A DNA stretch of 64,000 nt from an uncultured Bacillaceae bacterium (GTDB lineage Bacteria; Bacillota; Bacilli; Bacillales; Bacillaceae_L), in the NCBI GenBank assembly GCA_947497585.1, contig CANMHG010000013.1:13568-77567 (forward strand), read 5' to 3'. The notes beneath the pieces are model-generated. The model saw nothing but the letters and a program-made list of their open reading frames with translations. It made no database searches and was not told the DNA's origin. Below are positions 1 to 64,000 of this stretch, one piece after another; within the stretch, counting starts at the first letter, position 1; each line of letters starts with the position of its first letter. The translations under genes and the position numbers were made by a program.

Positions 1-8
1 ATCACTAT

Positions 9-935
9 TTATTCCCCCTGATTAATGGTTGATATGATTAATGAATATAATTCTTGAGCCGTAAATCGGTTTATTGGTCTACGTATTTGGTAAAGTTGAA
101 TATTATTGACAAAACTTGTCGTAAAAGTAAAATGCCATTCCAATAAGCCAGAAGGTTCTAGAAAGAAATTACGGTAGGTATGATAATACAATACTTGCAA
201 GCGTTCTAGACTATTAATAGGTTGTATATCAATAAGTTCATTTTCCGTCTTTGTTAATTCATACACTCCAGCTAGTGGGAGTTGCTTAGTTGCAAATTGA
301 GAATGAACTGGTATGGCAAACTTTGTTTCTCGCTCAATAATCGGGCGCAAACCGTCGAGCTCGATTCCAAATTCCTCAAGACTATTTTTCCATAGCTTTT
401 GTTGTGGATAAGCTGGTGTTACGACAGGAACATTTCCTTCAGTAAGCATAACTGGTATGACATCATCACTAATAAGCTGGTGGCCCCTATTTAGAAATGC
501 TGTTGCAAGCGTTGACTTTCCTGCACCAGAATCGCCAACAATTGCATATGCCTTTCCATTAACTTCTATTGCACTACCATGTAATGGTAGTATTTTTCGT
601 TGTAATAAGATTAACCCCATACATGTACCAAGTATATATAGCCTTAGCTGGTCTTCATGTACATTCTCCATTGGTGATACTAATATTTCTTTTCCTTCTT
701 TTACTAGGAAAATAGCTACATTTGGTATTTTAAACATTATCGTATCTTTATCCATACAGTAATAATTATTGTTTTCGCCTACTTCAAACCAGTCTTTTGA
801 TAGATTAGAATATTTAATTTCAATATCCACTTGAAATCCTTGTTTTTGAACTGAATAGAGTTCAGGTAGAAGGATTTCACTACTTATATTTAACCCAAAC
901 GCTGTGAAATCTGCACTTAATAATGTATCTTTCAT
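9..935 (-). CDS. Lasso peptide kinase, HPr kinase-like (PadeK type)
   Basis: LHGSA motif and Walker A GDSGAGKST; xxSDD motif; directly downstream of a lasso precursor ending in Ser, as in paeninodin-type clusters. Confidence 0.85.
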   Translation of the reverse strand: MKDTLLSADFTAFGLNISSEILLPELYSVQKQGFQVDIEIKYSNLSKDWFEVGENNNYYCMDKDTIMFKIPNVAIFLVKEGKEILVSPMENVHEDQLRLYILGTCMGLILLQRKILPLHGSAIEVNGKAYAIVGDSGAGKSTLATAFLNRGHQLISDDVIPVMLTEGNVPVVTPAYPQQKLWKNSLEEFGIELDGLRPIIERETKFAIPVHSQFATKQLPLAGVYELTKTENELIDIQPINSLERLQVLYYHTYRNFFLEPSGLLEWHFTFTTSFVNNIQLYQIRRPINRFTAQELYSLIISTINQGE

Positions 936-969
936 ATTTCCCCCTAGTTAAAGAGATAGATATACTTGC

Positions 970-1002
970 AACCCTTATATAAATGATATTTATATAAGGG
1001 TT
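970..1002 (-). promoter_or_regulatory. Perfect 15-bp stem-loop between precursor A1 and kinase (attenuator or mRNA stabiliser)
   Basis: AACCCTTATATAAAT-gat-ATTTATATAAGGGTT. Confidence 0.6.
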
Positions 1003-1022
1003 ATAATAATAGTTAATATTAA

Positions 1023-1196
1023 TTAGCTACCACCTAATAAATCAGGATGTACACATGCTTTATTTATCTTACCGTCGGGGTCAATATTTGGATGCGAACT
1101 CGTGCAATAACTATCTGAAACTGCTTCACCATCACCACCCATTGTCATACCAATATTAAGTACTTCTAAAACTGGCTGTTTCCATGATTTTCTCAT
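1023..1196 (-). CDS. Lasso peptide precursor A1, 57 aa: MRKSWKQPVLEVLNIGMTM / GGDGEAVSDSYCTSSHPNIDPDGKINKACVHPDLLGGS
   Basis: Hand-translated, not in ORF track. WxxPxLEVL leader, Thr at -2, Gly1, Asp9, C-terminal Ser; ATG overlaps the cyclase stop (TAATG). Confidence 0.92.
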   Translation of the reverse strand: MRKSWKQPVLEVLNIGMTMGGDGEAVSDSYCTSSHPNIDPDGKINKACVHPDLLGGS

Positions 1197-3163
1197 TAAA
1201 TCACCCCCTTTCTTCTAGTCTTTCTAATAAATCGATAGAGAACTAGAGCACGTGTTAACACTCTAAAATCATCTTTTAATACGAAATCCTGTTGAGGTAC
1301 CTCACTGTACTTAGGGATTAAATCTTTTATTACTTCTATATTGATTAGATCTTCTATTATAGGATCTCTAATAAGTTGTTGAAGTTCATCAATAAATGCC
1401 TTCCAAGTAGGAGTCATTCGATGTATTAGGTCTGCAGACTGCATACCTCGGCTTTTGTTGTTTAACCTAACCATATCTGGAAGATAGTGTCGGGTTGCTC
1501 GCCTAATTAATGAGCGATCCAACCCTCCTTTTGTATATTGTTCATTAGGTATAGATAAACAAAAACGTATCACTCTAATATCATTAGTTGGGTCTCGGTC
1601 CCATAATGAATATCTTAATGACAATTTCGTTGTTGCATTTCCTGTCTTATTCCAAGAATATAGTTTTGCAAAATGCTCATTTCTACCAATAAATGGTTTT
1701 CGACTAGATTCTTCTGTATGATTAACTCCATAATTTGCTAGCTTTTCATTTATGTTTGTTTTATTTGCTAATAAAGGATGAAGTAAGGATGGGAATCGGT
1801 AATCATCCTGATTATCATTATTAAAAATATTTGTAATAGAAGGTAAACTCCTCTTCACCAAAACTGGAAGAATAGTTGATTTTCCTGTATTGAAATTTTC
1901 ACAATACAGATCTAATTCTCTATATAATCTAAGCCACCTAAGATTCCTAAATAAATCTGTATAGTAATCTAAGTTGCACATGATAGAACCCCAAGAGATT
2001 GAAAAATTCCCTCTTGCTCCATTCAAGAGTACTTTAATTCCACTTTGCTGTGCCTTCTCATTTATCCCCATCAACCAAAACGAGTTTTCAAAAAATTTAT
2101 ATGGCATTTCCATAATATCTAGAAACTCGTCTAACTCTGTTAGTGGATTCCTGCCTTCAAAGTTTAAATAATGGTCAGTAATATTCCCCACTTGATTAAC
2201 GGTTTCCTTAATAAACGGTCGTTCATCAGCAATTAGATATTTTGAAGTCCAATCAACAAAGTCATTTGAGGGTATGTAACTAAAGGTGTATAATCTTTTG
2301 TTCTCTTTACACAGTTCCTTAGAGGCAAAACTAACGACAGATCCTGAATCTAAACCTCCACTTAGCTGCGCACCAACATTCCCAAAGGTACGTAGTCTAT
2401 CCTTAACAGCTCTTTCAAAAACTTCTCTAAAGGCCTCTTCATATTCACTATCTGATTTAAGTTTAATCATCTTGCAATCAACAACATTGCAATATTGAGA
2501 AATTCTTACTTTACCATTCTTAATAGAGATGGAATGTGCCGGAGGTATTTGCTTAATATCTTTATAGACAGTGGAGAGTGTATCGACTGATTCCACCATA
2601 CTAGGTATTGCTAAAAACTCTGCTAACCATTCCTCATTAAGCTCTTTACTAACATAGGGAAGAGAAAACAATGGTTCAATAGTCGTGGAAAAGGCAAATC
2701 GATTGTAGTCATTGAAAAAATATAGAGTTCTTGCTCCAGAAAAATCTCTTGCTCCAAAGAGAGTCCGCTCAATTTCATCCCATATGACGAATACAAAATC
2801 CCCTACCAAATGCTTTGGAGAGTCTTCTCCCCACTTTCTGTATGCTAGTAAAATTAATTTACTATCCGTCATTAGTGCTCTTTTCTCTTTTCGAACATCT
2901 AGCTTTTCAAACAATTCATTACGGTTATCAATAATACAATCTGATGTTATATATAGATTAGTTTCATAGTCATAATACGGTAGTTTTTCATTAACTGATT
3001 CAGGAGTGATCCATTGTGCGTGGCAACCAAAGAACAGATTCCCAGTATGAATCATATGGATATCATCCGCAGGAAACTGCTTGAACACCCTCATTAGTTC
3101 TTTAGTTTGTACAAGGTTAATAGGCTCTTGACTAAAATGAATTAGACCAGCGATTGCACTCAT
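1196..3163 (-). CDS. Lasso peptide cyclase C1 (asparagine synthetase-like, PadeC type)
   Basis: Starts MSAIAG, lacking the AsnB catalytic Cys; LSGGLDSG ATP motif; adjacent to precursor; start reassigned to ATG 3163 after GGAGG. Confidence 0.9.
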   Translation of the reverse strand: MSAIAGLIHFSQEPINLVQTKELMRVFKQFPADDIHMIHTGNLFFGCHAQWITPESVNEKLPYYDYETNLYITSDCIIDNRNELFEKLDVRKEKRALMTDSKLILLAYRKWGEDSPKHLVGDFVFVIWDEIERTLFGARDFSGARTLYFFNDYNRFAFSTTIEPLFSLPYVSKELNEEWLAEFLAIPSMVESVDTLSTVYKDIKQIPPAHSISIKNGKVRISQYCNVVDCKMIKLKSDSEYEEAFREVFERAVKDRLRTFGNVGAQLSGGLDSGSVVSFASKELCKENKRLYTFSYIPSNDFVDWTSKYLIADERPFIKETVNQVGNITDHYLNFEGRNPLTELDEFLDIMEMPYKFFENSFWLMGINEKAQQSGIKVLLNGARGNFSISWGSIMCNLDYYTDLFRNLRWLRLYRELDLYCENFNTGKSTILPVLVKRSLPSITNIFNNDNQDDYRFPSLLHPLLANKTNINEKLANYGVNHTEESSRKPFIGRNEHFAKLYSWNKTGNATTKLSLRYSLWDRDPTNDIRVIRFCLSIPNEQYTKGGLDRSLIRRATRHYLPDMVRLNNKSRGMQSADLIHRMTPTWKAFIDELQQLIRDPIIEDLINIEVIKDLIPKYSEVPQQDFVLKDDFRVLTRALVLYRFIRKTRRKGVI

Positions 3164-3210
3164 GATATCCTCCAACCCAAAGATAAATTAACTATACAGC
3201 ACACCCTTTT

Positions 3211-3226
3211 GTTCATTATAATGAAC
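3211..3226. promoter_or_regulatory. SinR-type operator upstream of cyclase C1
   Basis: Perfect 16-bp palindrome GTTCATTATAATGAAC. Confidence 0.65.
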
Positions 3227-3252
3227 ACTACCTCAAAAAAATTTCACTGTAA

Positions 3253-4476
3253 CTATTGTTCGTTCTTTATAAGTATGGACATTGATGACAGATTCGTAAG
3301 ATTATTTTTTGTTAAATAATCAATTATTGGATTTTTATCAAACGTATGATGTTCCACATTTCTTGAAAATGTTTGAAATAGCTTTACTACTATACTAACG
3401 TTAAAGTCTTCTTTATGATAAGCCAATAATCCTATAGTCTTCATTTTCAATAATGAATAATTGACAACTAGCATACTATACATTTCAAATACATCATTTT
3501 CTTTTGCTACTGGAAATAGATTTTTAAACATGTAGTTCACTAGGTAATTTTCAAAAATATATTCATGTTCTCTTATAAAGGGCTTAAAAAATGTTTCATA
3601 GGTATTCATGTAATCTTCTATACTCGACTCGTCTAGAGTTGGACCAGTAAATTTTATTCCATCTAATGATTCCATTACGCATTCCAAGTATCTTTTATCT
3701 TTAAGACCCGTGAAAATACCTATATCTACAATCTTCCTTAGAATCTGTATCTGATTATTTAAATCTAAGGGCAAATCATGGATCCTGTTAATTATTTCAC
3801 CACTATCAATTAATTGTTCGTAATTTCCTATTATATCAGTTATTTCATTATCTACTAACTTTATTAGGATTTCTTCCATAAACACTCCCAGTATTAGTAA
3901 CCGATCAGTCAAACTATACTTTCTATTTTGTACTATTTTTATTGAAAAATCTCTTAGTTCTAGAAAATAGTAGCGTTCTTTATGGGTACTTTCATATTTA
4001 GATGAATTTATCTTTCTTGATACCAAGTGACGGGTACTGGTTGATTCATTTATTTCTTCAAACTGAATCCCATTTGAATTGAGTAGCACAGTACGAGCTG
4101 CCTCTGGACAAGACACTGTTAATGAACTCTCAAGTCCCCCATTTACAAGGGATGTCACACGAGGGTATGTTGCACATAAATTTGAAAGATAGCCTTCTCC
4201 TTTATCAATATGCACACTACATAATTTTTCCTCAGTAAGTAAAGGACATAACGATTGTGAATTTAGAATAATCTCAGCAAACCATTCTTTGTTTGATTTA
4301 AACTCTATTTTTTTCAGAGATTTCTTTAACTTTTCATTTGATGATACCTGGTATTTCTCATAGGTATCTTGGTCAATTGTAATCCTCCATCCTGAGCAAC
4401 ATGTATCTTCACATGAAGAACCAACACATGAGAATTGTTTTAGATATTGAGGGACTCGAATGGTACGAGTTGACAT
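3253..4476 (-). CDS. FliB-family (flagellin lysine N-methylase-like) Cys-rich Fe-S protein
   Basis: FSCVGSSCEDTCCSGWRITID, CPLL..LCSVH, CATYPR, SCPEA; C-terminal ENYLVNYMF..LFP pattern typical of FliB. Confidence 0.75.
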   Translation of the reverse strand: MSTRTIRVPQYLKQFSCVGSSCEDTCCSGWRITIDQDTYEKYQVSSNEKLKKSLKKIEFKSNKEWFAEIILNSQSLCPLLTEEKLCSVHIDKGEGYLSNLCATYPRVTSLVNGGLESSLTVSCPEAARTVLLNSNGIQFEEINESTSTRHLVSRKINSSKYESTHKERYYFLELRDFSIKIVQNRKYSLTDRLLILGVFMEEILIKLVDNEITDIIGNYEQLIDSGEIINRIHDLPLDLNNQIQILRKIVDIGIFTGLKDKRYLECVMESLDGIKFTGPTLDESSIEDYMNTYETFFKPFIREHEYIFENYLVNYMFKNLFPVAKENDVFEMYSMLVVNYSLLKMKTIGLLAYHKEDFNVSIVVKLFQTFSRNVEHHTFDKNPIIDYLTKNNLTNLSSMSILIKNEQ

Positions 4477-4548
4477 TCATTCTTTCCTTTCTGGGTAAGT
4501 ATTACTTTTACACTTACTCCTTTATTGTAACTTACCTACGGAACGTCT

Positions 4549-4646
4549 TTTCACTATAAAGAACTAGTTTGACAATATCTCGTCAAAATTATTCTTTATT
4601 AAGAACAATATATGTTAAAAATATCATCTTAAAGCTTAGGTGTCAA
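4549..4646 (-). promoter_or_regulatory. sigma-A promoter for the FliB-like gene with two downstream SinR-type boxes
   Basis: TTGACA (4641-4646), 17 nt, TGa-TATTTT (4618-4623); boxes at 4591-4606 and 4549-4564. Confidence 0.65.
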
Positions 4647-4715
4647 TAATAAATGGGCTTTTAAAAAGGAAAAAGGAAAATTATTATTGGGGGTAAGAGG
4701 GACTCTATAGACAAG

Positions 4716-4739
4716 GCCCCTAATTATATTTCTAGGGGC
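4716..4739 (-). terminator. Stem-loop after precursor A2
   Basis: GCCCCTA-N10-TAGGGGC; no strong U-tract. Confidence 0.4.
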
Positions 4740-4767
4740 TAGGTTTAAGAATGCTGGGTATAGAAAC

Positions 4768-4917
4768 TTAACTATCAATATCGTTTCCCCATGTTAAATC
4801 ACTAAATCTTGTGTTAGCAGGGAATGAATCATCGATAAAGTCTCCGGGTTGTGTATTCGCCATCGTCAAGTTTACATCTAGTACCTCAAGAACAGGCTTT
4901 ATCCATTCTTTTTTCAA
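4768..4917 (-). CDS. Lasso peptide precursor A2, 49 aa: MKKEWIKPVLEVLDVNLTM / ANTQPGDFIDDSFPANTRFSDLTWGNDIDS
   Basis: Hand-translated, TTG start after AAAGGAGGTG; paeninodin-like leader WxxPxLEVLDV..TM; C-terminal Ser; immediately after cyclase C2. Confidence 0.92.
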   Translation of the reverse strand: MKKEWIKPVLEVLDVNLTMANTQPGDFIDDSFPANTRFSDLTWGNDIDS

Positions 4918-4932
4918 ACCTATCACCTCCTT

Positions 4933-6876
4933 TCAGGTAAACATTTTATTAATAAATTTATATACTATAAGACTTCTCATTAATATCCTATAATCAGGGT
5001 CGGTCGCGTTTTCTACTCGTGGGCCATTTTCAGCCTTACTAATTGCTACATTTAAGACTTTGGCGTCTATAAATTCAAAAATAAGGTTATCTTTCTTTAG
5101 TTGTTGTATGTCCTTTATATATAATCCCCAATTTGGTTTCATTCGATGAACCCAATCTGCTCCTTGAACTCCACGAATATGTTGGTTTAGTCTGATTTTA
5201 TCTGGCAAATAACTCTGTGTAGCTCTTCGAATAAGAGCACGGTCCATACCATTTTGAACATACTGGTCTTCAGGTAGTGATAAGCAAAAACGAATAACAC
5301 GAATATCATTTGTTGGATCTCGTTTCCAAAGAGAATAACGCAAAGAAAATTTTGTGGAAACTGTATTTGTAGCATTCCAATGAAATACATCTTCAAAGTG
5401 ATTTTTTCTTTGCTTAAAAATATTATCAGTAGAGTACCATCCCGTTTCATCCATACCAAATTTTCTAAGTTTATCGAATACCCTAGTTCGATTTGCAAAT
5501 TCTTGGTTAATTATCTTGGGACTTTTATATTGAGTGGTAAGTGGAAACAACCGATCAATCATAGGAAACGCTTCTCTTACAATAATGGGTAACCTTCTTA
5601 ATCTAGCACCGCCTATATTTTGACTATAATAATTTAATTCTTTAATAAGGCGAAACCACTTCATTTTTTTAAGTAGTATTGCATAATATTCTATTGCCGA
5701 CCCCCAAGAAACACCTAAGTTCCCTCTTCCGCCATTTAAAAGAACTCCAACATTCTCTTTTTGAGCATTCTCAAACATTCCCTTTATCCAAAACGAGTTT
5801 TCAAAAAACTTGTAGGGCATCTCCATTGTTTCTAAAAAATCATCCAATTCCGTGTATGGGCTTTTCCCTTCAAAATCTAAATAATGTGCCTTGACATTTC
5901 CTACATAATTAACTGTTGATTCAATGAAAGGTCGTTCATTAGGCATTAAATATTTTGGGGTGTAATCTATAAAATCAGTGGTTGGAATATAACTAAAAGT
6001 TTGTAATTCTTTTCCTAGTAGTTGTAATTGTTTTGCTGCAAAGCTTACAACTGCTCCAGAATCAAGGCCTCCACTTAATTGAGCCCCCACTTTATGAATA
6101 GTACGTAATCGAGATTTAACAGCTTTACTAAAGACTTCTTGGAAGGCTTCTACATACTCTTCATTAGAATTTAATTTTAATGGTTTGCTGGCATATAAAT
6201 TACAATATCTCTTAATCTTTACCGAATCTCTAGTAATTGAAATAAAATGAGCTGGTGGAATTTGTTTTATATCTTGGTAGGGTGTCATAGAGGAATCAAT
6301 TGTATCTATCACAGTAGTAATTGCTAAATACTCTGCTAACCATTTTTCATTTAATTGTCTCGTTACATCAGGCTGTGTAAGTAACGGTTCTATTGTTGTA
6401 CAAAAAGAAAAGTTCTGATGATTATGACGGTAATAAAGTGTTCTTCCCCCTGAAAAGTCTCTTGCTGCAAATATAGAGTGTGCCCTTTCGTCCCAAATGA
6501 CATATGCAAAGTCACCAACTAGATATTTTGGTGATTCCTCACCCCACTTTTCGTAGCCTCGCAAAATTAACTGACTGTCAGGTATCGATTTCTCTAGTAT
6601 CGGATCGATCTTCAGTAGACCAAATAGTTCTTCACGATTATCAATAATTGCATCAGATACTATTGCGAGCTTTCTCTCGTAATCATAGAAAGGGAGGCTT
6701 TCACCGATTGATTCAGGAGTAATCCATTGCATATGACAACCTAAGAAGACTGTATTATTATTCCACGTTTGAATGTCATCGGCTGGATATCTTTTTAAGG
6801 ACTCCATTAATCTAGTACCATTTTCTATTCGAATAGGTTGCTTATTTAGATGTATAATTCCTGTTATTGCACTCAT
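4933..6876 (-). CDS. Lasso peptide cyclase C2 (asparagine synthetase-like, PadeC type)
   Basis: MSAITG start without catalytic Cys; LSGGLDSG; collinear with C1 (MPYKFFENSFW, RDPTNDIRVIRFCLS shared). Confidence 0.9.
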   Translation of the reverse strand: MSAITGIIHLNKQPIRIENGTRLMESLKRYPADDIQTWNNNTVFLGCHMQWITPESIGESLPFYDYERKLAIVSDAIIDNREELFGLLKIDPILEKSIPDSQLILRGYEKWGEESPKYLVGDFAYVIWDERAHSIFAARDFSGGRTLYYRHNHQNFSFCTTIEPLLTQPDVTRQLNEKWLAEYLAITTVIDTIDSSMTPYQDIKQIPPAHFISITRDSVKIKRYCNLYASKPLKLNSNEEYVEAFQEVFSKAVKSRLRTIHKVGAQLSGGLDSGAVVSFAAKQLQLLGKELQTFSYIPTTDFIDYTPKYLMPNERPFIESTVNYVGNVKAHYLDFEGKSPYTELDDFLETMEMPYKFFENSFWIKGMFENAQKENVGVLLNGGRGNLGVSWGSAIEYYAILLKKMKWFRLIKELNYYSQNIGGARLRRLPIIVREAFPMIDRLFPLTTQYKSPKIINQEFANRTRVFDKLRKFGMDETGWYSTDNIFKQRKNHFEDVFHWNATNTVSTKFSLRYSLWKRDPTNDIRVIRFCLSLPEDQYVQNGMDRALIRRATQSYLPDKIRLNQHIRGVQGADWVHRMKPNWGLYIKDIQQLKKDNLIFEFIDAKVLNVAISKAENGPRVENATDPDYRILMRSLIVYKFINKMFT

Positions 6877-6904
6877 AATTTTTTCTCCCTGACTAACTTA
6901 TGAT

Positions 6905-7044
6905 TTTCACTATAAAGAACAATAGTTAATTTAAACACAAGGATAATTTATAAATTTCAAGTTAATTATCTTTAGTTCCAATAATTTTGTTCTTTATAAG
7001 GAACATCTTCATTTAAAGTTAACACTTTTTCTGAACAGTGTCAA
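6905..7044 (-). promoter_or_regulatory. sigma-A promoter for cyclase C2 with two downstream SinR-type boxes
   Basis: TTGACA (7039-7044), 17 nt, TGt-TAACTT (7016-7021); boxes at 6989-7004 and 6905-6920. Confidence 0.65.
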
Positions 7045-7120
7045 TATTTCAGTTATTAGGAATAGGCCAAAAGGCGAATCAGAAGAAGCTATATTTTTGA
7101 TGGTTATTGGAGAATATAAT

Positions 7121-7146
7121 AGACACTCAAACTAAGATGAGTGTCT
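7121..7146 (-). terminator. Probable terminator at the end of the EPS locus
   Basis: AGACACTCA-N8-TGAGTGTCT. Confidence 0.5.
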
Positions 7147-7180
7147 AAATACCTAATAACAAATTTTATTAACTATTAAT

Positions 7181-8260
7181 TTATAAAACGATATGGTCGA
7201 GGGTTCCTCTTAGAACTTCATTCTCTGTAGTCAATACCGGTTCTCTATCCATATCCCTAATCCATAGTAACCCATCCGGAAGAGGATTAAACTTCGTATC
7301 AAGCGCAGGAAACTTATTGTACAGAATAATATCTTTATAGATCTCAGGCATATTTAATCCTGCTTCTGTAAAGAAATAACATGTCGTAAAAAAGCGCATA
7401 TTTATCTCAGTAGGGTTAGGGAAATCATTTCTGTCATACGTCATATCCACACCGTATACTCCATGAGGCTTCTTATCAATCGCATATATTGTTTCCATAG
7501 CTACTTTGTTCACTGTTTCATCTGAGTAAGTCTCACCTACCCCAGTTATTCCAGTCACACCTGATAGTGTCCGATTACCAAATCCCCAGGACTTTCTTCT
7601 TCTAGTTTGGGCTACAACTAGCTCGCCTTCATACCAAATAGATAACCAAGTAACCGTCTTATCAGACTGGAGTAACTCTGAAGCAGTAAAACTTCCCCAA
7701 CCGTTATAGATATCTATCCAGTTTTGAGCAAACTCATAATCATTTGTAGGTAGTGCTCCTCTTCCACCAGCACCTACTGTAGATCTTAACCAGATTTTCC
7801 CCTCTTCATCTCCTAGATCTTGAAAAGCTTGTTTTAATTCATGTTTATCTCGAATAGGCAGTGTTTTTGGCACCTTAATACCTGTAGCTTCCCAAACCTT
7901 ATAGGATTTATATTTATCTGTACATGCTTCAATCACATCATGATCTGGCATAAATAACTTTGTACCTGTAGCTGTGATTTCATCTCGAAATCTTGAGGCT
8001 TCGAGTATTTCTCTATCATTCATAAAAACAGCTAAACTAGGTTTATCATTATTCATAATACCCAGTAATTCTTTTTTATAATCTTTTCCGAATGCATATT
8101 CATATGGGATGTGTCGCTTAGTTTCAGCCTTCGAAGTATACAAATTATAAGGATTCCTTGATAACCCTATTACTTCGTTCCTAATTTCCGCCTTATTCCA
8201 CGATTTTATAACATTCTCTGCTGGCGAAACCCCGACATCAGTTATTAGTATTTTCTCCAT
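7181..8260 (-). CDS. ATP-grasp (carboxylate-amine ligase-like) protein
   Basis: DKYKSY..W, IKVPKT, GAGGRG loop, GVDMT...TEINMRF pattern. Confidence 0.75.
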   Translation of the reverse strand: MEKILITDVGVSPAENVIKSWNKAEIRNEVIGLSRNPYNLYTSKAETKRHIPYEYAFGKDYKKELLGIMNNDKPSLAVFMNDREILEASRFRDEITATGTKLFMPDHDVIEACTDKYKSYKVWEATGIKVPKTLPIRDKHELKQAFQDLGDEEGKIWLRSTVGAGGRGALPTNDYEFAQNWIDIYNGWGSFTASELLQSDKTVTWLSIWYEGELVVAQTRRRKSWGFGNRTLSGVTGITGVGETYSDETVNKVAMETIYAIDKKPHGVYGVDMTYDRNDFPNPTEINMRFFTTCYFFTEAGLNMPEIYKDIILYNKFPALDTKFNPLPDGLLWIRDMDREPVLTTENEVLRGTLDHIVL

Positions 8261-8278
8261 TTCAGCACCTCTTTATAA

Positions 8279-8893
8279 TTATAGATTCCTAGATATTCCC
8301 TTGTACCTTTCCATACTGAAGTGATTCTTTGAACTTACTCCTTCTTTTTTAAATACCTTTTTTATTGTTACTAGTAAAATTTTCATATCCAGCCAAACAG
8401 ATTGATTATTAACATACCAGATATCTAATTCAAATTTTTCTTCCCAGTTAATTGCATTCCGTCCGTTTATTTGAGCCCAGCCAGTTATCCCGGGTTTGAC
8501 TTCATGTCTTCGAGCCTGTTCTTCGGTATACAAAGGTAAATACTCCATTAATAATGGACGGGGACCTACTAAACTTAAATCACCCTTAATGACATTGAAT
8601 AGTTGTGGTAACTCATCTAAACTATATTTACGTAACAAGATTCCTAGTTTGGTTAATCTGTATTTTCCAGGTAATAGATTGCCTTGATTATCTTTCTTAT
8701 CATTCATTGTTCTAAACTTATATATATATAAAGGCTTTCCATATAAACCTGGTCGGACTTGTTTAAATAATATTGGTGAACCCATCTTTATATAAATAAT
8801 TGCGGAAATCAGAATTAAAAATGGCGAAAAAATAATGACTAATGATAGGGCACCAAATAAATCTATTAATCTTTTCAAAGTATCCACCTCCAT
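8279..8893 (-). CDS. Priming sugar-phosphate transferase (EpsL/PglC family)
   Basis: KRLIDL, FKQVRPG, YKFRTM, SLDELPQL, VGPRP, KPGITGWAQ. Confidence 0.92.
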   Translation of the reverse strand: MEVDTLKRLIDLFGALSLVIIFSPFLILISAIIYIKMGSPILFKQVRPGLYGKPLYIYKFRTMNDKKDNQGNLLPGKYRLTKLGILLRKYSLDELPQLFNVIKGDLSLVGPRPLLMEYLPLYTEEQARRHEVKPGITGWAQINGRNAINWEEKFELDIWYVNNQSVWLDMKILLVTIKKVFKKEGVSSKNHFSMERYKGISRNL

Positions 8894-8919
8894 AACATTA
8901 CTTTGAAAAATATTTTAAG

Positions 8920-9750
8920 TTAATTTATATCTCTTTCTCTAACTCGGTTTAAGGGATGATTGTAGAGGAAAAAGTATTGTCTTCTCTTTTCGATATATTT
9001 AGGAGTCATGATCTTTATTTCTTTTCCTTCTACTACATTGATTGCATTACTTTGTAGGAATTCTCTATACCTTGATGAATAATGTAGTTCTATAAAATCA
9101 TAGGCTTCAGTTAACTCGAACTTTCGCCTTGTGTAATGATGTGCATCAGATGCTACGAAATGAACAAGTTCATGATCTAGGAGATGTCTAGAAAAGTTTT
9201 TCAACCTATTCCCATGCAGTCCTAATATACTTGCAGCTGTTACTTGTATAAGTATTCCACTTTGTACAAGCTTATAAATTTCAGAGGGATTTTTTCTTAG
9301 AATTCTATTTCTCTCCGGGTGAGCAAGAATTGGAAGAAACCCCATTTCTTTTAACTGGGAGAAAACATCTACTATATATGATGGATAATTTTTAGAATGT
9401 GGCTCCATCAATAAGTATTTTCCTGTGTTATTTAATGTTAAAAAACTATCGAGCTTTTCTTCTAAATCATATTGAATTTCTTCATGTAAATGAAATTCAA
9501 TTCCTGGCATTACAACTAAAGGGATATTTTTCTCTTGCAATAATTGATTTAGTTTATCAACCATTTTTATTATAGTAGCAGGATCATTTTCGTAAAAATA
9601 CTGATGGTGTTGATGTTTATGATGTGGAGTTGCAATCACATGTGTTATTCCTGTCTCTACGGCTTGTTTGGCCAACAATATTGCTTCTTCCCAATCATGT
9701 GGACCATCATCTAGTCCAGGTAAAATGTGGTTATGAATGTCCACAATCAT
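8920..9750 (-). CDS. PHP-family tyrosine-protein phosphatase (CpsB/YwqE type)
   Basis: DIHNHILPGLDDG, ATPHH, AHPERN, ASDAH; start reassigned to ATG 9750 after AAGGAG. Confidence 0.9.
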   Translation of the reverse strand: MIVDIHNHILPGLDDGPHDWEEAILLAKQAVETGITHVIATPHHKHQHHQYFYENDPATIIKMVDKLNQLLQEKNIPLVVMPGIEFHLHEEIQYDLEEKLDSFLTLNNTGKYLLMEPHSKNYPSYIVDVFSQLKEMGFLPILAHPERNRILRKNPSEIYKLVQSGILIQVTAASILGLHGNRLKNFSRHLLDHELVHFVASDAHHYTRRKFELTEAYDFIELHYSSRYREFLQSNAINVVEGKEIKIMTPKYIEKRRQYFFLYNHPLNRVRERDIN

Positions 9751-9800
9751 TTTCTTGCTCCTTTCGAAAAACACTAACAAACCCCCACAAAGAACAACAG

Positions 9801-9816
9801 GTTCTTTATAAAGAAC
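9801..9816. promoter_or_regulatory. SinR-type operator
   Basis: Perfect palindrome GTTCTTTATAAAGAAC upstream of the phosphatase. Confidence 0.65.
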
Positions 9817-9847
9817 AATACTATACTATTACTTTTATTGCAATACC

Positions 9848-10603
9848 TTATTCATAAATTGCATTTGCATATTTTCTCTTAAAAAGACATACTCCTGCAT
9901 TTTCTAATATTTTTACCATTAATTCAGAATTAGGATAGTTTATTTCTTTATAAAGATTTATTACCTTATTCAAATCATATTGAACTCTCACTATTGAAGT
10001 TTGAACACAATCTTCCTCAATATCAACGAGAGCATAGGATGATTGATTCACACCATCAAATGGAAGCCCAACACTTCCTATATTTATTATACATTTCCCA
10101 TTTATGTATCTTATATATGGCTTATGTATATGTGCATAGATATATATATTTGCATTATTGCTCATTAACTTTTCAGTTAGTAAATCATCACTTTCTTGTG
10201 GTGAAACGATTTCAAATAAGCTTTTAGGTGTGGCATGGAATGCATGAATTTTAGCTCTACCAAATTCTAATTCTAATTCGGTTGGTAGATTTTCAAGGTA
10301 GCTAACATCTTTAGACTCTAGTTTAGAGACAGTCCATTCTCTTTCGGTACTCATTATTTCTAATGCTGAATCAGGAACCTCACCTTGCCTAATTCCACGA
10401 ACCACCCATTCATCTGCGTTACCTTTTATTACTTCGGTATTTAAGGTTCTAACTAAATCAAGTGACTTTTTAGGTTCTGGTCCCCTAAAGCACAGGTCTC
10501 CTAAAACATAAACTTTGTCAACGTTTCTTTCTTTAATATCCTTCAATACCGCTTCTAATGCTGTTGCATTTCCATGAATATCTGAAATAAATGCTAGTTT
10601 CAT
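9848..10603 (-). CDS. Metallophosphoesterase
   Basis: SDIHGN, LGDL, GNAD, FHA, AHIH, GSVG motifs. Confidence 0.88.
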   Translation of the reverse strand: MKLAFISDIHGNATALEAVLKDIKERNVDKVYVLGDLCFRGPEPKKSLDLVRTLNTEVIKGNADEWVVRGIRQGEVPDSALEIMSTEREWTVSKLESKDVSYLENLPTELELEFGRAKIHAFHATPKSLFEIVSPQESDDLLTEKLMSNNANIYIYAHIHKPYIRYINGKCIINIGSVGLPFDGVNQSSYALVDIEEDCVQTSIVRVQYDLNKVINLYKEINYPNSELMVKILENAGVCLFKRKYANAIYE

Positions 10604-10633
10604 TTGTTGTACCCCATTTCTAAAAATACTTTA

Positions 10634-10665
10634 AGGAGATGGTCCCCTTTTTTAGACCACCTCCT
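10634..10665 (-). terminator. Internal terminator-like hairpin
   Basis: On the minus strand AGGAGGTGGTC-N10-GACCATCTCCT (11 bp with one G.U), then an A/U-rich tract. Confidence 0.5.
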
Positions 10666-10722
10666 ATGAATTTTAGACTTTATACCACATTCGTATACTT
10701 AGAATTTCTTTATTAGATTATT

Positions 10723-11874
10723 TTAGATATTTATTGGTGCCTTATTAATTGTTTCATACCACGCAGTTAATGCCAGGCTTTCAGGTAACTCAACATCATC
10801 AAAAGTTATCATTTCTCCTGCTTCAACTTCCCTTTTCAACACTGCATTTACAAGCAACCCAATCGGAACATGGTTAGCATTGGTAGCAATTTTAACTGCA
10901 ACTCCTCTTACTTGGAAACTTCCAATGCCTTTCTCGATTGTCTCACCTAGTTGGAGTGTTCTTTTAGCAATTGCTGCAACACTAATAGTAGGATTTTCAC
11001 CATTGTTTAATAGAACTCCACCACCATTAATGACACGTCTAATCGTTTTCATAATTTCTAAATGACATAGATGGTAGTTTTGTAGAATTGTGTAGTAAGG
11101 ACCTTCTCCCATTTTATAGTAACGAAGGGCATCTTTTTGTCGAATATCGTGTTCTGCTGTGATAAAAACTCCTGGAGGAGCTTTAGGTGCTAAAACATAT
11201 TCACAAATTGGATAACCTAAACTATTAGCCTCTATTGCTAACTCCTCTCCAGTTTCATTTAAATTATCTGAACTCGGAGAAAGTAAGCCATTAACTGCTA
11301 TTCCCGCCCCAAGACCATTTGCTACTAGTGCTTGTTCAATTTGCACTTTTGTCCCATCAGTGAAGGATGTTGTCATATCAAGTCTTACACCATTTCGATT
11401 TGACCAATATTCCATATCCTCACGTTTTGGATCTAGGTTTAGAAATCCTTTAATATTTCCATAAACCAACGGCTTGAAGCCCATTTGAACAACATTTTCA
11501 TGTAGTGAAGCTAAGCAACCTGGTTGATCTCCTTCAGCCTCCGTAATAAATCCTCTTCTAGCAAAATATGAACCGGTTGTTACTTGAAGCTCTGCATTCA
11601 TTGTTACAACTGGTTTAGATGCTTTGATGGCTTTATCAATGACTTCCGTTCCATAGATAACATCCCCACTACATTCAACAATTAAGTCGCACTCTTCAAT
11701 AAACTCTTCCATAGAATTTGTAAGAACTTCGGAAAATGGATATTCCATAGTGTTTATATCACGGCGAGTGAGCACCTTTGATAAAATTAAGTCGGTTTGC
11801 TTCTCCACTTCAAAGGCTAAGCCCTTACCAATTAAACCTGTTCCAGCTATACCTATTCTAGTTAATTTATCCAC
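10723..11874 (-). CDS. NAD(P)-dependent oxidoreductase, homoserine dehydrogenase-like with C-terminal SAF domain
   Basis: GIAGTGLIG, AEGDQPG, DGTKVQIE, C-terminal SAF-like segment; GTG start after GGAGG. Confidence 0.75.
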   Translation of the reverse strand: MDKLTRIGIAGTGLIGKGLAFEVEKQTDLILSKVLTRRDINTMEYPFSEVLTNSMEEFIEECDLIVECSGDVIYGTEVIDKAIKASKPVVTMNAELQVTTGSYFARRGFITEAEGDQPGCLASLHENVVQMGFKPLVYGNIKGFLNLDPKREDMEYWSNRNGVRLDMTTSFTDGTKVQIEQALVANGLGAGIAVNGLLSPSSDNLNETGEELAIEANSLGYPICEYVLAPKAPPGVFITAEHDIRQKDALRYYKMGEGPYYTILQNYHLCHLEIMKTIRRVINGGGVLLNNGENPTISVAAIAKRTLQLGETIEKGIGSFQVRGVAVKIATNANHVPIGLLVNAVLKREVEAGEMITFDDVELPESLALTAWYETINKAPINI

Positions 11875-11909
11875 TAATATTCCTCCATCTGGTACCATGA
11901 CCACAAACT

Positions 11910-11925
11910 ATTCATTATAACGAAC
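11910..11925. promoter_or_regulatory. Degenerate SinR-type operator
   Basis: ATTCATTATAACGAAC in a short intergenic gap. Confidence 0.45.
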
Positions 11926-11941
11926 AATTCCGCAAAAAAAA

Positions 11942-13006
11942 TTATTTTGTCGAAACAAGTGTATCCACTGTTTCACTACTTTCAATTTCTAAAATTCCAC
12001 CATACATATCTACCTGTTTCATGATGCTTTGCCATTTAATTAATTCTTTATACCAGTTTAAGGTTATTGTTTGTTCTGACTTCTTAAGGTTACCACTCTC
12101 TAATGCTTTATAAATTTGTAAAGCCCCGTCAGCTGCGGTATATTTTGCTTCCCAATTTAAAAGTTTTTCGATTTTATCAAAATTCACACGATATGAACGA
12201 TGATCTGGGTCACCGTACCACTCAATCTTTACTTCAATAGGTAGCGCTTCTGCAATTTCTTCCGCTAAAGGTCCTAATTGATAGTTGTTTCGGTTTGATC
12301 CTACATTCAATATTTCACCATTAATTATTTGTCCATCAGCTTCTAGTAATAAGCACATAACATCAGTTGTATCTTCAACGTGTACCATAGGTCTCCACTG
12401 TGAGCCATCTCTCATTAATGGAATAACACCATTCTCCCATGCACCATAAGTCATTCCATTGATGGCTAAGTCAAATCTCATTCTTGGTGAATACCCATAA
12501 ACAGTTGCTTGCCTCATTACCACAACAGTAAAATCTTGATCAGCTAACGGAAGAACTCCTTGTTCAGCTTTTTCATTTGCTTTTGCATAAACGGTTAATG
12601 GATTAGTAGGTGATGTTTCGTCAACAATTACGTCCTTATCCTGGAATCCATAAAGACTGCATGAAGATGGTAAAATGTAACGCTCTACCCCCATTTTCTT
12701 CGCTAAAGTTGCTGTATTTACTCTAGATAAGTGATTCACTTCATATGTAACCTCTTTAAACAATTCCCCACTCGGATCGTTCGAAATTGCTACTAAATCA
12801 ATAACTGCATCAACATCTACAAAATGTTCTTCCTTTAATCTTCTACAATCTTCATGAACAATTGTTAGATTAGGATGTGGTTGAAGCTTATCGACACCAA
12901 AGTAAAAACGATCAACCGCTTTAACCTCATAGCCTTTTGCTAACAACTTTGGAACTAAAATGCTACCAATATAGCCACCTGCACCTGTAACAAGTATATT
13001 TTTCAT
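11942..13006 (-). CDS. Extended SDR, NAD-dependent epimerase/dehydratase
   Basis: TGAGGYIG, ISNDP, R.ATVYG.SPRMRFDL; YAKAN in place of YxxxK. Confidence 0.85.
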   Translation of the reverse strand: MKNILVTGAGGYIGSILVPKLLAKGYEVKAVDRFYFGVDKLQPHPNLTIVHEDCRRLKEEHFVDVDAVIDLVAISNDPSGELFKEVTYEVNHLSRVNTATLAKKMGVERYILPSSCSLYGFQDKDVIVDETSPTNPLTVYAKANEKAEQGVLPLADQDFTVVVMRQATVYGYSPRMRFDLAINGMTYGAWENGVIPLMRDGSQWRPMVHVEDTTDVMCLLLEADGQIINGEILNVGSNRNNYQLGPLAEEIAEALPIEVKIEWYGDPDHRSYRVNFDKIEKLLNWEAKYTAADGALQIYKALESGNLKKSEQTITLNWYKELIKWQSIMKQVDMYGGILEIESSETVDTLVSTK

Positions 13007-13018
13007 TTAATTTCCCCC

Positions 13019-14251
13019 CTATGAAATGTTTTCATTTACATTTTCTTTTTGTCGACCTTGTTTAACTACTATTTGATCCACTACATATCTTGAAAAAGGA
13101 AATGCGCATGTGAATCCTGGTGAAACAGCATTTAAGATATGAAAAGATTGTTGATCTCCTTCAACCACAAAATCTTGTACGAGCTCTAGAGTATCCTTGT
13201 TTAGAAGTTGTGCACGGATACCTGGTCTCATAAACTGCCCAAATCCGTTTTTATCTACTTTCTTTACCATTTTTAAAGATAAATTAATAAAATATGATTT
13301 CATATACTTTCTCATTTCTTCAATAGCAAGTGAACGGAAGTTAAAAGAGTTGTTTATAAAAAGCTTTGCTTCATAATATAAAATGGTCATAAACTCGTTT
13401 AAGTTAAAATTTTTCAACCCGCTGTAGTTTTCTCTCCAAAATGCAGGGATAGCGGTCGGTCCAATTTTAATCGAATCATCCACTGTTTTTGTAAAATGAA
13501 CGCCTAAAAATGGATTTGCTAAATTAGGAACTGGATAAATATTAGTTAACACATCCGTCTTGTTTTTTGCATATTTCAAATAGATTCCTTTAAATGGAAT
13601 AATTGTGTACTTCTCTCCGAACTTAAAATCCTTAGCGATTTTATCTGCATACAATCCTGCTGCATTTATAAAGTAATTACAACGAAAAGATCCCTTGCTA
13701 GTTTTAATTTCATCATTAGATTTCCCAAGGTATTGTGTATTACGAATTATATCGACCCCTAGATTAATTACATCTGTTTTAATTGATTTGCATACCTCTA
13801 TAGGGTCAACAGAAGATGTAGACGGTGAATAGAGTGCTTTTTTATACGTTTTTACATTGGGATCAATTTTTCTTACCTCTGATTCTTTCACCCAGTTTAA
13901 CTCTACTCCATTTTTCTCTGCTCTCTTTTTTAATTCTACTAACCCGTTTAATTCTTCCTCATTTGTTGCAACCACAAGTTTCCCGCACTTGTTAATTTTC
14001 AGACCCTTTTCCTCACAATACTTAGTCATCTCTCGGTTTCCATCTCTAGTAAACTTAGCTTTCAAGCTATTAGCCGAATAATAAAATCCAGCATGTAAAA
14101 CCCCGCTATTTCTTCCGCTTGAGTGAAATGCAACATCAGATTCCTTTTCTATAATGCAGATAGAATTTTTCGGGAAACGAGTCTTCAATTCCCTCGCGAT
14201 GGATAAACCAATGATTCCTCCACCTACTATAATGTAATCATAGAACTTCAT
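13019..14251 (-). CDS. FAD-dependent oxidoreductase, L-2-hydroxyglutarate oxidase (LhgO)-like
   Basis: VGGGIIG, SGRNSGVLHAG, YPVP...PFLGVHFT, GIRAQ, NAVSPGFT. Confidence 0.85.
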   Translation of the reverse strand: MKFYDYIIVGGGIIGLSIARELKTRFPKNSICIIEKESDVAFHSSGRNSGVLHAGFYYSANSLKAKFTRDGNREMTKYCEEKGLKINKCGKLVVATNEEELNGLVELKKRAEKNGVELNWVKESEVRKIDPNVKTYKKALYSPSTSSVDPIEVCKSIKTDVINLGVDIIRNTQYLGKSNDEIKTSKGSFRCNYFINAAGLYADKIAKDFKFGEKYTIIPFKGIYLKYAKNKTDVLTNIYPVPNLANPFLGVHFTKTVDDSIKIGPTAIPAFWRENYSGLKNFNLNEFMTILYYEAKLFINNSFNFRSLAIEEMRKYMKSYFINLSLKMVKKVDKNGFGQFMRPGIRAQLLNKDTLELVQDFVVEGDQQSFHILNAVSPGFTCAFPFSRYVVDQIVVKQGRQKENVNENIS

Positions 14252-14822
14252 GGACTTCCTCCATTTTGGGCTTATAAGTAAAATTTATTTCTGCATCTTT
14301 AAACATTGGCTGTTCCGTATCCTTTTCAGACAAAATTGGCGTTAAAGTCGGCCATTCAATTCCAAGTGTTGGGTCATTCCATAAAATTCCTTTATCGTTT
14401 TCAACTGAATAATATTCGTCAACCTTATACTGAACATGTGTATTGTCTGTGAGTGTACAGAATCCATGAGCAAAACCTTTTGGTACTAAGAGCATTCGGT
14501 GGTTCTCTTCTGTTAATGTTACACCTACCCACTGCCCATAAGTTGGTGAACCTAATCGAATATCAACAGCAACATCATATATTGCTCCAGTAATAACTCG
14601 AACAAGCTTTGTTTGTGCTCTTGGATTTAATTGATAATGTAGACCACGAATAACATCCTTACCTACTGAAAGTGAGTGATTATCCTGGATAAAATTGAAA
14701 TTCAAACCAAGCTCAGAAAACGTTTTATGATTAAAACTCTCCATAAAAAATCCTCGATTGTCTTTAAAAACCTTTGGTTCAATAATTTTTACACCATCAA
14801 GTTTTGTATCTAGTATTCTCAT
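14238..14822 (-). CDS. rfbC: dTDP-4-dehydrorhamnose 3,5-epimerase
   Basis: DNRGFFMES, QDNHS, RGLHYQ, VPKGFAHGF. Confidence 0.93.
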   Translation of the reverse strand: MRILDTKLDGVKIIEPKVFKDNRGFFMESFNHKTFSELGLNFNFIQDNHSLSVGKDVIRGLHYQLNPRAQTKLVRVITGAIYDVAVDIRLGSPTYGQWVGVTLTEENHRMLLVPKGFAHGFCTLTDNTHVQYKVDEYYSVENDKGILWNDPTLGIEWPTLTPILSEKDTEQPMFKDAEINFTYKPKMEEVHEVL

Positions 14823-14857
14823 GTTTCATTCATCCAATCTATAAGGTTAATGTTTTA

Positions 14858-15760
14858 CTACTTAACAAGTTCAATTTCTTTCTCTTTGTGTTTATTCATT
14901 TCTACTAGTCTAAGTAAATATTGACCATACTCACTTTTCTTTAATGGCTCTGCTAATTCTAATAACTTCTCTTCGGAAATATAGCCTTTGTTATAAGAAA
15001 TTTCCTCCAAGCAAGCTACTTTCAAAAGCTGACGTTTTTCTATAATTTCAATAAATTGGGATGCCTCTAACAATGATTCGTGTGTTCCTGTATCAAGCCA
15101 TGCAAACCCACGACCTAGTAATTCCACCTTTAACTTATCTCTTCTTAGATATTCATTTAAAATATCTGTAATTTCTAACTCCCCTCTAGCAGATGGCTTC
15201 ACACCTTTTGCAATCTCAACAACTTGATTGTCAAAGAAATAAAGGCCAGTAATGGCATAATTTGATTTAGGGAAAATTGGTTTTTCTTCAATGGACATTA
15301 CTTTTTTATCAGAATTAAACTCTACTACACCAAATCGTTCTGGGTCCCTAACATTGTAACCAAATATTGTAGCTCCATTAAGTTGTTTAGTTACCCTTTC
15401 AAGAGTAGAAATAAATTCATGCCCATAGAAGATATTGTCACCCAGAATTAAGCTAACATCATCTGCACCAATAAACTCCTCACCAATGATAAAGGCCTCA
15501 GCTAAACCATTCGGCTTTTCTTGTATCGAGTAGGATAATTGGATACCTAATTCACTTCCATCACCTAACAATTGTTCAAAACGTGGAACATCCTCTGGTG
15601 TAGATATAATTAAAATATCTTTGATACCTGCAAGCATTAACACTGAAATTGGATAATAAATCATAGGTTTATCATAAATAGGAAGTAATTGCTTTGATAT
15701 AGATCTTGTTAATGGATACAACCTTGTTCCGCTTCCACCTGCTAAAATGATTCCTTTCAT
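14858..15760 (-). CDS. rfbA: Glucose-1-phosphate thymidylyltransferase
   Basis: [47 protein letters not shown]. Confidence 0.96.
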
Positions 15761-15811
15761 CGTAGGACCACCTCATCAATTTTTTATATAAAATTTAAAA
15801 AACACCTCAAA

Positions 15812-16813
15812 TCAATTGAGGTGCTGCTTTTGATTTAATTTGGTTTTTGCGTCTCGAATAAACTCATAAATAGCTGGATTTATACTAAATAACACACACA
15901 TTAATTTCTGTCTAAAACTTAAATCTTTAAGCTTCAATAAATGAATTATACTATTATCAAATGTTCTTTTGAGCATTTTTAATTCTTTATTAACATCTGT
16001 TAGGTTTGTTTTAGCCATATAATAGTACCAAAAAAACACTTCCATATAATGCTTTAATGCCTTTTGGTGAAGTTCTGATTCCTTTTTGTTTCTAAAAAAT
16101 TCCTCTCTACCTTTTAAAGCATATACCCTACCAAACTTCTTGGTGGAAAAAGGGGAATTTATTTGACTACCTTTTCTTTTAACATAGTAATATAGTTCAC
16201 TTTGAATATATGTGACTTTATTACTTCTATAAAGAAGCTTGTGGGCTATAGTTTCATCATCATAGATGTTACCATGTTCGTATTTTATTTCATCAAATAA
16301 ATATCTCTTGTAAAGTTTGTTCCAAGGGTAAATGAAAGTATCTTTTTCCATATTCTTATAGATGAAATGTAATGCTTCCTTATTACTAAAGTTTTGGAGA
16401 CTATAATCAGAATTGAACACCTCTGTATCAATGAACTGGTCTTCTTCAACTTTTAGATAATCGCATACTACAGTGTCGGATGAATGCTTTATAGCATTAT
16501 TAAATAGTTCTTCAAACATATATTTATTTATATAGTCATCGTTATCTACAAAACCTATATATTCCCCTCTAGCTACCTCAAGTCCAGCATTTCGTGAAGA
16601 AGCAATTCCACCATTTTCTTTATGAATAACTCGAACTCTACTATCCAATCTTGCATATTCATCACAAAGTTCTCCACTATTATCTGTTGATCCATCATTA
16701 ACAAGGATTAACTCAAAATTTGTGAATGATTGAGATAAGATTGAATCAATGCACTGTGGTATATAACTTTCAAGATTGTATATGGGAACAATGATGCTTA
16801 TTCCAATATTCAT
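15812..16813 (-). CDS. Glycosyltransferase family 2
   Basis: SIIVPIYN, VNDGSTD, FVDNDD; start reassigned to ATG 16813. Confidence 0.9.
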   Translation of the reverse strand: MNIGISIIVPIYNLESYIPQCIDSILSQSFTNFELILVNDGSTDNSGELCDEYARLDSRVRVIHKENGGIASSRNAGLEVARGEYIGFVDNDDYINKYMFEELFNNAIKHSSDTVVCDYLKVEEDQFIDTEVFNSDYSLQNFSNKEALHFIYKNMEKDTFIYPWNKLYKRYLFDEIKYEHGNIYDDETIAHKLLYRSNKVTYIQSELYYYVKRKGSQINSPFSTKKFGRVYALKGREEFFRNKKESELHQKALKHYMEVFFWYYYMAKTNLTDVNKELKMLKRTFDNSIIHLLKLKDLSFRQKLMCVLFSINPAIYEFIRDAKTKLNQKQHLN

Positions 16814-16955
16814 AAAACACTTCCCCAATAAATTTGTAGTCAATTTACAGAACATAAAGAACATGTTAATTGATTAAGAGACTTAGTATACCTTTAAAAA
16901 TTAATAATCTATATCATTATTCCTGTTACTATCAAAGTATTATGGATTTTGATAG

Positions 16956-18137
16956 TTAAAAAGGTAAAGCCGTATTTTTCACCGATTTTGATTTTATTAA
17001 TTCTTGTTTATAATTAACTCTATAAGCTAAATTCCTCCCAATCTTAATATTTGGTTTTTCAATTAAATTATAGGCCACCGCAGATATAATTAAACTTAAA
17101 ACTATAGCTATTAGACATATGATCCATAATGGAATAATTTTATGAAACAAATAGATACATGTCAGAATTACTGGTAAGTGATATAAATACAAACTGTAAG
17201 ATATCTTCCCCAAGAATAAGATTGGTTTATATAAGAGAAACTTTGTTACCCTAGTAGAACCTAGTGCACTAATAATTAGTCCCATAGATCCAATTGCAAT
17301 TAAGTATTCCACAAAGATATAAAAGAAAGTAGAAATTACCTCGATATTTGTAATTTCATATAATGAACCTATTATTATTTCGGCTAGGTTATACATAATA
17401 TAAGAAGTTATAAATAATATCCATTTCAACCTAATATGTAATTCTTTATAAAATGCTATTAAATAATTTTTATACTTTGCTAATAGTGAGCCTAAGATAA
17501 AAAGTGAAATGTAATGAACCGTGGCAAAATAAGTTATATTGTATCCGTTTGATGCCTGTAATTCGAATATTTTATTTATTCCTGCAACTGAAGATAATAC
17601 TATACAAACTAAAATGCTTACCTTCCAATTAAACCGTTTTATTAATATTACAATTAATGGGAATAAAAGAGATATTCTTAGTTCATGAATCAATGACCAA
17701 ATCACACCATTAAAAGAGTTTGAGTGAATATTACCTAAAAAATATAAATGCTCAAAGATCAGCTTTATACTTACTGGTGTGCTCCACAACATATCCCAAG
17801 CACGTACCCCATTAACTTTTTCATAAATAAAAATTTGTGATAAAATTATTGCAACAGTAATTGCAAAGATGTAAGGAACATAAATCCTAAAGAATCTTTT
17901 GATTAAATAAGGAATATATGTAACTTCTTTCTGTTGTAAAAATGGTAAAGATAATACAAATCCGCTTAATACGAAAAATAACATCACAGAGCTGTGACCA
18001 TTATCAATTCCGATATAAGTTATTAGGTAAACACCTAAAGGAGGAATTGCAAGTGCAATAAGGGGTAAATGGTTAAAGACAACCACTAATGCCGCTAAAC
18101 CACGAATTGAATCTAATTGTTGAATACGATTGTTCAT
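16956..18137 (-). CDS. Membrane O-acyltransferase (acyltransferase 3 / OafA family)
   Basis: LDSIRGLAA, FFVLSGF, RFFRIY, WSL..E, GKISYSLYLYH; multi-TM. Confidence 0.9.
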   Translation of the reverse strand: MNNRIQQLDSIRGLAALVVVFNHLPLIALAIPPLGVYLITYIGIDNGHSSVMLFFVLSGFVLSLPFLQQKEVTYIPYLIKRFFRIYVPYIFAITVAIILSQIFIYEKVNGVRAWDMLWSTPVSIKLIFEHLYFLGNIHSNSFNGVIWSLIHELRISLLFPLIVILIKRFNWKVSILVCIVLSSVAGINKIFELQASNGYNITYFATVHYISLFILGSLLAKYKNYLIAFYKELHIRLKWILFITSYIMYNLAEIIIGSLYEITNIEVISTFFYIFVEYLIAIGSMGLIISALGSTRVTKFLLYKPILFLGKISYSLYLYHLPVILTCIYLFHKIIPLWIICLIAIVLSLIISAVAYNLIEKPNIKIGRNLAYRVNYKQELIKSKSVKNTALPF

Positions 18138-18223
18138 TTTTTAATCTCTCCTAGAAATTTTGATTTCAAAGTATCTGTTCATTAAGAAGTTTCAAAAGTG
18201 GTGTTAACCTAACATAACAATTC

Positions 18224-19381
18224 TCATATAACTTTAGGGGTTGCTTTATTTTCACAAATAACTTTCTTTAAATTTTGCAATTTTTCAAGTAACCTTAAAT
18301 CATTTATGTTGTTATTACTTATATCCAATTCTTCCAAGTTAATAAAATATTGAATACCGTCTAAATTTGTGATTTTTTGGTTACATAAATTTAACTCTTT
18401 GATATTTTTTAATTGTGAAATATATATCCACTGATTCGGGTTTATTACTAGTAATTCTCGAATATACTTTTCAAAATTTCGGTCAATGAATGTAGCTATT
18501 CCACTCAACTCTGCAGTTGTATAAAATTCCAAATCATTTTTTTTTGCTTGATTAATTAAGTATTGGAGATTCTTTGGACAAGTACGCCACCTTTGTTCAT
18601 GGCTTTCCATATGCCATCCAAACTTTTCCCATTCACGATCTTTAGATAAAATAGAATGACATGTTAAAATCAAATTACTCCCAGATTTCTTAACATATTT
18701 AAGTACTCTCTTTACATTTCTTGGATTACTCAAATAATGACTGTCTATACAAATTGAAGGTGCAAATCCAGTGTGGTTATGAGGAGTTAAATTATTACCT
18801 GCTAAATGCCCCCTAGCAATCTTAAAATATTTTGGGACTATTGCATTTAATGTTTGTTCATTAAAACGAAAATATGGGAACACAAATGTAATTGGTTTCT
18901 TAAACTTCTCTCCTGTTATTGAATGGGACTGTTTTTCTAACCAATTAAACAGTCTAGTTATATCTTCTTCAATCCACTTTTCTATCCCCTCTACTTCAGA
19001 ATACTCTACAGCGTTTTGATGATTATAACCATGATGAGCTATTTCATGACCGTTTGATTGTAAATCGAGAAGCATATCAATTTCAGATTGGGTATGCTTT
19101 CTTCTTCCTTCATAGTGATGATGTGCATTCACATTAAATGTTACTTTTACATCGTAAAAACCAAATAAATCCTTACCATATGAATACCAGTCTTGTACCC
19201 GAAAGCTATCATCAAAAGAGAAAGCTATTCCTGGTTTATCTAGATAAGGAATATTAGCAGAGTCTTTTTTTCGACCCATTTTTTTATTAAAATTATTGTT
19301 CCTCTTCATATTCTTATAAATATAACTCCAATATCTCCAATCAACATATTGCCTTTTTAAAATATTGAATATTAATTTCAT
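18224..19381 (-). CDS. Polysaccharide deacetylase (NodB-like) with C-terminal leucine-rich repeats
   Basis: AFSFDD, HEIAHHGYNH, FVFPY, LTCH; C-terminal LxxLxLxxNxIxxL repeats. Confidence 0.75.
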   Translation of the reverse strand: MKLIFNILKRQYVDWRYWSYIYKNMKRNNNFNKKMGRKKDSANIPYLDKPGIAFSFDDSFRVQDWYSYGKDLFGFYDVKVTFNVNAHHHYEGRRKHTQSEIDMLLDLQSNGHEIAHHGYNHQNAVEYSEVEGIEKWIEEDITRLFNWLEKQSHSITGEKFKKPITFVFPYFRFNEQTLNAIVPKYFKIARGHLAGNNLTPHNHTGFAPSICIDSHYLSNPRNVKRVLKYVKKSGSNLILTCHSILSKDREWEKFGWHMESHEQRWRTCPKNLQYLINQAKKNDLEFYTTAELSGIATFIDRNFEKYIRELLVINPNQWIYISQLKNIKELNLCNQKITNLDGIQYFINLEELDISNNNINDLRLLEKLQNLKKVICENKATPKVI

Positions 19382-19453
19382 TTAATTATTTGTCCTCCCA
19401 AAGTGCTGAGTTGCCTATCAGTCTACAAAAGCATCTAAATTAAGAGTTTAATA

Positions 19454-19566
19454 TTGGGCATCAAACCCGTCCTCACAGCATACCACCGACACCTAGTATC
19501 TAAGGTTAAATTTAAACCCACAGCATGATCGAGTATCTCCATTAGTATAGGTAAGGAGACATCACC
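19454..19566 (-). ncRNA. EAR/epsC-like cis-regulatory antiterminator RNA, copy 2
   Basis: 113-nt near-copy of 43837-43949 with compensatory stem changes; in a leader behind an internal promoter of the EPS locus. Confidence 0.72.
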
Positions 19567-19580
19567 TATTTTTAAATAAC

Positions 19581-19663
19581 GTTCTTTATAATGAACAAAA
19601 AAGTTGAAAAAAATTCGATTATAAATTTAAAACCATTATAATTCTTTATTAAGAACAAAGCAA
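19581..19663 (-). promoter_or_regulatory. Internal sigma-A promoter with a SinR-type box filling the spacer, plus a second box
   Basis: TTGCTT (19658-19663), 17 nt, TATAAT (19635-19640); boxes at 19641-19656 and 19581-19596. Confidence 0.7.
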
Positions 19664-19681
19664 TTGTTTATTACCTAAAAC

Positions 19682-19728
19682 AAAAGATTATTAAAAAACT
19701 TAAAAGATCTTACATTTAATAATCTTTT
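19682..19728 (-). terminator. 14-bp inverted repeat ending the proximal EPS unit
   Basis: AAAAGATTATTAAA-N19-TTTAATAATCTTTT. Confidence 0.45.
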
Positions 19729-19763
19729 TATGTCGAAATAATTGCATTAACTCTTGACTTATA

Positions 19764-20798
19764 CTATCTTACATTAGTGATTTTTAAAGCCTTGTTACAC
19801 AACTCATAAAACGATGGACTAAAGACAAATAACAATATCATTACTTTATGTTTCCAGCTTATAAGTTTATTTGTAATAATAAGAAAAACACTTTTGTCTA
19901 TTGTTCTTTTGAGAAATCTTAAATCTCTTTCTACACCTGTTAATTCTTGCTTTGCCTTAAAATAATTCCAAAAAAATACGTCTATGTAATGCTTTATTGC
20001 CTTCTCATTTAATTCGTATTCCTTTATTTTTCTAAAGAAGTCTGCCCTGTCTTTCATAGCATATAACTTATCAAATTTTCTTGTAGTAAATGGAGAGTTA
20101 ACTGTACTACCTTGTCTTTGAATATAATAGTATAATCTTAAGTCTATATAAGTTAACTTTCGGCATCTATATAAAATTCTATGAGCTAAAAAAACATCCT
20201 CGTATATTCTACCTTCAATAAATCTTAAATTATTAAACAAATGACGTTTAAAAAGTTTATTACAAGCAATTGCATAGGTTCCACGATTTGTATCGTTTAA
20301 TAAATTTAATGCTTGTAAATTTGATAAATGTTCTATAGTAGTATTTTTCACTAAATCTACTTGAAGATTCTTATCGTTCATTTTTTGTTTTTCAGCCTCT
20401 ATTTCGTCCAATTCATAATAGTCACACATAACTATATCCGAGTCATTATTAATAGCTAAGTCAAACAATATTTTATACATTGTTTGATGTACATAATCAT
20501 CGCTGTCAACAAACCCAATATAATCACCTCGTGCAATGTCAATACCTGTATTTCTGGCTGATGATTGACCTCCATTTTCTTTATGAATAACTATTATCCT
20601 TTTATCAATTTTCGAATAGTACTCGCAAATCTCTCCACTAGAGTCCGTAGAACCATCATTTACAAGAATTATCTCTAAATCAGGATGAGTTTGAGATAAG
20701 ATAGACTTTATACACCTATCCAAATAAACCTCAACATTATATACTGGAACAACAATACTTATACTTGTCACTATATCATCCCCCTTTAATATTAACAT
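19764..20798 (-). CDS. Glycosyltransferase family 2
   Basis: SIVVPVYN, VNDGSTD, FVDSDD; close paralog of 15812-16813. Confidence 0.9.
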   Translation of the reverse strand: MLILKGDDIVTSISIVVPVYNVEVYLDRCIKSILSQTHPDLEIILVNDGSTDSSGEICEYYSKIDKRIIVIHKENGGQSSARNTGIDIARGDYIGFVDSDDYVHQTMYKILFDLAINNDSDIVMCDYYELDEIEAEKQKMNDKNLQVDLVKNTTIEHLSNLQALNLLNDTNRGTYAIACNKLFKRHLFNNLRFIEGRIYEDVFLAHRILYRCRKLTYIDLRLYYYIQRQGSTVNSPFTTRKFDKLYAMKDRADFFRKIKEYELNEKAIKHYIDVFFWNYFKAKQELTGVERDLRFLKRTIDKSVFLIITNKLISWKHKVMILLFVFSPSFYELCNKALKITNVR

Positions 20799-20935
20799 AA
20801 ATTACCAATAGTATATTTTGATAAAAATAACAAAAATGTATTGAAGAAGCCTTTATTTTATAATATATACAATATGTTTATATTCAAATTATTTTCATTT
20901 AGGATTGTTTTTCTATAGGCTAGAATTAAAATATT

Positions 20936-22474
20936 TTAAACTGCTTTAGTAACATTTATCTTGTTTTTTCTAAATCTCTTTATAATTATACTTTTAATGT
21001 ACTTGAATTCACTAGTTTTATAAAAAACGGATATATATATTATATTTGGAACAATTATGCAAATAAATCCTTTTAATATTAAATCTAAAAAACCACTACC
21101 AGTAATTAATATATTACAGATAGTAGATGTCAAAAACATAGCGAACAAGGTTAATCCAGAATAAAGTAGATATTTCTTATAATATGACCAAACAGGTATT
21201 CCGAAGATATATTTAAATACCAAGTACGGAGCATTAAAAAATATAAAGAGAGTACTAATTGTTGTACCTAGAAAAATACCTGCTAACCCTAGATACTTTA
21301 CTAGTATCAATGATGCACCCAAATTAATAGCAGCTTCAAATAATGGTATATATTTATCCTGAGTAAATATTCCGCCCTTAACTTTAAACATTAAGATAGA
21401 TGCTCTTAAACCTCCCAAGAAAAAGTTAACAAGAATTACTGAAAAAGTTAAAGAATCCAGTAATAACCCTTCACCTAGCCACCAGTCTATGAATGGCTCT
21501 AATAAAACAAATAAGAATATAACACAAAATGAGTATATCCAAAAATTCACTAGATCTATTACCTTAAAAACTGAATACCTTTTTTCATTAGTTTCAACAG
21601 CTATTAAATTCCCTATACTCGCACCAACCCCGCCCATAATTGGGGAGACTAGTGCTCCTAGTTGACCAATTATCATGGTATAATTTGAATACAGTCCTAC
21701 AGCACCGATACCAATTAATGATGAAATTAAAATATTATCTGTACCAAATACAAAAAATGTTCCTATATTGTGTAAAAAAAGTGCTTTAATATTAACTATT
21801 AATTTTTCCTTTTCAGTATTAGTGATATAGTATTTTTGCTTAGTTTTAATATATGAATATCTTTTTTCAACAATCCTGCCATTAAATAACGTTTGAAAGA
21901 TGAATAATATTAGTTCAACTAACAAAAAGAGAACATAGTTTTGTGTTAATAGAAGAATAATAATCTTTGCTACAGTTGTAATAATTTGGAAGATAAAGTT
22001 ATATCCAGCTATAACATATCCTTTTTGATCAGCATTTATTAAGACGACTTTATGAGCATTTAAGTAATATGTCATGTTTTTTGCAACGAAAAGTAAATAA
22101 ACAATTGTTAAATGCGAGAGTGAATCTCCATCCTTTATTAATATTTCTAAAAATGGATATAAAGCCATGCTCAAAACAAAAACTATAGAAGCGATAACTT
22201 TATATGCTTTTTTATAAAGCTGGATAAGAGCAATAATTCTTGGTTTATCTTTCTCAGCCAAAGGTTTATACAAAAAATAAACAATACTAGTACCTATACC
22301 ACTTTCAACTAGTGCAAGCATAGTTATTACATTTGTTAGTAATCCATTTAGACCTAAATATTCAACACCTAGACTATCTATGAAGACTTTTCTCGACACA
22401 AACCCTAATATAACAATTACGATTTGCGATAAAATACCAATGGATATATTTTTCAAGGAATTTTCAGTTCTCAT
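20936..22474 (-). CDS. Wzx-type oligosaccharide flippase
   Basis: Multi-TM 512 aa; SRKVFIDSLG..YLGLNGL, ESGIG, TDNILIS..G...VGLYSNY. Confidence 0.85.
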   Translation of the reverse strand: MRTENSLKNISIGILSQIVIVILGFVSRKVFIDSLGVEYLGLNGLLTNVITMLALVESGIGTSIVYFLYKPLAEKDKPRIIALIQLYKKAYKVIASIVFVLSMALYPFLEILIKDGDSLSHLTIVYLLFVAKNMTYYLNAHKVVLINADQKGYVIAGYNFIFQIITTVAKIIILLLTQNYVLFLLVELILFIFQTLFNGRIVEKRYSYIKTKQKYYITNTEKEKLIVNIKALFLHNIGTFFVFGTDNILISSLIGIGAVGLYSNYTMIIGQLGALVSPIMGGVGASIGNLIAVETNEKRYSVFKVIDLVNFWIYSFCVIFLFVLLEPFIDWWLGEGLLLDSLTFSVILVNFFLGGLRASILMFKVKGGIFTQDKYIPLFEAAINLGASLILVKYLGLAGIFLGTTISTLFIFFNAPYLVFKYIFGIPVWSYYKKYLLYSGLTLFAMFLTSTICNILITGSGFLDLILKGFICIIVPNIIYISVFYKTSEFKYIKSIIIKRFRKNKINVTKAV

Positions 22475-23418
22475 TTTAATACTCGCCCAATTCTATTTAT
22501 TTGTGTACTTCCATTTTTCCTCATAGTAAAATTCAAATGCCTAATTACAAAAATTAAACATTCTAAAATAGCTAACCCTCCAATTTCCTTAAAGCCTTTA
22601 AAAATTTTGAATGAATTTTTAAATAAAAATGCTGAGGGATAATCATATAGAATATCCATATAATATTTTTTGAAATATTTCACAGCCTTTTCAAAATCTA
22701 TTTTGTAATTTGCATATAGCTTTTCTTCAATTAAGTAATTTTTGATTTGGATATAAGCCCATAGGTTATCTAAAATTTTTTCGTCTCTTCTGCCAGTAGT
22801 GGATTCATTTCTTTTTAAGTAGTTATAAGCTATCTCACTTATAACCGATACTTTTTGGGACTTAATAAATAACTTTGGAATTAGTTCAACGTCCTCATAA
22901 TATTTACCCTCAATAAAGTACAAATTATTATTTATGAATAATTCTCTTTTTATAATTTTGTTACAAGGATATGCCCTTTTTAAAATTTCACTCAAAGTAA
23001 CTTTTCTTGGAATGTATTCTCTTAATTTACTGCCATCTTCATTTACTTCCCTTATACCAATTATTGAAATATCTGAGCTCTTTTGGAAACATGTCTCATA
23101 TAATTGTTTATACATTTCTGGTTCAATCCAATCATCACTATCAACAAAGCCAACATAATCCCCTTTTGCGATTTTAAGTCCTAAGTTCCTTGCACTGGAT
23201 TGTCCTTTGTTTTTAGTATGTATAACCTTAATCCTTGAATCATATTTTGCAAATTCATCACAAATTTCGCCACTATTATCGACTGATCCATCATTAATTA
23301 GAATCAATTCAAAGTCTGTAAAAATTTGATTAAGTATAGATTTAATACATTTAGCTAAATATTTTTCTACATTAAATACAGGAACAATTATGGATATTTT
23401 TGGATTCAAATTGTCCAT
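22471..23418 (-). CDS. Glycosyltransferase family 2
   Basis: SIIVPVFNVEKYL, INDGS, FVDSDD. Confidence 0.9.
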   Translation of the reverse strand: MDNLNPKISIIVPVFNVEKYLAKCIKSILNQIFTDFELILINDGSVDNSGEICDEFAKYDSRIKVIHTKNKGQSSARNLGLKIAKGDYVGFVDSDDWIEPEMYKQLYETCFQKSSDISIIGIREVNEDGSKLREYIPRKVTLSEILKRAYPCNKIIKRELFINNNLYFIEGKYYEDVELIPKLFIKSQKVSVISEIAYNYLKRNESTTGRRDEKILDNLWAYIQIKNYLIEEKLYANYKIDFEKAVKYFKKYYMDILYDYPSAFLFKNSFKIFKGFKEIGGLAILECLIFVIRHLNFTMRKNGSTQINRIGRVLK

Positions 23419-23424
23419 CTCCGT

Positions 23425-24450
23425 CTATATTTTTTTAAATCTAAGCATTTTCTCTAGAAATAATATGCTTCTAACAATCTCCACCAAACAATTGGCCTTT
23501 AAAACTAAGAGGTTTCTATTAAAGTTATTTATTGCAAATAAGAAGTATTTTTCATGTATCAAATTCTTAATTTGAAAATATTTATTTTTTACTGCCGTTT
23601 CTTTTAAATTCAATATTTCTTTAATTTTTTGTAAATACGCTGCTACAGTTTTACTATTTTCATATTTTTCGCATTTGGAGTATATATACCTATTTATATT
23701 GATAAATTTTAATGTTTTCAAGATCTCTTCTCTTGCTACCAAATGTAAATAAAATGATCCTTCAGTTTTATTCATTATGCTTTCATTATTAACCCTTCTA
23801 TACTTATAAAGACCTTCATTTACTGCACTTATGTTTTTTGCTACTGATAAAGCAATTAAGTTAAAGCACAAATCCTCTGCTATCATTATTTTTTCATTTA
23901 TTAATATTTTTTTATCAATAAGGAAACTTTTCTTATATAATTTATTACACATACTTGCATAGCCTAATATTTTATTGTCACTTAACAATAGTTCCAAATT
24001 TGCCTTTATTTCTTTCCCTTCAATACACACATTACCAGCTAAAGGATTTAAAGATTCCCTTATACATTCTCCAGATTTATCAAATTCGATATAACCGCAC
24101 GATATAATATCTGAATTATTCTTTAGTGCAATTTGATACATTTTTTCATACATATTGTTTTGAATAATATCGTCGGCGTCAACAAAACCTATATACTCAC
24201 CTTTTGAAATTAATATACCTAAATTTCTTGTTGCACTTGGTCCCTCATTTATCTTATGTATTACTTTTATTCTAGTATCTTTCCTTGCGTACTCATCACA
24301 AATTTCTCCACAGTTGTCTGGCGATCCATCATTAATTAAAATTAACTCAAACTCTTTTAATGTTTGTCCTAATATAGAGTCCACACACTCGTGTATATAC
24401 TTTTCAACTTTGTAAACCGGAACAATTATACTAATCTTTGGTTTCGCCAT
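23425..24450 (-). CDS. Glycosyltransferase family 2
   Basis: SIIVPVYKVEKY, INDGSPD, FVDADD. Confidence 0.9.
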   Translation of the reverse strand: MAKPKISIIVPVYKVEKYIHECVDSILGQTLKEFELILINDGSPDNCGEICDEYARKDTRIKVIHKINEGPSATRNLGILISKGEYIGFVDADDIIQNNMYEKMYQIALKNNSDIISCGYIEFDKSGECIRESLNPLAGNVCIEGKEIKANLELLLSDNKILGYASMCNKLYKKSFLIDKKILINEKIMIAEDLCFNLIALSVAKNISAVNEGLYKYRRVNNESIMNKTEGSFYLHLVAREEILKTLKFININRYIYSKCEKYENSKTVAAYLQKIKEILNLKETAVKNKYFQIKNLIHEKYFLFAINNFNRNLLVLKANCLVEIVRSILFLEKMLRFKKI

Positions 24451-24543
24451 TTAGTAAGTTCCTCTCTAAAAATTATTAAACTAAAGTATTGAAGGTTTTA
24501 AATGAATTAATTATCTTTACTTATCCATGACATATAAGTGTTG

Positions 24544-25761
24544 TTAACCCTTATTGTTTGCAAAACTATATAATTTTTCTATTTCAAAAGTAGTATCTGT
24601 ATTTTCACTAAGTAAGTTCCTTTTGATTTCTCTCCGTAATTTTTCTTCATTAATTATTTGGGTAATAGCTTCATACAATTGGTGCTTATCAAAATCAACA
24701 ATTATACCAGTTTCATAATTCCTAATCTGTTCATTAGCACCCGTGAAATTAGTACATATTATCGGATTATCAAAACACCTTGCTTCTGCTAATGTTATAC
24801 AATATCCCTCATGTCGTGATGGTTGAACATAAATATCACAGTTTTTCATATAAGGATAAGGATTGGGGTTTGCTCCTAATAAAATGTAACTATCTTCAAT
24901 TGAATAACTTTTTATAAGTTTCTCATATTCATTCCTCGAACTACCATCGCCTATACAATACCACCTTACATTGTAACCAGACGATTTTAATTTTGCCATT
25001 ACGGAAATCGTTAAATCCTGCCCCTTCTCTTTACTTAAACGTCCTACCGTAAGTATTTTTAATCCATTAAATTCTTCCTCAGTTTCAAATCCTTTTCCAT
25101 CATTGGCCATTTTGTTTATAAGATTTGGTGATATAATGTTTAAGAATTTCTCAGTTTTATCCTTAATTACAGGTAGTTTTTTATCTAATTTACTTTTAGC
25201 TTCATTTGATACAACAAAAATCTTATCAAACTTTTTATAAATTTTTTCAGCGTATTTCTTGTTAAATCCTATTTTTGTAATATCAAAATGTATCCACTGT
25301 ATTTTCTTTTTGGCATTCACTTTATTTAAAACAAAGTAGCTTATGAAATCCATTGGACCTGCATAAGCTACTGCAATATCATATTCTACTAATTTATATG
25401 AATGTTTTTTAAAAATGTAATTAAAGAAAACACTTCTGTTATTAATCCATTTAGATATTAAATGGATAGCCATAATATTTAAAGCATCAATTACTTTTCC
25501 TTTCCTTAAAAAATCTAGTGAAGACACACGTGGTGGATTATTAATAAGTCCTTTTATCTTGTCATAGGATTCTAAATATTCAAGATTCACCCAATTGGGT
25601 ATATAATTTAAATATCCACCATTTTTCTCCAACATAAGTAAAGTAATATCATATTGCTCTTTTGGCATTACTGAAATCATATTCAGTAAGGCTTTTTCAG
25701 TGCCACCCACGTTCATATTTATTATCATAAATAGTATCTTTTTTTTCATAACTTCACTCAC
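24544..25761 (-). CDS. Glycosyltransferase family 4
   Basis: GGTEKAL, VGRLSKEKG, PSRHEGYCITLAEA. Confidence 0.9.
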   Translation of the reverse strand: MSEVMKKKILFMIINMNVGGTEKALLNMISVMPKEQYDITLLMLEKNGGYLNYIPNWVNLEYLESYDKIKGLINNPPRVSSLDFLRKGKVIDALNIMAIHLISKWINNRSVFFNYIFKKHSYKLVEYDIAVAYAGPMDFISYFVLNKVNAKKKIQWIHFDITKIGFNKKYAEKIYKKFDKIFVVSNEAKSKLDKKLPVIKDKTEKFLNIISPNLINKMANDGKGFETEEEFNGLKILTVGRLSKEKGQDLTISVMAKLKSSGYNVRWYCIGDGSSRNEYEKLIKSYSIEDSYILLGANPNPYPYMKNCDIYVQPSRHEGYCITLAEARCFDNPIICTNFTGANEQIRNYETGIIVDFDKHQLYEAITQIINEEKLRREIKRNLLSENTDTTFEIEKLYSFANNKG

Positions 25762-25812
25762 TTACTAAAGATTATTAAAACTAAATAACTACTGCTCTTT
25801 AATCGAGTACTT

Positions 25813-27003
25813 TCATCCTAATAATTGATAAAACATCTGAATTTCTTCACTATTCCCCTTTTTTTCTGACTTTAAATATTTTATAATGCTTTGTCTTAAC
25901 TCAATTTGCTTGATAAGTTTAAGAATTCCATCGCAAACAGACTCACTATCCATATTGACTACTAGCCCGTTTTTTTCATCAACCATTTGACTATAAACTG
26001 CATCAAATCTTGTTGTAACTACTGGAACATTCAACATCCTTGCCTCAGCAATTGCTAGGCCAAATCCTTCAAACCTTGAGGTTTGAACATAAATATCTGC
26101 GTTCTTTATATATGGGTACGGATTTGCTTTAACTCCTAGTAAAATGAAATTCTCTGATAAGTTATTTTGTTTAATGTATTCTCTGATTTCTTTTTCCAAA
26201 GGACCCTTACCTAGTGAATACCACTTAAAATCAATGCCCTTTTCTTTTAGCATTTTGCATGCTCCTAGTGCGATATCATATCCTTTTTGGTAAGCTAACC
26301 TTCCAATCGTAAGAATCTTTAAACCCTCATATTGATCATTAAAACCTTCTCCTAAATCAGCCATTTTCTCAATAAAAGAAGGATTATTTATATCATAAAT
26401 CACCTTCATTTTTTGTGAATAGTAAGGGAAGGTTTCAATAAATACTTTTTTTGTTGAATCAGAAACAGCTATTATGTTGTTGTACTGGTCATAATACTTT
26501 TTTTGAAATTCTTTTTCAATTTTCTCTAGACGATAACTTACATTTACCCATGCATATTTCTTCTTAGCTTTTATTTTCTCTGCTACATAAAACGTTGGAA
26601 CCCCTTGAGCGTAACTTATCGCAATGTCATATGTTTTGGGATTACTATCGATTACTTTTGAGACACTTTGCCAGTAAATTCTAGCTTTTTGAGGGTTACT
26701 ATACTGTTTTTTTCTTATCGCTAATGAGTAACTTATCCTTGAATTCAACATCTCAAAGTCAAAGTTCTTTATTGAAGAAATAAAAGCTTCTTTAAGACCT
26801 AATTCGGAAAACTTTGAATATTTTAATGGCTCCAAAATGTTAACTTCAATCGGAACTAGTTCCTCTAATACCTTACCATGTGCAAACAGCATTAGATCTA
26901 CTGTAAATTTCGTATAATCTAACATAGATAAAAGGGTTACTAAACTTTTTTCTGCACCAGCAACATCTAAAGAGTCAATTGCAAATAAGAGTTTCTTTTT
27001 CAA
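25813..27003 (-). CDS. Glycosyltransferase family 4
   Basis: AGAEKSL, IGRLAYQKG, TSRFEGFGLAIAEA. Confidence 0.9.
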   Translation of the reverse strand: MKKKLLFAIDSLDVAGAEKSLVTLLSMLDYTKFTVDLMLFAHGKVLEELVPIEVNILEPLKYSKFSELGLKEAFISSIKNFDFEMLNSRISYSLAIRKKQYSNPQKARIYWQSVSKVIDSNPKTYDIAISYAQGVPTFYVAEKIKAKKKYAWVNVSYRLEKIEKEFQKKYYDQYNNIIAVSDSTKKVFIETFPYYSQKMKVIYDINNPSFIEKMADLGEGFNDQYEGLKILTIGRLAYQKGYDIALGACKMLKEKGIDFKWYSLGKGPLEKEIREYIKQNNLSENFILLGVKANPYPYIKNADIYVQTSRFEGFGLAIAEARMLNVPVVTTRFDAVYSQMVDEKNGLVVNMDSESVCDGILKLIKQIELRQSIIKYLKSEKKGNSEEIQMFYQLLG

Positions 27004-27059
27004 TTTAATCTCCCTATCCTATTAACATATAATTAATTATGAAAAAATCTTTATATTAC

Positions 27060-28043
27060 TTATCTTCTTATGATACCCTTCACGGAAATCATAACAACTA
27101 AAAAACGCACATTATAATTCAATAATGTAATCAAGTACTTATACATTAGTGATAATGTCTCAGTCTTTAAAATCTGACTATAGTATCGTCTGACACATCC
27201 TTGAATCATTTCCAAGTATTTATGTCTGTATACCCTATTCTCAACCTGATTCAAAACATAATAAACATTATCAACACACCAATAACCAAAACTGGAAAAT
27301 ACAGTTTCTGAAAGCTGGGGATACTTTTTACTCATGAAAACCAGTATTTCATCCCAACCTAAAAAAGCATCCAGCCTCTTTTCACTGAATGTTGATGTTA
27401 ATATACTATTTTCTCTTTTTACATACATGTAGCCAATATAGCTTGTGTAAACAGCTTTATTTGCATTGGCAAACAATCTATAAGTAGTTGATAGATCTTC
27501 GTGAATACGGCCTTCTGGGAATTGAATTTTATCAAAACAGCTTCTTTTAAATAGTTTATTACATAATGAAAATCTATAAAGTGCCCCTTTAAAAAGCTCA
27601 TTCATAGATTCTACATGATTTAATTCCTTTACAAATTCTTCCTCACCACTATTTATAAGTGTTCCGTTTACTACTCTTCCTAACTTACAAATGGCAATAT
27701 CACTATTAGTTTTAGAGGATAATGCATATAGGTTACTATACATTTTAGCTTCAATGTAGTCATCCCCATCAACGAAACCAATGTATTCACCTGTCGCCGC
27801 ATTGATACCTGTGTTTCTTGCAGAGCTTACTCCACCATATTCCTTATGAATGACTTTCACTCTGTTATCATTATCAGCATATTCATCACAAATTGAGCCA
27901 CTTCCATCTGTTGAGCCATCATTTATGAGTAGCAATTCAAAATCTGAGAATGATTGTGATAGAATACTATCGATACAACCATTGAGATAGGGCTCTAAAT
28001 TATAAATTGGTACAATAATACTTATCTTAGGCTTCATGTACAT
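27060..28043 (-). CDS. Glycosyltransferase family 2
   Basis: SIIVPIYN, INDGSTD, FVDGDD. Confidence 0.9.
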   Translation of the reverse strand: MYMKPKISIIVPIYNLEPYLNGCIDSILSQSFSDFELLLINDGSTDGSGSICDEYADNDNRVKVIHKEYGGVSSARNTGINAATGEYIGFVDGDDYIEAKMYSNLYALSSKTNSDIAICKLGRVVNGTLINSGEEEFVKELNHVESMNELFKGALYRFSLCNKLFKRSCFDKIQFPEGRIHEDLSTTYRLFANANKAVYTSYIGYMYVKRENSILTSTFSEKRLDAFLGWDEILVFMSKKYPQLSETVFSSFGYWCVDNVYYVLNQVENRVYRHKYLEMIQGCVRRYYSQILKTETLSLMYKYLITLLNYNVRFLVVMISVKGIIRR

Positions 28044-28052
28044 ATATCCACC

Positions 28053-28469
28053 TTATAATTTAATTTTTTCTTTTACAATTGTAGAGGAAACGCCTTTTGT
28101 ATAAGGGAAATAAACAACATCTACACCCACTTGATTAAATTTCTTTTCTACTTGTTCAAAAAGATGATTCCCTTTCCAGTCATCTCCCACAAACATGACA
28201 TCAAATTTGATACTTTCCCACGCTGAATACTTATCACGATTCACTTGAGGAACAACCTGATCGACATATTTTATACCTTCCACAATCGCCATTCTTTCCT
28301 CTTCTGGTATAACTGGAACTCTATCTTTATATTCCATGACCAACGCATCCGTACTTACTCCAACGATAAGATATTCACATTGTTCTTTTGCTTTTTGTAA
28401 GATATTTAGATGACCTACGTGAAATAAATCAAATACCCCAGTTGTATACCCAATTTTATACGGCTTCAT
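28053..28469 (-). CDS. tagD: Glycerol-3-phosphate cytidylyltransferase
   Basis: YTTGVFDLFHVGH, GDDWKG, YT.GVSST; start reassigned to ATG 28469. Confidence 0.85.
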   Translation of the reverse strand: MKPYKIGYTTGVFDLFHVGHLNILQKAKEQCEYLIVGVSTDALVMEYKDRVPVIPEEERMAIVEGIKYVDQVVPQVNRDKYSAWESIKFDVMFVGDDWKGNHLFEQVEKKFNQVGVDVVYFPYTKGVSSTIVKEKIKL

Positions 28470-29643
28470 ATATATCACTCCGATTCCTACTAAAACAAAC
28501 ATCATGAATATGTTCTAGTAAATGTTCACTTGCATTTCCATTTTCAAATGATCCAATGTCTTGTAAAAAATCTTTTAGATTCTTATTATATAAATCATAA
28601 TTAAAGTTCTTTATCTTATTGGATAAATCCTCATTGCTAATTGCACTCTCAAAAGGGAGTTCGTTTAAGTCAAAATATAAGTTTCGATCATTTTTTATGT
28701 AGTCTTCCATATCTGGTACATATAAGAAGCAAGGTCGATTAGTAATACAAAAATCAAACATCAAAGATGAATAATCCGATATTAATACATCTGATATCGC
28801 TAATAGTTCTTGGGTGTCATCATAGGAGGTCACATCGATTACCAGCTTATCTTCCTTAATCAATTTATCAGAAAGAGATATTAGGTGTGGATGAAGTTTA
28901 ATTAGTACTGTCCATTCCCCATCAAATTTAGATTTTAATGAAGAAAGGAGTTTTGAGTAATTTAGATTATAAACTGTGGTGTCATTGTTCTTTCTAAAGG
29001 TTGGTGCATAGAATACAACCTTATTTTCTATTGGAATATTCAAACTTTCTCTTAGCTTTTTCATTGTTGCGACATTATTAAAAAGGAGATCATTCCTTGG
29101 AGTTCCAATTTCAAATATCTTTCCTTTGTACCAAAATGACCTTTTGAAAATATCTGTACTATACCTACAACCTGACAATAATAAGTCAACTTTCAATGAA
29201 TCCTTTTTGGCCATTTGAACATAGCTTTGAGGTAAAGATTTCTCTGCATCTTTTTCGATTTGTTTTAATCGTAATGAACTGTGCCATGTTTGGATGTAAT
29301 ATTGATTTTTCCTTTTTACAAAAAAATCAGTTGTTCTAAAGTTTGTAATAATTACCTTTGCAGTACATAATTCATAGAAGTACTTTATCGACATTGTCTT
29401 AACCTTCCTAATTCCAGTTAAGTGTTCTTTTGATTCTAAATCGTTGAACGCCCATACAATGTCATATTTATCCTGATAGCCATTTTCAATCATGTATTCC
29501 GTTATATACTTTGGGTTACACCCATATTGACTTCCATAATAACTAAACAGAAATATTTTATTTTTCTTAATAGGGAAGCAGTTAAATAAATAGATAATTA
29601 GTAAACAAAGTATTTTCTTTAAACTATTCATTAAATTACTCAA
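28456..29643 (-). CDS. CDP-glycerol:glycerophosphotransferase (TagB/TagF family)
   Basis: YGCNPKY, QTWH, GTPRND, YAPTFR, KLHP, ISDYSS. Confidence 0.9.
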   Translation of the reverse strand: MSNLMNSLKKILCLLIIYLFNCFPIKKNKIFLFSYYGSQYGCNPKYITEYMIENGYQDKYDIVWAFNDLESKEHLTGIRKVKTMSIKYFYELCTAKVIITNFRTTDFFVKRKNQYYIQTWHSSLRLKQIEKDAEKSLPQSYVQMAKKDSLKVDLLLSGCRYSTDIFKRSFWYKGKIFEIGTPRNDLLFNNVATMKKLRESLNIPIENKVVFYAPTFRKNNDTTVYNLNYSKLLSSLKSKFDGEWTVLIKLHPHLISLSDKLIKEDKLVIDVTSYDDTQELLAISDVLISDYSSLMFDFCITNRPCFLYVPDMEDYIKNDRNLYFDLNELPFESAISNEDLSNKIKNFNYDLYNKNLKDFLQDIGSFENGNASEHLLEHIHDVCFSRNRSDIYEAV

Positions 29644-29668
29644 GCATCATTTCCCTCCTTTCTAAGTC

Positions 29669-30697
29669 TTATAGATTAATTCTTTCTAACTTTAGAGGTT
29701 GTGGAACTAATCTAATCTTTCGTAAAATTTTATATGTAACTCCAGGTAGAATGTTTAAATAAGGATGGATTAAAAACAGTTTGAGTTGTTGCTTTATATA
29801 GTTGTCTTCTTCTACTGATTTCATTAGTACTACATTATTTTCTTTGATATATCTCTGAATATCTTTTTTATGGACTCCGCCTCTATCTTTTTTACTGTTA
29901 ATAAGTAGCAGATTAAAGTGTATAAGGTTTGCTTTTAGTATGTTCTTATAAGAAGCACTTGTTAGATGTTTATAGTGTGTTTCTAAAAACGCATGCCTCT
30001 CAATTAACCCTTTTATAATATCTAAGTTTCTAGGCGTATAAGTAGATACAATACTGTCACTACGTTGGAAGTAATAACACATTGGTTTATGCAACATAAC
30101 AAAGGTATTTACCAGATGCATAACCTGATGTGCCCAAAATACATCCTCAAATAATACTCCTTTTTTAAAAGGAATATCTTTAATCAGTTCAGTTTTGTAG
30201 AGTTTCCCCCAGGCAAAATTTTTCACTCTCTCATTAATTACAAGCTCTTTCATTAACTCTTGTTTATCGAGTAGAGTAGGTGGTTCGTCTTTAGAAAAAT
30301 ACCTGTTTTCAAATAATAAATGATCTTCATAGGCATAAAAAAAAGCTGATTGTACAACATCAGCTCTGAATTTTATACTATTATCTACCATTATTTCTAT
30401 CATTTGTAGCTCTAACCAATCATCGCTGTCCACAAAAAGTGTATACTGACCAGTGACATAGTTCATACCATAATTTCTAGCATCTGATAATCCACCATTC
30501 TCCTTATGAACAGAAATAATCCTAGAATCTATTTGTGAATACTGGTCAATTAAGCTTCCACATTTATCTGGCGATCCATCATCAACCAGGATAATTTCCA
30601 AGTTAGTATAAGTCTGATTAATTATACTTTTTACACACCTATCAATATATTTTTCTACCTTATAGACAGGAACAACTACGCTTACCATTGGCTTCAT
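29669..30697 (-). CDS. Glycosyltransferase family 2
   Basis: SVVVPVYKVEKY, VDDGSPD, FVDSDD. Confidence 0.9.
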   Translation of the reverse strand: MKPMVSVVVPVYKVEKYIDRCVKSIINQTYTNLEIILVDDGSPDKCGSLIDQYSQIDSRIISVHKENGGLSDARNYGMNYVTGQYTLFVDSDDWLELQMIEIMVDNSIKFRADVVQSAFFYAYEDHLLFENRYFSKDEPPTLLDKQELMKELVINERVKNFAWGKLYKTELIKDIPFKKGVLFEDVFWAHQVMHLVNTFVMLHKPMCYYFQRSDSIVSTYTPRNLDIIKGLIERHAFLETHYKHLTSASYKNILKANLIHFNLLLINSKKDRGGVHKKDIQRYIKENNVVLMKSVEEDNYIKQQLKLFLIHPYLNILPGVTYKILRKIRLVPQPLKLERINL

Positions 30698-30709
30698 CTT
30701 TGTTCCCCC

Positions 30710-31900
30710 CTATATCAACTCGTATAACTTCTGTAATTCGGTGCTATTGCTAAAGTTAGTTGAAACACAATTTCCAGATAGAATGCTCCTTAATTCGTGG
30801 TCATGATATAGCCTTTCAATTCCATTAGCTAATCCTTCAACGGACAGCTCACAAATAAGACCATCATAGCCATTTCGAACTTGACTATTCGCCGTTGTAT
30901 AATTAGTTATTAGAACGGGCTTAGTAAGGATTTGAGCTTCTCCTACCGTAACTGCTTTTCCTTCATATCTCGAAGGCTGTACATATAAATCTGCAGCCTT
31001 CATAAAAGGATAGGGATTCGTCTTTTTTCCTATTAAGATAAATGAATCCTTTAGTTCATATTTATCTATCAATTCCCTTATCATTTCCTCGTCTCCCCCA
31101 TATCCAACTACGTACCAGGCAATGTCTTCATAGCCCTTATCCTTCAATATTTTTAGAGCTTTAACCGCATTATCAATGCCTTTAGCATGTGAAAATCTTG
31201 CTACTGAAATCATCTTAAAGCGGTTATCATCAATCATTGGATTCTCAACAATTTCTTCAGATAGGGTCCTAACAAATTGGGGAGATGTGATATTCTCCAT
31301 TACCTTTACCTTACTAGTGAGACTTGGATACTTATTCAAAAAGGAATTTTTACACTCCTCTGAAACTGCTATGATATGATTAAATTTATTCCACATAGTA
31401 AGATCTAACACAATGTCCGTATCTACTGTTGAAAAATCTGTGTGAATCCAAGCAATTTTGGTCTTTGCGTTTACCTTTTCTGCTACAAAGTAATGAGGCC
31501 ACAAATAACTAATTGCTACATCATACTTTTTATCAAGCTTTGGTAAAAAAGGTAGTGAATATTTCCACATATATTGCATTTGCTTGTATCCATTTTCAGA
31601 TGAACTATGTAAGCTTGCTTTGTATTTTGAAAACAAGCGTACAATCCCAATCGGTAAATTACCGTTTCTTATAATCTGTCCTATCGACATCCTAAATGTT
31701 TTATAAGATTTAGACTCCTGTAAAAGATTCGGTGTCTTTGGAAGCAACTCCATGAATTCACCTGTATGACTATAAAGCATTAAGTCAACATTATAACTAC
31801 TGTAGTCAAAATTGGTTAACATGCTGATTAAGCTTCTTTCGACACCACCAACCTCCATATCAAATGTAGAAATTAATAGATTCTTCATGCTTTCCCCCAC
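30710..31900 (-). CDS. Glycosyltransferase family 4
   Basis: GGVERSL, VARFSHAKG, PSRYEGKAVTVGEA. Confidence 0.9.
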   Translation of the reverse strand: MGESMKNLLISTFDMEVGGVERSLISMLTNFDYSSYNVDLMLYSHTGEFMELLPKTPNLLQESKSYKTFRMSIGQIIRNGNLPIGIVRLFSKYKASLHSSSENGYKQMQYMWKYSLPFLPKLDKKYDVAISYLWPHYFVAEKVNAKTKIAWIHTDFSTVDTDIVLDLTMWNKFNHIIAVSEECKNSFLNKYPSLTSKVKVMENITSPQFVRTLSEEIVENPMIDDNRFKMISVARFSHAKGIDNAVKALKILKDKGYEDIAWYVVGYGGDEEMIRELIDKYELKDSFILIGKKTNPYPFMKAADLYVQPSRYEGKAVTVGEAQILTKPVLITNYTTANSQVRNGYDGLICELSVEGLANGIERLYHDHELRSILSGNCVSTNFSNSTELQKLYELI

Positions 31901-31903
31901 AGA

Positions 31904-33010
31904 TTAGATCTGATAAATATCCATTAATCTTGTTATTCCTCGTTGAATTTCATAACCATTTTCGTTGAAACCAACGATAATCTTGTTAGGATTGTTTTCT
32001 TTTTTTCCTGCAATTTTAATTATTCTATCGGCCCATTCTTTTGCGCCATCTGATAAGGAAAGTCTTGTTATGAGACCAAGCTTCAAATCAGCTTCAGGTT
32101 GTATAGCTTCTGAAACGATGCAAGGTGTCCCGGTTGCTTGAGCCTCTAATAAAACAAGCCCTAACCCCTCATAAATAGAAGGAAAAACAAAAACATCCAT
32201 ACTATGAAGCATTGTTTCTATATCAGAACGAATACCAACAAATCTTATATAAGACTCTAATCCTTCTTTTCTAGCTTTTTCTTCTATTTCTTTCCGTAAA
32301 TCACCATCTCCTACGAGTAACAATTTAATATCTAATCGCTTTTTGAGCATTTCTTTCATTATTTCTAATAGAAAATGATGATTTTTCGCTTCCATAAATC
32401 TACCTATATGACCTATTACTAAACTCTCACTTAACCCCTGTTCAGCTTTAAACTGAATGACTTTTTCTCGATTTCCTTTTAGAAATTGCTTATAATCTAT
32501 CAAGTTGGGAAAGTATTGATAAGTGCCACCATCTATTGATTTATTCCCATATAAATAGTGACCTGCTTGCTGGCTACATGCTAGTAAATGGGTTGAAGAA
32601 GCAGTAATGACAGTACGCATTGTTTTTATATACAATTTCCTAGCTAAACTATCACTTCTATCCAGAGTAGTATGGGCATGTGCAATTCTCGTTTTAATTC
32701 CAGCAATTTTCCCAGCCAGATTTGCAATTCCACAATGAAAGAGGGTATGAGAATGTATCGCATCATATGGTCCATATTTCTTAATTGCGTCTACGAGCTG
32801 TTTAATTGATTGCGATTTTGATAATTTAATGACTCTTCCGCCTAAAGCTTTGATTTCATAGTCATAATGTGCATCCTGCTGGCTATATGAAATAAAATCA
32901 AATTGTATTTTTTCTCTATCAATATTTCGATAGATATTCATAAGCATCGTTTCTGTACCAGCCCTATTCATAGCCCCAACGACATGGAGAACTCTTCTAA
33001 CTTCTTGCAT
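31904..33010 (-). CDS. Glycosyltransferase family 4 (EpsF-like)
   Basis: MNRAGTETMLMN, GHIGRF..AKNH, PSIYEGLGLVLLEAQ. Confidence 0.9.
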   Translation of the reverse strand: MQEVRRVLHVVGAMNRAGTETMLMNIYRNIDREKIQFDFISYSQQDAHYDYEIKALGGRVIKLSKSQSIKQLVDAIKKYGPYDAIHSHTLFHCGIANLAGKIAGIKTRIAHAHTTLDRSDSLARKLYIKTMRTVITASSTHLLACSQQAGHYLYGNKSIDGGTYQYFPNLIDYKQFLKGNREKVIQFKAEQGLSESLVIGHIGRFMEAKNHHFLLEIMKEMLKKRLDIKLLLVGDGDLRKEIEEKARKEGLESYIRFVGIRSDIETMLHSMDVFVFPSIYEGLGLVLLEAQATGTPCIVSEAIQPEADLKLGLITRLSLSDGAKEWADRIIKIAGKKENNPNKIIVGFNENGYEIQRGITRLMDIYQI

Positions 33011-33012
33011 GG

Positions 33013-34167
33013 CTATACCTTTACTCTTAGACAGCTTTTAATACAATCGATTACTCTTAAATGTTCTTCCCTTGTCATATTAGATCCAGATGGTAGACAC
33101 AAGCCAGTATCAAATAGTTGTTTAGAAATATCCTCTGTTTCACTATGAGGATAGTATTTAACACCTTCAAATAATGGCTGTAAATGTAATGGTTTCCATA
33201 CAGGTCGGGCTTCAATGTTTTCCTCTGTTAGAGCATGCAACAATTCCGCTATAGTAACCCCAACAATATTTTCATCAATTGTTAATGCTGTTAGCCATCT
33301 GTTTGAAAGAGTATTATCTAATTCAGGCATGAAATGAATTCCTGGGATGTGGCCTAGTTCCTGTTTATAGAAATCGAAAATTGCCCTTCTTGCCTCAACC
33401 CTATTTTCTAAAACCTCTAATTGTGCTCTACCAATCCCCGCTAAAACATTGCTAAGGCGATAATTATAGCCTAGCTTACTATGTTGATAGTGTGGTGCTG
33501 GATCCCTAGCTTGTGTCGCAAGAAATCTCGCCTTGTGCAATGACTCAATATCATCTGAAATTAGCACTCCTCCTCCAGATGTAGTAATGATTTTATTTCC
33601 ATTAAAGGAATACACACCATATTTACCGAAGGTTCCACTTGGTGTGCCTTTATAATAAGAACCGAGTGACTCAGCGGCATCTTCAATAATTGGGACATTA
33701 TATTGATTACAGATTGACACTAATTCATCCATCTTTGCGCTTTGTCCATAAAGGTTTACAATAATAACGGTTTTGGGTAGTTTTCCTTCATATGCAGCTT
33801 CCGTTAAAGCCTTTTCAAGTGCCTGAGGTGACATATTCCAGGTATCAGGTTCTGAATCTATAAATACTGGAATAGCTCCTTGATAAATGATTGGGTTGGC
33901 ACTTGCTACAAAGGTAAGAGTAGAACAAAATACAACATCATTTTTCTCTACACCTAACAAAGAAAGAGCCAAATGAATCGCTGCAGTTCCTGAACTTACT
34001 GCTACAGCTTCATTGGCTCCTACGTAATTGGCTAGTTCTTTTTCAAACGCATCCACATTTGGACCTAGTGGTGCAATCCAATTCGTTTCAAATGCTTCTT
34101 TAATATATTTCAATTCGTTCCCACTCATATGAGGTGGAGATAAGTAAATTCTTTTATTTTTAGTCAA
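33013..34167 (-). CDS. DegT/DnrJ/EryC1/StrS PLP sugar aminotransferase (EpsN/PglE-like)
   Basis: YLSPPHM, SSGTAAIHLAL, EDAAESLG, SFNGNKIITTSGGG. Confidence 0.93.
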   Translation of the reverse strand: MTKNKRIYLSPPHMSGNELKYIKEAFETNWIAPLGPNVDAFEKELANYVGANEAVAVSSGTAAIHLALSLLGVEKNDVVFCSTLTFVASANPIIYQGAIPVFIDSEPDTWNMSPQALEKALTEAAYEGKLPKTVIIVNLYGQSAKMDELVSICNQYNVPIIEDAAESLGSYYKGTPSGTFGKYGVYSFNGNKIITTSGGGVLISDDIESLHKARFLATQARDPAPHYQHSKLGYNYRLSNVLAGIGRAQLEVLENRVEARRAIFDFYKQELGHIPGIHFMPELDNTLSNRWLTALTIDENIVGVTIAELLHALTEENIEARPVWKPLHLQPLFEGVKYYPHSETEDISKQLFDTGLCLPSGSNMTREEHLRVIDCIKSCLRVKV

Positions 34168-34189
34168 GTTGACACCTCCTTAGAATAAT

Positions 34190-35245
34190 TCAGCTATGTA
34201 GTACCTTTTTATTAATAATTCCCCGATATACTGGAAAGAAATTTTCATTAACTTCATAATTTTCCTTTATTGTTCCCACAACTTCTTGATATTTTGTTAG
34301 ATTGTAGATTTTTTTCCCAATATAGTAGTCATGGTTATTGTTATTTGTAAAGGATGTTTTATATGCAAACAGTCCATCATTCTCTTGATACCCACCACCT
34401 AAGTGAAGTTGCTTTGCTCCTAATGACTTGCAAAACTCAATCATATAATCGAACAATAGGTTATTCGGACGATAATCAAGATACTTTGTTCTCGAGGCCC
34501 CTAAGTGGTAATGTGCAAATTCTTTACCTAGGATGACCATGACTCCAGCGATTATTTCACCTTCAAATTGGGTAAATAATAAATATGTTTTACTAATGCA
34601 TGTTTCCTTTACTTGATCTAAAAAATAACTTCTATCAAAATAGTAATAACCAATGGCATTATTTCGATCCATTGTTTCTTTGTACATGTCTAAAAAGATT
34701 TCAATATTTTCAATTGAACTTTGTGCCATGAAACAAGATAACTGATTTGATTTAGCTTTTTTTATATTTTTTTTATTCATAGAAGAATAATTTTGTCTGA
34801 TTTTCTCTAATGGAAACGATAAATCAACTGATGTTGTTTTTCTGATATATTGTACATTCAAGATCTCTTTGCAATATGCATCGTTCTTATACAATGGGTG
34901 AAACCTTATTGTTTCAGTGATAATATTTTCAGTTTCACAATACTCACTGAAAAAAGTATAAAAAGGATCTATTTTCTTTGAATCTCCTTCAATAAGAGGT
35001 CCACCATATCCATAAGGTGTAACAATATCATATAGTCCTTTGTAATCACCTGGTATTTCACGTTTTATAAATGGGTAAAAAACCTTTGTTGTATGATCTT
35101 CAAGAAATGCTCCTAGTAATTGACCATTTTCAATAGTAGCGAACAACTTACCATATTCATAAGAGTAATAGCTATCAATTGTTTTAAATTTTTTTAAAAT
35201 CTTATTCCATGTATAAGAATCTTCAACCACTTTAAAATAGGACAT
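34190..35245 (-). CDS. GNAT/FemAB-fold acyltransferase
   Basis: TPYGYGGP, IRFHP, YHLGAS...PNNLL, HLGGG. Confidence 0.75.
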   Translation of the reverse strand: MSYFKVVEDSYTWNKILKKFKTIDSYYSYEYGKLFATIENGQLLGAFLEDHTTKVFYPFIKREIPGDYKGLYDIVTPYGYGGPLIEGDSKKIDPFYTFFSEYCETENIITETIRFHPLYKNDAYCKEILNVQYIRKTTSVDLSFPLEKIRQNYSSMNKKNIKKAKSNQLSCFMAQSSIENIEIFLDMYKETMDRNNAIGYYYFDRSYFLDQVKETCISKTYLLFTQFEGEIIAGVMVILGKEFAHYHLGASRTKYLDYRPNNLLFDYMIEFCKSLGAKQLHLGGGYQENDGLFAYKTSFTNNNNHDYYIGKKIYNLTKYQEVVGTIKENYEVNENFFPVYRGIINKKVLHS

Positions 35246-35255
35246 TCACACACCC

Positions 35256-35414
35256 CTATGTGTTCTCATTGGTATCTATAACTCCTAAGAACTGATTTCT
35301 AATTTCTTCAATTGCTTCAAGTAGTTTCATAGATTCTGTTTCATTTCCTTTTTGATACATAGTTAATAAAATCTCTTGAAGTTGTTCAGCAGTTAGTTTT
35401 TCTGAAATACTCAT
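35256..35414 (-). CDS. Hypothetical 52-aa protein MSISEKLTAEQLQEILLTMYQKGNETESMKLLEAIEEIRNQFLGVIDTNENT
   Basis: Hand-translated; AGGAAGG RBS; fills the galE-GNAT gap in operon orientation. Confidence 0.6.
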   Translation of the reverse strand: MSISEKLTAEQLQEILLTMYQKGNETESMKLLEAIEEIRNQFLGVIDTNENT

Positions 35415-35446
35415 TTTCTTATCCTTCCTACAAACATTCTACTCTT

Positions 35447-36490
35447 TTATGAAAGAATACTATCTACCTTCAATTCACTATGGCTATAACCGTTCGGATT
35501 TTTAGACTGCCACTTCCATGCATCGAAGCACATCTCCTGAATCCCTTTTTCCGCTTTCCAACCAAGCTCCTTTTTAGCCTTTGCTACATCAGCATAACAG
35601 GTTGCTATATCACCTGGTCTTCTGGCTACAATTTTGTGAGGTATTTTTATACCAGTTGAAGTCTCAAATGCAGAAATTACCTCTAGCACACTGTATCCAA
35701 TTCCGGTTCCCAGGTTATATACAGACACTTCATTCGAACTTTGATTTTTACTTAAAGCTTTTACATGTCCTAATGCTAGGTCAACCACGTGAACATAATC
35801 TCTTACTCCAGTACCGTCAATGGTCGGATAATCTCCACCAAACACCTGAAGCTCCTTCAATTCTCCTATTGCAACCTTTGTTATATAAGGCATTAGATTG
35901 TTCGGTATCCCATTGGGATCCTCTCCAATCTCACCACTACTATGAGCTCCGACTGGATTAAAGTAACGTAAGATTGAAATACTCCATTCATTATCTGAAA
36001 CATAAAGATCTCGAAGGATTTCTTCAATCATTAGCTTGGTTCGACCATATGGATTGGTAGCTTGTAAAGAATTGTCTTCTAGAATCGGTACATGTTCTGG
36101 GTTTCCATAAACTGTTGCGGATGAACTAAAAACAATATTTTTCACATTGAATTTTTTCATTACCTCACAAAGTACAATTGTTCCAGAGATATTATTGTTA
36201 TAATAGTCTAATGGTTTCTCAACAGATTCTCCCACTGCTTTATAGCCCGCAAAATGAATAACCCCATCTATTTTGTTATCTGAAAAAATTTTATTTAAAC
36301 CTTCCCTATCAAGAAGATCTATCGTGTAAACCATAAAAGTTTTGCCTGTAATGTTCTTAACTTTCTCTAGGGATTGAGGTTTACTATTTGAAAAGTTGTC
36401 TAATACAATTACTTCATATCCAGCTTCAAGAAGTTCAACAATGGTGTGAGTTCCGATGTACCCTGCTCCTCCAGTAACTAATATTGCCAC
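35447..36490 (-). CDS. galE: UDP-glucose 4-epimerase
   Basis: [44 protein letters not shown]. Confidence 0.96.
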
Positions 36491-36566
36491 TTTTTACACA
36501 CCTCACTTATGAAAATAAAAAAGTAAATTGATACGGAGATCAATTTACTCAAAAGAATTTTGCTTA

Positions 36567-37649
36567 TTATAGTTGTAAATAATCACTACGATATTGGATA
36601 AATAAGGTCATTACACTTTCAAAATAATAATATAGAAAATAACAACTAATAATTCCAAAGTATACCAACTTTTGCTGTTTTTCATGAAAAAGCATAACTA
36701 CCCATGAAATTAAAATTAAGGAATATAGACTAAAGTAAATAGAAAATCTAGCAAAAATCCAATTCTGAGTAGAGATTATCATAAAGATAAAGCCAATCAT
36801 CGCCATATTAACAATATAGTCACTATTAGGAAAAATTTGTCTGAGCTTTTCCCTACCTAAAAACGCAAGCAATAACGGTACAGCATCCACAGCTACTCTA
36901 ATAATATTTGCTCCACCTTCAGTTGAATTCTGATAAACTCCATACTCTGTATCTTCTATTGCGGAAAATAAAATTGCTGAAAATTGATTGAATCCTAAAA
37001 CGATAATTACCGCTCCTGCCATAAGAAAAAATGTTGATTTCGACCATGCTTTTGCACGAACTATGAAATAAATAGGGATTAGTACTAATGCACTTTGGTG
37101 AAAAAAAGATGCAAAAACGACTACTAGAATATATTTCATCCAATTACCATTAATGATAAATTTTGTTGCAGTGAATATGATTGCAGCTGCAAGTACTTGC
37201 CTAATCCCATTCATTGATACTAAAAACAAGCCACCCGTTATATATACATACAGACTCAACTCTAACATTCTTGAATACTTATAAAGAACAAGCACAATAC
37301 ACATATTTGTTATCAATGCAGTTGTAAATACCATAATTTGTGCATCTTCAGATATCATTTTTAATAACATCTGAAGAATTCCAAATCCAATGTCCTTATG
37401 AGTTAAAATGAATTCCCATGTAAATTCATTTCTCTCATATATCAGCCTATAAAAAAAGGTATCTCCAATATTCCTTCTTAGACCTGAAACTATAACTAAA
37501 GAAGATAAAGCAATTAGGACCAATATTTTATTTGGTTTAATTGGCACATCTGAGTAGTTAGTCGTTGTAATGGTCCGAAAGGTTGAGAAATATCTCGAAA
37601 ATAGCGAAAACAAAAAAACTATGGCTAGATTAGTCCATAGAATAGTCAT
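36567..37649 (-). CDS. EpsG-family polysaccharide polymerase (Wzy)
   Basis: Multi-TM; SGLRRNIGDT, SMNGIRQ, FHQSAL, WIFARF. Confidence 0.85.
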   Translation of the reverse strand: MTILWTNLAIVFLFSLFSRYFSTFRTITTTNYSDVPIKPNKILVLIALSSLVIVSGLRRNIGDTFFYRLIYERNEFTWEFILTHKDIGFGILQMLLKMISEDAQIMVFTTALITNMCIVLVLYKYSRMLELSLYVYITGGLFLVSMNGIRQVLAAAIIFTATKFIINGNWMKYILVVVFASFFHQSALVLIPIYFIVRAKAWSKSTFFLMAGAVIIVLGFNQFSAILFSAIEDTEYGVYQNSTEGGANIIRVAVDAVPLLLAFLGREKLRQIFPNSDYIVNMAMIGFIFMIISTQNWIFARFSIYFSLYSLILISWVVMLFHEKQQKLVYFGIISCYFLYYYFESVMTLFIQYRSDYLQL

Positions 37650-37679
37650 ATCATATGTCCTTTCAGAAAAAGGTTTACT

Positions 37680-38561
37680 TTATATTTTAGCCGGTTTTGC
37701 TTTTGTTATTATTAGTAGATATAGTAGTAATCCAAATGGAATTGCAAATAAAGTCAGCCCTTTTTGAGGGGTTTCTGCTAAAAATGATTTATTTTTATCT
37801 AGTAAACTGCTTGATACATAGTGAATAGCCTGCTTAAATTTAAACCCTAAACTTGCAAATGGCAGTTTCATTAGTTCTTTACGATAAAATGCAAAACCTT
37901 TAGGATTTTTACGATATTGACTCAACATATTCAAAGACGATCCATCTGGAAGATATTCTACACAACATACCACTTCATTCATCAGCAGCATTTCATATTC
38001 CATATCTAGTTTATAATACTTGTACGCTAAGCCAACATATCTTTCATTTTCAAATAGTGGATATGGATATTTTTTAGTTAAATCTGTTCGATAGACCAGC
38101 TTTTTGTCACCGGAAACTCCATGCTTATAATAGAGATGAAATAGAGTTGAAATCTTCAGACCTTCTGGTAGTTTAGTACCAATAATTTTTCCATCCGTAT
38201 AGGAATCTAGCGCTATTATACCACCTACTGTTTTACTACCATTTCTTTGCCAAAAAGATAGTATTTTTTCAACAGCATCATCTGGCATATAATCATCAGA
38301 ATCTATACAAACATTTAACTCAGTATCAATAAGCTCATAAGCTGTGTTATGAGCACCATGCATCCCTTGATTTGTTTGGTAATGGTATCTAATTTCAACT
38401 AGATTCTCTTGGATCCATCCATCAACAAGTATGGATGTATTATCAGTTGAACCATCGTCAATGATTAACCAAATAAAATCATTTGAGGATTGACGCTTTA
38501 AGCTTTCATAGCAATGATGAAGACAATATGCTCGATTATAGGTTGGTGTAAATACTGTCAA
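37680..38561 (-). CDS. Glycosyltransferase family 2
   Basis: VFTPTYNR, IDDGSTD, CIDSDD. Confidence 0.9.
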   Translation of the reverse strand: MTVFTPTYNRAYCLHHCYESLKRQSSNDFIWLIIDDGSTDNTSILVDGWIQENLVEIRYHYQTNQGMHGAHNTAYELIDTELNVCIDSDDYMPDDAVEKILSFWQRNGSKTVGGIIALDSYTDGKIIGTKLPEGLKISTLFHLYYKHGVSGDKKLVYRTDLTKKYPYPLFENERYVGLAYKYYKLDMEYEMLLMNEVVCCVEYLPDGSSLNMLSQYRKNPKGFAFYRKELMKLPFASLGFKFKQAIHYVSSSLLDKNKSFLAETPQKGLTLFAIPFGLLLYLLIITKAKPAKI

Positions 38562-39681
38562 CTTTTTCAGTTACATCTCCCCCGAACCTTTGGTAATAGT
38601 CTTCAATAAATAATGCTGTTTTTCTAATATCATATCCTTTTAGAGAAATTTCCTTTAAAGGTGACTTTCTTGAGTAACTTTTTTGCTTCCATTCAATAAT
38701 GCTGTTCATCCACTGGTTCATTCTATCCAGTGATGCATAATGAACTAGACCCACTCCCAAATCAACTTCTTTTGTAATAGATTGAGATATTATACAAGGT
38801 AACCCTGTTGCTTGTGCTTCAACTAAAGTAACTGGTAAACCCTCGTGTAATGATGGGAAAACAAATAAATCGAAGGCTTGTAGAAGGTCAGATATATCAC
38901 CTCTTACTCCTAGCAGTTTAACCTTTCCGTCCAGATTAAGATGCTTTACTTTTTCCTCAATTCTATTTCGAAGAACTCCATCACCAACTAAAACTAGAGT
39001 TGCATTTGGGACTTTCTTAATTAACCCTGCAAATATATCTAGCAAAAATGTATGGTTTTTTTGATGATTAAATCTGCCAACATGACCAATAACTAATGTG
39101 TCTTCTTTTATCTGTAATGACTCTCTTATCTTAGATCTAACGGTTTTAGAAAATTTAAATCGATTAGTTTCTATCCCATTATTAAGAATGACAGCTTTCT
39201 GAGCTCGAATTCCAAACAACCATTTCGCTGCATCATTTGAACAAGCAAATAGAGAGTTTGCATTAAAACGAATATAACTTCCGGAGATTGATTTATATAA
39301 TTTCGCAGCAATGCCACCTTCACTTTGAGTGTTATGGCTATGTGCAATTCTAACTGAAATACCAGACTTTTTTGCTGCACGAAGGACAAAACCACTCATC
39401 TTATCCATATGAGAATGAACAATTTTATAATGATTTAAACGAAAAAAACTATCTAAAGCTTTAAGGTAAACCGAATGACCAGTCTCTGTAACATATGGTA
39501 TTCTGTGAATCTTACCACCCATCTCACTAATTTCTTTATCAAACACACCTTCCTTACAAGTAAGAAAGTCAAATTGAATTTTCGATCGATCCACATTCCG
39601 GTAAAGATTCATTAGAAGCGTTTCGGCTCCACCGCGATTCATATTTACTACCACATGCAAGATTCTTAATGGGCCGCCCAC
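38536..39681 (-). CDS. Glycosyltransferase family 4 (EpsF-like)
   Basis: MNRGGAETLLMN, GHVGRFNHQKNH, PSLHEGLPVTLVEAQ. Confidence 0.9.
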   Translation of the reverse strand: MGGPLRILHVVVNMNRGGAETLLMNLYRNVDRSKIQFDFLTCKEGVFDKEISEMGGKIHRIPYVTETGHSVYLKALDSFFRLNHYKIVHSHMDKMSGFVLRAAKKSGISVRIAHSHNTQSEGGIAAKLYKSISGSYIRFNANSLFACSNDAAKWLFGIRAQKAVILNNGIETNRFKFSKTVRSKIRESLQIKEDTLVIGHVGRFNHQKNHTFLLDIFAGLIKKVPNATLVLVGDGVLRNRIEEKVKHLNLDGKVKLLGVRGDISDLLQAFDLFVFPSLHEGLPVTLVEAQATGLPCIISQSITKEVDLGVGLVHYASLDRMNQWMNSIIEWKQKSYSRKSPLKEISLKGYDIRKTALFIEDYYQRFGGDVTEKVDSIYTNL

Positions 39682-40844
39682 TTTAGTTCCTCCATTTCTT
39701 TCATATACCTTCTGTAAATCCTACTCTTTTGGTCAAGTACATTTGTAACGCCATAGTTTTGTTCAATCATTAGCCTTGAAGATTTGCCAAGCTTATTTCT
39801 CATATATTCACTTTGAGCAAGCTCAATAATTTTAGAAGCAAATTTCCCTACATCTAAAGGGTTATTGATAAATCCGGTTTCATTATTCTTTACTAGCTCT
39901 CTATGCCCTCGATTCTCGGTTGCCACCACTGGAAGCCCACAGGCCATCGCTTCCAAAATATTTACTGGTAACCCTTCACGAAGACTCGAAGCAACAGCTA
40001 AATCGCTCATTTTCACAAGCAACTCAACATCGTTTCTCAACCCTAGAAAATGAACATACTCATCAATCCCTAGTTTTCTTGCTAGTGCTTTACATTCCTC
40101 CAATAAGGGACCTTCTCCAGCTAGCAAAAGCTTTGCATTAGGTATGTCACCCTTAACTTTGGTAAACGCATTTATGAGTAATTGCTGATTTTTATTCTTA
40201 TTAAATTCAGCAGCATATAATAGAAGAAAGTCTTCTGGACTATAACCAAAAGATCGTCTAATCATATTTTTACGCAACTGATCCACAGGCCTATATACAT
40301 CTGTATTCACCCCTACACCATGAACGTGTTCAATTACACCTGCTTTAAACCCATGACTTTTAGATAGGTTGTAATCCTCACTATTAATCGTTATTAAACA
40401 GTCAGTATAGGAAGCAAGCATTCTTTCAATTGGATAGTAGAGTAGCCAATTAACTAACGGAGCACCTTTGCAAAAATGAAAACCATGTGCTGTATAAATT
40501 ACCTTTGTTCCATTCTTTCTTGCAGCCCTAGCAGCAATGCGAGCTAGTACACCACCCATCGGGGTATGACAATGTATAATCTGGTATTGGTTATTATCAA
40601 TGGTCTCCTTTAACTGGTTATAAGCAGTGAGATTCTTAACCTTAAAAGGTGACCGTTGAATTGGAATATCATATTTCTCATCAACAAAAGGGAGCTCTAG
40701 GTTACCACTAGCTGCAATGTGAACTTCCCAGCCTTGTTCTTTAAACCATTTTAGATAAGGAATGTGGAAGGCTTTAAAGTGATAATCAACGGTAGCACAA
40801 AAAAGCACACGCTTTTTTGTCGTCTGCTTTCCATTCGTCATCAT
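39666..40844 (-). CDS. Glycosyltransferase family 4 (EpsD-like)
   Basis: [32 protein letters not shown]...EAMA. Confidence 0.9.
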
Positions 40845-41728
40845 TTTACTAGCTCTTTATCTAACACAGTTTTGAAATAATCTAATAAATTGTTACGCAA
40901 ATCGTCACGTTTTAATGCAAACTCTAATGTAGTTTGAATAAACCCCATTTTTTCACCAACGTCGTAACGAGTTCCTTCAAAATCATAAGCATATACTGCT
41001 TCGTGTTGGTTTAAACCAGCGATTGCATCTGTTAACTGAATTTCTCCCCCAGCACCTGGAACCTGGTTTTCAAGAATATTAAATATCCTAGGATTTAGAA
41101 TATAACGTCCCATAATTGCTAGATTTGATGGTGATTCCTCTTGTCTAGGTTTCTCTACAAGACTATTTACGCTGAAGAAACGTTCACCGATTTTGTTTCC
41201 ATCGACAATTCCATATCTTGATACTTCATTTTCAGGTACAGTTTGAACACCTAAGATAGAAGCATTATAACGTTTATATTGCTCAATCATCTGCGTTAAA
41301 CATGGCCTTTCTGCAGAGACAATATCATCTCCTAATAGAACAGCAAATGGTTCATCACCAATGAATTTACGTGCACACCAAATCGCATGACCTAATCCCT
41401 TAGGTTCTTTTTGACGAATATAATGGATATCAACTAGTTTCGATGATTTTTGTACTTCTTCTAATAATTCAAATTTACCTTTATCAAATAAATTCTGTTC
41501 TAGCTCAAACGAATGATCGAAGTGATCTTCAATCGCACGTTTACCTTTACCAGTAACAATGATTATATCCTCAATCCCAGAATCTACAGCTTCTTCAATA
41601 ATATATTGAATTGTCGGTTTATCAACAATCGGTAACATTTCTTTTGGCATTGCTTTGGTTGCTGGTAGAAATCTCGTTCCAAGACCGGCAGCTGGGATAA
41701 TGGCTTTTCTTACTCTTTTCATCAACAT
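40841..41728 (-). CDS. galU: UTP-glucose-1-phosphate uridylyltransferase
   Basis: [35 protein letters not shown]. Confidence 0.96.
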
Positions 41729-41736
41729 TGCTCCTT

Positions 41737-43587
41737 TTAACCTGGGATAGATAGTAGTTTCTGGGCGACAGGCTTACGATTAGCTAGCTTTAAAAGTTCA
41801 TCCCTAAGTTCTTCTTTTGATAGTTTAGTATAAACAGAAATTAGCTCTTCAATTTCGTTAATATACAGGTGAGCGGATTTTCCTACATAAATTTTTGGAT
41901 ACACCTGGTTTTCATGAACTTCCTCATCCTTTAGTAACTCCTCAAAAAGCTTTTCACCTGGTCTCTTTCCGGTATACTCAATTCCGATTTCATCAATTGA
42001 GTTACCTGAAAGCTTAATTAGGTTCTTGGCTAAATCCACTATTTTAACTGGATCACCCATATCAAGGACGAAGACTTCTCCACCTTTTGCTAGAGAACCA
42101 GCTTGGATCACTAATCTTGATGCTTCAGGAATTGTCATAAAATAGCGAACCATTTCAGGATCTGTAACAGTAACCGGTCCGCCTTTTTCGATTTGCTTTT
42201 TAAAGAGAGGAATGACACTTCCTCGACTTCCTAATACATTGCCGAACCGAACTGCTACAAACTTTGTTTTACTATATCGGTCCATATTTTGAATCAGCAT
42301 TTCTGCTAATCGCTTTGTTGCTCCCATTACACTTGTAGGGTTAACCGCTTTATCTGTTGAAACCATTACAAATGTTTCTACACCGTGCCAACTTGCAGCC
42401 TGAGCGACATTCCTCGTACCAATAATGTTATTCTTAACTGCTACATCAGGATTTTTCTCCATTAACGGAACATGCTTGTGTGCAGCTGCGTGATACACAA
42501 CATTTGGACGATGTGCATTCATAACTCTCATCATTTGCTTCTCATCTTGTAGCTCTGCTATTTCAGTTACGAACTCAATTTTTGACTGTCTGAAAGTCTC
42601 TTTTAATTCCATTTCAATGGTATAGATGCTGTTTTCTCCGTGCCCTAGAAGGATAAGCTGTTTTGGATTAAATTTAGAAATCTGTCTACAAATCTCTGAA
42701 CCTATTGAACCACCAGCCCCAGTTACTAGAACCACCTTATCAGTTACATATTCAGAAATGCTTTCAATATCTAGATCAACCGGTTCTCTCCCTAGTAGAT
42801 CCTCTACTTGGACATCTCGGAACTGACTGACTGAAACCTTTCCAGTGATTAAGTCCTCTAACATTGGGAGGATTTGAGTCTTAGCATTTGTTTTTGCACA
42901 TTCTTGAAAGATGACATTAAGTTCCCGTTTACTTAATGAAGGAATGGCAATAATAATATTTTCTATTGATAGTTCCTTTACAGCACATTCAATTTGATTA
43001 ACCCCACCTAATACTGGTAATCCTAAAATATCTAGCTTCTGCTTTTTTACACTGTCGTCGATGAACGCAACTGCTAATAGATCGCCCTCATTGTTTTTTA
43101 AAAGTTGTCTTGCAACCATTCGACCTGCTGAACCAGCTCCAACAATAAGTGTTCTCCTTCTGTTTTCCGGCTTATTGATTATAGAATTTCGATATAATCT
43201 AAGAGTAAAACGTGAGCCACCCATTAATAACATATGAAGCATATAAGTCACGGTAAGAAGCCGAAAGTGAACCTGTTGATTCATTACTAACTGAACGATC
43301 GCAGCCAATAATAAAGAAAAGCCTACAACTCTGAGTATGATTAGTAATTCACCAATACTTGCATACTCCCAAGCTTTCTTATAAAGTTTAAATTTTAATG
43401 AGAAAAAATGATGACTAAAAAGAATGACAGCTGAAGTGATTATGATTTGTAGGTTGAATACATGAATGTCAGCATTCACTAAAAAGCTACTAAAGAAAAT
43501 TGCAGTAAAAACGATACACGAATCTATCAAGATAAAAAACGATAGCCTCTGACGGTAGGTCATAGCTTTCCCCCTTCCAATAACCAT
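41737..43587 (-). CDS. Polysaccharide biosynthesis protein, NDP-sugar 4,6-dehydratase (EpsC/CapD/PglF type)
   Basis: N-terminal TM helices; [46 protein letters not shown]. Confidence 0.93.
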
Positions 43588-43593
43588 TTATCC

Positions 43594-43734
43594 TTACTCT
43601 GCATGGACTAATCTCGTTTGTATCGCATATTCAATCAGTTTTTTAATATCCTCCAGTTGTTCCTTTGTTGCATCTTGTTTGATGTATCTAACAGCTTTTT
43701 TAATTGATTTTGGAAATTTATCAAATTCCTTCAT
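43594..43734 (-). CDS. Hypothetical 46-aa protein MKEFDKFPKSIKKAVRYIKQDATKEQLEDIKKLIEYAIQTRLVHAE
   Basis: Hand-translated; AAGGAG upstream; first ORF after EAR copy 1. Confidence 0.6.
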   Translation of the reverse strand: MKEFDKFPKSIKKAVRYIKQDATKEQLEDIKKLIEYAIQTRLVHAE

Positions 43735-43836
43735 AAAAAGTGCTACAGCTCCTTATTTTATTAGTTGAATAAATTAAAGTTCTTAACTATAAGGTCTTGT
43801 AAGGAAACCTTATGGTTAAAAGCTTTAAATTTAAAA

Positions 43837-43949
43837 TTGGGCATCTAACCCACCCTCACACCACACTTTTGACAACAGATGTGTCTAAGGTTTTTTCAAC
43901 CCACAGCATGATCGAGTGCCTCCATCGATAACGGTAAGGAGACATCACC
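43837..43949 (-). ncRNA. EAR/epsC-like cis-regulatory antiterminator RNA, copy 1
   Basis: Multi-hairpin 113-nt element upstream of an epsC-like gene (canonical EAR context); duplicated at 19454-19566. Confidence 0.75.
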
Positions 43950-43970
43950 GCATAATAAAACGAACATTAA

Positions 43971-44139
43971 TTTCTCAATAAAGAACACTATAGTAAAAAT
44001 ATAACCAACATATGTCTGGTTTAGTTTGATTTATTCTTTTTAAAGAACATTTCCTGTGAAAAAATACTTTTTTACTTACTTTTGTTCAGTTTGGAAAACT
44101 TATTACCCTCAGTTTAGTTCTTTATACAGAACAAGTCAA
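43971..44139 (-). promoter_or_regulatory. Main EPS sigma-A promoter with three SinR-type boxes
   Basis: TTGACT (44134-44139), 17 nt, TAAACT (44111-44116) with box 44117-44132 in the spacer; further boxes at 44033-44048 and 43971-43986. Confidence 0.7.
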
Positions 44140-44173
44140 TCTGTTTTTTACATTTTTTTGAATTTATTAATAC

Positions 44174-44518
44174 CTATGAACTATAGTTTCTTTCTTTTCC
44201 AAGGGTTAAAGCTAGTTCTTTTAACTCATCAACTGTAATGTTATATTTTTTTAATTCTAAAGATAGACGTTTTAATTCTAGGTCAAATGAATCAGGTTCT
44301 TCTTGGTTGGCAGTTGGTTTCAGATCACCAAAGAAATAGGATATATCAATATCAAAGTACTTTGATAAGTCCTCTAGAAAGTCAATCGCCGGTTTTCTAC
44401 TTCCACGTTCAATTTTTGATAAATTGCTGTAGTTAAATTGAATAGCCTCTCCTAATTCCTTTAACGTCATTCCACGGTCAATTCTTAATTCCTTAATACG
44501 GTCTCCTATGTGCTTCAC
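44174..44518 (-). CDS. XRE-family HTH transcriptional regulator
   Basis: IGDRIKELR...TLKELGE...SNLSKIERG; GTG start after GAGGTG. Confidence 0.85.
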   Translation of the reverse strand: MKHIGDRIKELRIDRGMTLKELGEAIQFNYSNLSKIERGSRKPAIDFLEDLSKYFDIDISYFFGDLKPTANQEEPDSFDLELKRLSLELKKYNITVDELKELALTLGKERNYSS

Positions 44519-44557
44519 CTGTATTCTATCACCTCTTATGTACTCACAGAACATTAC

Positions 44558-44608
44558 GTTCTTTATAAAGAATAAAATTACTATAACACGGATTGTCAGT
44601 TTGAACAA
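44558..44608 (-). promoter_or_regulatory. Promoter of the XRE gene with a SinR-type box over +1
   Basis: TTGTTC (44603-44608), 17 nt, TGt-TATAGT (44580-44585); box 44558-44573. Confidence 0.55.
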
Positions 44609-44626
44609 TATTATTTTCTAATATAC

Positions 44627-44725
44627 GTTCACTAAAAAGAACGATTGGTTTTTTATAGTAATTTAGATATATTTATCATCTTTATTAAAATAGTTCTTTA
44701 AAAAGAACATATTATTCTGTATAAT
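44627..44725 (+). promoter_or_regulatory. Two SinR-type boxes and the probable sinR promoter
   Basis: Boxes at 44627-44642 and 44693-44708; TATAAT at 44720-44725 with the -35 position inside the second box. Confidence 0.55.
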
Positions 44726-44813
44726 GAAAATGTCGTATTAATGTAAAATTCTTGCACTTAATTTAATTAAATTGCTTTTAGATAAAAGCTACTTTGAAAT
44801 AAGGAGTAACCAA

Positions 44814-45179
44814 ATGATAGGGATAGGTGACCGCATAAAAAGCTTACGCAAGCAAAAAGGCTATTCAATAACAGAGCTTGCAGTTCTAGCTGGTGTTTCT
44901 AAATCATACTTAAGTTATATAGAACGAAATCTTCAAAATAACCCTTCGTTACAGTTTTTAGTAAAGATTGCCTCTCCTCTCGACACTTCCTTAGATTTTT
45001 TGATTGGTGATGATACACAGATTGAATCGAAATCTGAGATTAAAGATAAGTTGGACGATGAATGGAGATGTATTATTCAAAAAGCGATAGATGATGGAAT
45101 GAGTAAGGATGATTTTAGGGAGTATCGTGAATTCATTCGCTTTAAGAACTGGAGGCGGAATCGTCAACTACGTGATTGA
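44814..45179 (+). CDS. sinR: SinR-family biofilm regulator (XRE HTH plus SinI-type dimerisation domain)
   Basis: KGYSITELA..AGVSKSYLSYIERNLQNNPSLQFL; C-terminal LDDEW..IIQKAIDDGMSKDDFREY; next to yqzG/yqzE/comG as in B. subtilis; start reassigned to ATG 44814. Could also be SlrR-like. Confidence 0.75.
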   Translation: MIGIGDRIKSLRKQKGYSITELAVLAGVSKSYLSYIERNLQNNPSLQFLVKIASPLDTSLDFLIGDDTQIESKSEIKDKLDDEWRCIIQKAIDDGMSKDDFREYREFIRFKNWRRNRQLRD

Positions 45180-45223
45180 GGATTTTCTATATTTAACAAA
45201 ATTTTGTGGACTAAAGGTGAAAT

Positions 45224-45745
45224 ATGATTAAACGTCTTATATCATTAAGTATAATTACTATTATTATGGTGGCTGGAATTGTACAAGTACGCTCTATAGA
45301 TAGAATACATGCAAATACAAATCCATTATCAAGTGCATATAACGTTATCAAGAAAGACATTACTCAGGAAAAATTTTCTCCATCGGTTGGAGAAGTTATT
45401 GGGGTATTATCAATTCCCCGCTTAAATTCGGAGTTGGGAATAACAGAAGGAAATGAAGAATTAGGTCGTGGAATTTCTCACGAGGTGAATTCTGCTTTTC
45501 CAAGCGACAATGGTTTAATTATTCTTAACTTAATGGAGAGTTCAGTTCTAAATCGTGCAAGCGAAATTCAAAATGGTGATGAGATTATCATCAATCTTCC
45601 ATACGGAAGCTTTACATATCAAGTTAAAGAGAGCTATCCTTCTTCTGATTTCAATCCTTTAAATTCTAATACTGAATGTCTAATTCTAACAATACCAGAT
45701 AATTCTTATACCATCTATGCAGAAAGAGTAAAAGCGACCAATTAG
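45224..45745 (+). CDS. Class D sortase-like protein lacking the catalytic residues
   Basis: N-terminal TM; GVLSIPRL, GISH, GDEIII..YQV; no GHR or TLxTC motif. Confidence 0.65.
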   Translation: MIKRLISLSIITIIMVAGIVQVRSIDRIHANTNPLSSAYNVIKKDITQEKFSPSVGEVIGVLSIPRLNSELGITEGNEELGRGISHEVNSAFPSDNGLIILNLMESSVLNRASEIQNGDEIIINLPYGSFTYQVKESYPSSDFNPLNSNTECLILTIPDNSYTIYAERVKATN

Positions 45746-45752
45746 GCCGCTT

Positions 45753-46379
45753 CTATTTTTTGTCTTCAGTTGCAGTTAAAACAAGTCCACGTTCGTTTTC
45801 AATAACCCTATAGTTAACATTATTTAACGTTGCCTCAGAATCAAGTAGGTCCTTATCTTTCTCTAAAATAACCAAATCATGAACCATTGAGTTAATTTGA
45901 GCTTCACTCACTTTTTTATCTTTATTCGTAACAGATACGAGTAAAAAGAATGAAGCAAGTGTATCTTCAAACTGATCAAGAGATTGCTCTAGCTTTTCAG
46001 CTTCTACTTCTTTTCGGATAATGGAAAGCTTTGAGACTTCGTTTGTATCTTCGTTTACGATTCCTTCTAAAATTAAGCCTTCACCTACATCAGTTTTAAA
46101 TTCTCCATTTGATACAACAAGATCTTTGATTTGATAGGCTTCGTCTTCTTTCATTTCAGCTTGTGCTGCGTTCCAGTTTTCTTTTAATTCTTCAGGTGTA
46201 AAACCTAATGTACCTAATTCAGTTTGTGCTTGGATACGTGCAATGCCTGCATCATTCACTGTGGTACCTTCTGTTTCTGCTGTTTTGGCTTCTTTTTTCT
46301 CTTCCTTGGCTTTGTCTTTGCCGCCGCCACAGCCAACTAAAGTCATCGCGCATATTAGTATAAAGAATAATTTTTTCAT
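45753..46379 (-). CDS. Putative lipoprotein
   Basis: MKK signal with lipobox LVG/C, then a Lys/Glu-rich linker. Confidence 0.8.
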   Translation of the reverse strand: MKKLFFILICAMTLVGCGGGKDKAKEEKKEAKTAETEGTTVNDAGIARIQAQTELGTLGFTPEELKENWNAAQAEMKEDEAYQIKDLVVSNGEFKTDVGEGLILEGIVNEDTNEVSKLSIIRKEVEAEKLEQSLDQFEDTLASFFLLVSVTNKDKKVSEAQINSMVHDLVILEKDKDLLDSEATLNNVNYRVIENERGLVLTATEDKK

Positions 46380-46477
46380 AACATCCTCCCAATAATAATG
46401 CCTGTTTCATATAGCATTAATATGTACGGAAGGGCTGCAAATCATTCTTCAATTAAGAGAAGGATTGTATTTTTTTA

Positions 46478-47131
46478 TTAAAAAGGCTCTTGATCTAATA
46501 GCATAATCCGATACAAGAAAACTTCTTTGTATTTCTTAACAAACTTCTTAAGCTCTTCTTCGTCTTCAAAGTTAATAGTTCTCATCGTCATTGAGTTTCC
46601 GTCATTTCTTATGGTAACTGCTAGTGTAACCGGCTTTTGTATACCCTCAATATTGATATCATGACCAAAACCCGAATATGCCTCACTTAAGTTTGGATAT
46701 TCAGCTTTAATGGCACCAGATTGGGAAGAAGCGGTTGTACCTCCTTGGGATAGTGAAGAATTCCAACGATCGTATTTTTCCTCATCTACTTCAAAGGAAG
46801 TTTTTGCAAATGCTACTGTAAAGGTTTTCTCTTTCTCTTTATCCTCAGGTCCAAGACCCATGGCAGCACCTGTTAAATTATCCTGTTTTTCACCATTTTT
46901 ATAATGTTCTACCCAAAATTCGATGTACTTTACTTCTTCTGGTTTGTAAAGATCAATATCGTAAACAGCTACTTTTTCGACGCCTAATGATTCAACAAGG
47001 CTCATATTGATTTCACTTAGATCTGAGGTTTTTACTTTTGCTAACGTATTTTCCGAAGGCTTATCCTGCGTACAACCAAATAGGAAAAGAATACTAAAAC
47101 CGATTAGCCACTTACTAAATTTTTTCATCAT
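46478..47131 (-). CDS. Putative lipoprotein
   Basis: Signal peptide with lipobox LFG/C. Confidence 0.8.
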   Translation of the reverse strand: MMKKFSKWLIGFSILFLFGCTQDKPSENTLAKVKTSDLSEINMSLVESLGVEKVAVYDIDLYKPEEVKYIEFWVEHYKNGEKQDNLTGAAMGLGPEDKEKEKTFTVAFAKTSFEVDEEKYDRWNSSLSQGGTTASSQSGAIKAEYPNLSEAYSGFGHDINIEGIQKPVTLAVTIRNDGNSMTMRTINFEDEEELKKFVKKYKEVFLYRIMLLDQEPF

Positions 47132-47183
47132 TCATCCCACCTAATGTATAGTTATAATCGTTGTGTAAATGCTATAAAATGAG

Positions 47184-47537
47184 GTGATTATTATTTATAA
47201 AAAATGTGTATTAAGTCTATTTATAGCTATGTTCATTCCCTCTGGTTATTCTTACGTATTACCTACTGAAAAAGTTTCAGCTGAATCCGGGCAATTAAAG
47301 GAAGGCGAAAAGTGGGGAGAGCTAGCTATTGAAGAAGTTCAGAAAAAGTATGATGGTGTATTAATCAAGGAATATAAATATGTTTGGCATGAGGAAAAGA
47401 AGGATGGTACTGGTATTAAGCGATTTAAGTTTTTATTACGACACTCTGGCAAAGAATTTGGAGTGTATGTGACGATTAGTTATGATGTAAAGTCAGAAGA
47501 GGTAAAAGAGATACAAATAATGGAGGTTGCCCACTAA
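47184..47537 (+). CDS. YqzG-like (DUF3889) exported protein
   Basis: KWGELAIEEVQKKY, FKFLL...KEFGVYVTI; conserved position next to yqzE. Confidence 0.7.
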   Translation: MIIIYKKCVLSLFIAMFIPSGYSYVLPTEKVSAESGQLKEGEKWGELAIEEVQKKYDGVLIKEYKYVWHEEKKDGTGIKRFKFLLRHSGKEFGVYVTISYDVKSEEVKEIQIMEVAH

Positions 47538-47541
47538 AACT

Positions 47542-47572
47542 AAAAAAGAGTGACATGAGAAAATGTCACTCT
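47542..47572 (-). terminator. Intrinsic terminator between convergent genes
   Basis: AGAGTGACAT-N6-ATGTCACTCT with an A-tract on the left. Confidence 0.7.
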
Positions 47573-47575
47573 GGG

Positions 47576-47764
47576 CTATTTTCGTTTCTTTAACAATAAT
47601 TTAAAAGCAAAAGGGATGACCCCAAACCATTGATCCATAAAGGGTGAGCGTTCACTCTTACGTAGTTGTCTTGTTTCTTTACGAATATTTTTTGGTTTAT
47701 CTATATAGCTTACAATTTGCTGCGTCATAAATTTCACATAATCATTTGGAGACATATATAACAC
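47576..47764 (-). CDS. yqzE: YqzE family protein
   Basis: NDYVKFMTQQIVSYIDKPK, QWFGVIPF. Confidence 0.85.
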   Translation of the reverse strand: MLYMSPNDYVKFMTQQIVSYIDKPKNIRKETRQLRKSERSPFMDQWFGVIPFAFKLLLKKRK

Positions 47765-47800
47765 CTACTTACTCTTTTAGTGTCATTTTGCCCAAGTTTA

Positions 47801-48298
47801 TTACTTTTTAATCACCAACATGATCTCATTTACAATATCGCTCACGTCTTTGTTTGAGGTATTAACTGTGTAATGTGCTTCTTGATAAAGAGGTAATCTG
47901 TCATGGAACAGTTTTTCTGTTCTAGACATTTGCTCATGATTAAATAACGGTCTTGAGTTATCATTCTTTAAGCGTTCTACAATAATGTTGAAATCACAGT
48001 GCAAGTAAATAACAGTACCATTAAATAACATCCATTCACGATTTTCTTTTTGAGTCACCATTCCCCCACCAGTTGTAATAATCACATGCTCAGTTGGTAG
48101 CTCCTTCAAAGCTTCTCGCTCATAGGTTCTAAATGAGGTTTCTCCTTCAGTGTTAAAGATGTCTCTAATTTTTTTATCCTTCTTTTTTTCGATATAGTCA
48201 TCTGTATCAATAACCGGAAGATTTAAAGCCTTACCAAGTTCTAAACCAATAGTTGATTTTCCCGCTCCCATAAACCCTGTTAAGTAAATTGCTTTCAT
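47801..48298 (-). CDS. aroK: Shikimate kinase
   Basis: GFMGAGKST, DTD, GE..FR..E, TGGG, RPL. Confidence 0.93.
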   Translation of the reverse strand: MKAIYLTGFMGAGKSTIGLELGKALNLPVIDTDDYIEKKKDKKIRDIFNTEGETSFRTYEREALKELPTEHVIITTGGGMVTQKENREWMLFNGTVIYLHCDFNIIVERLKNDNSRPLFNHEQMSRTEKLFHDRLPLYQEAHYTVNTSNKDVSDIVNEIMLVIKK

Positions 48299-48349
48299 TG
48301 TTTTCTCCTAGAATACGTTTGTTGTCATTTTACAATATCTAAACCATTT

Positions 48350-48742
48350 TTAAAACCTAATCCATAGACTTGGTTTCTTTTCTGTATAGTCATATAAATA
48401 CTTCGCGTTGTACTTCCTCCCATTTGATGTTTCACAGTACATCGTAATTGCAAATCTTTCTAGGGTTTGTTCAGCCACTTGATATCTTACTTTCCCATTT
48501 GGATAATACAACCATGCTGAATATGCACTAGTGAGGCTTCCCTCAACTATTTTACTTTCTATCTCCTCAATAATATCATTTACCGCCATACTAATAATCA
48601 TTTCCAAATGATATTGCTCTTCCACTTCCTTATAAAATCGTTTTTCAGTAAGATAAAGATCCAATTGATGTGTAAAGACTGCAAAAAATAGTAAAGAGAT
48701 AGCAATAGTTGTCGGTAAAATAAAACCTTTATCATTTTTCAT
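48350..48742 (-). CDS. comGG: Competence pseudopilin ComGG
   Basis: KGF/ILP prepilin-like site; last gene of comG operon. Confidence 0.8.
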   Translation of the reverse strand: MKNDKGFILPTTIAISLLFFAVFTHQLDLYLTEKRFYKEVEEQYHLEMIISMAVNDIIEEIESKIVEGSLTSAYSAWLYYPNGKVRYQVAEQTLERFAITMYCETSNGRKYNAKYLYDYTEKKPSLWIRF

Positions 48743-48745
48743 ACA

Positions 48746-49168
48746 TCACCCCAAAGGAAAAACAGAGAATAGTTGTGACTTAAAAACGTTGTTATGTTTA
48801 TCTATTGCTTCAATGACGACTCCATTTATGAGCATTTCATACTTAACCCCGCTAACATTTTGAAGGAGTATCTCATGCCCTGTTCCATTCACTCTTCTTC
48901 GAATGCTTGTACCATAGGTTTCATATGTTACTGTTTCTCCATTATTTTTTGAAAATCTAAGTGTTGTGTTTGTATTTGAAACCTGTATTGATTGGTATAT
49001 TTCCTGTTTTGCTTGTTGAATAAAGACTTCCCATTCGAGTTTGTTTACTCCTCCTGACTTAGGCTCCTTCATAATAGCTAACAACCCTCCAACAAATGTG
49101 ATTAATAGCATTAGAATAGAAAGTGATACTAACATTTCTAAGAATGTAAAACCTCTTTCATTGTTCAT
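48746..49168 (-). CDS. comGF: Competence protein ComGF
   Basis: RGF/TFLEML; EWEVF..Q; IRRRVNGTGHEILLQ. Confidence 0.85.
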   Translation of the reverse strand: MNNERGFTFLEMLVSLSILMLLITFVGGLLAIMKEPKSGGVNKLEWEVFIQQAKQEIYQSIQVSNTNTTLRFSKNNGETVTYETYGTSIRRRVNGTGHEILLQNVSGVKYEMLINGVVIEAIDKHNNVFKSQLFSVFPLG

Positions 49169-49497
49169 TTATTTGTATATCCACACCTTTCTTCTGGACG
49201 TTTACGTTTATCTTCCCAACGAACACAAACTTTTGTTTCATCCTCAGAACTCCACTCCAAAGTATAGTGGATACCATTACTTGAAATAGCCTTATTTTCT
49301 TTCACTCTTAAGCCATTTTTAATGGCCATTAACTCTTCAAAAATGAGTTGATTTGCAGTGTTAACAAAAAGAATATTGGCTCTTTCTTGTTTCACTAAAA
49401 CGAAGGACGGAATCAAGGTTGTTAAGAGTAATAACCAAATTGAAAAGGAAACCAAAACCTCCAATAGTGAAAATCCTCGCTCACATTTTCGTAACAT
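49165..49497 (-). CDS. comGE: Competence pseudopilin ComGE
   Basis: RGF/SLLEVL; operon position; start reassigned to ATG 49497. Confidence 0.8.
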   Translation of the reverse strand: MLRKCERGFSLLEVLVSFSIWLLLLTTLIPSFVLVKQERANILFVNTANQLIFEELMAIKNGLRVKENKAISSNGIHYTLEWSSEDETKVCVRWEDKRKRPEERCGYTNK

Positions 49498-49930
49498 AAA
49501 ACCTCCCTCTTCCAAGCAAGAATGTAGCTTTATATAGCTCCCCTTTGTAATCAAAAATAATCGCACCTGATTTGGATAAATTTCCGTTGGAGAGATAAAC
49601 AACTCCTGGAATTAAATTGTTGTAAGGAATCTTTATATTTTCTGTGTAGTTACGTCTTAGAACCTCAAGTCTGCTAGAACCAACTAACATCTTATAATGA
49701 AATTGCTGTTCGACAAAATAAACGTATACTGGCTCGCTATGGCTCATTGCATAGTTTTGGGCATATAGTAAATCAGTCTCTAATGTTTGGATAAAGGATT
49801 GGAGTTGCTTTGCTTCAAAGGCAGGCTTAAGCTGAAGTAGTGTAAGGGAAGTTAATGTAGATAAGATTGTTAAGACCAAAAGAATTTCAATAAGAGTGAA
49901 ACCACTTTGATTATTTTTAGGGAGTTCCAC
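49481..49930 (-). CDS. comGD: Competence pseudopilin ComGD
   Basis: SGF/TLIEIL; DLLYAQNYAM; FLLGRGRF. Confidence 0.85.
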   Translation of the reverse strand: MELPKNNQSGFTLIEILLVLTILSTLTSLTLLQLKPAFEAKQLQSFIQTLETDLLYAQNYAMSHSEPVYVYFVEQQFHYKMLVGSSRLEVLRRNYTENIKIPYNNLIPGVVYLSNGNLSKSGAIIFDYKGELYKATFLLGRGRFYVTKM

Positions 49931-50219
49931 TTTGAGTAACTTCTCCAGTTATTGAATCGATTACAAGTGAATTCCCACCCGGACATTTATCTGTAGTAAT
50001 ATAGTTACCTGTTTTAAGTTCAGCCAATGTCGGAATGGTCTCTTTTTCAATCTCGTATACCTGTACTTGTGCCTGAACCATCTTAATCAATGCATCACAC
50101 CCCTTATCTTTTATAACAGCATTGTGTGAGGTAATGTTTGGAATAGTAATTAGTAGTAATATAGAAATAACGAACAGCACGATGATCATTTCAATTAGTG
50201 TAAAGCCTTTTTCATTCAT
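49917..50219 (-). CDS. comGC: Major competence pilin ComGC
   Basis: KGF/TLIEMIIVLFVISILLLITIPN; GC.A...MVQAQV. Confidence 0.92.
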   Translation of the reverse strand: MNEKGFTLIEMIIVLFVISILLLITIPNITSHNAVIKDKGCDALIKMVQAQVQVYEIEKETIPTLAELKTGNYITTDKCPGGNSLVIDSITGEVTQSGTP

Positions 50220-50235
50220 TGGTATTTATCTCCTT

Positions 50236-51267
50236 TTAGATAGAATTAATAAGCTTAAACATAGGTAGCATGATTGCCATGTACATTGATACGATAATAA
50301 GTCCAATGCTCCCAAATAGGAGTGGTTGGCTTATTTTTAAGAAGCTAGCTATTTTGCTATCTAGTTGTTCTAACGTATATTGGCTATAATGATATAGCTC
50401 TAGGTCAAGGTTTCCGTGGGATTGACCGTGTTTGATGATTTGTGCTAACTCCTTATCAAAATAGGTTCGTGAATGGATGATCGTATCTAGTCTTTCACCT
50501 GAAGTTAGTGAAGCTTTGATTAGTGTAGCTTCTTCTTTGAAAAATTGAGAATGCTGCTGCTCTTCAAAGGATTTAATTGCTTCATAGATTGAGAGTCCAC
50601 CTTTTAATAGATTGCTTAGCTGCACTGAGAAAAAATGAGAATTTAGTAACCGGATCCACTTGTTTATAAACGGTATTTTTACAATAAGCTTCATCTGTTT
50701 AATTGCTGAAACTCTTTTAAAGTATAGGAAGAAAAATAGGAAGCTAATAGCAAGGACGGCTAGTACAACATAAAGACCGATTTTACCAATGTTTGTAAAG
50801 TTTTGTAGGAGGGTTATGAAGAATGAAGTATCGAGGTTCATTGAATCATAAAGCCCCAGAAACTGTGGTAAAAGAACCTTCATCATAACAATAACTATGC
50901 AGCAAACAAAGAAGATAAGGAATAATGGATAACTAATCATTTTCCTAAGCTTTGCGGTGTGTTCTATTCTTCGAGCCAAAATAGAGCTGCCTTCTCGCAG
51001 TGCAAATGAGATATCTCCTTGTTTTTGCGAAAAAAACAAATAAGACAATACATCTTTATGAAACTTTAATTCTGTCAGTATGCTATAAAAGCTCTCCCCC
51101 TCTTTTAGTTTTTGCAATCCACTTTGTAAATCACTTTTACATTTTTGACTCATTTGCAATTGGAGGAATTCGATACCTTGGGTAAGGGAGTAGCCGTGAT
51201 CCAAGAGTTCTCCTAATCTTTTCAAAAAGACCACTTGTTCGTCAGGTTTCCATTTATTCTTGTTCAT
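50236..51267 (-). CDS. comGB: Competence membrane platform protein ComGB
   Basis: FLKRLGELLDHGYSL, YP.FL, NLLKGGLS, GQSHGNL; start reassigned to ATG 51267. Confidence 0.92.
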   Translation of the reverse strand: MNKNKWKPDEQVVFLKRLGELLDHGYSLTQGIEFLQLQMSQKCKSDLQSGLQKLKEGESFYSILTELKFHKDVLSYLFFSQKQGDISFALREGSSILARRIEHTAKLRKMISYPLFLIFFVCCIVIVMMKVLLPQFLGLYDSMNLDTSFFITLLQNFTNIGKIGLYVVLAVLAISFLFFFLYFKRVSAIKQMKLIVKIPFINKWIRLLNSHFFSVQLSNLLKGGLSIYEAIKSFEEQQHSQFFKEEATLIKASLTSGERLDTIIHSRTYFDKELAQIIKHGQSHGNLDLELYHYSQYTLEQLDSKIASFLKISQPLLFGSIGLIIVSMYMAIMLPMFKLINSI

Positions 51268-52324
51268 TTTTGATAACCCATCGTTCCATCTCACTACTAT
51301 CCAAATAACCAAGTGCAATCCCCTTCTTAATCACATCACGTAATTTCAAGTAGTTCCCACTACCCTTTTCACCCTTCGCCTCTTTCATGACCTCTTCTAG
51401 AGCTCGTCCACTTAACAGTTCATACACACTAGCACGCCTAGTTTTTCTCATTTTTTTACAATAGGAAGAGCATTGTCCCTCACAAAATGGACATTTAATA
51501 GTTACGAGTCTTTGAGCTGCAATTGCAATTAATGTTTGTTCGATTTCTTGAAGAGACACATCAAATTCGAGTAGTCGATAAATCGCACCTTTTGTATCTC
51601 TCGTATGCATAGTAGAAAGTACTAAATGTCCTGTAAGTGCCGCACGTACAGCAATTTGAGCCGTTTCAGCATCACGAATCTCACCGACCATGATGATATC
51701 AGGGTCATGCCTCAGTATTGCTTTGAGGCCTGTTGCGTAGGTGATACCTGCTTTTTCGTTTACTTGAACTTGAAGAACATCCTCATTCTTACGTTCAATT
51801 GGGTCCTCAAGGGTAATGATATTCCGGTTGAATAGTTTTTTTGTAGCACCTAACAAGGAGTAAAGAGTAGTGGTTTTACCGGAGCCTGTAGGGCCAGTAA
51901 ACAAAATAAGGCCATGTGAGTGTTTTAAAAGTGAAATTAATTTTTTCGTCGTGTTTGGAAATAGTGAAAGCTGAGACAATGGGTAGGTTGTGTCCTGTGG
52001 AAGTAATCGGATAACCAAACTTTCTTCATAGGCGGTAGGTAATGTTGAAAGACGTAAACTGATTATGGTGTCATGTATGACTGTAGAAAGCGCTCCATTT
52101 TGCGGACGGCGTCTTTCTCCAATATCCATTTCTGCGAGGAACTTAAAATGTGAGATTAAGCGGTCAAATTTTTGTTTTTCGATAATTTCCTTTGTAACTA
52201 GTTCGTGGTCTAGCCTAAACTGGATAATTGCATCATTTCTGCGAGGAACAAAGTGGATATCAGATACTCGATTAATATAGGCATCTTGTAAGATCCTGTC
52301 CCCTAATTGTTCAATTGGATTCAA
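51254..52324 (-). CDS. comGA: Competence ATPase ComGA
   Basis: SDIHFVP, GPTGSGKTTT, TLEDPIE, LRHDPDIIMVGEIRD. Confidence 0.95.
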   Translation of the reverse strand: MNPIEQLGDRILQDAYINRVSDIHFVPRRNDAIIQFRLDHELVTKEIIEKQKFDRLISHFKFLAEMDIGERRRPQNGALSTVIHDTIISLRLSTLPTAYEESLVIRLLPQDTTYPLSQLSLFPNTTKKLISLLKHSHGLILFTGPTGSGKTTTLYSLLGATKKLFNRNIITLEDPIERKNEDVLQVQVNEKAGITYATGLKAILRHDPDIIMVGEIRDAETAQIAVRAALTGHLVLSTMHTRDTKGAIYRLLEFDVSLQEIEQTLIAIAAQRLVTIKCPFCEGQCSSYCKKMRKTRRASVYELLSGRALEEVMKEAKGEKGSGNYLKLRDVIKKGIALGYLDSSEMERWVIKNEQE

Positions 52325-52589
52325 TAATAATCACCTCATTTATTTTTATATAACTATATCATTTCAACAAAAAGTGACATTTCCCTTCAAATTTTTTATT
52401 GTTTTGTAAATTTTGTGTAAACTTTTCACAAATTGGCCACATTCCTTTTCCTCCATGGTTTCTCTCCCCTTTTTGCCATTAAACAGGGGTAAATTAGGTA
52501 GGTCTAATCTACTAAATCTTAATACTAGCTTAATATTCAATTGTTATAATTTGGCGTATTAGGATGATGAAGATGATGGGGGCAGAAGT

Positions 52590-54338
52590 ATGAATAAGTT
52601 TATTCACAATTTAAAAAAGAGCTTACTAAACAAACAGTCGAAAACAAGTTTCGTAAATCCCTTTAGTAAATTTAAGTTTAGTAAACTTAGTCTACGTAGT
52701 AGATTGTCATTCCTTTTTGTTATATTACTAATTACCTCACTAACAACTGTAGGGGTAAGCTCTTATTTTCAAGCAAAAAATGCGACGATACAAACAATTG
52801 AAAGTAGGTTAGAAAGAGAAGCCGAAATGATGGGGTATGTTGCTAAAAATCTAAAATTTCTATATGTAAGTGATGATTCATATTTTAAACAACAACTTGA
52901 GGTTAGTGTTCGCGATCAACAAAAACAACTAGAGAAAGATGGAATTGTTTCAAGCATTTATACGATTTCTAATAAGACGGTAACACCCTTTAAGAGTAGT
53001 AAGGATAGTTCAATCTCTTTCTCAGATACGTTTATCGATAAAATAACCCAATCTGACAAAGCTGTTTTTCAAGAAAAGATACATGGTGAAGATTATACCA
53101 TTTCCACTTTAAAAATGAATGAGGTTAATGGGCATTATCTTTTAGTCGTTCCTACTAAATCATACTTAGGAACTGTTACAAAAATGGCCATCTTTACAAT
53201 TATTACTGTAGTAATAAGTATTATTATCTCTTCAATCATTCTTAGCCTTTTTGTTAAAAGCTTAACAAAACCGCTGATGAGATTGACTGATATAATGAGA
53301 GAAGTACGTGACGGTAATTTAGTAGAGCTATCTAATTCTTTACAGACAAAGATACCAGAGATACGTTCTTTAGATAAGAGCTTTCATACAATGCTAACTC
53401 AAATGCGAATGATTATAAAAGAGATAAATGAAACAACAAATCAATTAGAAACAACAGGTGGAAATCTGAGTTGTACTTCAGAAGATGCTTTAGAATATAG
53501 CCGTCAGTTAATAAAGGCTATTAATGTTGTAAAAGAAGGTGCAGAACAGACTGCGATAAGCTCTGAAAGTAATGTAGCAAGCTATCATGCTATGAAAGAA
53601 AATGTGGATAAATTATTACATAATATGAATACAGTGTTTAAAAGTTCAGAAGACATGAATAGATCAGCTATTCGTGGTGAACAGAATAATTCAGTTTTAA
53701 TCGAAAAAACCCTTTCTTTTGAGAAAGATTTTGAACATATGACATCTACGGTAAAGCAAGTACAGTATCATTCAAATTCTATTTCGAATTTAGTAGGACT
53801 TATAAAAAAAATTGCAGAACAAACAAAGTTGTTATCACTGAATGCTTCTATCGAGGCTGCTAGGGCAGGTGAAGCTGGTAAAGGATTCGCTGTAGTTGCG
53901 CAGGAAGTAGGTAAACTGGCGGAGGAATCCTCAAAAGCTAGTAAGGAGATATCTAGTTCGATTTCAGAAATGGAAAAAGTAACATACGTTGCTACCGAAG
54001 AGTTTGACCAAATGCTACAAAAGATAAGAATAAACCTTTCAAGTGCACATGATTCCAAAGAGTCCTTTGACCATCTTATGAACGTAATTTCTAGTTTAAC
54101 AATTAAGTTAGAAGATATGAAATCTGAATTATTTGAGTTAAAAGAAGGAATCCCACAACTGGAAGAAGCAACAATCCGCTTTGCCTCAGTATCACAAGAA
54201 ACATTAGCAAGCAGCGAGGAAATGTTAGCCACAAGTGAAAATCAAATTGTCCAAATGGAAAGTACGCATGAGGCTGGTATGAAGTTGAGCCAACTATCTA
54301 AGTCTCTATCACAACTTTCTAAGAGGTTTAAATTATAA
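52590..54338 (+). CDS. Methyl-accepting chemotaxis protein
   Basis: Two TM segments, [44 protein letters not shown]. Confidence 0.95.
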
Positions 54339-54345
54339 AAACAAG

Positions 54346-54384
54346 AGCGCAACCACTTATAATAATGGTTGCGCTTCTGTTTTT
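54346..54384 (+). terminator. Intrinsic terminator after the MCP gene
   Basis: AGCGCAACCA-N10-TGGTTGCGCT followed by TCTGTTTTT. Confidence 0.75.
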
Positions 54385-55054
54385 ACTGTAGATACTTCGG
54401 AGGGGGTGTTTCATGTGACTTATAGTTAACTTCTGAAAAAATATCTGGCTGTTCATTTTCTTGCTTTTGTGATGCAGGTGGCGTAGGCTCAACTGCAGGC
54501 TCATTAAACTTAGTAATTAATTTCACTTTAGGTAAACGCTGATTAAACAGCATCTTTAACTCCTTAATATCATTTTGGATTTGTTCAACATCCTGCTTTG
54601 TGGCAGGTTGTAGATGATCTTTTAGGATAAACCCTAATTGTCCATTGGGTTCTAATGTTGCCCACTTAACATCTGATATTCTGGCTACATTTCCTTGACG
54701 CAGCTTCATTTCAAGTTGGTCAACTGTTAATCTCATCTTTTTTATGTTTTTTACATTCAATTCTCCATTTTCAATAACCATCTTAGATTTACCCGTGATA
54801 AAATTCTCTAGTTTATCTGACTTTATTTGGCCATATTCCATAACGATTAGTGTTAAAATTAGAACTGCTCCTACCCCGATTGTTACCCAAATGTTTCTGT
54901 CTGAAAGAGGCTGAACAAGCAATGACCCAATACCAATCATGATAACCGTTTGAGCTAATGTCATTTGAGAGATTGACTTTCTTCCTGCAAATCTTAACAA
55001 GAAAGTACCTGCTACTATAATCAGTACTGCCTTCCAAATCCAGTTAAAATCCAT
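54383..55054 (-). CDS. DUF421 (YetF-like) membrane protein
   Basis: GRKSISQMT, LEMKLRQ..V, ATLEPNGQLG. Confidence 0.85.
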   Translation of the reverse strand: MDFNWIWKAVLIIVAGTFLLRFAGRKSISQMTLAQTVIMIGIGSLLVQPLSDRNIWVTIGVGAVLILTLIVMEYGQIKSDKLENFITGKSKMVIENGELNVKNIKKMRLTVDQLEMKLRQGNVARISDVKWATLEPNGQLGFILKDHLQPATKQDVEQIQNDIKELKMLFNQRLPKVKLITKFNEPAVEPTPPASQKQENEQPDIFSEVNYKSHETPPPKYLQ

Positions 55055-55389
55055 TTATAAAAGCTCCTTTAAAAGATAGTTTTCTGTTTGTTATTGTTTA
55101 GAAAATATGCTATCCCTATACACTTTTTAAAGTTTTTTCATTTTTTCCGTATATTCACTCGCTAAACGGTTATGATAAATTATGTACCATCAAGTAATTA
55201 TTTTAAATGGAGATTTCAATTGTACCTTTTAGTTTAAGTATTTCACCTTGATGGTTTATTTCGTCTTGAAAGGTATTCAGCTGTCGATGATATTTCGCAA
55301 TATTTCCTGCTGAAATATTACAAAATATCCTCTTGCGGTGCGGATTCATGAAGTTAATTCAAAGAAGATGATTTATGTTTGCTTCTCAA

Positions 55390-55461
55390 TGGGCTATAGC
55401 CAAGCGGTAAGGCAACGGACTTTGACTCCGTCATGCGTTGGTTCGAATCCAGCTAGCCCAG
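55390..55461 (+). tRNA. tRNA-Gln (TTG)
   Basis: TGGGCTA/TAGCCCA acceptor stem, ACGGA-CT-TTG-AC-TCCGT anticodon arm, GGTTCGAATCC T-loop; CCA not encoded. Confidence 0.97.
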
Positions 55462-55468
55462 CTATTTT

Positions 55469-55502
55469 AAAAAGAGCTAACTCCTAGAGTTATGCTCTTT
55501 TT
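55469..55502 (+). terminator. Terminator after tRNA-Gln
   Basis: AAAAGAGC-TAACTC-cta-GAGTTA-t-GCTCTTTTT. Confidence 0.75.
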
Positions 55503-55669
55503 GACATTTTATTGAATCTTTCTCTTTTTTTGTGAATATAGCCGTCATACTGTGATATAAATCATAGCGTTACTACTATGCTCATCGTATATACTATCCC
55601 TATACATTAAAAGCGGTCTAACATTTTTGAAGATATAAAATGAAGTCAGTAGGGGTAGGAGTGAGAAGG

Positions 55670-56371
55670 ATGGAACAAACATTAAAGATTACAAACGTAC
55701 TGTCTGATCCAACACGTTATTATATTTACCAATCTGTAATTAAAAGACATGGAGAAGTAACTGTTCAAGAGATTGCTGATGAATTCAATATTCATCCCAA
55801 TGTAGCTAGACTGCATTTAACGAAATTAGAAGATGTAAATATGTTGATTTCAGAGACTAAAAAGACAGGAAAAGGTGGAAGACCTAGTAGGCTATATCGA
55901 CTATCTGAGGATGTCATACAGTTGCACTTTCCAGCTCGTGATTATAAGCTTCTTGCAAAGATTGCTATACGTTCAATGATGTCACTCGGCGAGGCTGGTA
56001 AAGATGCATTATATGAAACTGGAAGAGTGTTTGGTCAAGAACTAGTATCTTGTCATCTCTCAGCAAATAGCGGTTCTCCTTTTGATTTAGCCTTTGATCA
56101 AAAATTGGAGATTCTAAAGGATGCTTCTGATACAGCAGGATTCTATCCTGAATTTCATCATAATCTTGATAAATCAAAAATCTTTTTTAAAATCTATAAT
56201 TGTCCTTTCAAGGAAATCGCTAAAACGAACCATGAAACCATCTGTACGATGCATTTTGCCTTTTTAAATGGAATGTTTTCTGTATTATTTAATGATGTGG
56301 AGTTAATTGAAGAAGAAAATATGATGTTAAATTGTGAATCTTGCAGCTATCAAGCACTTATTTCGAATTAA
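55670..56371 (+). CDS. ArsR-like HTH domain transcriptional regulator
   Basis: LSDPTRYYIY, HPNVARLHL.KL, GGRPSRLY, YNCPFKE..C..H; start reassigned to ATG 55670. Confidence 0.8.
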   Translation: MEQTLKITNVLSDPTRYYIYQSVIKRHGEVTVQEIADEFNIHPNVARLHLTKLEDVNMLISETKKTGKGGRPSRLYRLSEDVIQLHFPARDYKLLAKIAIRSMMSLGEAGKDALYETGRVFGQELVSCHLSANSGSPFDLAFDQKLEILKDASDTAGFYPEFHHNLDKSKIFFKIYNCPFKEIAKTNHETICTMHFAFLNGMFSVLFNDVELIEEENMMLNCESCSYQALISN

Positions 56372-56518
56372 TGTTACCAATATGAGGAAAGCTATATCTC
56401 AGTGGAGCATAGTGAAAACTCCACTGGGAGAAGTTTATCGTAAAGTAATATTTACAATTCACTTTAACTTACATTATAATAGTTAAGTGATGGATAGAGG
56501 TATAAAGGAGGGATACAT

Positions 56519-56761
56519 ATGGATCGTATGTTCCGCGTATTAGGATTTTGGACAGGTATATTCGCAGTAATGTTTTACCTTGGCCACATGGAGCAAACTG
56601 CATTACTTTTCTTTGCTCAAACTGGATTCTTTATTCTTTTAAGTTATTTAAAATTGTCTGAACGTATGTATATTTATGTTTTCGGCGCATATTTAGCAAT
56701 TTTCTTTGCTGGATTTACCTACTGGACAACATTTATGATGGTTCCTGGGGCAACCCATTAA
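56519..56761 (+). CDS. DUF2626 (YqgY-like) small membrane protein
   Basis: MDRMFRVLGFWTGIFAVMFYLG. Confidence 0.8.
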   Translation: MDRMFRVLGFWTGIFAVMFYLGHMEQTALLFFAQTGFFILLSYLKLSERMYIYVFGAYLAIFFAGFTYWTTFMMVPGATH

Positions 56762-56787
56762 AAAGCGATGATATCATCGCTTTTTTT
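56761..56787. terminator. Bidirectional terminator
   Basis: AAAAGCGATG-atat-CATCGCTTTTTTT between convergent genes. Confidence 0.75.
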
Positions 56788-56790
56788 CTT

Positions 56791-57912
56791 TTACCATGAT
56801 TCTCTTAAGGTTTCATCCCATGGTATTGAGACATTTTTGTCTTGGATTACTACATGAAATGCTGCACTCATACTACCTTCCATAATTAATGAACGAAGTG
56901 CACGGTTTTGTTTACTTTTTTCTGAAAAAGGGTTTGTATCATGGTGTTCTTGTAAGTAATCAAGGATACCAGCAGCTAATAAAAAACGATCTTGCCTTAA
57001 TTTTGTAACATACTTTAATCCATGCTTTTCCCCTGTAGCCACCAAAGAATCAAAATGAATATGCGTTGTTAAATCCATCTCTCCAGGATGCTCTAAAGCA
57101 CTCTCAACAAGTTGATGCTTATAATATCCTCTTAGACTACCTTTGCTATGTTCTGGCTGCATCCACTCTTCATTTGTGTAGCCATAATCCACCGTTATTA
57201 CTATACCTTTATTGATCCATGTACCCAGCTTTTCAATATGCTCTTGCATTGCTAGTGGAACTTCAAATCTCTGTTTTTCTTTTACGGAGATGTTTTGTTC
57301 TTCAAGGTAAGTGAGGATTGCTTTATTAGTCAATGGGGTATACCTTTCAACTAATTGACCTTCATTTTCTAGACTTACCATGACCTCAAACAGCTCATTA
57401 TTATGCTTTTCAATCACTCTTACTGGAAAGGCATCATAAAGTTCATTTGAGAAAATGATTCCGTTAAATTCAGAATATATGTTTTCCATGTCCTCTAAAC
57501 TTTGGAATTGCTTAATGTTAGGATGAGTTTCTAGTAAGCTTTGTTGTAGTGATCGATGGTAAGGACTACTTTCGATTAATGTATAGGTTAGGCGATCATA
57601 AAGGTCTGGATCTTTACCTTGTACTTCATCCAAAATTGCTTTTGCGAATCGACCATTTCCTCCACCAATCTCACATATGTGAGGCATTATATCCCCTTTT
57701 GAAAGTAACTTAATAAAAACGTCTGCAAAAAGAATGCCAAATACATTAGAAATGTTGCTAGATGTTATAAAGTCTCCACCCTTACCGATTTTTTCTTTTT
57801 GCTTCATGTAATATCCGAAATCAGGATGGTATAATACGATATTCATATAGTCATCATAAGGAATTTGACCTGTTTTAGACTGGGAAATTACATGTTTTAA
57901 ATAATCTATCAT
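56791..57912 (-). CDS. SAM-dependent methyltransferase, MidA/NDUFAF7 family
   Basis: GYYM....IG..GDFITS, EIGGGNG, SNELYDAFP, DYGY, DLTTHI.F. Confidence 0.88.
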   Translation of the reverse strand: MIDYLKHVISQSKTGQIPYDDYMNIVLYHPDFGYYMKQKEKIGKGGDFITSSNISNVFGILFADVFIKLLSKGDIMPHICEIGGGNGRFAKAILDEVQGKDPDLYDRLTYTLIESSPYHRSLQQSLLETHPNIKQFQSLEDMENIYSEFNGIIFSNELYDAFPVRVIEKHNNELFEVMVSLENEGQLVERYTPLTNKAILTYLEEQNISVKEKQRFEVPLAMQEHIEKLGTWINKGIVITVDYGYTNEEWMQPEHSKGSLRGYYKHQLVESALEHPGEMDLTTHIHFDSLVATGEKHGLKYVTKLRQDRFLLAAGILDYLQEHHDTNPFSEKSKQNRALRSLIMEGSMSAAFHVVIQDKNVSIPWDETLRESW

Positions 57913-57974
57913 AATGTCACCTTCTCGTATGTTTGCACTATTGACACGGTAAAAACTTTGTTATATCTTTAGTG

Positions 57975-58055
57975 TAGTAGCTTACAATATCCCCTCCCAT
58001 TATTTTAATAGAGTATCCCTAGAGGTCCCTTCTCGTCGGTCGAGAAGGGATTTTT
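57975..58055 (+). ncRNA. Candidate C-rich small regulatory RNA
   Basis: TTGACA (57941-57946), 17 nt, TATCTT (57964-57969); ATCCCCTCCC and ATCCCT motifs; terminator TCCCTTCTCG-N5-CGAGAAGGGA-TTTTT; no plus-strand ORF. Confidence 0.55.
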
Positions 58056-58065
58056 ACTTTTTATC

Positions 58066-58713
58066 CTAAAACCCATGCAAAAACGGATTATCGTCCATCT
58101 CAGCTTGAATAGTTGTCTCAGGTCCATGGCCAGATAAAACGATTGTTTCTTCTGGTAAAGAAAGAAGCTTCTTATGGATGCTTGAAAGAAGTAGCTCAGA
58201 ATTCCCCCCAGGAAGGTCTGTACGCCCGATACTTCCTGCAAATAGTGCGTCACCTGAAAAGACTACTTCAGCTTCTTCATGGTAGAAAGAAACACTACCT
58301 GGCGAATGTCCTGGTGTATGGAATAGCTCAAACGTAAATGAACCTACTGTTAACTTTCCTTCTTCCTTAAGAAGAACATCTGCGTGATTTATTCTAACTT
58401 CATTGCCCATAAAAAATCTAGAACCATTTAATGAAGAATCACCAAGCCAGTTTTTCTCACTTTCATGTATGTACACTTTGATGCAATATTGATTTCTTAC
58501 TTCATCTACTGCCCCTATATGGTCGAAATGAGCATGTGTTAATAATATTGCCAATGGCTTTAATCCCTGACGGTTAAGGGTTGCTATCAATTTTTGACCG
58601 TCACCACCTGGATCAAATATTACACATTCTTTCTGTTGATTAGATAAAATATAGGCATTGGTCGATAACGGACCAAGCGGAACTCTTTGCCATTTCATAC
58701 TATGTACCTCCAT
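58066..58713 (-). CDS. MBL-fold metallo-hydrolase (YqgX-like, glyoxalase II family)
   Basis: THAHFDHIGA, HTPGHSPG, GDALF, GHG. Confidence 0.92.
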   Translation of the reverse strand: MEVHSMKWQRVPLGPLSTNAYILSNQQKECVIFDPGGDGQKLIATLNRQGLKPLAILLTHAHFDHIGAVDEVRNQYCIKVYIHESEKNWLGDSSLNGSRFFMGNEVRINHADVLLKEEGKLTVGSFTFELFHTPGHSPGSVSFYHEEAEVVFSGDALFAGSIGRTDLPGGNSELLLSSIHKKLLSLPEETIVLSGHGPETTIQAEMDDNPFLHGF

Positions 58714-58787
58714 TGCAGTTATTATCTTTCTATTTTACACTATAATTATACTATCGAAAAATGAATACATATAAGGAGGCTTAAATC

Positions 58788-59297
58788 ATGTTACTAAGAT
58801 TTGGGCTTGAGATGAGTATTGTGAAGGATAAGTTACCCGGCTACACAGCAACACTAATTAAAGAAATTGCAGATGTGGCTACAATCATTGACCGTGATGA
58901 GCAGCTTCTAATTGTAGCTACTGCCAAAGAAGCTTTAGAATTACAAGATTTTCTTATAGCAAAAAATCTCTTTGAAGACTTTTTCCTGCTAATTGAGCTT
59001 CACAACCCTGAAACAAAAGAAACATTTTACGATTATGGAATTCACTCTCTTCAAGAAAAAGATTATTTATTTCTTGAAATGGTCTCTGTATTTACCATCG
59101 ACAAGGGGAAAAAAGAACAAATCGAGATGTCTCTGTATCAATTTGAGGAGCATCTACTTTGTATCGATACCGGATATGAATCAAAGAAGTATTATTATGT
59201 AGATCGTAACTTTATTGATCTGGTAAATAAAATTGCACAAGCATATGACATAGAAGTTTCATTTTTTGACCTCGACAAATTAAGTGAAAAAGATTAA
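58788..59297 (+). CDS. Hypothetical protein
   Basis: 169-aa ORF with AAGGAGG RBS, divergent from the MBL hydrolase. Confidence 0.7.
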   Translation: MLLRFGLEMSIVKDKLPGYTATLIKEIADVATIIDRDEQLLIVATAKEALELQDFLIAKNLFEDFFLLIELHNPETKETFYDYGIHSLQEKDYLFLEMVSVFTIDKGKKEQIEMSLYQFEEHLLCIDTGYESKKYYYVDRNFIDLVNKIAQAYDIEVSFFDLDKLSEKD

Positions 59298-59468
59298 AAT
59301 AGGTAACGTACAAGTCCGTAAATCTACATATAGAAAGTATAGTAGATCATTAAAATTATGGAAATAATATGAGAAGGTTTATTTTCTCTAGCGTCAGATA
59401 TTATTGGTTATAAAAGATCTGGCATACACAACAACAATTTATACAATAGTAGTAAGGGGGCAAAATAA

Positions 59469-59642
59469 ATGGGTCTAGTAATTATTTTTGCATTAGTAAC
59501 TATTTTTTCTGTTTTTGGTGCATTACACTCGATTCGCACTAAAAACCTACTTGGGATTATGTTTTCTCTAGGAACTGTAGCTGTTTTTGGTTGGTTCACA
59601 ATCATGACAGTACTAAACCATGGTTTCCCTACAGCGCATTAA
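59469..59642 (+). CDS. DUF2759 (YqgW-like) small membrane protein, 57 aa
   Basis: Hand-translated MGLVIIFALVTIFSVFGALHSIRTKNLLGIMFSLGTVAVFGWFTIMTVLNHGFPTAH; RBS and downstream terminator; missed by ORF track. Confidence 0.85.
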   Translation: MGLVIIFALVTIFSVFGALHSIRTKNLLGIMFSLGTVAVFGWFTIMTVLNHGFPTAH

Positions 59643-59663
59643 TTAATAAGAAAAAGTATAAGC

Positions 59664-59694
59664 AAAAAAGCCATCAATTAGGATGGCTTTTTTT
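59664..59694. terminator. Bidirectional terminator
   Basis: AAAAAAGCCATC-N6-GATGGCTTTTTT. Confidence 0.8.
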
Positions 59695-59696
59695 GT

Positions 59697-60005
59697 TTAC
59701 ATTTTACTACGGACACTTTGAAGCTTATCATCCATTTTCACTTTTTTATCACGTCTATCATCAATTCGAATATTCGTTGCCACTCGCTTTATACCTTGAT
59801 TAAAAGGTGCCTCATGAATCGCTTGAATAACTTCAAAGAGAGACGGTAATTCCCCTTCAATTAAAGTGCTCATTGGAGTTAGCTGAAAGTTTATAGTGCC
59901 CTTCTCCTGGTAACTCTCAAGGATTTTTTGTATTTCAGCCACATACTTACTCACACTTGGTGAATCTGTTCCTATGGGGATAACAGTTACATCTACAATT
60001 GCCAA
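59697..60005 (-). CDS. MTH1187-family thiamine-binding protein (YqgV-like)
   Basis: IPIGT.SPSVSKYVA, LTPMSTLIEG, RIDDRRDK. Confidence 0.88.
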   Translation of the reverse strand: MAIVDVTVIPIGTDSPSVSKYVAEIQKILESYQEKGTINFQLTPMSTLIEGELPSLFEVIQAIHEAPFNQGIKRVATNIRIDDRRDKKVKMDDKLQSVRSKM

Positions 60006-60018
60006 ATGAAATCTCTCC

Positions 60019-61152
60019 TTATAATTGAATCAGTTCTTTTACTTCTTTTGCCTTCACATCAATTACTTTCTCATATTGATAACCATATAGGCAGTAATAA
60101 CCATTTGGAGAAAAGTTGATAGGCAGGCTATCTACATCAGAAAGAATTGTTTCACTTTCAACAGCTTCAAGTGAAAATGCGATTAGTTCAAATTTTCCAG
60201 TGTATGTATCGTAACTTGCACTTTCGCCTGGTAAAAATGTGAAGAACTGCTTTTGGTTCGTAACATAATCGTGGTATGGTACATACCATCTTGAATAAGT
60301 TGTCAATAGTGGAACCATTATTTCTTTCTTTTTATCCATTGTCCTTATATCAAACAAACTGTATGTTCCCTTAGTTGTTTGGACTTTATCATTACTTACT
60401 GTAAAAAGGACGTCCTTAAAGGTTGTAAATGAGATTACGTCTTCCATCAATAGTTTTTCTTTATTTGCTTCAAAATCAAACGTGTATAGTGGTGCTCTAA
60501 ACATTGGCTCATTCTGATTCCACTTCATAAATGCAATGCTCTTTTTATCAAACCATTGCACAAAAGGCTCATTAACAGTATACGGAGTTACTGTTTCTTC
60601 ACCTATCTTTAAAACAAATGTTGAAAAAGACCAATCCTCTAAAAAGGCAGTAACAAAAACCTCATCTAAGACATTAGGGTTCCATACAAATTGCAAATCA
60701 AAGGAATTGATTTTCCAGTCATATATCTTTTCCCCTTCTTTGTTGACAACGAACAACTCCGCCACATTTCTTTCACTCGAGGAATGAATTAGAAATAGAC
60801 TATGATCTTCATTTGCCTTCATTGTTACGATTGGTGCATCTGTATGATAAAATAACTTTCTTTCTCCTGAGAACAGGTGGTAGTAATATATATCTGACCC
60901 TCCATCTTTGTCCACGATGTATAAAATACTTTCGTCATCAAACCACTCACCAACTGTATTAAATGCTTCTCCATTTATATCAAGAGATAAAATCTTTTGA
61001 CTAGTACTAAAAAAGGGGACGGGTACTTGTCCTTTCAGTACGTCCTTTTCTTCTTTATATGGCATATCGCTTACTTCATACAATTGATGAGAGGATTGAC
61101 AACCTGAAATGAAAATGACAGTAAACATTAAAGCGAATAACACTCTCACCAA
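60019..61152 (-). CDS. YqgU-like lipoprotein (probable beta-propeller)
   Basis: Lipobox ISG/C; SPNG.YCLYGYQ.EK C-terminus; synteny. Confidence 0.7.
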   Translation of the reverse strand: MVRVLFALMFTVIFISGCQSSHQLYEVSDMPYKEEKDVLKGQVPVPFFSTSQKILSLDINGEAFNTVGEWFDDESILYIVDKDGGSDIYYYHLFSGERKLFYHTDAPIVTMKANEDHSLFLIHSSSERNVAELFVVNKEGEKIYDWKINSFDLQFVWNPNVLDEVFVTAFLEDWSFSTFVLKIGEETVTPYTVNEPFVQWFDKKSIAFMKWNQNEPMFRAPLYTFDFEANKEKLLMEDVISFTTFKDVLFTVSNDKVQTTKGTYSLFDIRTMDKKKEIMVPLLTTYSRWYVPYHDYVTNQKQFFTFLPGESASYDTYTGKFELIAFSLEAVESETILSDVDSLPINFSPNGYYCLYGYQYEKVIDVKAKEVKELIQL

Positions 61153-61216
61153 TTTTCTTCACCTCTCATATATAGTCTATTACGATTATGATGCCTAGAA
61201 AGTTTCAATTCAAGAG

Positions 61217-61245
61217 AAAAAAGCCGAATTTCACGGCTTTTTTTT
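61217..61245 (-). terminator. Terminator after the M14 peptidase
   Basis: AAAAAAGCCG-N7-CGGCTTTTTTTT. Confidence 0.75.
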
Positions 61246-61318
61246 ATAGGTCTATTGGTATTTATCGTTCACTGATAGCTAAATTTCATTCGTATAGAAT
61301 GAGAATTTTGGTAATTAC

Positions 61319-62512
61319 CTACATATACAGTGATGCTAAAAATATACCTAGGCTTTCTTCGTATATTTCGTCAAATTGTGTTAAGGGTAACGGATTGACT
61401 CCTTCTCCTAATTCAATAGTAAAGCCAGGTCTTCGCCATTCATTTATAAACCAATCCTTATATCCAGCATGGCTATCAATAAAACGGACAGACTTATATC
61501 CACTTACTCTTTCAAATTCATTCGCAATTACTTCTGCGTATGGAGGCTCCAAGTCTTCGTAGCCCCAATAGAATTCTTCCCCTTGGGTATGAAATGCTAA
61601 CACTCTTGAATAATCTCTCTGTCTTGTTAATTCTGCTATTGCAATAGCTTCGGGCTCTGTTAGTGGAGCATCACCAGGATAGTCTCGTGGAGCCGGAGCT
61701 TTAGGCTCTTTACGCTCTTTTTCAACTTCCCATTTTGCAGGATATTGATTATTTAAATCCACACCACGTATATTGGCCTTCCAATTAGAAAAATCAAAGC
61801 TTCCATTATTTATTTCGACTACATCACTTTTATAAGGTTCTCTAGTAGGAGGGCCGTTTAACACCAAATCAACACCATCAGGGTTTACCATCGGGACTAT
61901 AGAAAGGGTAACCTCCTGATAAAATGGATTTGTTGTAAATCCTCGTAATGACGACAAATTCGTTAACGAAAGTAAAAACTGGTTAACAAATTTCATGATG
62001 ATAGCAGTAGTAATCCATTCATTTGCATGAAATGACCCATTAATATGAACACGTTTAGGTCCGTTACCAATTTGGATTTCTTGTATGTCTTTACCTAAGA
62101 CAGATTTACCAATAGACTGATATCGTACAAATGGATATATATCTGACAAATCGTTAAGGTCCTTAGTCATTAAGGTTGAGTCGTACTCTCTATTTGAATT
62201 AACAATAGGCTCTGTGACCCTTGATGGAACAACTATTTCTTCACCAACTTGAAGTGTATTTGGATTTTTGTCTGGATTTAACAATTGAATGGCATCAACA
62301 GCAATATTTCTTTTCGTGGCAACTCCCCAAAAGGTGTCACCTTTTTTAATTGTATAGGTAAGCTTACGAAATCCTGGTATATTAATTTCTTGGCCAACCT
62401 GAACATTTGAAAAATTCACGTTACGGTTTGAATCAAGAACTAGCTGTAATGGTAGTGCAAACAGCTGACTATAGTACCAGAGTGAATCCCCTGTTCGAAC
62501 TCTAATTCGCAT
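61319..62512 (-). CDS. LysM-containing M14 gamma-D-glutamyl-L-diamino acid endopeptidase (YqgT-like)
   Basis: Two LysM domains; SFHANEW, NPDG, GVDLNNQYP, AFHTQG; start reassigned to ATG 62512. Confidence 0.9.
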   Translation of the reverse strand: MRIRVRTGDSLWYYSQLFALPLQLVLDSNRNVNFSNVQVGQEINIPGFRKLTYTIKKGDTFWGVATKRNIAVDAIQLLNPDKNPNTLQVGEEIVVPSRVTEPIVNSNREYDSTLMTKDLNDLSDIYPFVRYQSIGKSVLGKDIQEIQIGNGPKRVHINGSFHANEWITTAIIMKFVNQFLLSLTNLSSLRGFTTNPFYQEVTLSIVPMVNPDGVDLVLNGPPTREPYKSDVVEINNGSFDFSNWKANIRGVDLNNQYPAKWEVEKERKEPKAPAPRDYPGDAPLTEPEAIAIAELTRQRDYSRVLAFHTQGEEFYWGYEDLEPPYAEVIANEFERVSGYKSVRFIDSHAGYKDWFINEWRRPGFTIELGEGVNPLPLTQFDEIYEESLGIFLASLYM

Positions 62513-62601
62513 ACACAATGACCCTCCCTTTAAGGTTCTATTAAACTGTATGTATAACATTTTACAATCATTCTTAAAGATATAAATACTATGTAGTAGT
62601 T

Positions 62602-62633
62602 AAAAAGCTCTGACCCAACGGCCAGAGCTTTTT
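62602..62633 (-). terminator. Terminator after the LTA synthase gene
   Basis: AAAAAGCTCTG-N10-CAGAGCTTTTT. Confidence 0.75.
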
Positions 62634-62637
62634 CTCA

Positions 62638-64000
62638 TTATTGCTTTAAGTTTTGTGATTGATCTTGATAAGACTTTCCATTATAGAAACGAAGTAAATC
62701 TCCGTAAACAATTTGATCTGAGTAATCTAGTTCTTGCTTAGCCTTTTTCATAAAAGGCTCACAGTATGCTTCTTTAGTTGGTTCTCCAGTTGATTTATCA
62801 TAACACGTATTTTTTGTGTAAACATAGTTTTCAGTGATGAAACTTCCATCTCTTAAAACAGCAAATGATAATTTTTGTTTAGAGAATACATCAGAACCAA
62901 AGTGAACATCTTCTTTCGTATCGATACCTAATAAGTGAAGGATAGTTGGTTTTAAATCGATCTGGCCGGAAACTTTAGAATAAGTTTGTGGATCCTTATC
63001 TGTTACACCAGGGATATGAATAATAAATGGCACACGTTGAAGTTGCACTGATTCAAATGGTGTAACTTCACGACCTAAGAATTGTTCCATTGCTACGTTA
63101 TGGTTTTCAGAAATACCGTAATGGTCACCATACATAATAATAATCGAATTATCATACAAACCTTCTTCTTTTAAACGAGTAATAAAGTGTTTAACAGCCT
63201 CATCTTGGTAACGAACAGTTGGAAAATAACGATTCAATGTTCGGCTATTTGATGTGAATTCATTTACCATTTTATCTTCTGGGTCAAGTTCAAACGGGAA
63301 ATGATTTGTTAGTGTAATGAACTTTGAATAAAACGGTTGTGGTTGAGATTTTAGATGTGCAATGGATTGTTCAAAGAAATCCAAATCCTTCAATCCCCAA
63401 CCTACAGAATTTTCTTCATTTACAACATAATCATTAATTTCAAAGAAACGATCATAACCTAATGCTCCATACATAATGTCACGGTTCCAGAAACTCTTAT
63501 CGTTAGCATGAAGAACTGAAGAGTAATAACCATAATCTTTAATAATCTCTGGCGTACCTTTAAATTCATTACCACTATGTGTGAAGAAAACTGCCCCTCT
63601 TCCGATTGGATATAGGGAATTGTCTAATAAAAACTCTGAATCTGATGTTTTACCTTGACCAGTTTGGTGGTAAAAGTTATCAAAATAGTAGCTATCCTTA
63701 ATAAAGTCATTTAAAAATGGAGTGATTTCTTGTCCGTCAATCTTTTCATTAATTACAAAGCTTTGAGTAGACTCCAAAGATATGACAATCACGTTTTTAC
63801 CTTGTGCAGCTCCAAATAATTCTTCATTCGGTTTCTTTTGGTTTGCCTTTAAATAGTTCTCAATTTCAATAAATGAACTACTATCAGCCATTGCACGTTG
63901 CGCCGAAGATTTAGACTGTAGCACAATATCATAAATGTGATAGTTATACGTACCAATATTCTTTACTAGCATTTCTCTATCAAACGTACGAGATAACAAT
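62638..64000 (-). CDS. LTA synthase family protein (YqgS-like), 5' end outside the window
   Basis: [21 protein letters not shown]...FWNR, TLTNH.PF, YGDHYG. Confidence 0.92.

Follow-up and report, generated by a model that had tools for sequence, protein, structure and literature searches.

We propose, with moderate confidence, that the lasso peptide precursor A2 matures into a peptide with a 10-residue macrolactam ring between Ala1 and Asp10, both the ring size and the threading being predicted from comparisons with its relatives. The gene lies on the minus strand of the window, a 64,000-nucleotide stretch of DNA from an uncultured Bacillaceae bacterium. Lasso peptides have been characterized with rings of 7, 8, and 9 residues, and engineered fusilassin tolerates rings of 7 to 10 (June 2026 perspective, PMC13352647), which upholds the 7-to-9 range quoted as background in the initial annotation; the 10-mer ring of fusilassin has been called unnatural (cell-free biosynthesis preprint, bioRxiv 10.1101/2020.11.25.399105). 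Full-text literature searches, including those with core motifs and sequences, found no natural 10-residue lasso ring. Genes of the A2 type are already known, as they carry the NCBI paeninodin-family annotation; the prediction of a 10-residue ring was not found in the literature searched.

The A2 open reading frame (window positions 4768 to 4917, minus strand) is translated into a product of 49 residues, MKKEWIKPVLEVLDVNLTMANTQPGDFIDDSFPANTRFSDLTWGNDIDS. The TTG start originally assigned to it is borne out by the spacing of a GGAGG Shine-Dalgarno sequence and by the homologues, which begin at the equivalent residue (MKKEW or VKKEW, i.e., Met or Val). A GTG at 4926, three codons upstream in frame, was rejected as the start, since it overlaps the Shine-Dalgarno sequence; translation of 4768 to 4926 (minus strand) from this GTG to the stop gives VIGLKKEWIKPVLEVLDVNLTMANTQPGDFIDDSFPANTRFSDLTWGNDIDS. 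The TTG itself (4917 to 4915) comes 15 nt past the stop codon of the cyclase gene C2 (4935 to 4933). The gene and its flanking signals are as follows.

4768 to 4917, minus strand: A2 precursor gene, 49 aa plus stop, TTG start, identified by its NF033524 match and homologues
4926 to 4930, minus strand: Shine-Dalgarno sequence GGAGG, 8 nt before the TTG, by inspection of the sequence
4716 to 4739, minus strand: candidate terminator-like hairpin just past the A2 stop, with an 8-bp stem, 5 GC pairs, and a weak T tract

Against the NF033524 profile (paeninodin family lasso peptide), A2 scored 41.6 bits (cutoff, 27; E value, 7e-11), with a match that covers residues 2 to 26, that is, the leader and the first core residues (profile positions 1 to 23 of 30; the second precursor of the cluster, A1, covers positions 1 to 29). 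Homologues with 83 to 85% identity and the same gene order were found in Evansella and Fredinandcohnia, where NCBI labels them paeninodin-family lasso peptides. Given the family score, the adjacent cyclase, and the syntenic homologues, A2 is not a chance open reading frame, and by its sequence it is a genuine paeninodin-family lasso precursor. The hairpin on its 3' side matched a consensus scan alone and folded no better than shuffled sequences (z, -0.78). Just past it, upstream of the FliB-like gene, there is a strong sigma-70-like site (4618 to 4646, minus strand; TTGACA, 17 nt, TG-extended TATTTT; 10 of 12 matches). With the hairpin and this downstream site, C2 and A2 may form a transcription unit of their own.

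The lasso cluster is encoded entirely on the minus strand, in the order C2, A2, a FliB-family gene, C1, A1, and K, and continues beyond the left edge of the window with B1 (a PqqD-type RRE; NF033536, 122 bits), B2 (a transglutaminase-like protease; NF033537, 98.6 bits), a PsmN-like nucleotidyltransferase (N), and an ABC exporter (D). The cyclases, the second precursor, and the kinase are located as follows.

9 to 935, minus strand: kinase K, an HPr-kinase-like Ser kinase, common to both modules
1023 to 1196, minus strand: precursor A1, with a canonical Gly1-Asp9 core and an A2-type leader (NF033524, 41.7 bits)
1196 to 3175, minus strand: lasso cyclase C1 of the second module, 659 aa, with 52% identity to C2, in the clade of two-Cys-core cyclases
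4933 to 6876, minus strand: lasso cyclase C2, 647 aa, with the Pfam domains Asn_synthase and GATase_7, closely coupled to A2

C2 matched the lasso cyclase profile NF033535 with an E value of 6e-118 and 395 bits, under the curated 525-bit cutoff. The A1 core is canonical (GGDGEAVSD9..., with two Cys). Since K, B1, B2, and N each occur in a single copy in the whole 4.17-Mb draft genome (tblastn), A1 and A2 must share them. The setting of A2 is thus that of the paeninodin family, with an adjacent cyclase, split B1/B2, an HPr-kinase-like kinase, and an ABC exporter. Paeninodin itself (Paenibacillus dendritiformis, pade), the founding member of the NF033524 family that includes A2, shares the split B1/B2 and the HPr-kinase-like kinase, and its C-terminal Ser is phosphorylated (PMC6993621). 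However, the pade cluster has neither a second cyclase/precursor module nor N, and its ring, from the N-terminal Ala to an internal Asp, has 9 residues (PMC6993621), while the acceptor of A2 is predicted at position 10.

Some features of the surroundings deserve a comment. The gene between the two modules (3253 to 4476, minus strand) is a homologue of the FliB-family flagellin lysine-N-methylases (NF038110, 306 bits; cutoff, 85). A FliB homologue is found between the modules in the Fredinandcohnia locus as well (L004, 13318 to 14553) and is absent in Evansella. There is no Lys in the A2 core and there are two in the A1 core, which makes A1 the candidate should the enzyme have a lasso peptide as its substrate. 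On the other side, positions 7181 to 16864 (minus strand) hold polysaccharide and sugar-nucleotide genes (a Bac_transf sugar transferase, an ATP-grasp-like protein, a CpsB-like phosphatase, and epimerases), a flank repeated at the Evansella and Fredinandcohnia loci. This fits the published siting of the paeninodin-like clusters of Bacilli within capsular polysaccharide loci (PMC13381572).

To count ring residues, the N terminus of the core has to be placed. A2 divides into the leader MKKEWIKPVLEVLDVNLTM and the core ANTQPGDFIDDSFPANTRFSDLTWGNDIDS.

4861 to 4917, minus strand: A2 leader, with Trp-15, Pro-12, Leu-10, and Thr-2, in the register of PbaA

The leader of PbaA has been crystallized on its RRE, with K-18, W-15, P-12, L-10, E-9, V-8, and L-7 (PMC13381572; PDB 9X90), and A2 has the same residues at identical distances from its Thr-Met/Ala junction, as well as Thr at -2. 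In a gapless alignment of 15 precursors, the leader columns W5, P8, L10, E11, V12, L13, T18, and M19 were invariant. The A2 leader carries the WxxPxLEVL pattern with Trp-15 and Thr-2; that of paeninodin has YxxP. A precursor from locus L074, with the core AGPGKKIVDQVFEDEDERGELHHS, ties this register to a characterized peptide. Its core has all the positions given in the pseudomycoidin paper (K5, D9, Q10, F12, E13/15/17, and L21) except for Lys6 in place of Arg6, and it is preceded by the same W-15/T-2 leader ending in TM. In pseudomycoidin, an NOE between A1 HN and D9 H-beta supports a ring between Ala1 and Asp9 (PMC6993621), in keeping with the earlier remark that paeninodin-type rings use D9. 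We infer from the leader register that A2 is cleaved after Thr-Met, exposing Ala1. This register is fixed by the leader spacing of the family and by the single B1/B2 pair, which must also cut A1 at TM/GG. Cleavage after T3-Q4 was discarded, as it would leave Pro1 in A2 and no usable acceptor in relatives such as LGTD/GDYTD.

The resemblance to pseudomycoidin (Bacillus pseudomycoides, psmC-A-K-B1-B2-N-D) extends to the architecture of the cluster, N included, to Ala1 as the ring-forming residue, and to the C terminus: the C-terminal Ser of pseudomycoidin is phosphorylated and then glycosylated (PMC6993621), and A2 also ends in Ser. In contrast, A2 has Phe8/Ile9 and its conserved acceptor one residue later, the core sequences are otherwise unrelated, and the pseudomycoidin-type cyclase (L074) falls outside the C2-type clade.

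The core begins A1 N2 T3 Q4 P5 G6 D7 F8 I9 D10 D11, exactly the arrangement of D7, D10, and D11 around F8/I9 that was first described. At positions 7, 8, and 9, where characterized lassos have their Asp/Glu acceptor, A2 has a nonconserved Asp7, Phe8, and Ile9.

4771 to 4860, minus strand: A2 core, 30 aa, with a C-terminal Ser, by translation
4840 to 4842, minus strand: codon of core Asp7 (GAC), an unlikely acceptor, Asn in P0007/L032 and Glu in P0021/L010
4831 to 4833, minus strand: codon of core Asp10 (GAT), predicted to close the ring, the one acidic column invariant in both alignments
4828 to 4830, minus strand: codon of core Asp11 (GAT), variable, Ala in P0009, P0023, and P0032 and Asn in P0021

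A single-sequence search gave only two A2 homologues, in which all three Asp residues were invariant, so that it did not discriminate among them and a profile search built from 15 precursors was needed. We also gathered 80 loci with relatives of C2 (54 to 65% identity) and read the precursor that follows each cyclase. Among the 12 distinct close homologues (cores ending ...TWGxDS), position 10 was Asp in all 12, position 11 was Asp in 8, Ala in 3, and Asn in 1, and position 7 was Asp in 10, Glu in 1 (a Neobacillus), and Asn in 1 (Bacillus sp. MRMR6). When 15 more diverse relatives were aligned without gaps, D10, T17, L22, and T23 were invariant in the core and W24 nearly so, and Asp10 was the sole invariant acidic column. 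In relatives such as LNVKTPTKLDATF, LNPNSGNHLDHTY, and ANPHSGNHLDYTY, Asp10 is the only acidic residue within the first 12 to 13 positions. Asp11, replaced by Ala or Asn in four homologues, was rejected as an acceptor. The initial annotation offered an Ala1-Asp7 or an Ala1-Asp10 ring and proposed, among other checks, an alignment of homologues to reveal the invariant Asp; it is Asp10 (12 of 12 close and 15 of 15 wider relatives), Asp7 and Asp11 being variable, so the second alternative is favored and the first, with Asn or Glu in homologues, is not. Asn cannot be an acceptor and yet is found at position 7, which argues that Asp7 is not the acceptor of the family. At the other end, the A2 core finishes in ...NDIDS, and the C-terminal Ser, a putative phosphorylation site, is present in nearly all relatives.

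The largest Asp10-type subgroup is made up of ASTVWGPYTDEAY-type cores (e.g., L006, L013, L021, and P0114), in which Asp10-Glu11 is followed by AY and the tails are long and end in W-x-R-F-T-S. For this subgroup it is conceivable that position 10 or 11 provides the acceptor, with rings of 10 or even 11 residues.

The comparison with Asp9-type cores indicates where the additional residue lies. The cyclase lineage of C2 also serves Asp9 cores such as LGKDGDFTDATFPADTPRGKLTFS, and MAFFT lined up GDFID10DSFP of A2 with GDFTD9ATFP of the sister LGxxGxxTD cores and with AGPGKKIVD9, the single gap falling after core residue 2, inside the ring segment and not at the leader junction. Past the acceptor, short Asp10-type cores have 15 residues, as do Asp9-type cores, and the motifs D-x-x-[FY]-P-x-G-T...[LI]-T-[WF]-S are common to both classes. 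Judging from the equal length and shared motifs after the acceptor, the two types differ by one residue in the ring segment. Residue 1 is A in 27, L in 20, and G in 4 of the Asp10-type cores and L in 67, G in 6, and A in 2 of their Asp9-type sisters, so that residue 1 looks alike in the two classes. Fourteen positions past the acceptor, 48 of 54 Asp10-type cores have W (41) or Y (7), and Asp9-type cores have F in 61 of 77 and never W. In pseudomycoidin, the L21F change sufficed to keep a 9-residue ring threaded (PMC6993621). The association of a putative Trp/Tyr plug with Asp10 and of Phe with Asp9 is suggestive of a plug that grows with the ring, in a covariation that rests on only one or two evolutionary events.

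These data bear directly on the strongest competitor of the Ala1-Asp10 ring, in which a shifted cleavage or aminopeptidase trimming removes Ala1 and a conventional 9-residue ring closes between Asn1 and Asp9 in mature numbering. Cleavage after Ala1 was listed as a refuting case in the initial annotation. We regard this rival as unlikely, though it would keep the 7-to-9 rule (PMC13352647), and Asn1 as the ring-forming residue has one precedent in metanodin (PMC12670498). Cores of the C1 type, which belong to the same family, are also predicted to begin with Asn (NGPGNA..D9), and in Asp10-type cores residue 2 is frequently a conserved N, D, or S next to a variable residue 1. Pseudomycoidin can also mature without B1/B2 through host proteases (PMC6993621), so that B2 is not an absolute requirement for N-terminal processing. 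However, a shifted cut would place Thr at -3 instead of the near-universal -2, and A1 and A2 would need two different cutting registers from a single B1/B2 pair. Asp10-type and Asp9-type precursors are paired in six other loci (L002, L004, L019, L021, L030, and L060), and the same problem arises at least in L002 and L004, whose flanks contain one B1/B2 pair each. The alignment, moreover, sets the extra residue inside the ring, with Leu1, Ala1, or Gly1 in common with the Asp9-type sisters, and the difference between Trp and Phe plugs would be left unexplained. Finally, residue 2 is Asp in 16 of the 54 Asp10-type cores, all of which would then start with Asp. We know of no precedent for Asp as residue 1 of a lasso peptide.

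There is a small chance that A2 gives no lasso at all, being a decaying or regulatory precursor or a linear phosphorylated or glycosylated peptide, with C2 inactive on A2 or acting elsewhere. The precedent to consider is pba of P. alginolyticus DSM5050, which resembles A2 in family and leader register (K-18, W-15, P-12, L-10, and T-2) and whose gene set, C-A-K-B1-B2-N-D, lies inside a polysaccharide locus like the window cluster. Our precursor P0035, assigned by NCBI to P. alginolyticus (leader MKKEWLKPELEVLDVNQTM, core LDPKNGNHLDHAYTEGTPKDKLTWS), is, like A2, of the Asp10 type, and it has no Asp/Glu at 7 to 9, Asp2 and Asp10 being the only acidic residues close to its N terminus (LDPKNGNHLD...); it is probably PbaA, as it comes from a locus (L085) with an adjoining lpp-like cluster as in PMC13381572. 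The pba cluster differs from the one in the window in having one cyclase instead of two modules, and the A2 tail is longer (...TWGNDIDS). The study of PbaA covered leader-RRE binding only, and its product was not detected, P. alginolyticus yielding no ions that could be assigned to pba (PMC13381572); no product is on record for any Asp10-type precursor, the subfamily of A2. Linear polyphosphorylated peptides (LPPs) with similar leaders are encoded in the same genomes (PMC13381572). They are recognized by a YxxPxVLxHQxIxFETxxS leader, a SipW-like signal peptidase, and the lack of a cyclase (PMC13381572), while A2 has a WxxP leader without HQxIxFET and is accompanied by a cyclase and B2. In L085, directly upstream of the lasso cluster, positions 3232 to 7848 encode a 72-aa open reading frame, a ScmC/HprK-like kinase, PqqD, a 141-aa protein, an ABC transporter, and NTP_transf_5, matching the published lpp layout. 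Against a nonlasso fate for A2, C2 and A2 form an intact, closely coupled pair that is conserved at 54 to 65% cyclase identity over many genera, at least 14 loci have an Asp10-type core as the sole precursor beside an intact cyclase, and the core columns D10, T17, L22, T23, and W24 are strongly conserved.

Position 7 is acidic in 11 of the 12 close homologues, so Asp7 presumably has some role. The 7-residue rings known so far close on Glu7; with Asp7 the ring would lose one further atom. A 7-residue Ala1-Asp7 ring, with Asp10 kept for another role such as target or metal binding, is very improbable, even with the xanthomonins as examples of 7-residue rings (as cited in PMC13352647), for it would leave an unusually long 23-residue tail, Bacillus sp. 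MRMR6 has Asn7 despite the intact cyclase in its cluster, and the 54 distinct same-scaffold cores that go with the orthologous cyclase clade have N (19), D (18), T (6), P (4), or other residues at position 7, while Asp10 never varies.

The Ala1-Asp10 ring is favored because Asp10 alone is conserved, aligns with the Asp9 acceptor, and is displaced by a gap within the ring; residue 1 (A, L, or G) as in the Asp9-type relatives, set against the Asp1 that a shifted cut would require in 16 of 54 cores, and the wide and coherent distribution of the trait on the cyclase tree (see below) support it further. In the proposed mechanism, the single RRE protein B1 would bind the A2 leader via Trp-15, Pro-12, and Leu-10, and the single protease B2 would cut after Thr-2/Met-1 and expose Ala1. 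C2 would then activate the side chain of Asp10 and join it to the amine of Ala1, closing a macrolactam of 10 residues (ANTQPGDFID) ahead of a 20-residue tail, in which W24 of the invariant Leu-Thr-Trp is the likely plug. The C-terminal Ser would be phosphorylated by K, N would perhaps mediate glycosylation, and D would export the product. Such a ring is enzymatically feasible, since a variant with 10 ring residues is tolerated by the enzymes of fusilassin (DiCaprio et al. 2019, cited in both bioRxiv 10.1101/2020.11.25.399105 and PMC13352647). As described in those citing sources, that cyclase closes a 10-residue macrolactam on an artificial substrate derived from an actinobacterial peptide with a 9-residue ring, in contrast to a natural Asp10 lineage. 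A true lasso topology of the A2 product is uncertain, given that pseudomycoidin was isolated unthreaded (PMC6993621).

In the profile search, 57 of 120 distinct related cores had Asp10 and no Asp/Glu at positions 8 and 9, 40 of the 57 having none at 7 either, figures that come from a sampling seeded with C2 and Asp10-type precursors and are biased rather than a measure of prevalence. On a tree of 90 cyclases (FastTree), the label acceptor 9 or 10 required 2 changes, compared with 30.2 in shuffles. The Asp10 class (43 rows) arises within the C2-type clade, whose outgroups are Asp9 type, and a well-supported Asp9 clade (22 rows, with LGxxGxxTD cores) is nested inside it, although with midpoint rooting the direction of the changes between 9 and 10 is provisional. 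C2 itself belongs to no starred small clade and lies inside an 81%-supported group of 16 Asp10-type cyclases. We give about even chances to the broader proposal that a large Bacillaceae/Paenibacillaceae clade makes natural Asp10 rings, the ring size having gone from 9 to 10 and back to 9 in one cyclase lineage and the plug having changed along with it (Trp with 10, Phe with 9).

The initial idea that an unusual ring geometry could be the reason for a separate A2 cyclase is not supported by the distribution of the modules. The two-cyclase layout also occurs with two Asp9 precursors (L020, L026, L043, L046, L063, L077, L078, and L082), and Asp10-type precursors occur alone with one cyclase in the 14 or more loci counted above. 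C1-type and C2-type cyclases form two separate clades (support, 97 and 97), the former with long two-Cys cores and the latter with short Cys-free cores ending ...T[WF]S. Judged from the tree, the cyclase lineages track these two unrelated core families and not ring size. No residue cleanly tracking ring class was found in the cyclase alignment. Only one column, following RGN, separated the Asp10-type from the nested Asp9-type cyclases (Leu and Phe, respectively), alongside a Gly-versus-Asp change three residues earlier, and it was rejected as the determinant because the Asp9-type outgroups carry Leu/Met. The region is a very conserved motif, LLNG-x-RGN-x-SISWG (C2 residues about 380 to 392; window about 5701 to 5737, minus strand), with the variants G...L in Asp10-type, D...F in nested Asp9-type, and A...H or A...F in C1-type cyclases, the last having a 3-residue insertion after SWGS. 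In Domibacillus sp. PGB-M46 (L058, 4969 and 5226), two tandem, nearly identical precursors (LGEDGDFTD... and LGEDGDYTD...) follow one cyclase.

If Asp10 closes the ring, A2 would have a ring one residue larger than that of any lasso peptide characterized, breaking the 7-to-9 rule. This could also account for the pba product being missed at the predicted masses, which its authors attributed to an unknown glycosylation (PMC13381572). A sizeable share of the annotated paeninodin-family precursors (the 57 of 120 in our seeded profile search) would then make a ring size unseen in nature. Genome-mining heuristics such as RODEO score precursors on the assumption of 7-to-9-residue rings, and such tools would mis-score the Asp10-type precursors. 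Related 9- and 10-residue cyclases, some of them sharing one B1/B2 pair per cluster, would constitute a system for ring-size control and a natural series in which to follow how a lasso cyclase counts residues and how ring size relates to plug size.

Follow-up and report, generated by a model that had tools for sequence, protein, structure and literature searches.

Can one polysaccharide locus carry two EAR antiterminators, and how would its transcription be organised around them? The window, that is, the whole stretch of 64,000 nucleotides analysed here, holds a polysaccharide locus of biofilm or capsule type, with 33 genes and a small ORF on its minus strand (43587 to 7181, ~37 kb), within which both RNAs under study, EAR1 and EAR2, are located. 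To our knowledge, very few processive antiterminators consist of RNA alone; the EAR is among them, and work on it in B. subtilis has dealt with a single copy. The EAR of the B. subtilis epsA-O operon was reportedly described by Irnov and Winkler in 2010.

Two EAR-family RNAs within one polysaccharide locus

EAR1 and EAR2 are two genuine EAR-family RNAs within a single polysaccharide locus (Table 1). An earlier note on this DNA had claimed two EAR-like RNAs, and this is borne out by a cmscan search with Rfam 15, in which the epsC family (RF01735) matched at 108 and 96 bits compared to a gathering score of 42 bits, each copy covering model positions 1-117 in full. The length of 113 nt and the shared sequence blocks described in that note are likewise correct, but its coordinates were shifted by one base. 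Four non-canonical pairs are marked by cmscan in EAR2, and a third EAR copy is located on another contig of the genome. The EAR fold holds in nine copies taken from four genomes: 97.3% of cells are paired, a share that falls to 38-52% once the partners are shifted, and eight pairs are altered on both sides. The stem changes previously taken as compensatory were found to be one-sided and pair-preserving only (G-C to G-U, U-G to U-A, C-G to U-G). A terminator-like hairpin flagged at 43839-43855 is in fact the final helix of EAR1.

EAR1 and EAR2 are 77% identical, and neither is closer to the other than to the EARs of other genomes. This rules out a recent cassette duplication; the two are thus old instances of a module, and the description of the cassette as duplicated does not hold.

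The EpsC homologue that follows EAR1 is the first gene of unit 1, while EAR2 precedes the deacetylase gene of unit 2. Unit 1 encodes an EpsC-like dehydratase, a GalU-like protein, six GT4 and seven GT2 glycosyltransferases, an EpsG-like polymerase, an epimerase/dehydratase, a FemAB/GNAT-like protein, a DegT aminotransferase, TagF-like and TagD-like proteins and a flippase. Unit 2 encodes the deacetylase (with LRR), an acyltransferase_3 protein, a GT2 glycosyltransferase, RmlA, RmlC, an FAD oxidoreductase, an epimerase, a DRL oxidoreductase, a metallophosphoesterase, a CpsB phosphatase, a priming sugar transferase (Bac_transf) and a 359-aa protein of unknown type. Within the locus, the priming transferase is found in unit 2 only, which indicates that both units serve one pathway and need to be switched on jointly.

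Table 1 Features of the polysaccharide locus and its control region, with positions in the window.
Feature	Position	Strand	Score or basis
SinR orthologue (HTH + SinI-type domain), divergent from locus	44772..45179	+	E 3e-28 to B. subtilis SinR (1b0n/3zkc), full length
Second XRE-family regulator, directly upstream of P-EAR1	44174..44608	-	start probably near 44521
P-EAR1, predicted: TTGACT (44139-44134) / 17-nt spacer TGTTCTGTATAAAGAAC (T + palindrome 44117-44132) / TAAACT (44116-44111)	44111..44139	-	predicted start ~44104
SinR-type palindrome GTTCTTTAAAAAGAAT in EAR1 leader	44033..44048	-	19.7 bits
Proximal SinR-type palindrome GTTCTTTATTGAGAAA, 20 nt upstream of EAR1, then half-site TGTTCGTTT	43971..43986	-	22.5 bits
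EAR1 (eps-associated RNA, RF01735)	43838..43950	-	full-length match, 108.2 bits, E 7.8e-18
Conserved 46-aa ORF between EAR1 and epsC, begins MKEFDKFPKSIKKAVRYIKQ	43594..43734	-	
Unit 1, 21 genes	19764..43587	-	Pfam
Intragenic terminator-like site in unit 1, 9-bp stem + T8	30342..30367	-	
Second intragenic terminator-like site in unit 1	27368-27391		
Weak all-A/U 14-bp hairpin + GUUUU past last unit 1 gene, doubtful terminator	19682..19728	-	-13.6 kcal/mol (99-nt stretch), z -1.2
P-EAR2, predicted: TTGCTT (19663-19658) / 17-nt spacer TGTTCTTAATAAAGAAT (T + palindrome 19641-19656) / TATAAT (19640-19635)	19635..19663	-	predicted start ~19628
Proximal SinR-type palindrome GTTCATTATAAAGAAC, 13 nt upstream of EAR2	19581..19596	-	22.2 bits
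EAR2 (eps-associated RNA, RF01735)	19455..19567	-	full-length match, 95.8 bits, E 3.4e-15
Unit 2, 12 genes	7181..19381	-	domain assignments
Canonical intrinsic terminator in GT2/rmlA gap of unit 2, 10-bp stem + U6	15801..15825	-	z -3.9
Internal palindrome (T-run + GTTCGTTATAATGAAT) in epimerase/DRL gap	11910..11925	-	
12-bp hairpin with interrupted U tract in DRL/metallophosphoesterase gap	10623..10665	-	z -4.6
Another internal palindrome in unit 2	9801-9816		
Strong hairpin terminator closing unit 2	7120..7147	-	z -5.4

Predicted promoters and SinR-type operators

As had been proposed, a sigma-A-like promoter with a 17-nt spacer filled by a SinR-type box, and with a further box downstream, is present at both EARs; P-EAR1 and P-EAR2 are predicted to be active promoters. 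Both spacers consist of T followed by the 16-nt palindrome GTTCTTTATwAAGAAy (7+2+7), which is frequently trailed by a direct half-site. Two more palindromes lie between promoter and EAR at EAR1, and one at EAR2. The epsAB promoter (TTGACA...TACAAT), unlinked and located on another contig, has the same design of -35, T plus 16-nt palindrome, and -10. P-EAR2 was not listed by a generic promoter scan owing to its weak -35 element (3/6 match). We judge it unlikely that the palindrome acts as an RNA hairpin, given that its arms (GTTC...GAA) are invariant with zero covariation.

Operator-like palindromes occur at 34 sites in the 4.17 Mb genome, 16 of them inside the 49 kb around the polysaccharide locus, and all sites of at least 19.7 bits are found at this locus or at the epsAB promoter. 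The control region between the locus and the SinR orthologue contains three (44558-44573, 44627-44642 and 44693-44708), the first of which, located in the leader of the second XRE regulator, is the top-scoring palindrome of the genome (24.8 bits). The recognition helix of the SinR orthologue is nearly identical to that of B. subtilis SinR. The palindromes contain GTTCTYT half-sites in inverted repeat, and both the GTTCTTT half-site and the inverted 7+2+7 geometry agree with the published operator of the 3ZKC complex. SinR is predicted to bind the palindromes as its operators. The XRE regulator gene occupies the position held by slrR in B. subtilis.

Pairing of palindrome and EAR across genera

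A proximal palindrome is located 1-37 nt before the EAR in 77 of the 96 EAR-upstream stretches examined, 89 of which derive from other loci, for the most part linked to EpsC (Neobacillus, Rossellomorea, Fredinandcohnia, Paenibacillus and others). Among 40 EARs sampled from ~38 families of the order, nine have a palindrome before the EAR, and it is absent at the EARs of three genomes possibly belonging to the B. subtilis group. At the majority of related loci, the proximal palindrome is found in a short interval downstream of epsB and lacks recognisable -35/-10 flanks; boxes beside an EAR alone thus do not indicate a promoter. Inspection of the 96 stretches by eye revealed no consistent, fixed -35/-10 between proximal palindrome and EAR.

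That SinR-type site and EAR are so tightly paired in many genera suggests a coupling of repression to antitermination at a single site. Palindrome and EAR may even form a conserved composite in which a repressor gates the loading site, with the cassettes of the window as two copies of a portable head, a tentative view that we consider possible rather than probable. Such a gate could be a roadblock, in which case the repressor would halt stray polymerase before terminator resistance is gained. Alternatively, the repressor would control a promoter yet to be mapped, from which transcripts would begin with the EAR at their 5' end.

Terminators and the boundary between the units

Sequence prediction places canonical terminators downstream of each EAR, and either EAR copy is predicted to act in antitermination. 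The locus is predicted to be split into two transcription units. However, the boundary between them consists of a weak all-A/U hairpin only, and hence the units probably overlap, as polymerase from unit 1 would enter unit 2. The lasso-like genes are preceded by the terminator that closes unit 2 as well as by palindromes of their own (6905-6920 and 6989-7004). Read-through into these genes, as suggested in the earlier note, is thus unneeded to explain their control.

Conservation of the second module

Unit 2 with its EAR is conserved in three Fredinandcohnia species (G016, G020 and G022); the module occurs in 4 of 28 species of the family and is absent from same-genus relatives. All three have an orthologue of the FAD oxidoreductase (81%), each time with an EAR ~5.2 kb upstream of the gene. 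Unit 2 gene order and ORF sizes match in G016 and G020, a synteny based on ORF sizes and order plus one protein search, with orthology confirmed for the FAD oxidoreductase only. A first search of the genome contigs with the deacetylase as query returned zero matches. The EAR before the orthologous unit 2 lies at the same place in G020 and G016; EAR2 scores 96-111 bits with pairing kept in three of four genomes. In G022 it is degenerate (57 bits) despite a retained promoter, and the second EAR may therefore be dispensable.

G020 and G022 keep the P-EAR2 design ahead of their EAR2 module, and no promoter of this design is visible upstream of EAR2 in G016. A design like that of P-EAR1 precedes EARs in Paenibacillus (L044, L089 and L071) and is identical in L044 and L089. 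Elsewhere, two EARs are found 3 kb apart within one gene row (G056), or one in each of two neighbouring independent loci (G224). Two EARs in one locus double a control system that is already known, an arrangement that is rare but recurs. Full-text searches of literature other than the first EAR publication and a review of processive antitermination returned no mention of it.

A probable super-operon with two entry points

We consider it fairly probable that the locus forms one ~37 kb super-operon that polymerase enters at two points, each gated by SinR and armed with an EAR. Both would be built alike, from a sigma-A promoter with a SinR-type operator as spacer, one to two leader operators and then the EAR. 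Once the repressor is relieved, RNA polymerase would initiate near 44104 and near 19628, and transcription of the EAR would render it resistant to downstream intrinsic terminators, as in B. subtilis. The terminators at 30342-30367 and 27368-27391 in unit 1, and at 15801-15825 and 10623-10665 in unit 2, would thus be bypassed. Since the boundary hairpin is weak, polymerase from unit 1 would also cross EAR2, which could re-arm it. In B. subtilis, epsAB and epsC-O are reported to be transcribed as separate units, which provides a precedent for a unit that starts at the EAR.

It is unlikely, in our view, that the locus is a single operon transcribed from P-EAR1 alone, with EAR2 re-loading antitermination internally and the nearby palindromes serving as auxiliary operators or roadblocks. 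Such an arrangement would be consistent with the weak hairpin that alone separates the units, with the majority of related loci, where palindrome and EAR lie inside the operon after epsB without promoter flanks, with the single gene row of G056 and with the lack of a clear promoter before EAR2 in G016. Against this, the operator has a perfect TATAAT and the TTG of the -35 directly at its flanks, in the same way as in P-EAR1 and the epsAB promoter, and G020 and G022 retain this design; by rough estimate, ~0.05 occurrences of such flanking are expected by chance among the 34 sites. EAR2 could also be the leftover of two fused polysaccharide loci, each with its own promoter-operator-EAR head, and be unneeded for expression. 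The patchy distribution of the unit 2 module, the old divergence of EAR1 and EAR2, the decay of EAR2 in G022 and the two adjacent EAR-bearing loci of G224 would all fit, yet EAR2 has high scores and retained pairing in three of four genomes, and the nine genes beyond the canonical terminator at 15801-15825, the priming transferase included, are separated by it from EAR2. We regard this origin as quite improbable.

The identity of the repressor is a separate matter, as the promoters and EARs would be unchanged if the palindrome served as operator for the XRE regulator (44174-44608) or for a heteromer of SinR/SlrR-like type. We are doubtful of this possibility, although it deserves some weight: the regulator gene lies directly upstream of P-EAR1, a similar-sized ORF is found there in G016, and the best palindrome of the genome is located in the regulator's own leader. 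The GTTCTTT half-site and 7+2+7 geometry nevertheless match the published SinR operator of the 3ZKC complex, and the SinR orthologue retains its recognition helix. In B. thuringiensis, however, the EAR-bearing eps locus has been reported to lie outside SinR control (PMC3909190).

Comparison with known systems

The proposed two-entry super-operon shares much with the B. subtilis epsA-O operon. The RNA family, helices and full-length match are alike, as are the polysaccharide operon setting, the EpsC homologue directly after EAR1, the downstream intrinsic terminators and the repression by SinR, here predicted. In contrast to B. subtilis, the locus has two EAR copies 24 kb apart, the second of which precedes a deacetylase gene instead of epsC, and epsAB is unlinked on another contig. 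At 24 kb, unit 1 is much longer than the ~13 kb epsC-O stretch of B. subtilis, where the EAR is located between the second and third genes, whereas each EAR described here lies behind its own predicted promoter. The SinR operators of B. subtilis biofilm promoters (GTTCTYT; 3ZKC) have the same half-site and inverted 7+2+7 arrangement; in both species SinR is encoded next to its target locus and several operators are found per control region. Unlike those operators, the predicted operator here exactly fills the 17-nt spacer at three promoters, and further copies lie just ahead of the EAR and between genes inside the locus.

Processive antitermination with repeated loading sites occurs in phage lambda (nutL/nutR) and in phage HK022 with its two put sites. 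There, as here, a cis-acting RNA is reused at two places to make two units or one long unit terminator-resistant, but the RNA family and host are different, and both copies described here serve one biosynthetic pathway. With a predicted repressor-controlled promoter at each EAR, the locus provides a natural test of EAR reach (24 kb and 12 kb in this case), of whether a second copy can re-arm polymerase, and of how very long polysaccharide clusters are silenced and then expressed as a whole. As all parts are of known kinds, the finding adds to an established picture and does not open a new one: the two-EAR locus is a doubling of a known control system, as opposed to a new type of system.

EAR elements of the locus

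The minus strand from 43587 down to 7181 carries a single unbroken row of polysaccharide genes. An Rfam search, proposed in an earlier note that had picked out two EAR-like elements here, was run on the whole window (Rfam 15) and returned exactly two cis-regulatory RNA matches. Both belong to RF01735 (epsC RNA), span model positions 1–117 and exceed the gathering score of 42, confirming EAR1 (upstream copy) and EAR2. The positions originally given were shifted by one base, and the shared sequence blocks quoted are all found in both copies. A third copy occurs on a separate contig of this genome (4.17 Mb, 54 contigs).

The alignment comprised nine EARs: this genome contributed three, two Fredinandcohnia genomes two apiece, and a further genome two. 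Pairing across the five-helix fold stands at 97.3%, compared to 38–52% with the 3' partners slid, and eight pairs are changed on both sides. The stem differences previously cited as compensatory are one-sided (G-C to G-U, U-G to U-A, C-G to U-G). As EAR1 and EAR2 share 77% identity, no closer than either is to EARs elsewhere, they are old modules. EAR1 is 85% identical to EAR1 of Fredinandcohnia humi (G020), and a recent duplication of the cassette, which the earlier note called duplicated, was rejected.

Features of the locus and compared regions (window coordinates unless a contig, C, locus, L, or genome, G, is named)
Feature	Position (strand)	Details
EAR1	43838–43950 (−)	108.2 bits, E 7.8e-18
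EAR2	19455–19567 (−)	95.8 bits, E 3.4e-15
Third EAR	C3:28491–28601	115 bits; after CpsB phosphatase, before GalU-like and priming-transferase genes; no palindrome
P-EAR1 (predicted promoter)	44139–44134, 44116–44111	TTGACT / TGTTCTGTATAAAGAAC / TAAACT
P-EAR2 (predicted promoter)	19663–19658, 19640–19635	TTGCTT / 17-nt spacer TGTTCTTAATAAAGAAT / TATAAT; predicted start near 19628
Before EAR2 module, G020		TTGATT / T + GTTCTTTATAATGAAC / TAAACT
Before EAR2 module, G022		TCGAAA / T + GTTCTTTATTAAGAAT / TATGAT
Region of the degenerate EAR before unit 2 and its promoter, G022	L144, G022:C53, 2846–3032	57 bits
Further palindromes, EAR1	44033–44048, 43971–43986
Second palindrome, EAR2	19581–19596	GTTCATTATAAAGAAC; 13 nt upstream of EAR2
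Palindromes, unit 2 internal gene gaps	11910–11925, 9801–9816 (−)	T-run, no EAR
Palindromes, lasso-like cluster gaps	3211, 4549, 4591, 6905, 6989
Palindromes beyond lasso-like cluster	C13:9155, C13:9715
Palindromes, sinR/XRE divergent region	44558, 44627, 44693
Single palindrome	C3:47416
Canonical intrinsic terminator	15801–15825	GT2/rmlA gap, after EAR2; 10-bp stem, U6, z −3.9
12-bp hairpin	10623–10665	after EAR2; broken U tract, z −4.6
Strong hairpin	7120–7147	after EAR2, unit 2 end; z −5.4
Intragenic terminator-like sites	30342–30367, 27368–27391	unit 1
Unit 1 genes		after EAR1: conserved 46-aa ORF, EpsC-type dehydratase, GalU-like transferase, thirteen glycosyltransferases, EpsG-like polymerase, epimerase/dehydratase, FemAB/GNAT-like protein, DegT aminotransferase, TagF-like and TagD-like enzymes, flippase
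46-aa ORF	43594–43734 (−)	between EAR1 and epsC; good ribosome-binding site; MKEFDKFPKSIKKAVRYIKQDATKEQLEDIKKLIEYAIQTRLVHAE
Unit 2 genes		after EAR2: deacetylase with LRR repeats, acyltransferase, GT2, RmlA, RmlC, FAD oxidoreductase, epimerase, DRL-type oxidoreductase, metallophosphoesterase, CpsB phosphatase, priming sugar transferase (Bac_transf), 359-aa protein
Lasso-like cluster	9–6876 (−)	includes a 407-aa protein
XRE regulator	44174–44608 (−)	upstream of locus
SinR orthologue	44772–45179 (+)	upstream of locus, divergent
Right flank	48350–52324 (−)	comG competence pilus operon (ComGA-, ComGB-, ComGF-, ComGG-like), shikimate kinase, chemotaxis receptor; ordinary housekeeping context
epsA/epsB	C15:48300–49900 (outside window)	Wzz-like, 247 aa; tyrosine kinase, 221 aa
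c-di-GMP-I riboswitches (RF01051)	L095 5364–5449 (−), L095 7128–7217 (+), L096 9197–9281 (+)	three near third EAR (C3:18501–58500)

Close versions of the 46-aa ORF occupy the same position in Cytobacillus sp. S13-E01 (L015), Neobacillus (L035) and F. humi; among the 78 EpsC loci that have an EAR, the EAR–epsC gap measures ~250 nt in about half, enough room for it.

Promoters and putative operators

The predicted promoter layout before EAR1 is the same as that before EAR2, and the cassette previously described (promoter with a SinR-type box, extra box downstream of it, then EAR) was seen at both by sequence. Each box is a palindrome of two inverted GTTCTTT-type half-sites (7+2+7), matching the arrangement of the operator in the SinR–DNA crystal structure (entry 3zkc). 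The epsAB promoter on contig C15 is of the same build (TTGACA / T + palindrome / TACAAT), with a second palindrome 93 bp downstream and a third directly past the epsB stop codon.

A weight matrix built from 82 palindromes of other genomes was run over this genome (4.17 Mb, cut-off 14 bits). It was found that 16 of the 34 sites lie within 49 kb around the locus, and all sites of at least 19.7 bits are at this locus or the epsAB promoter; a stricter pattern places 13 of 18 genome sites within the same 49 kb. By this clustering, the palindromes are real and regulon-specific. They are most simply read as putative operators of the adjacent SinR orthologue, which is full-length, matches B. subtilis SinR across both domains (E 3e-28) and has a nearly identical recognition helix. 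The neighbouring XRE regulator is another candidate binder. Its listed TTG start is probably over-extended, with homology beginning at residue 33, and the genome's best palindrome (44558–44573) falls inside this N-terminal extension. The likely start is near 44521; the gene would itself be under operator control, like slrR of B. subtilis. The two gap palindromes of unit 2, laid out as in epsB–EAR gaps elsewhere, may serve as internal promoters or as roadblocks.

The Wzz/tyrosine-kinase pair (epsAB) is absent from the locus and was found on C15. After the palindrome past epsB (C15:49855), the next gene encodes a 472-aa coiled-coil protein, replacing EAR–epsC. It looks as if epsAB was split from the remaining locus by rearrangement.

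Terminators and unit boundary

Of the three sites at which the earlier note proposed measuring read-through, 10634 and 7121 fall in the hairpins at 10623–10665 and 7120–7147. At the third (19682), between the units, an all-A/U stem of 14 bp closes a loop of 19 nt and is indistinguishable from shuffled sequence (z −1.2), and so polymerase from unit 1 probably continues into unit 2, the units overlapping. The proposed division into two units is supported as regards the predicted promoter/box/EAR head on each, and a clean separation of the two is unlikely. The best internal terminator, in the GT2/rmlA gap, was missing from the earlier list. Because the only priming sugar transferase found in the locus sits in unit 2, unit 1 would need unit 2 for priming, placing both in one pathway.

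The locus is followed downstream by the genes previously called lasso genes, two of them asparagine-synthetase-like and one HPr-kinase-like, towards which EAR2 read-through had been suggested. The cluster, with five palindromes in its intergenic gaps, appears to be part of the same regulon. Read-through is superfluous for explaining its control, since a terminator insulates the control region that these genes possess themselves, where the same predicted operators recur.

Recurrence in other genomes

Same-strand, same-contig EARs 22–25 kb apart occur in this genome, G020 and G016 among 28 species genomes of the family, and gene order and ORF sizes in G020 and G016 match both units. In these two and a third Fredinandcohnia genome (G022), the unit 2 FAD oxidoreductase shares 81% identity, with an EAR ~5.2 kb upstream; the unit 2 module is absent from all three same-genus relatives. 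The promoter design before EAR2 is retained in G020 and G022. In G016, the proximal palindrome alone is visible there and the promoter design was not seen. The G022 EAR before unit 2 is degenerate, its 5' GGTGATG and first helix being damaged and the operator-filled promoter intact; this second EAR may be being lost.

EARs are present in 141 of 221 species genomes sampled from the order, about a third of the 141 having two or more. Among the matches listed, same-strand pairs within 50 kb occur in at least this genome, G056 (3 kb apart; EAR, epsC, one gene, EAR) and G224 (23 kb apart, in two adjacent loci differing in type). On these counts, two EARs per locus is a rare but recurrent arrangement.

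In named Bacillales genomes, an EAR lies upstream in 78 of the 80 closest EpsC loci. A GTTC-N8-GAA palindrome (consensus GTTCTTTATTAAGAA[C/T]) is present in 77 of 96 EAR-upstream stretches and, with four exceptions among the 77, starts its EAR-ward spacing at 1–37 nt upstream of the EAR. Its usual place is the short gap past the epsB stop codon, behind a T-run, and a direct half-site often comes after it. In three Paenibacillus loci with no epsAB upstream (L044, L089, L071), there is a strong promoter whose spacer is taken up by an extra palindrome, for example TTGACA-TGTTCTTTATAAAGAAC-TAATAT. EARs after a cpsB-type phosphatase have no palindrome, the third EAR of this genome included, and a broad sample of about 38 families has one within 31 nt in 9 of 40 EARs. 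Comparison thus suggests that the pairing of repressor site and antiterminator is general beyond this locus. A universal SinR–EAR link is opposed by the B. thuringiensis eps locus, reported as EAR-bearing yet not SinR-controlled (PMC3909190).

Comparison with the B. subtilis eps system

Sequence and comparison give good support to the core reading, two EAR antiterminators each headed by a promoter and SinR-type box; that the promoters are active, that SinR binds and that the EARs antiterminate, we infer. According to a recent preprint, B. subtilis expresses its eps genes in two units, epsAB and epsC-O, which gives precedent for a unit starting at an EAR. All parts belong to known kinds, and in architecture the locus represents a rare variant of the B. 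subtilis eps control system.
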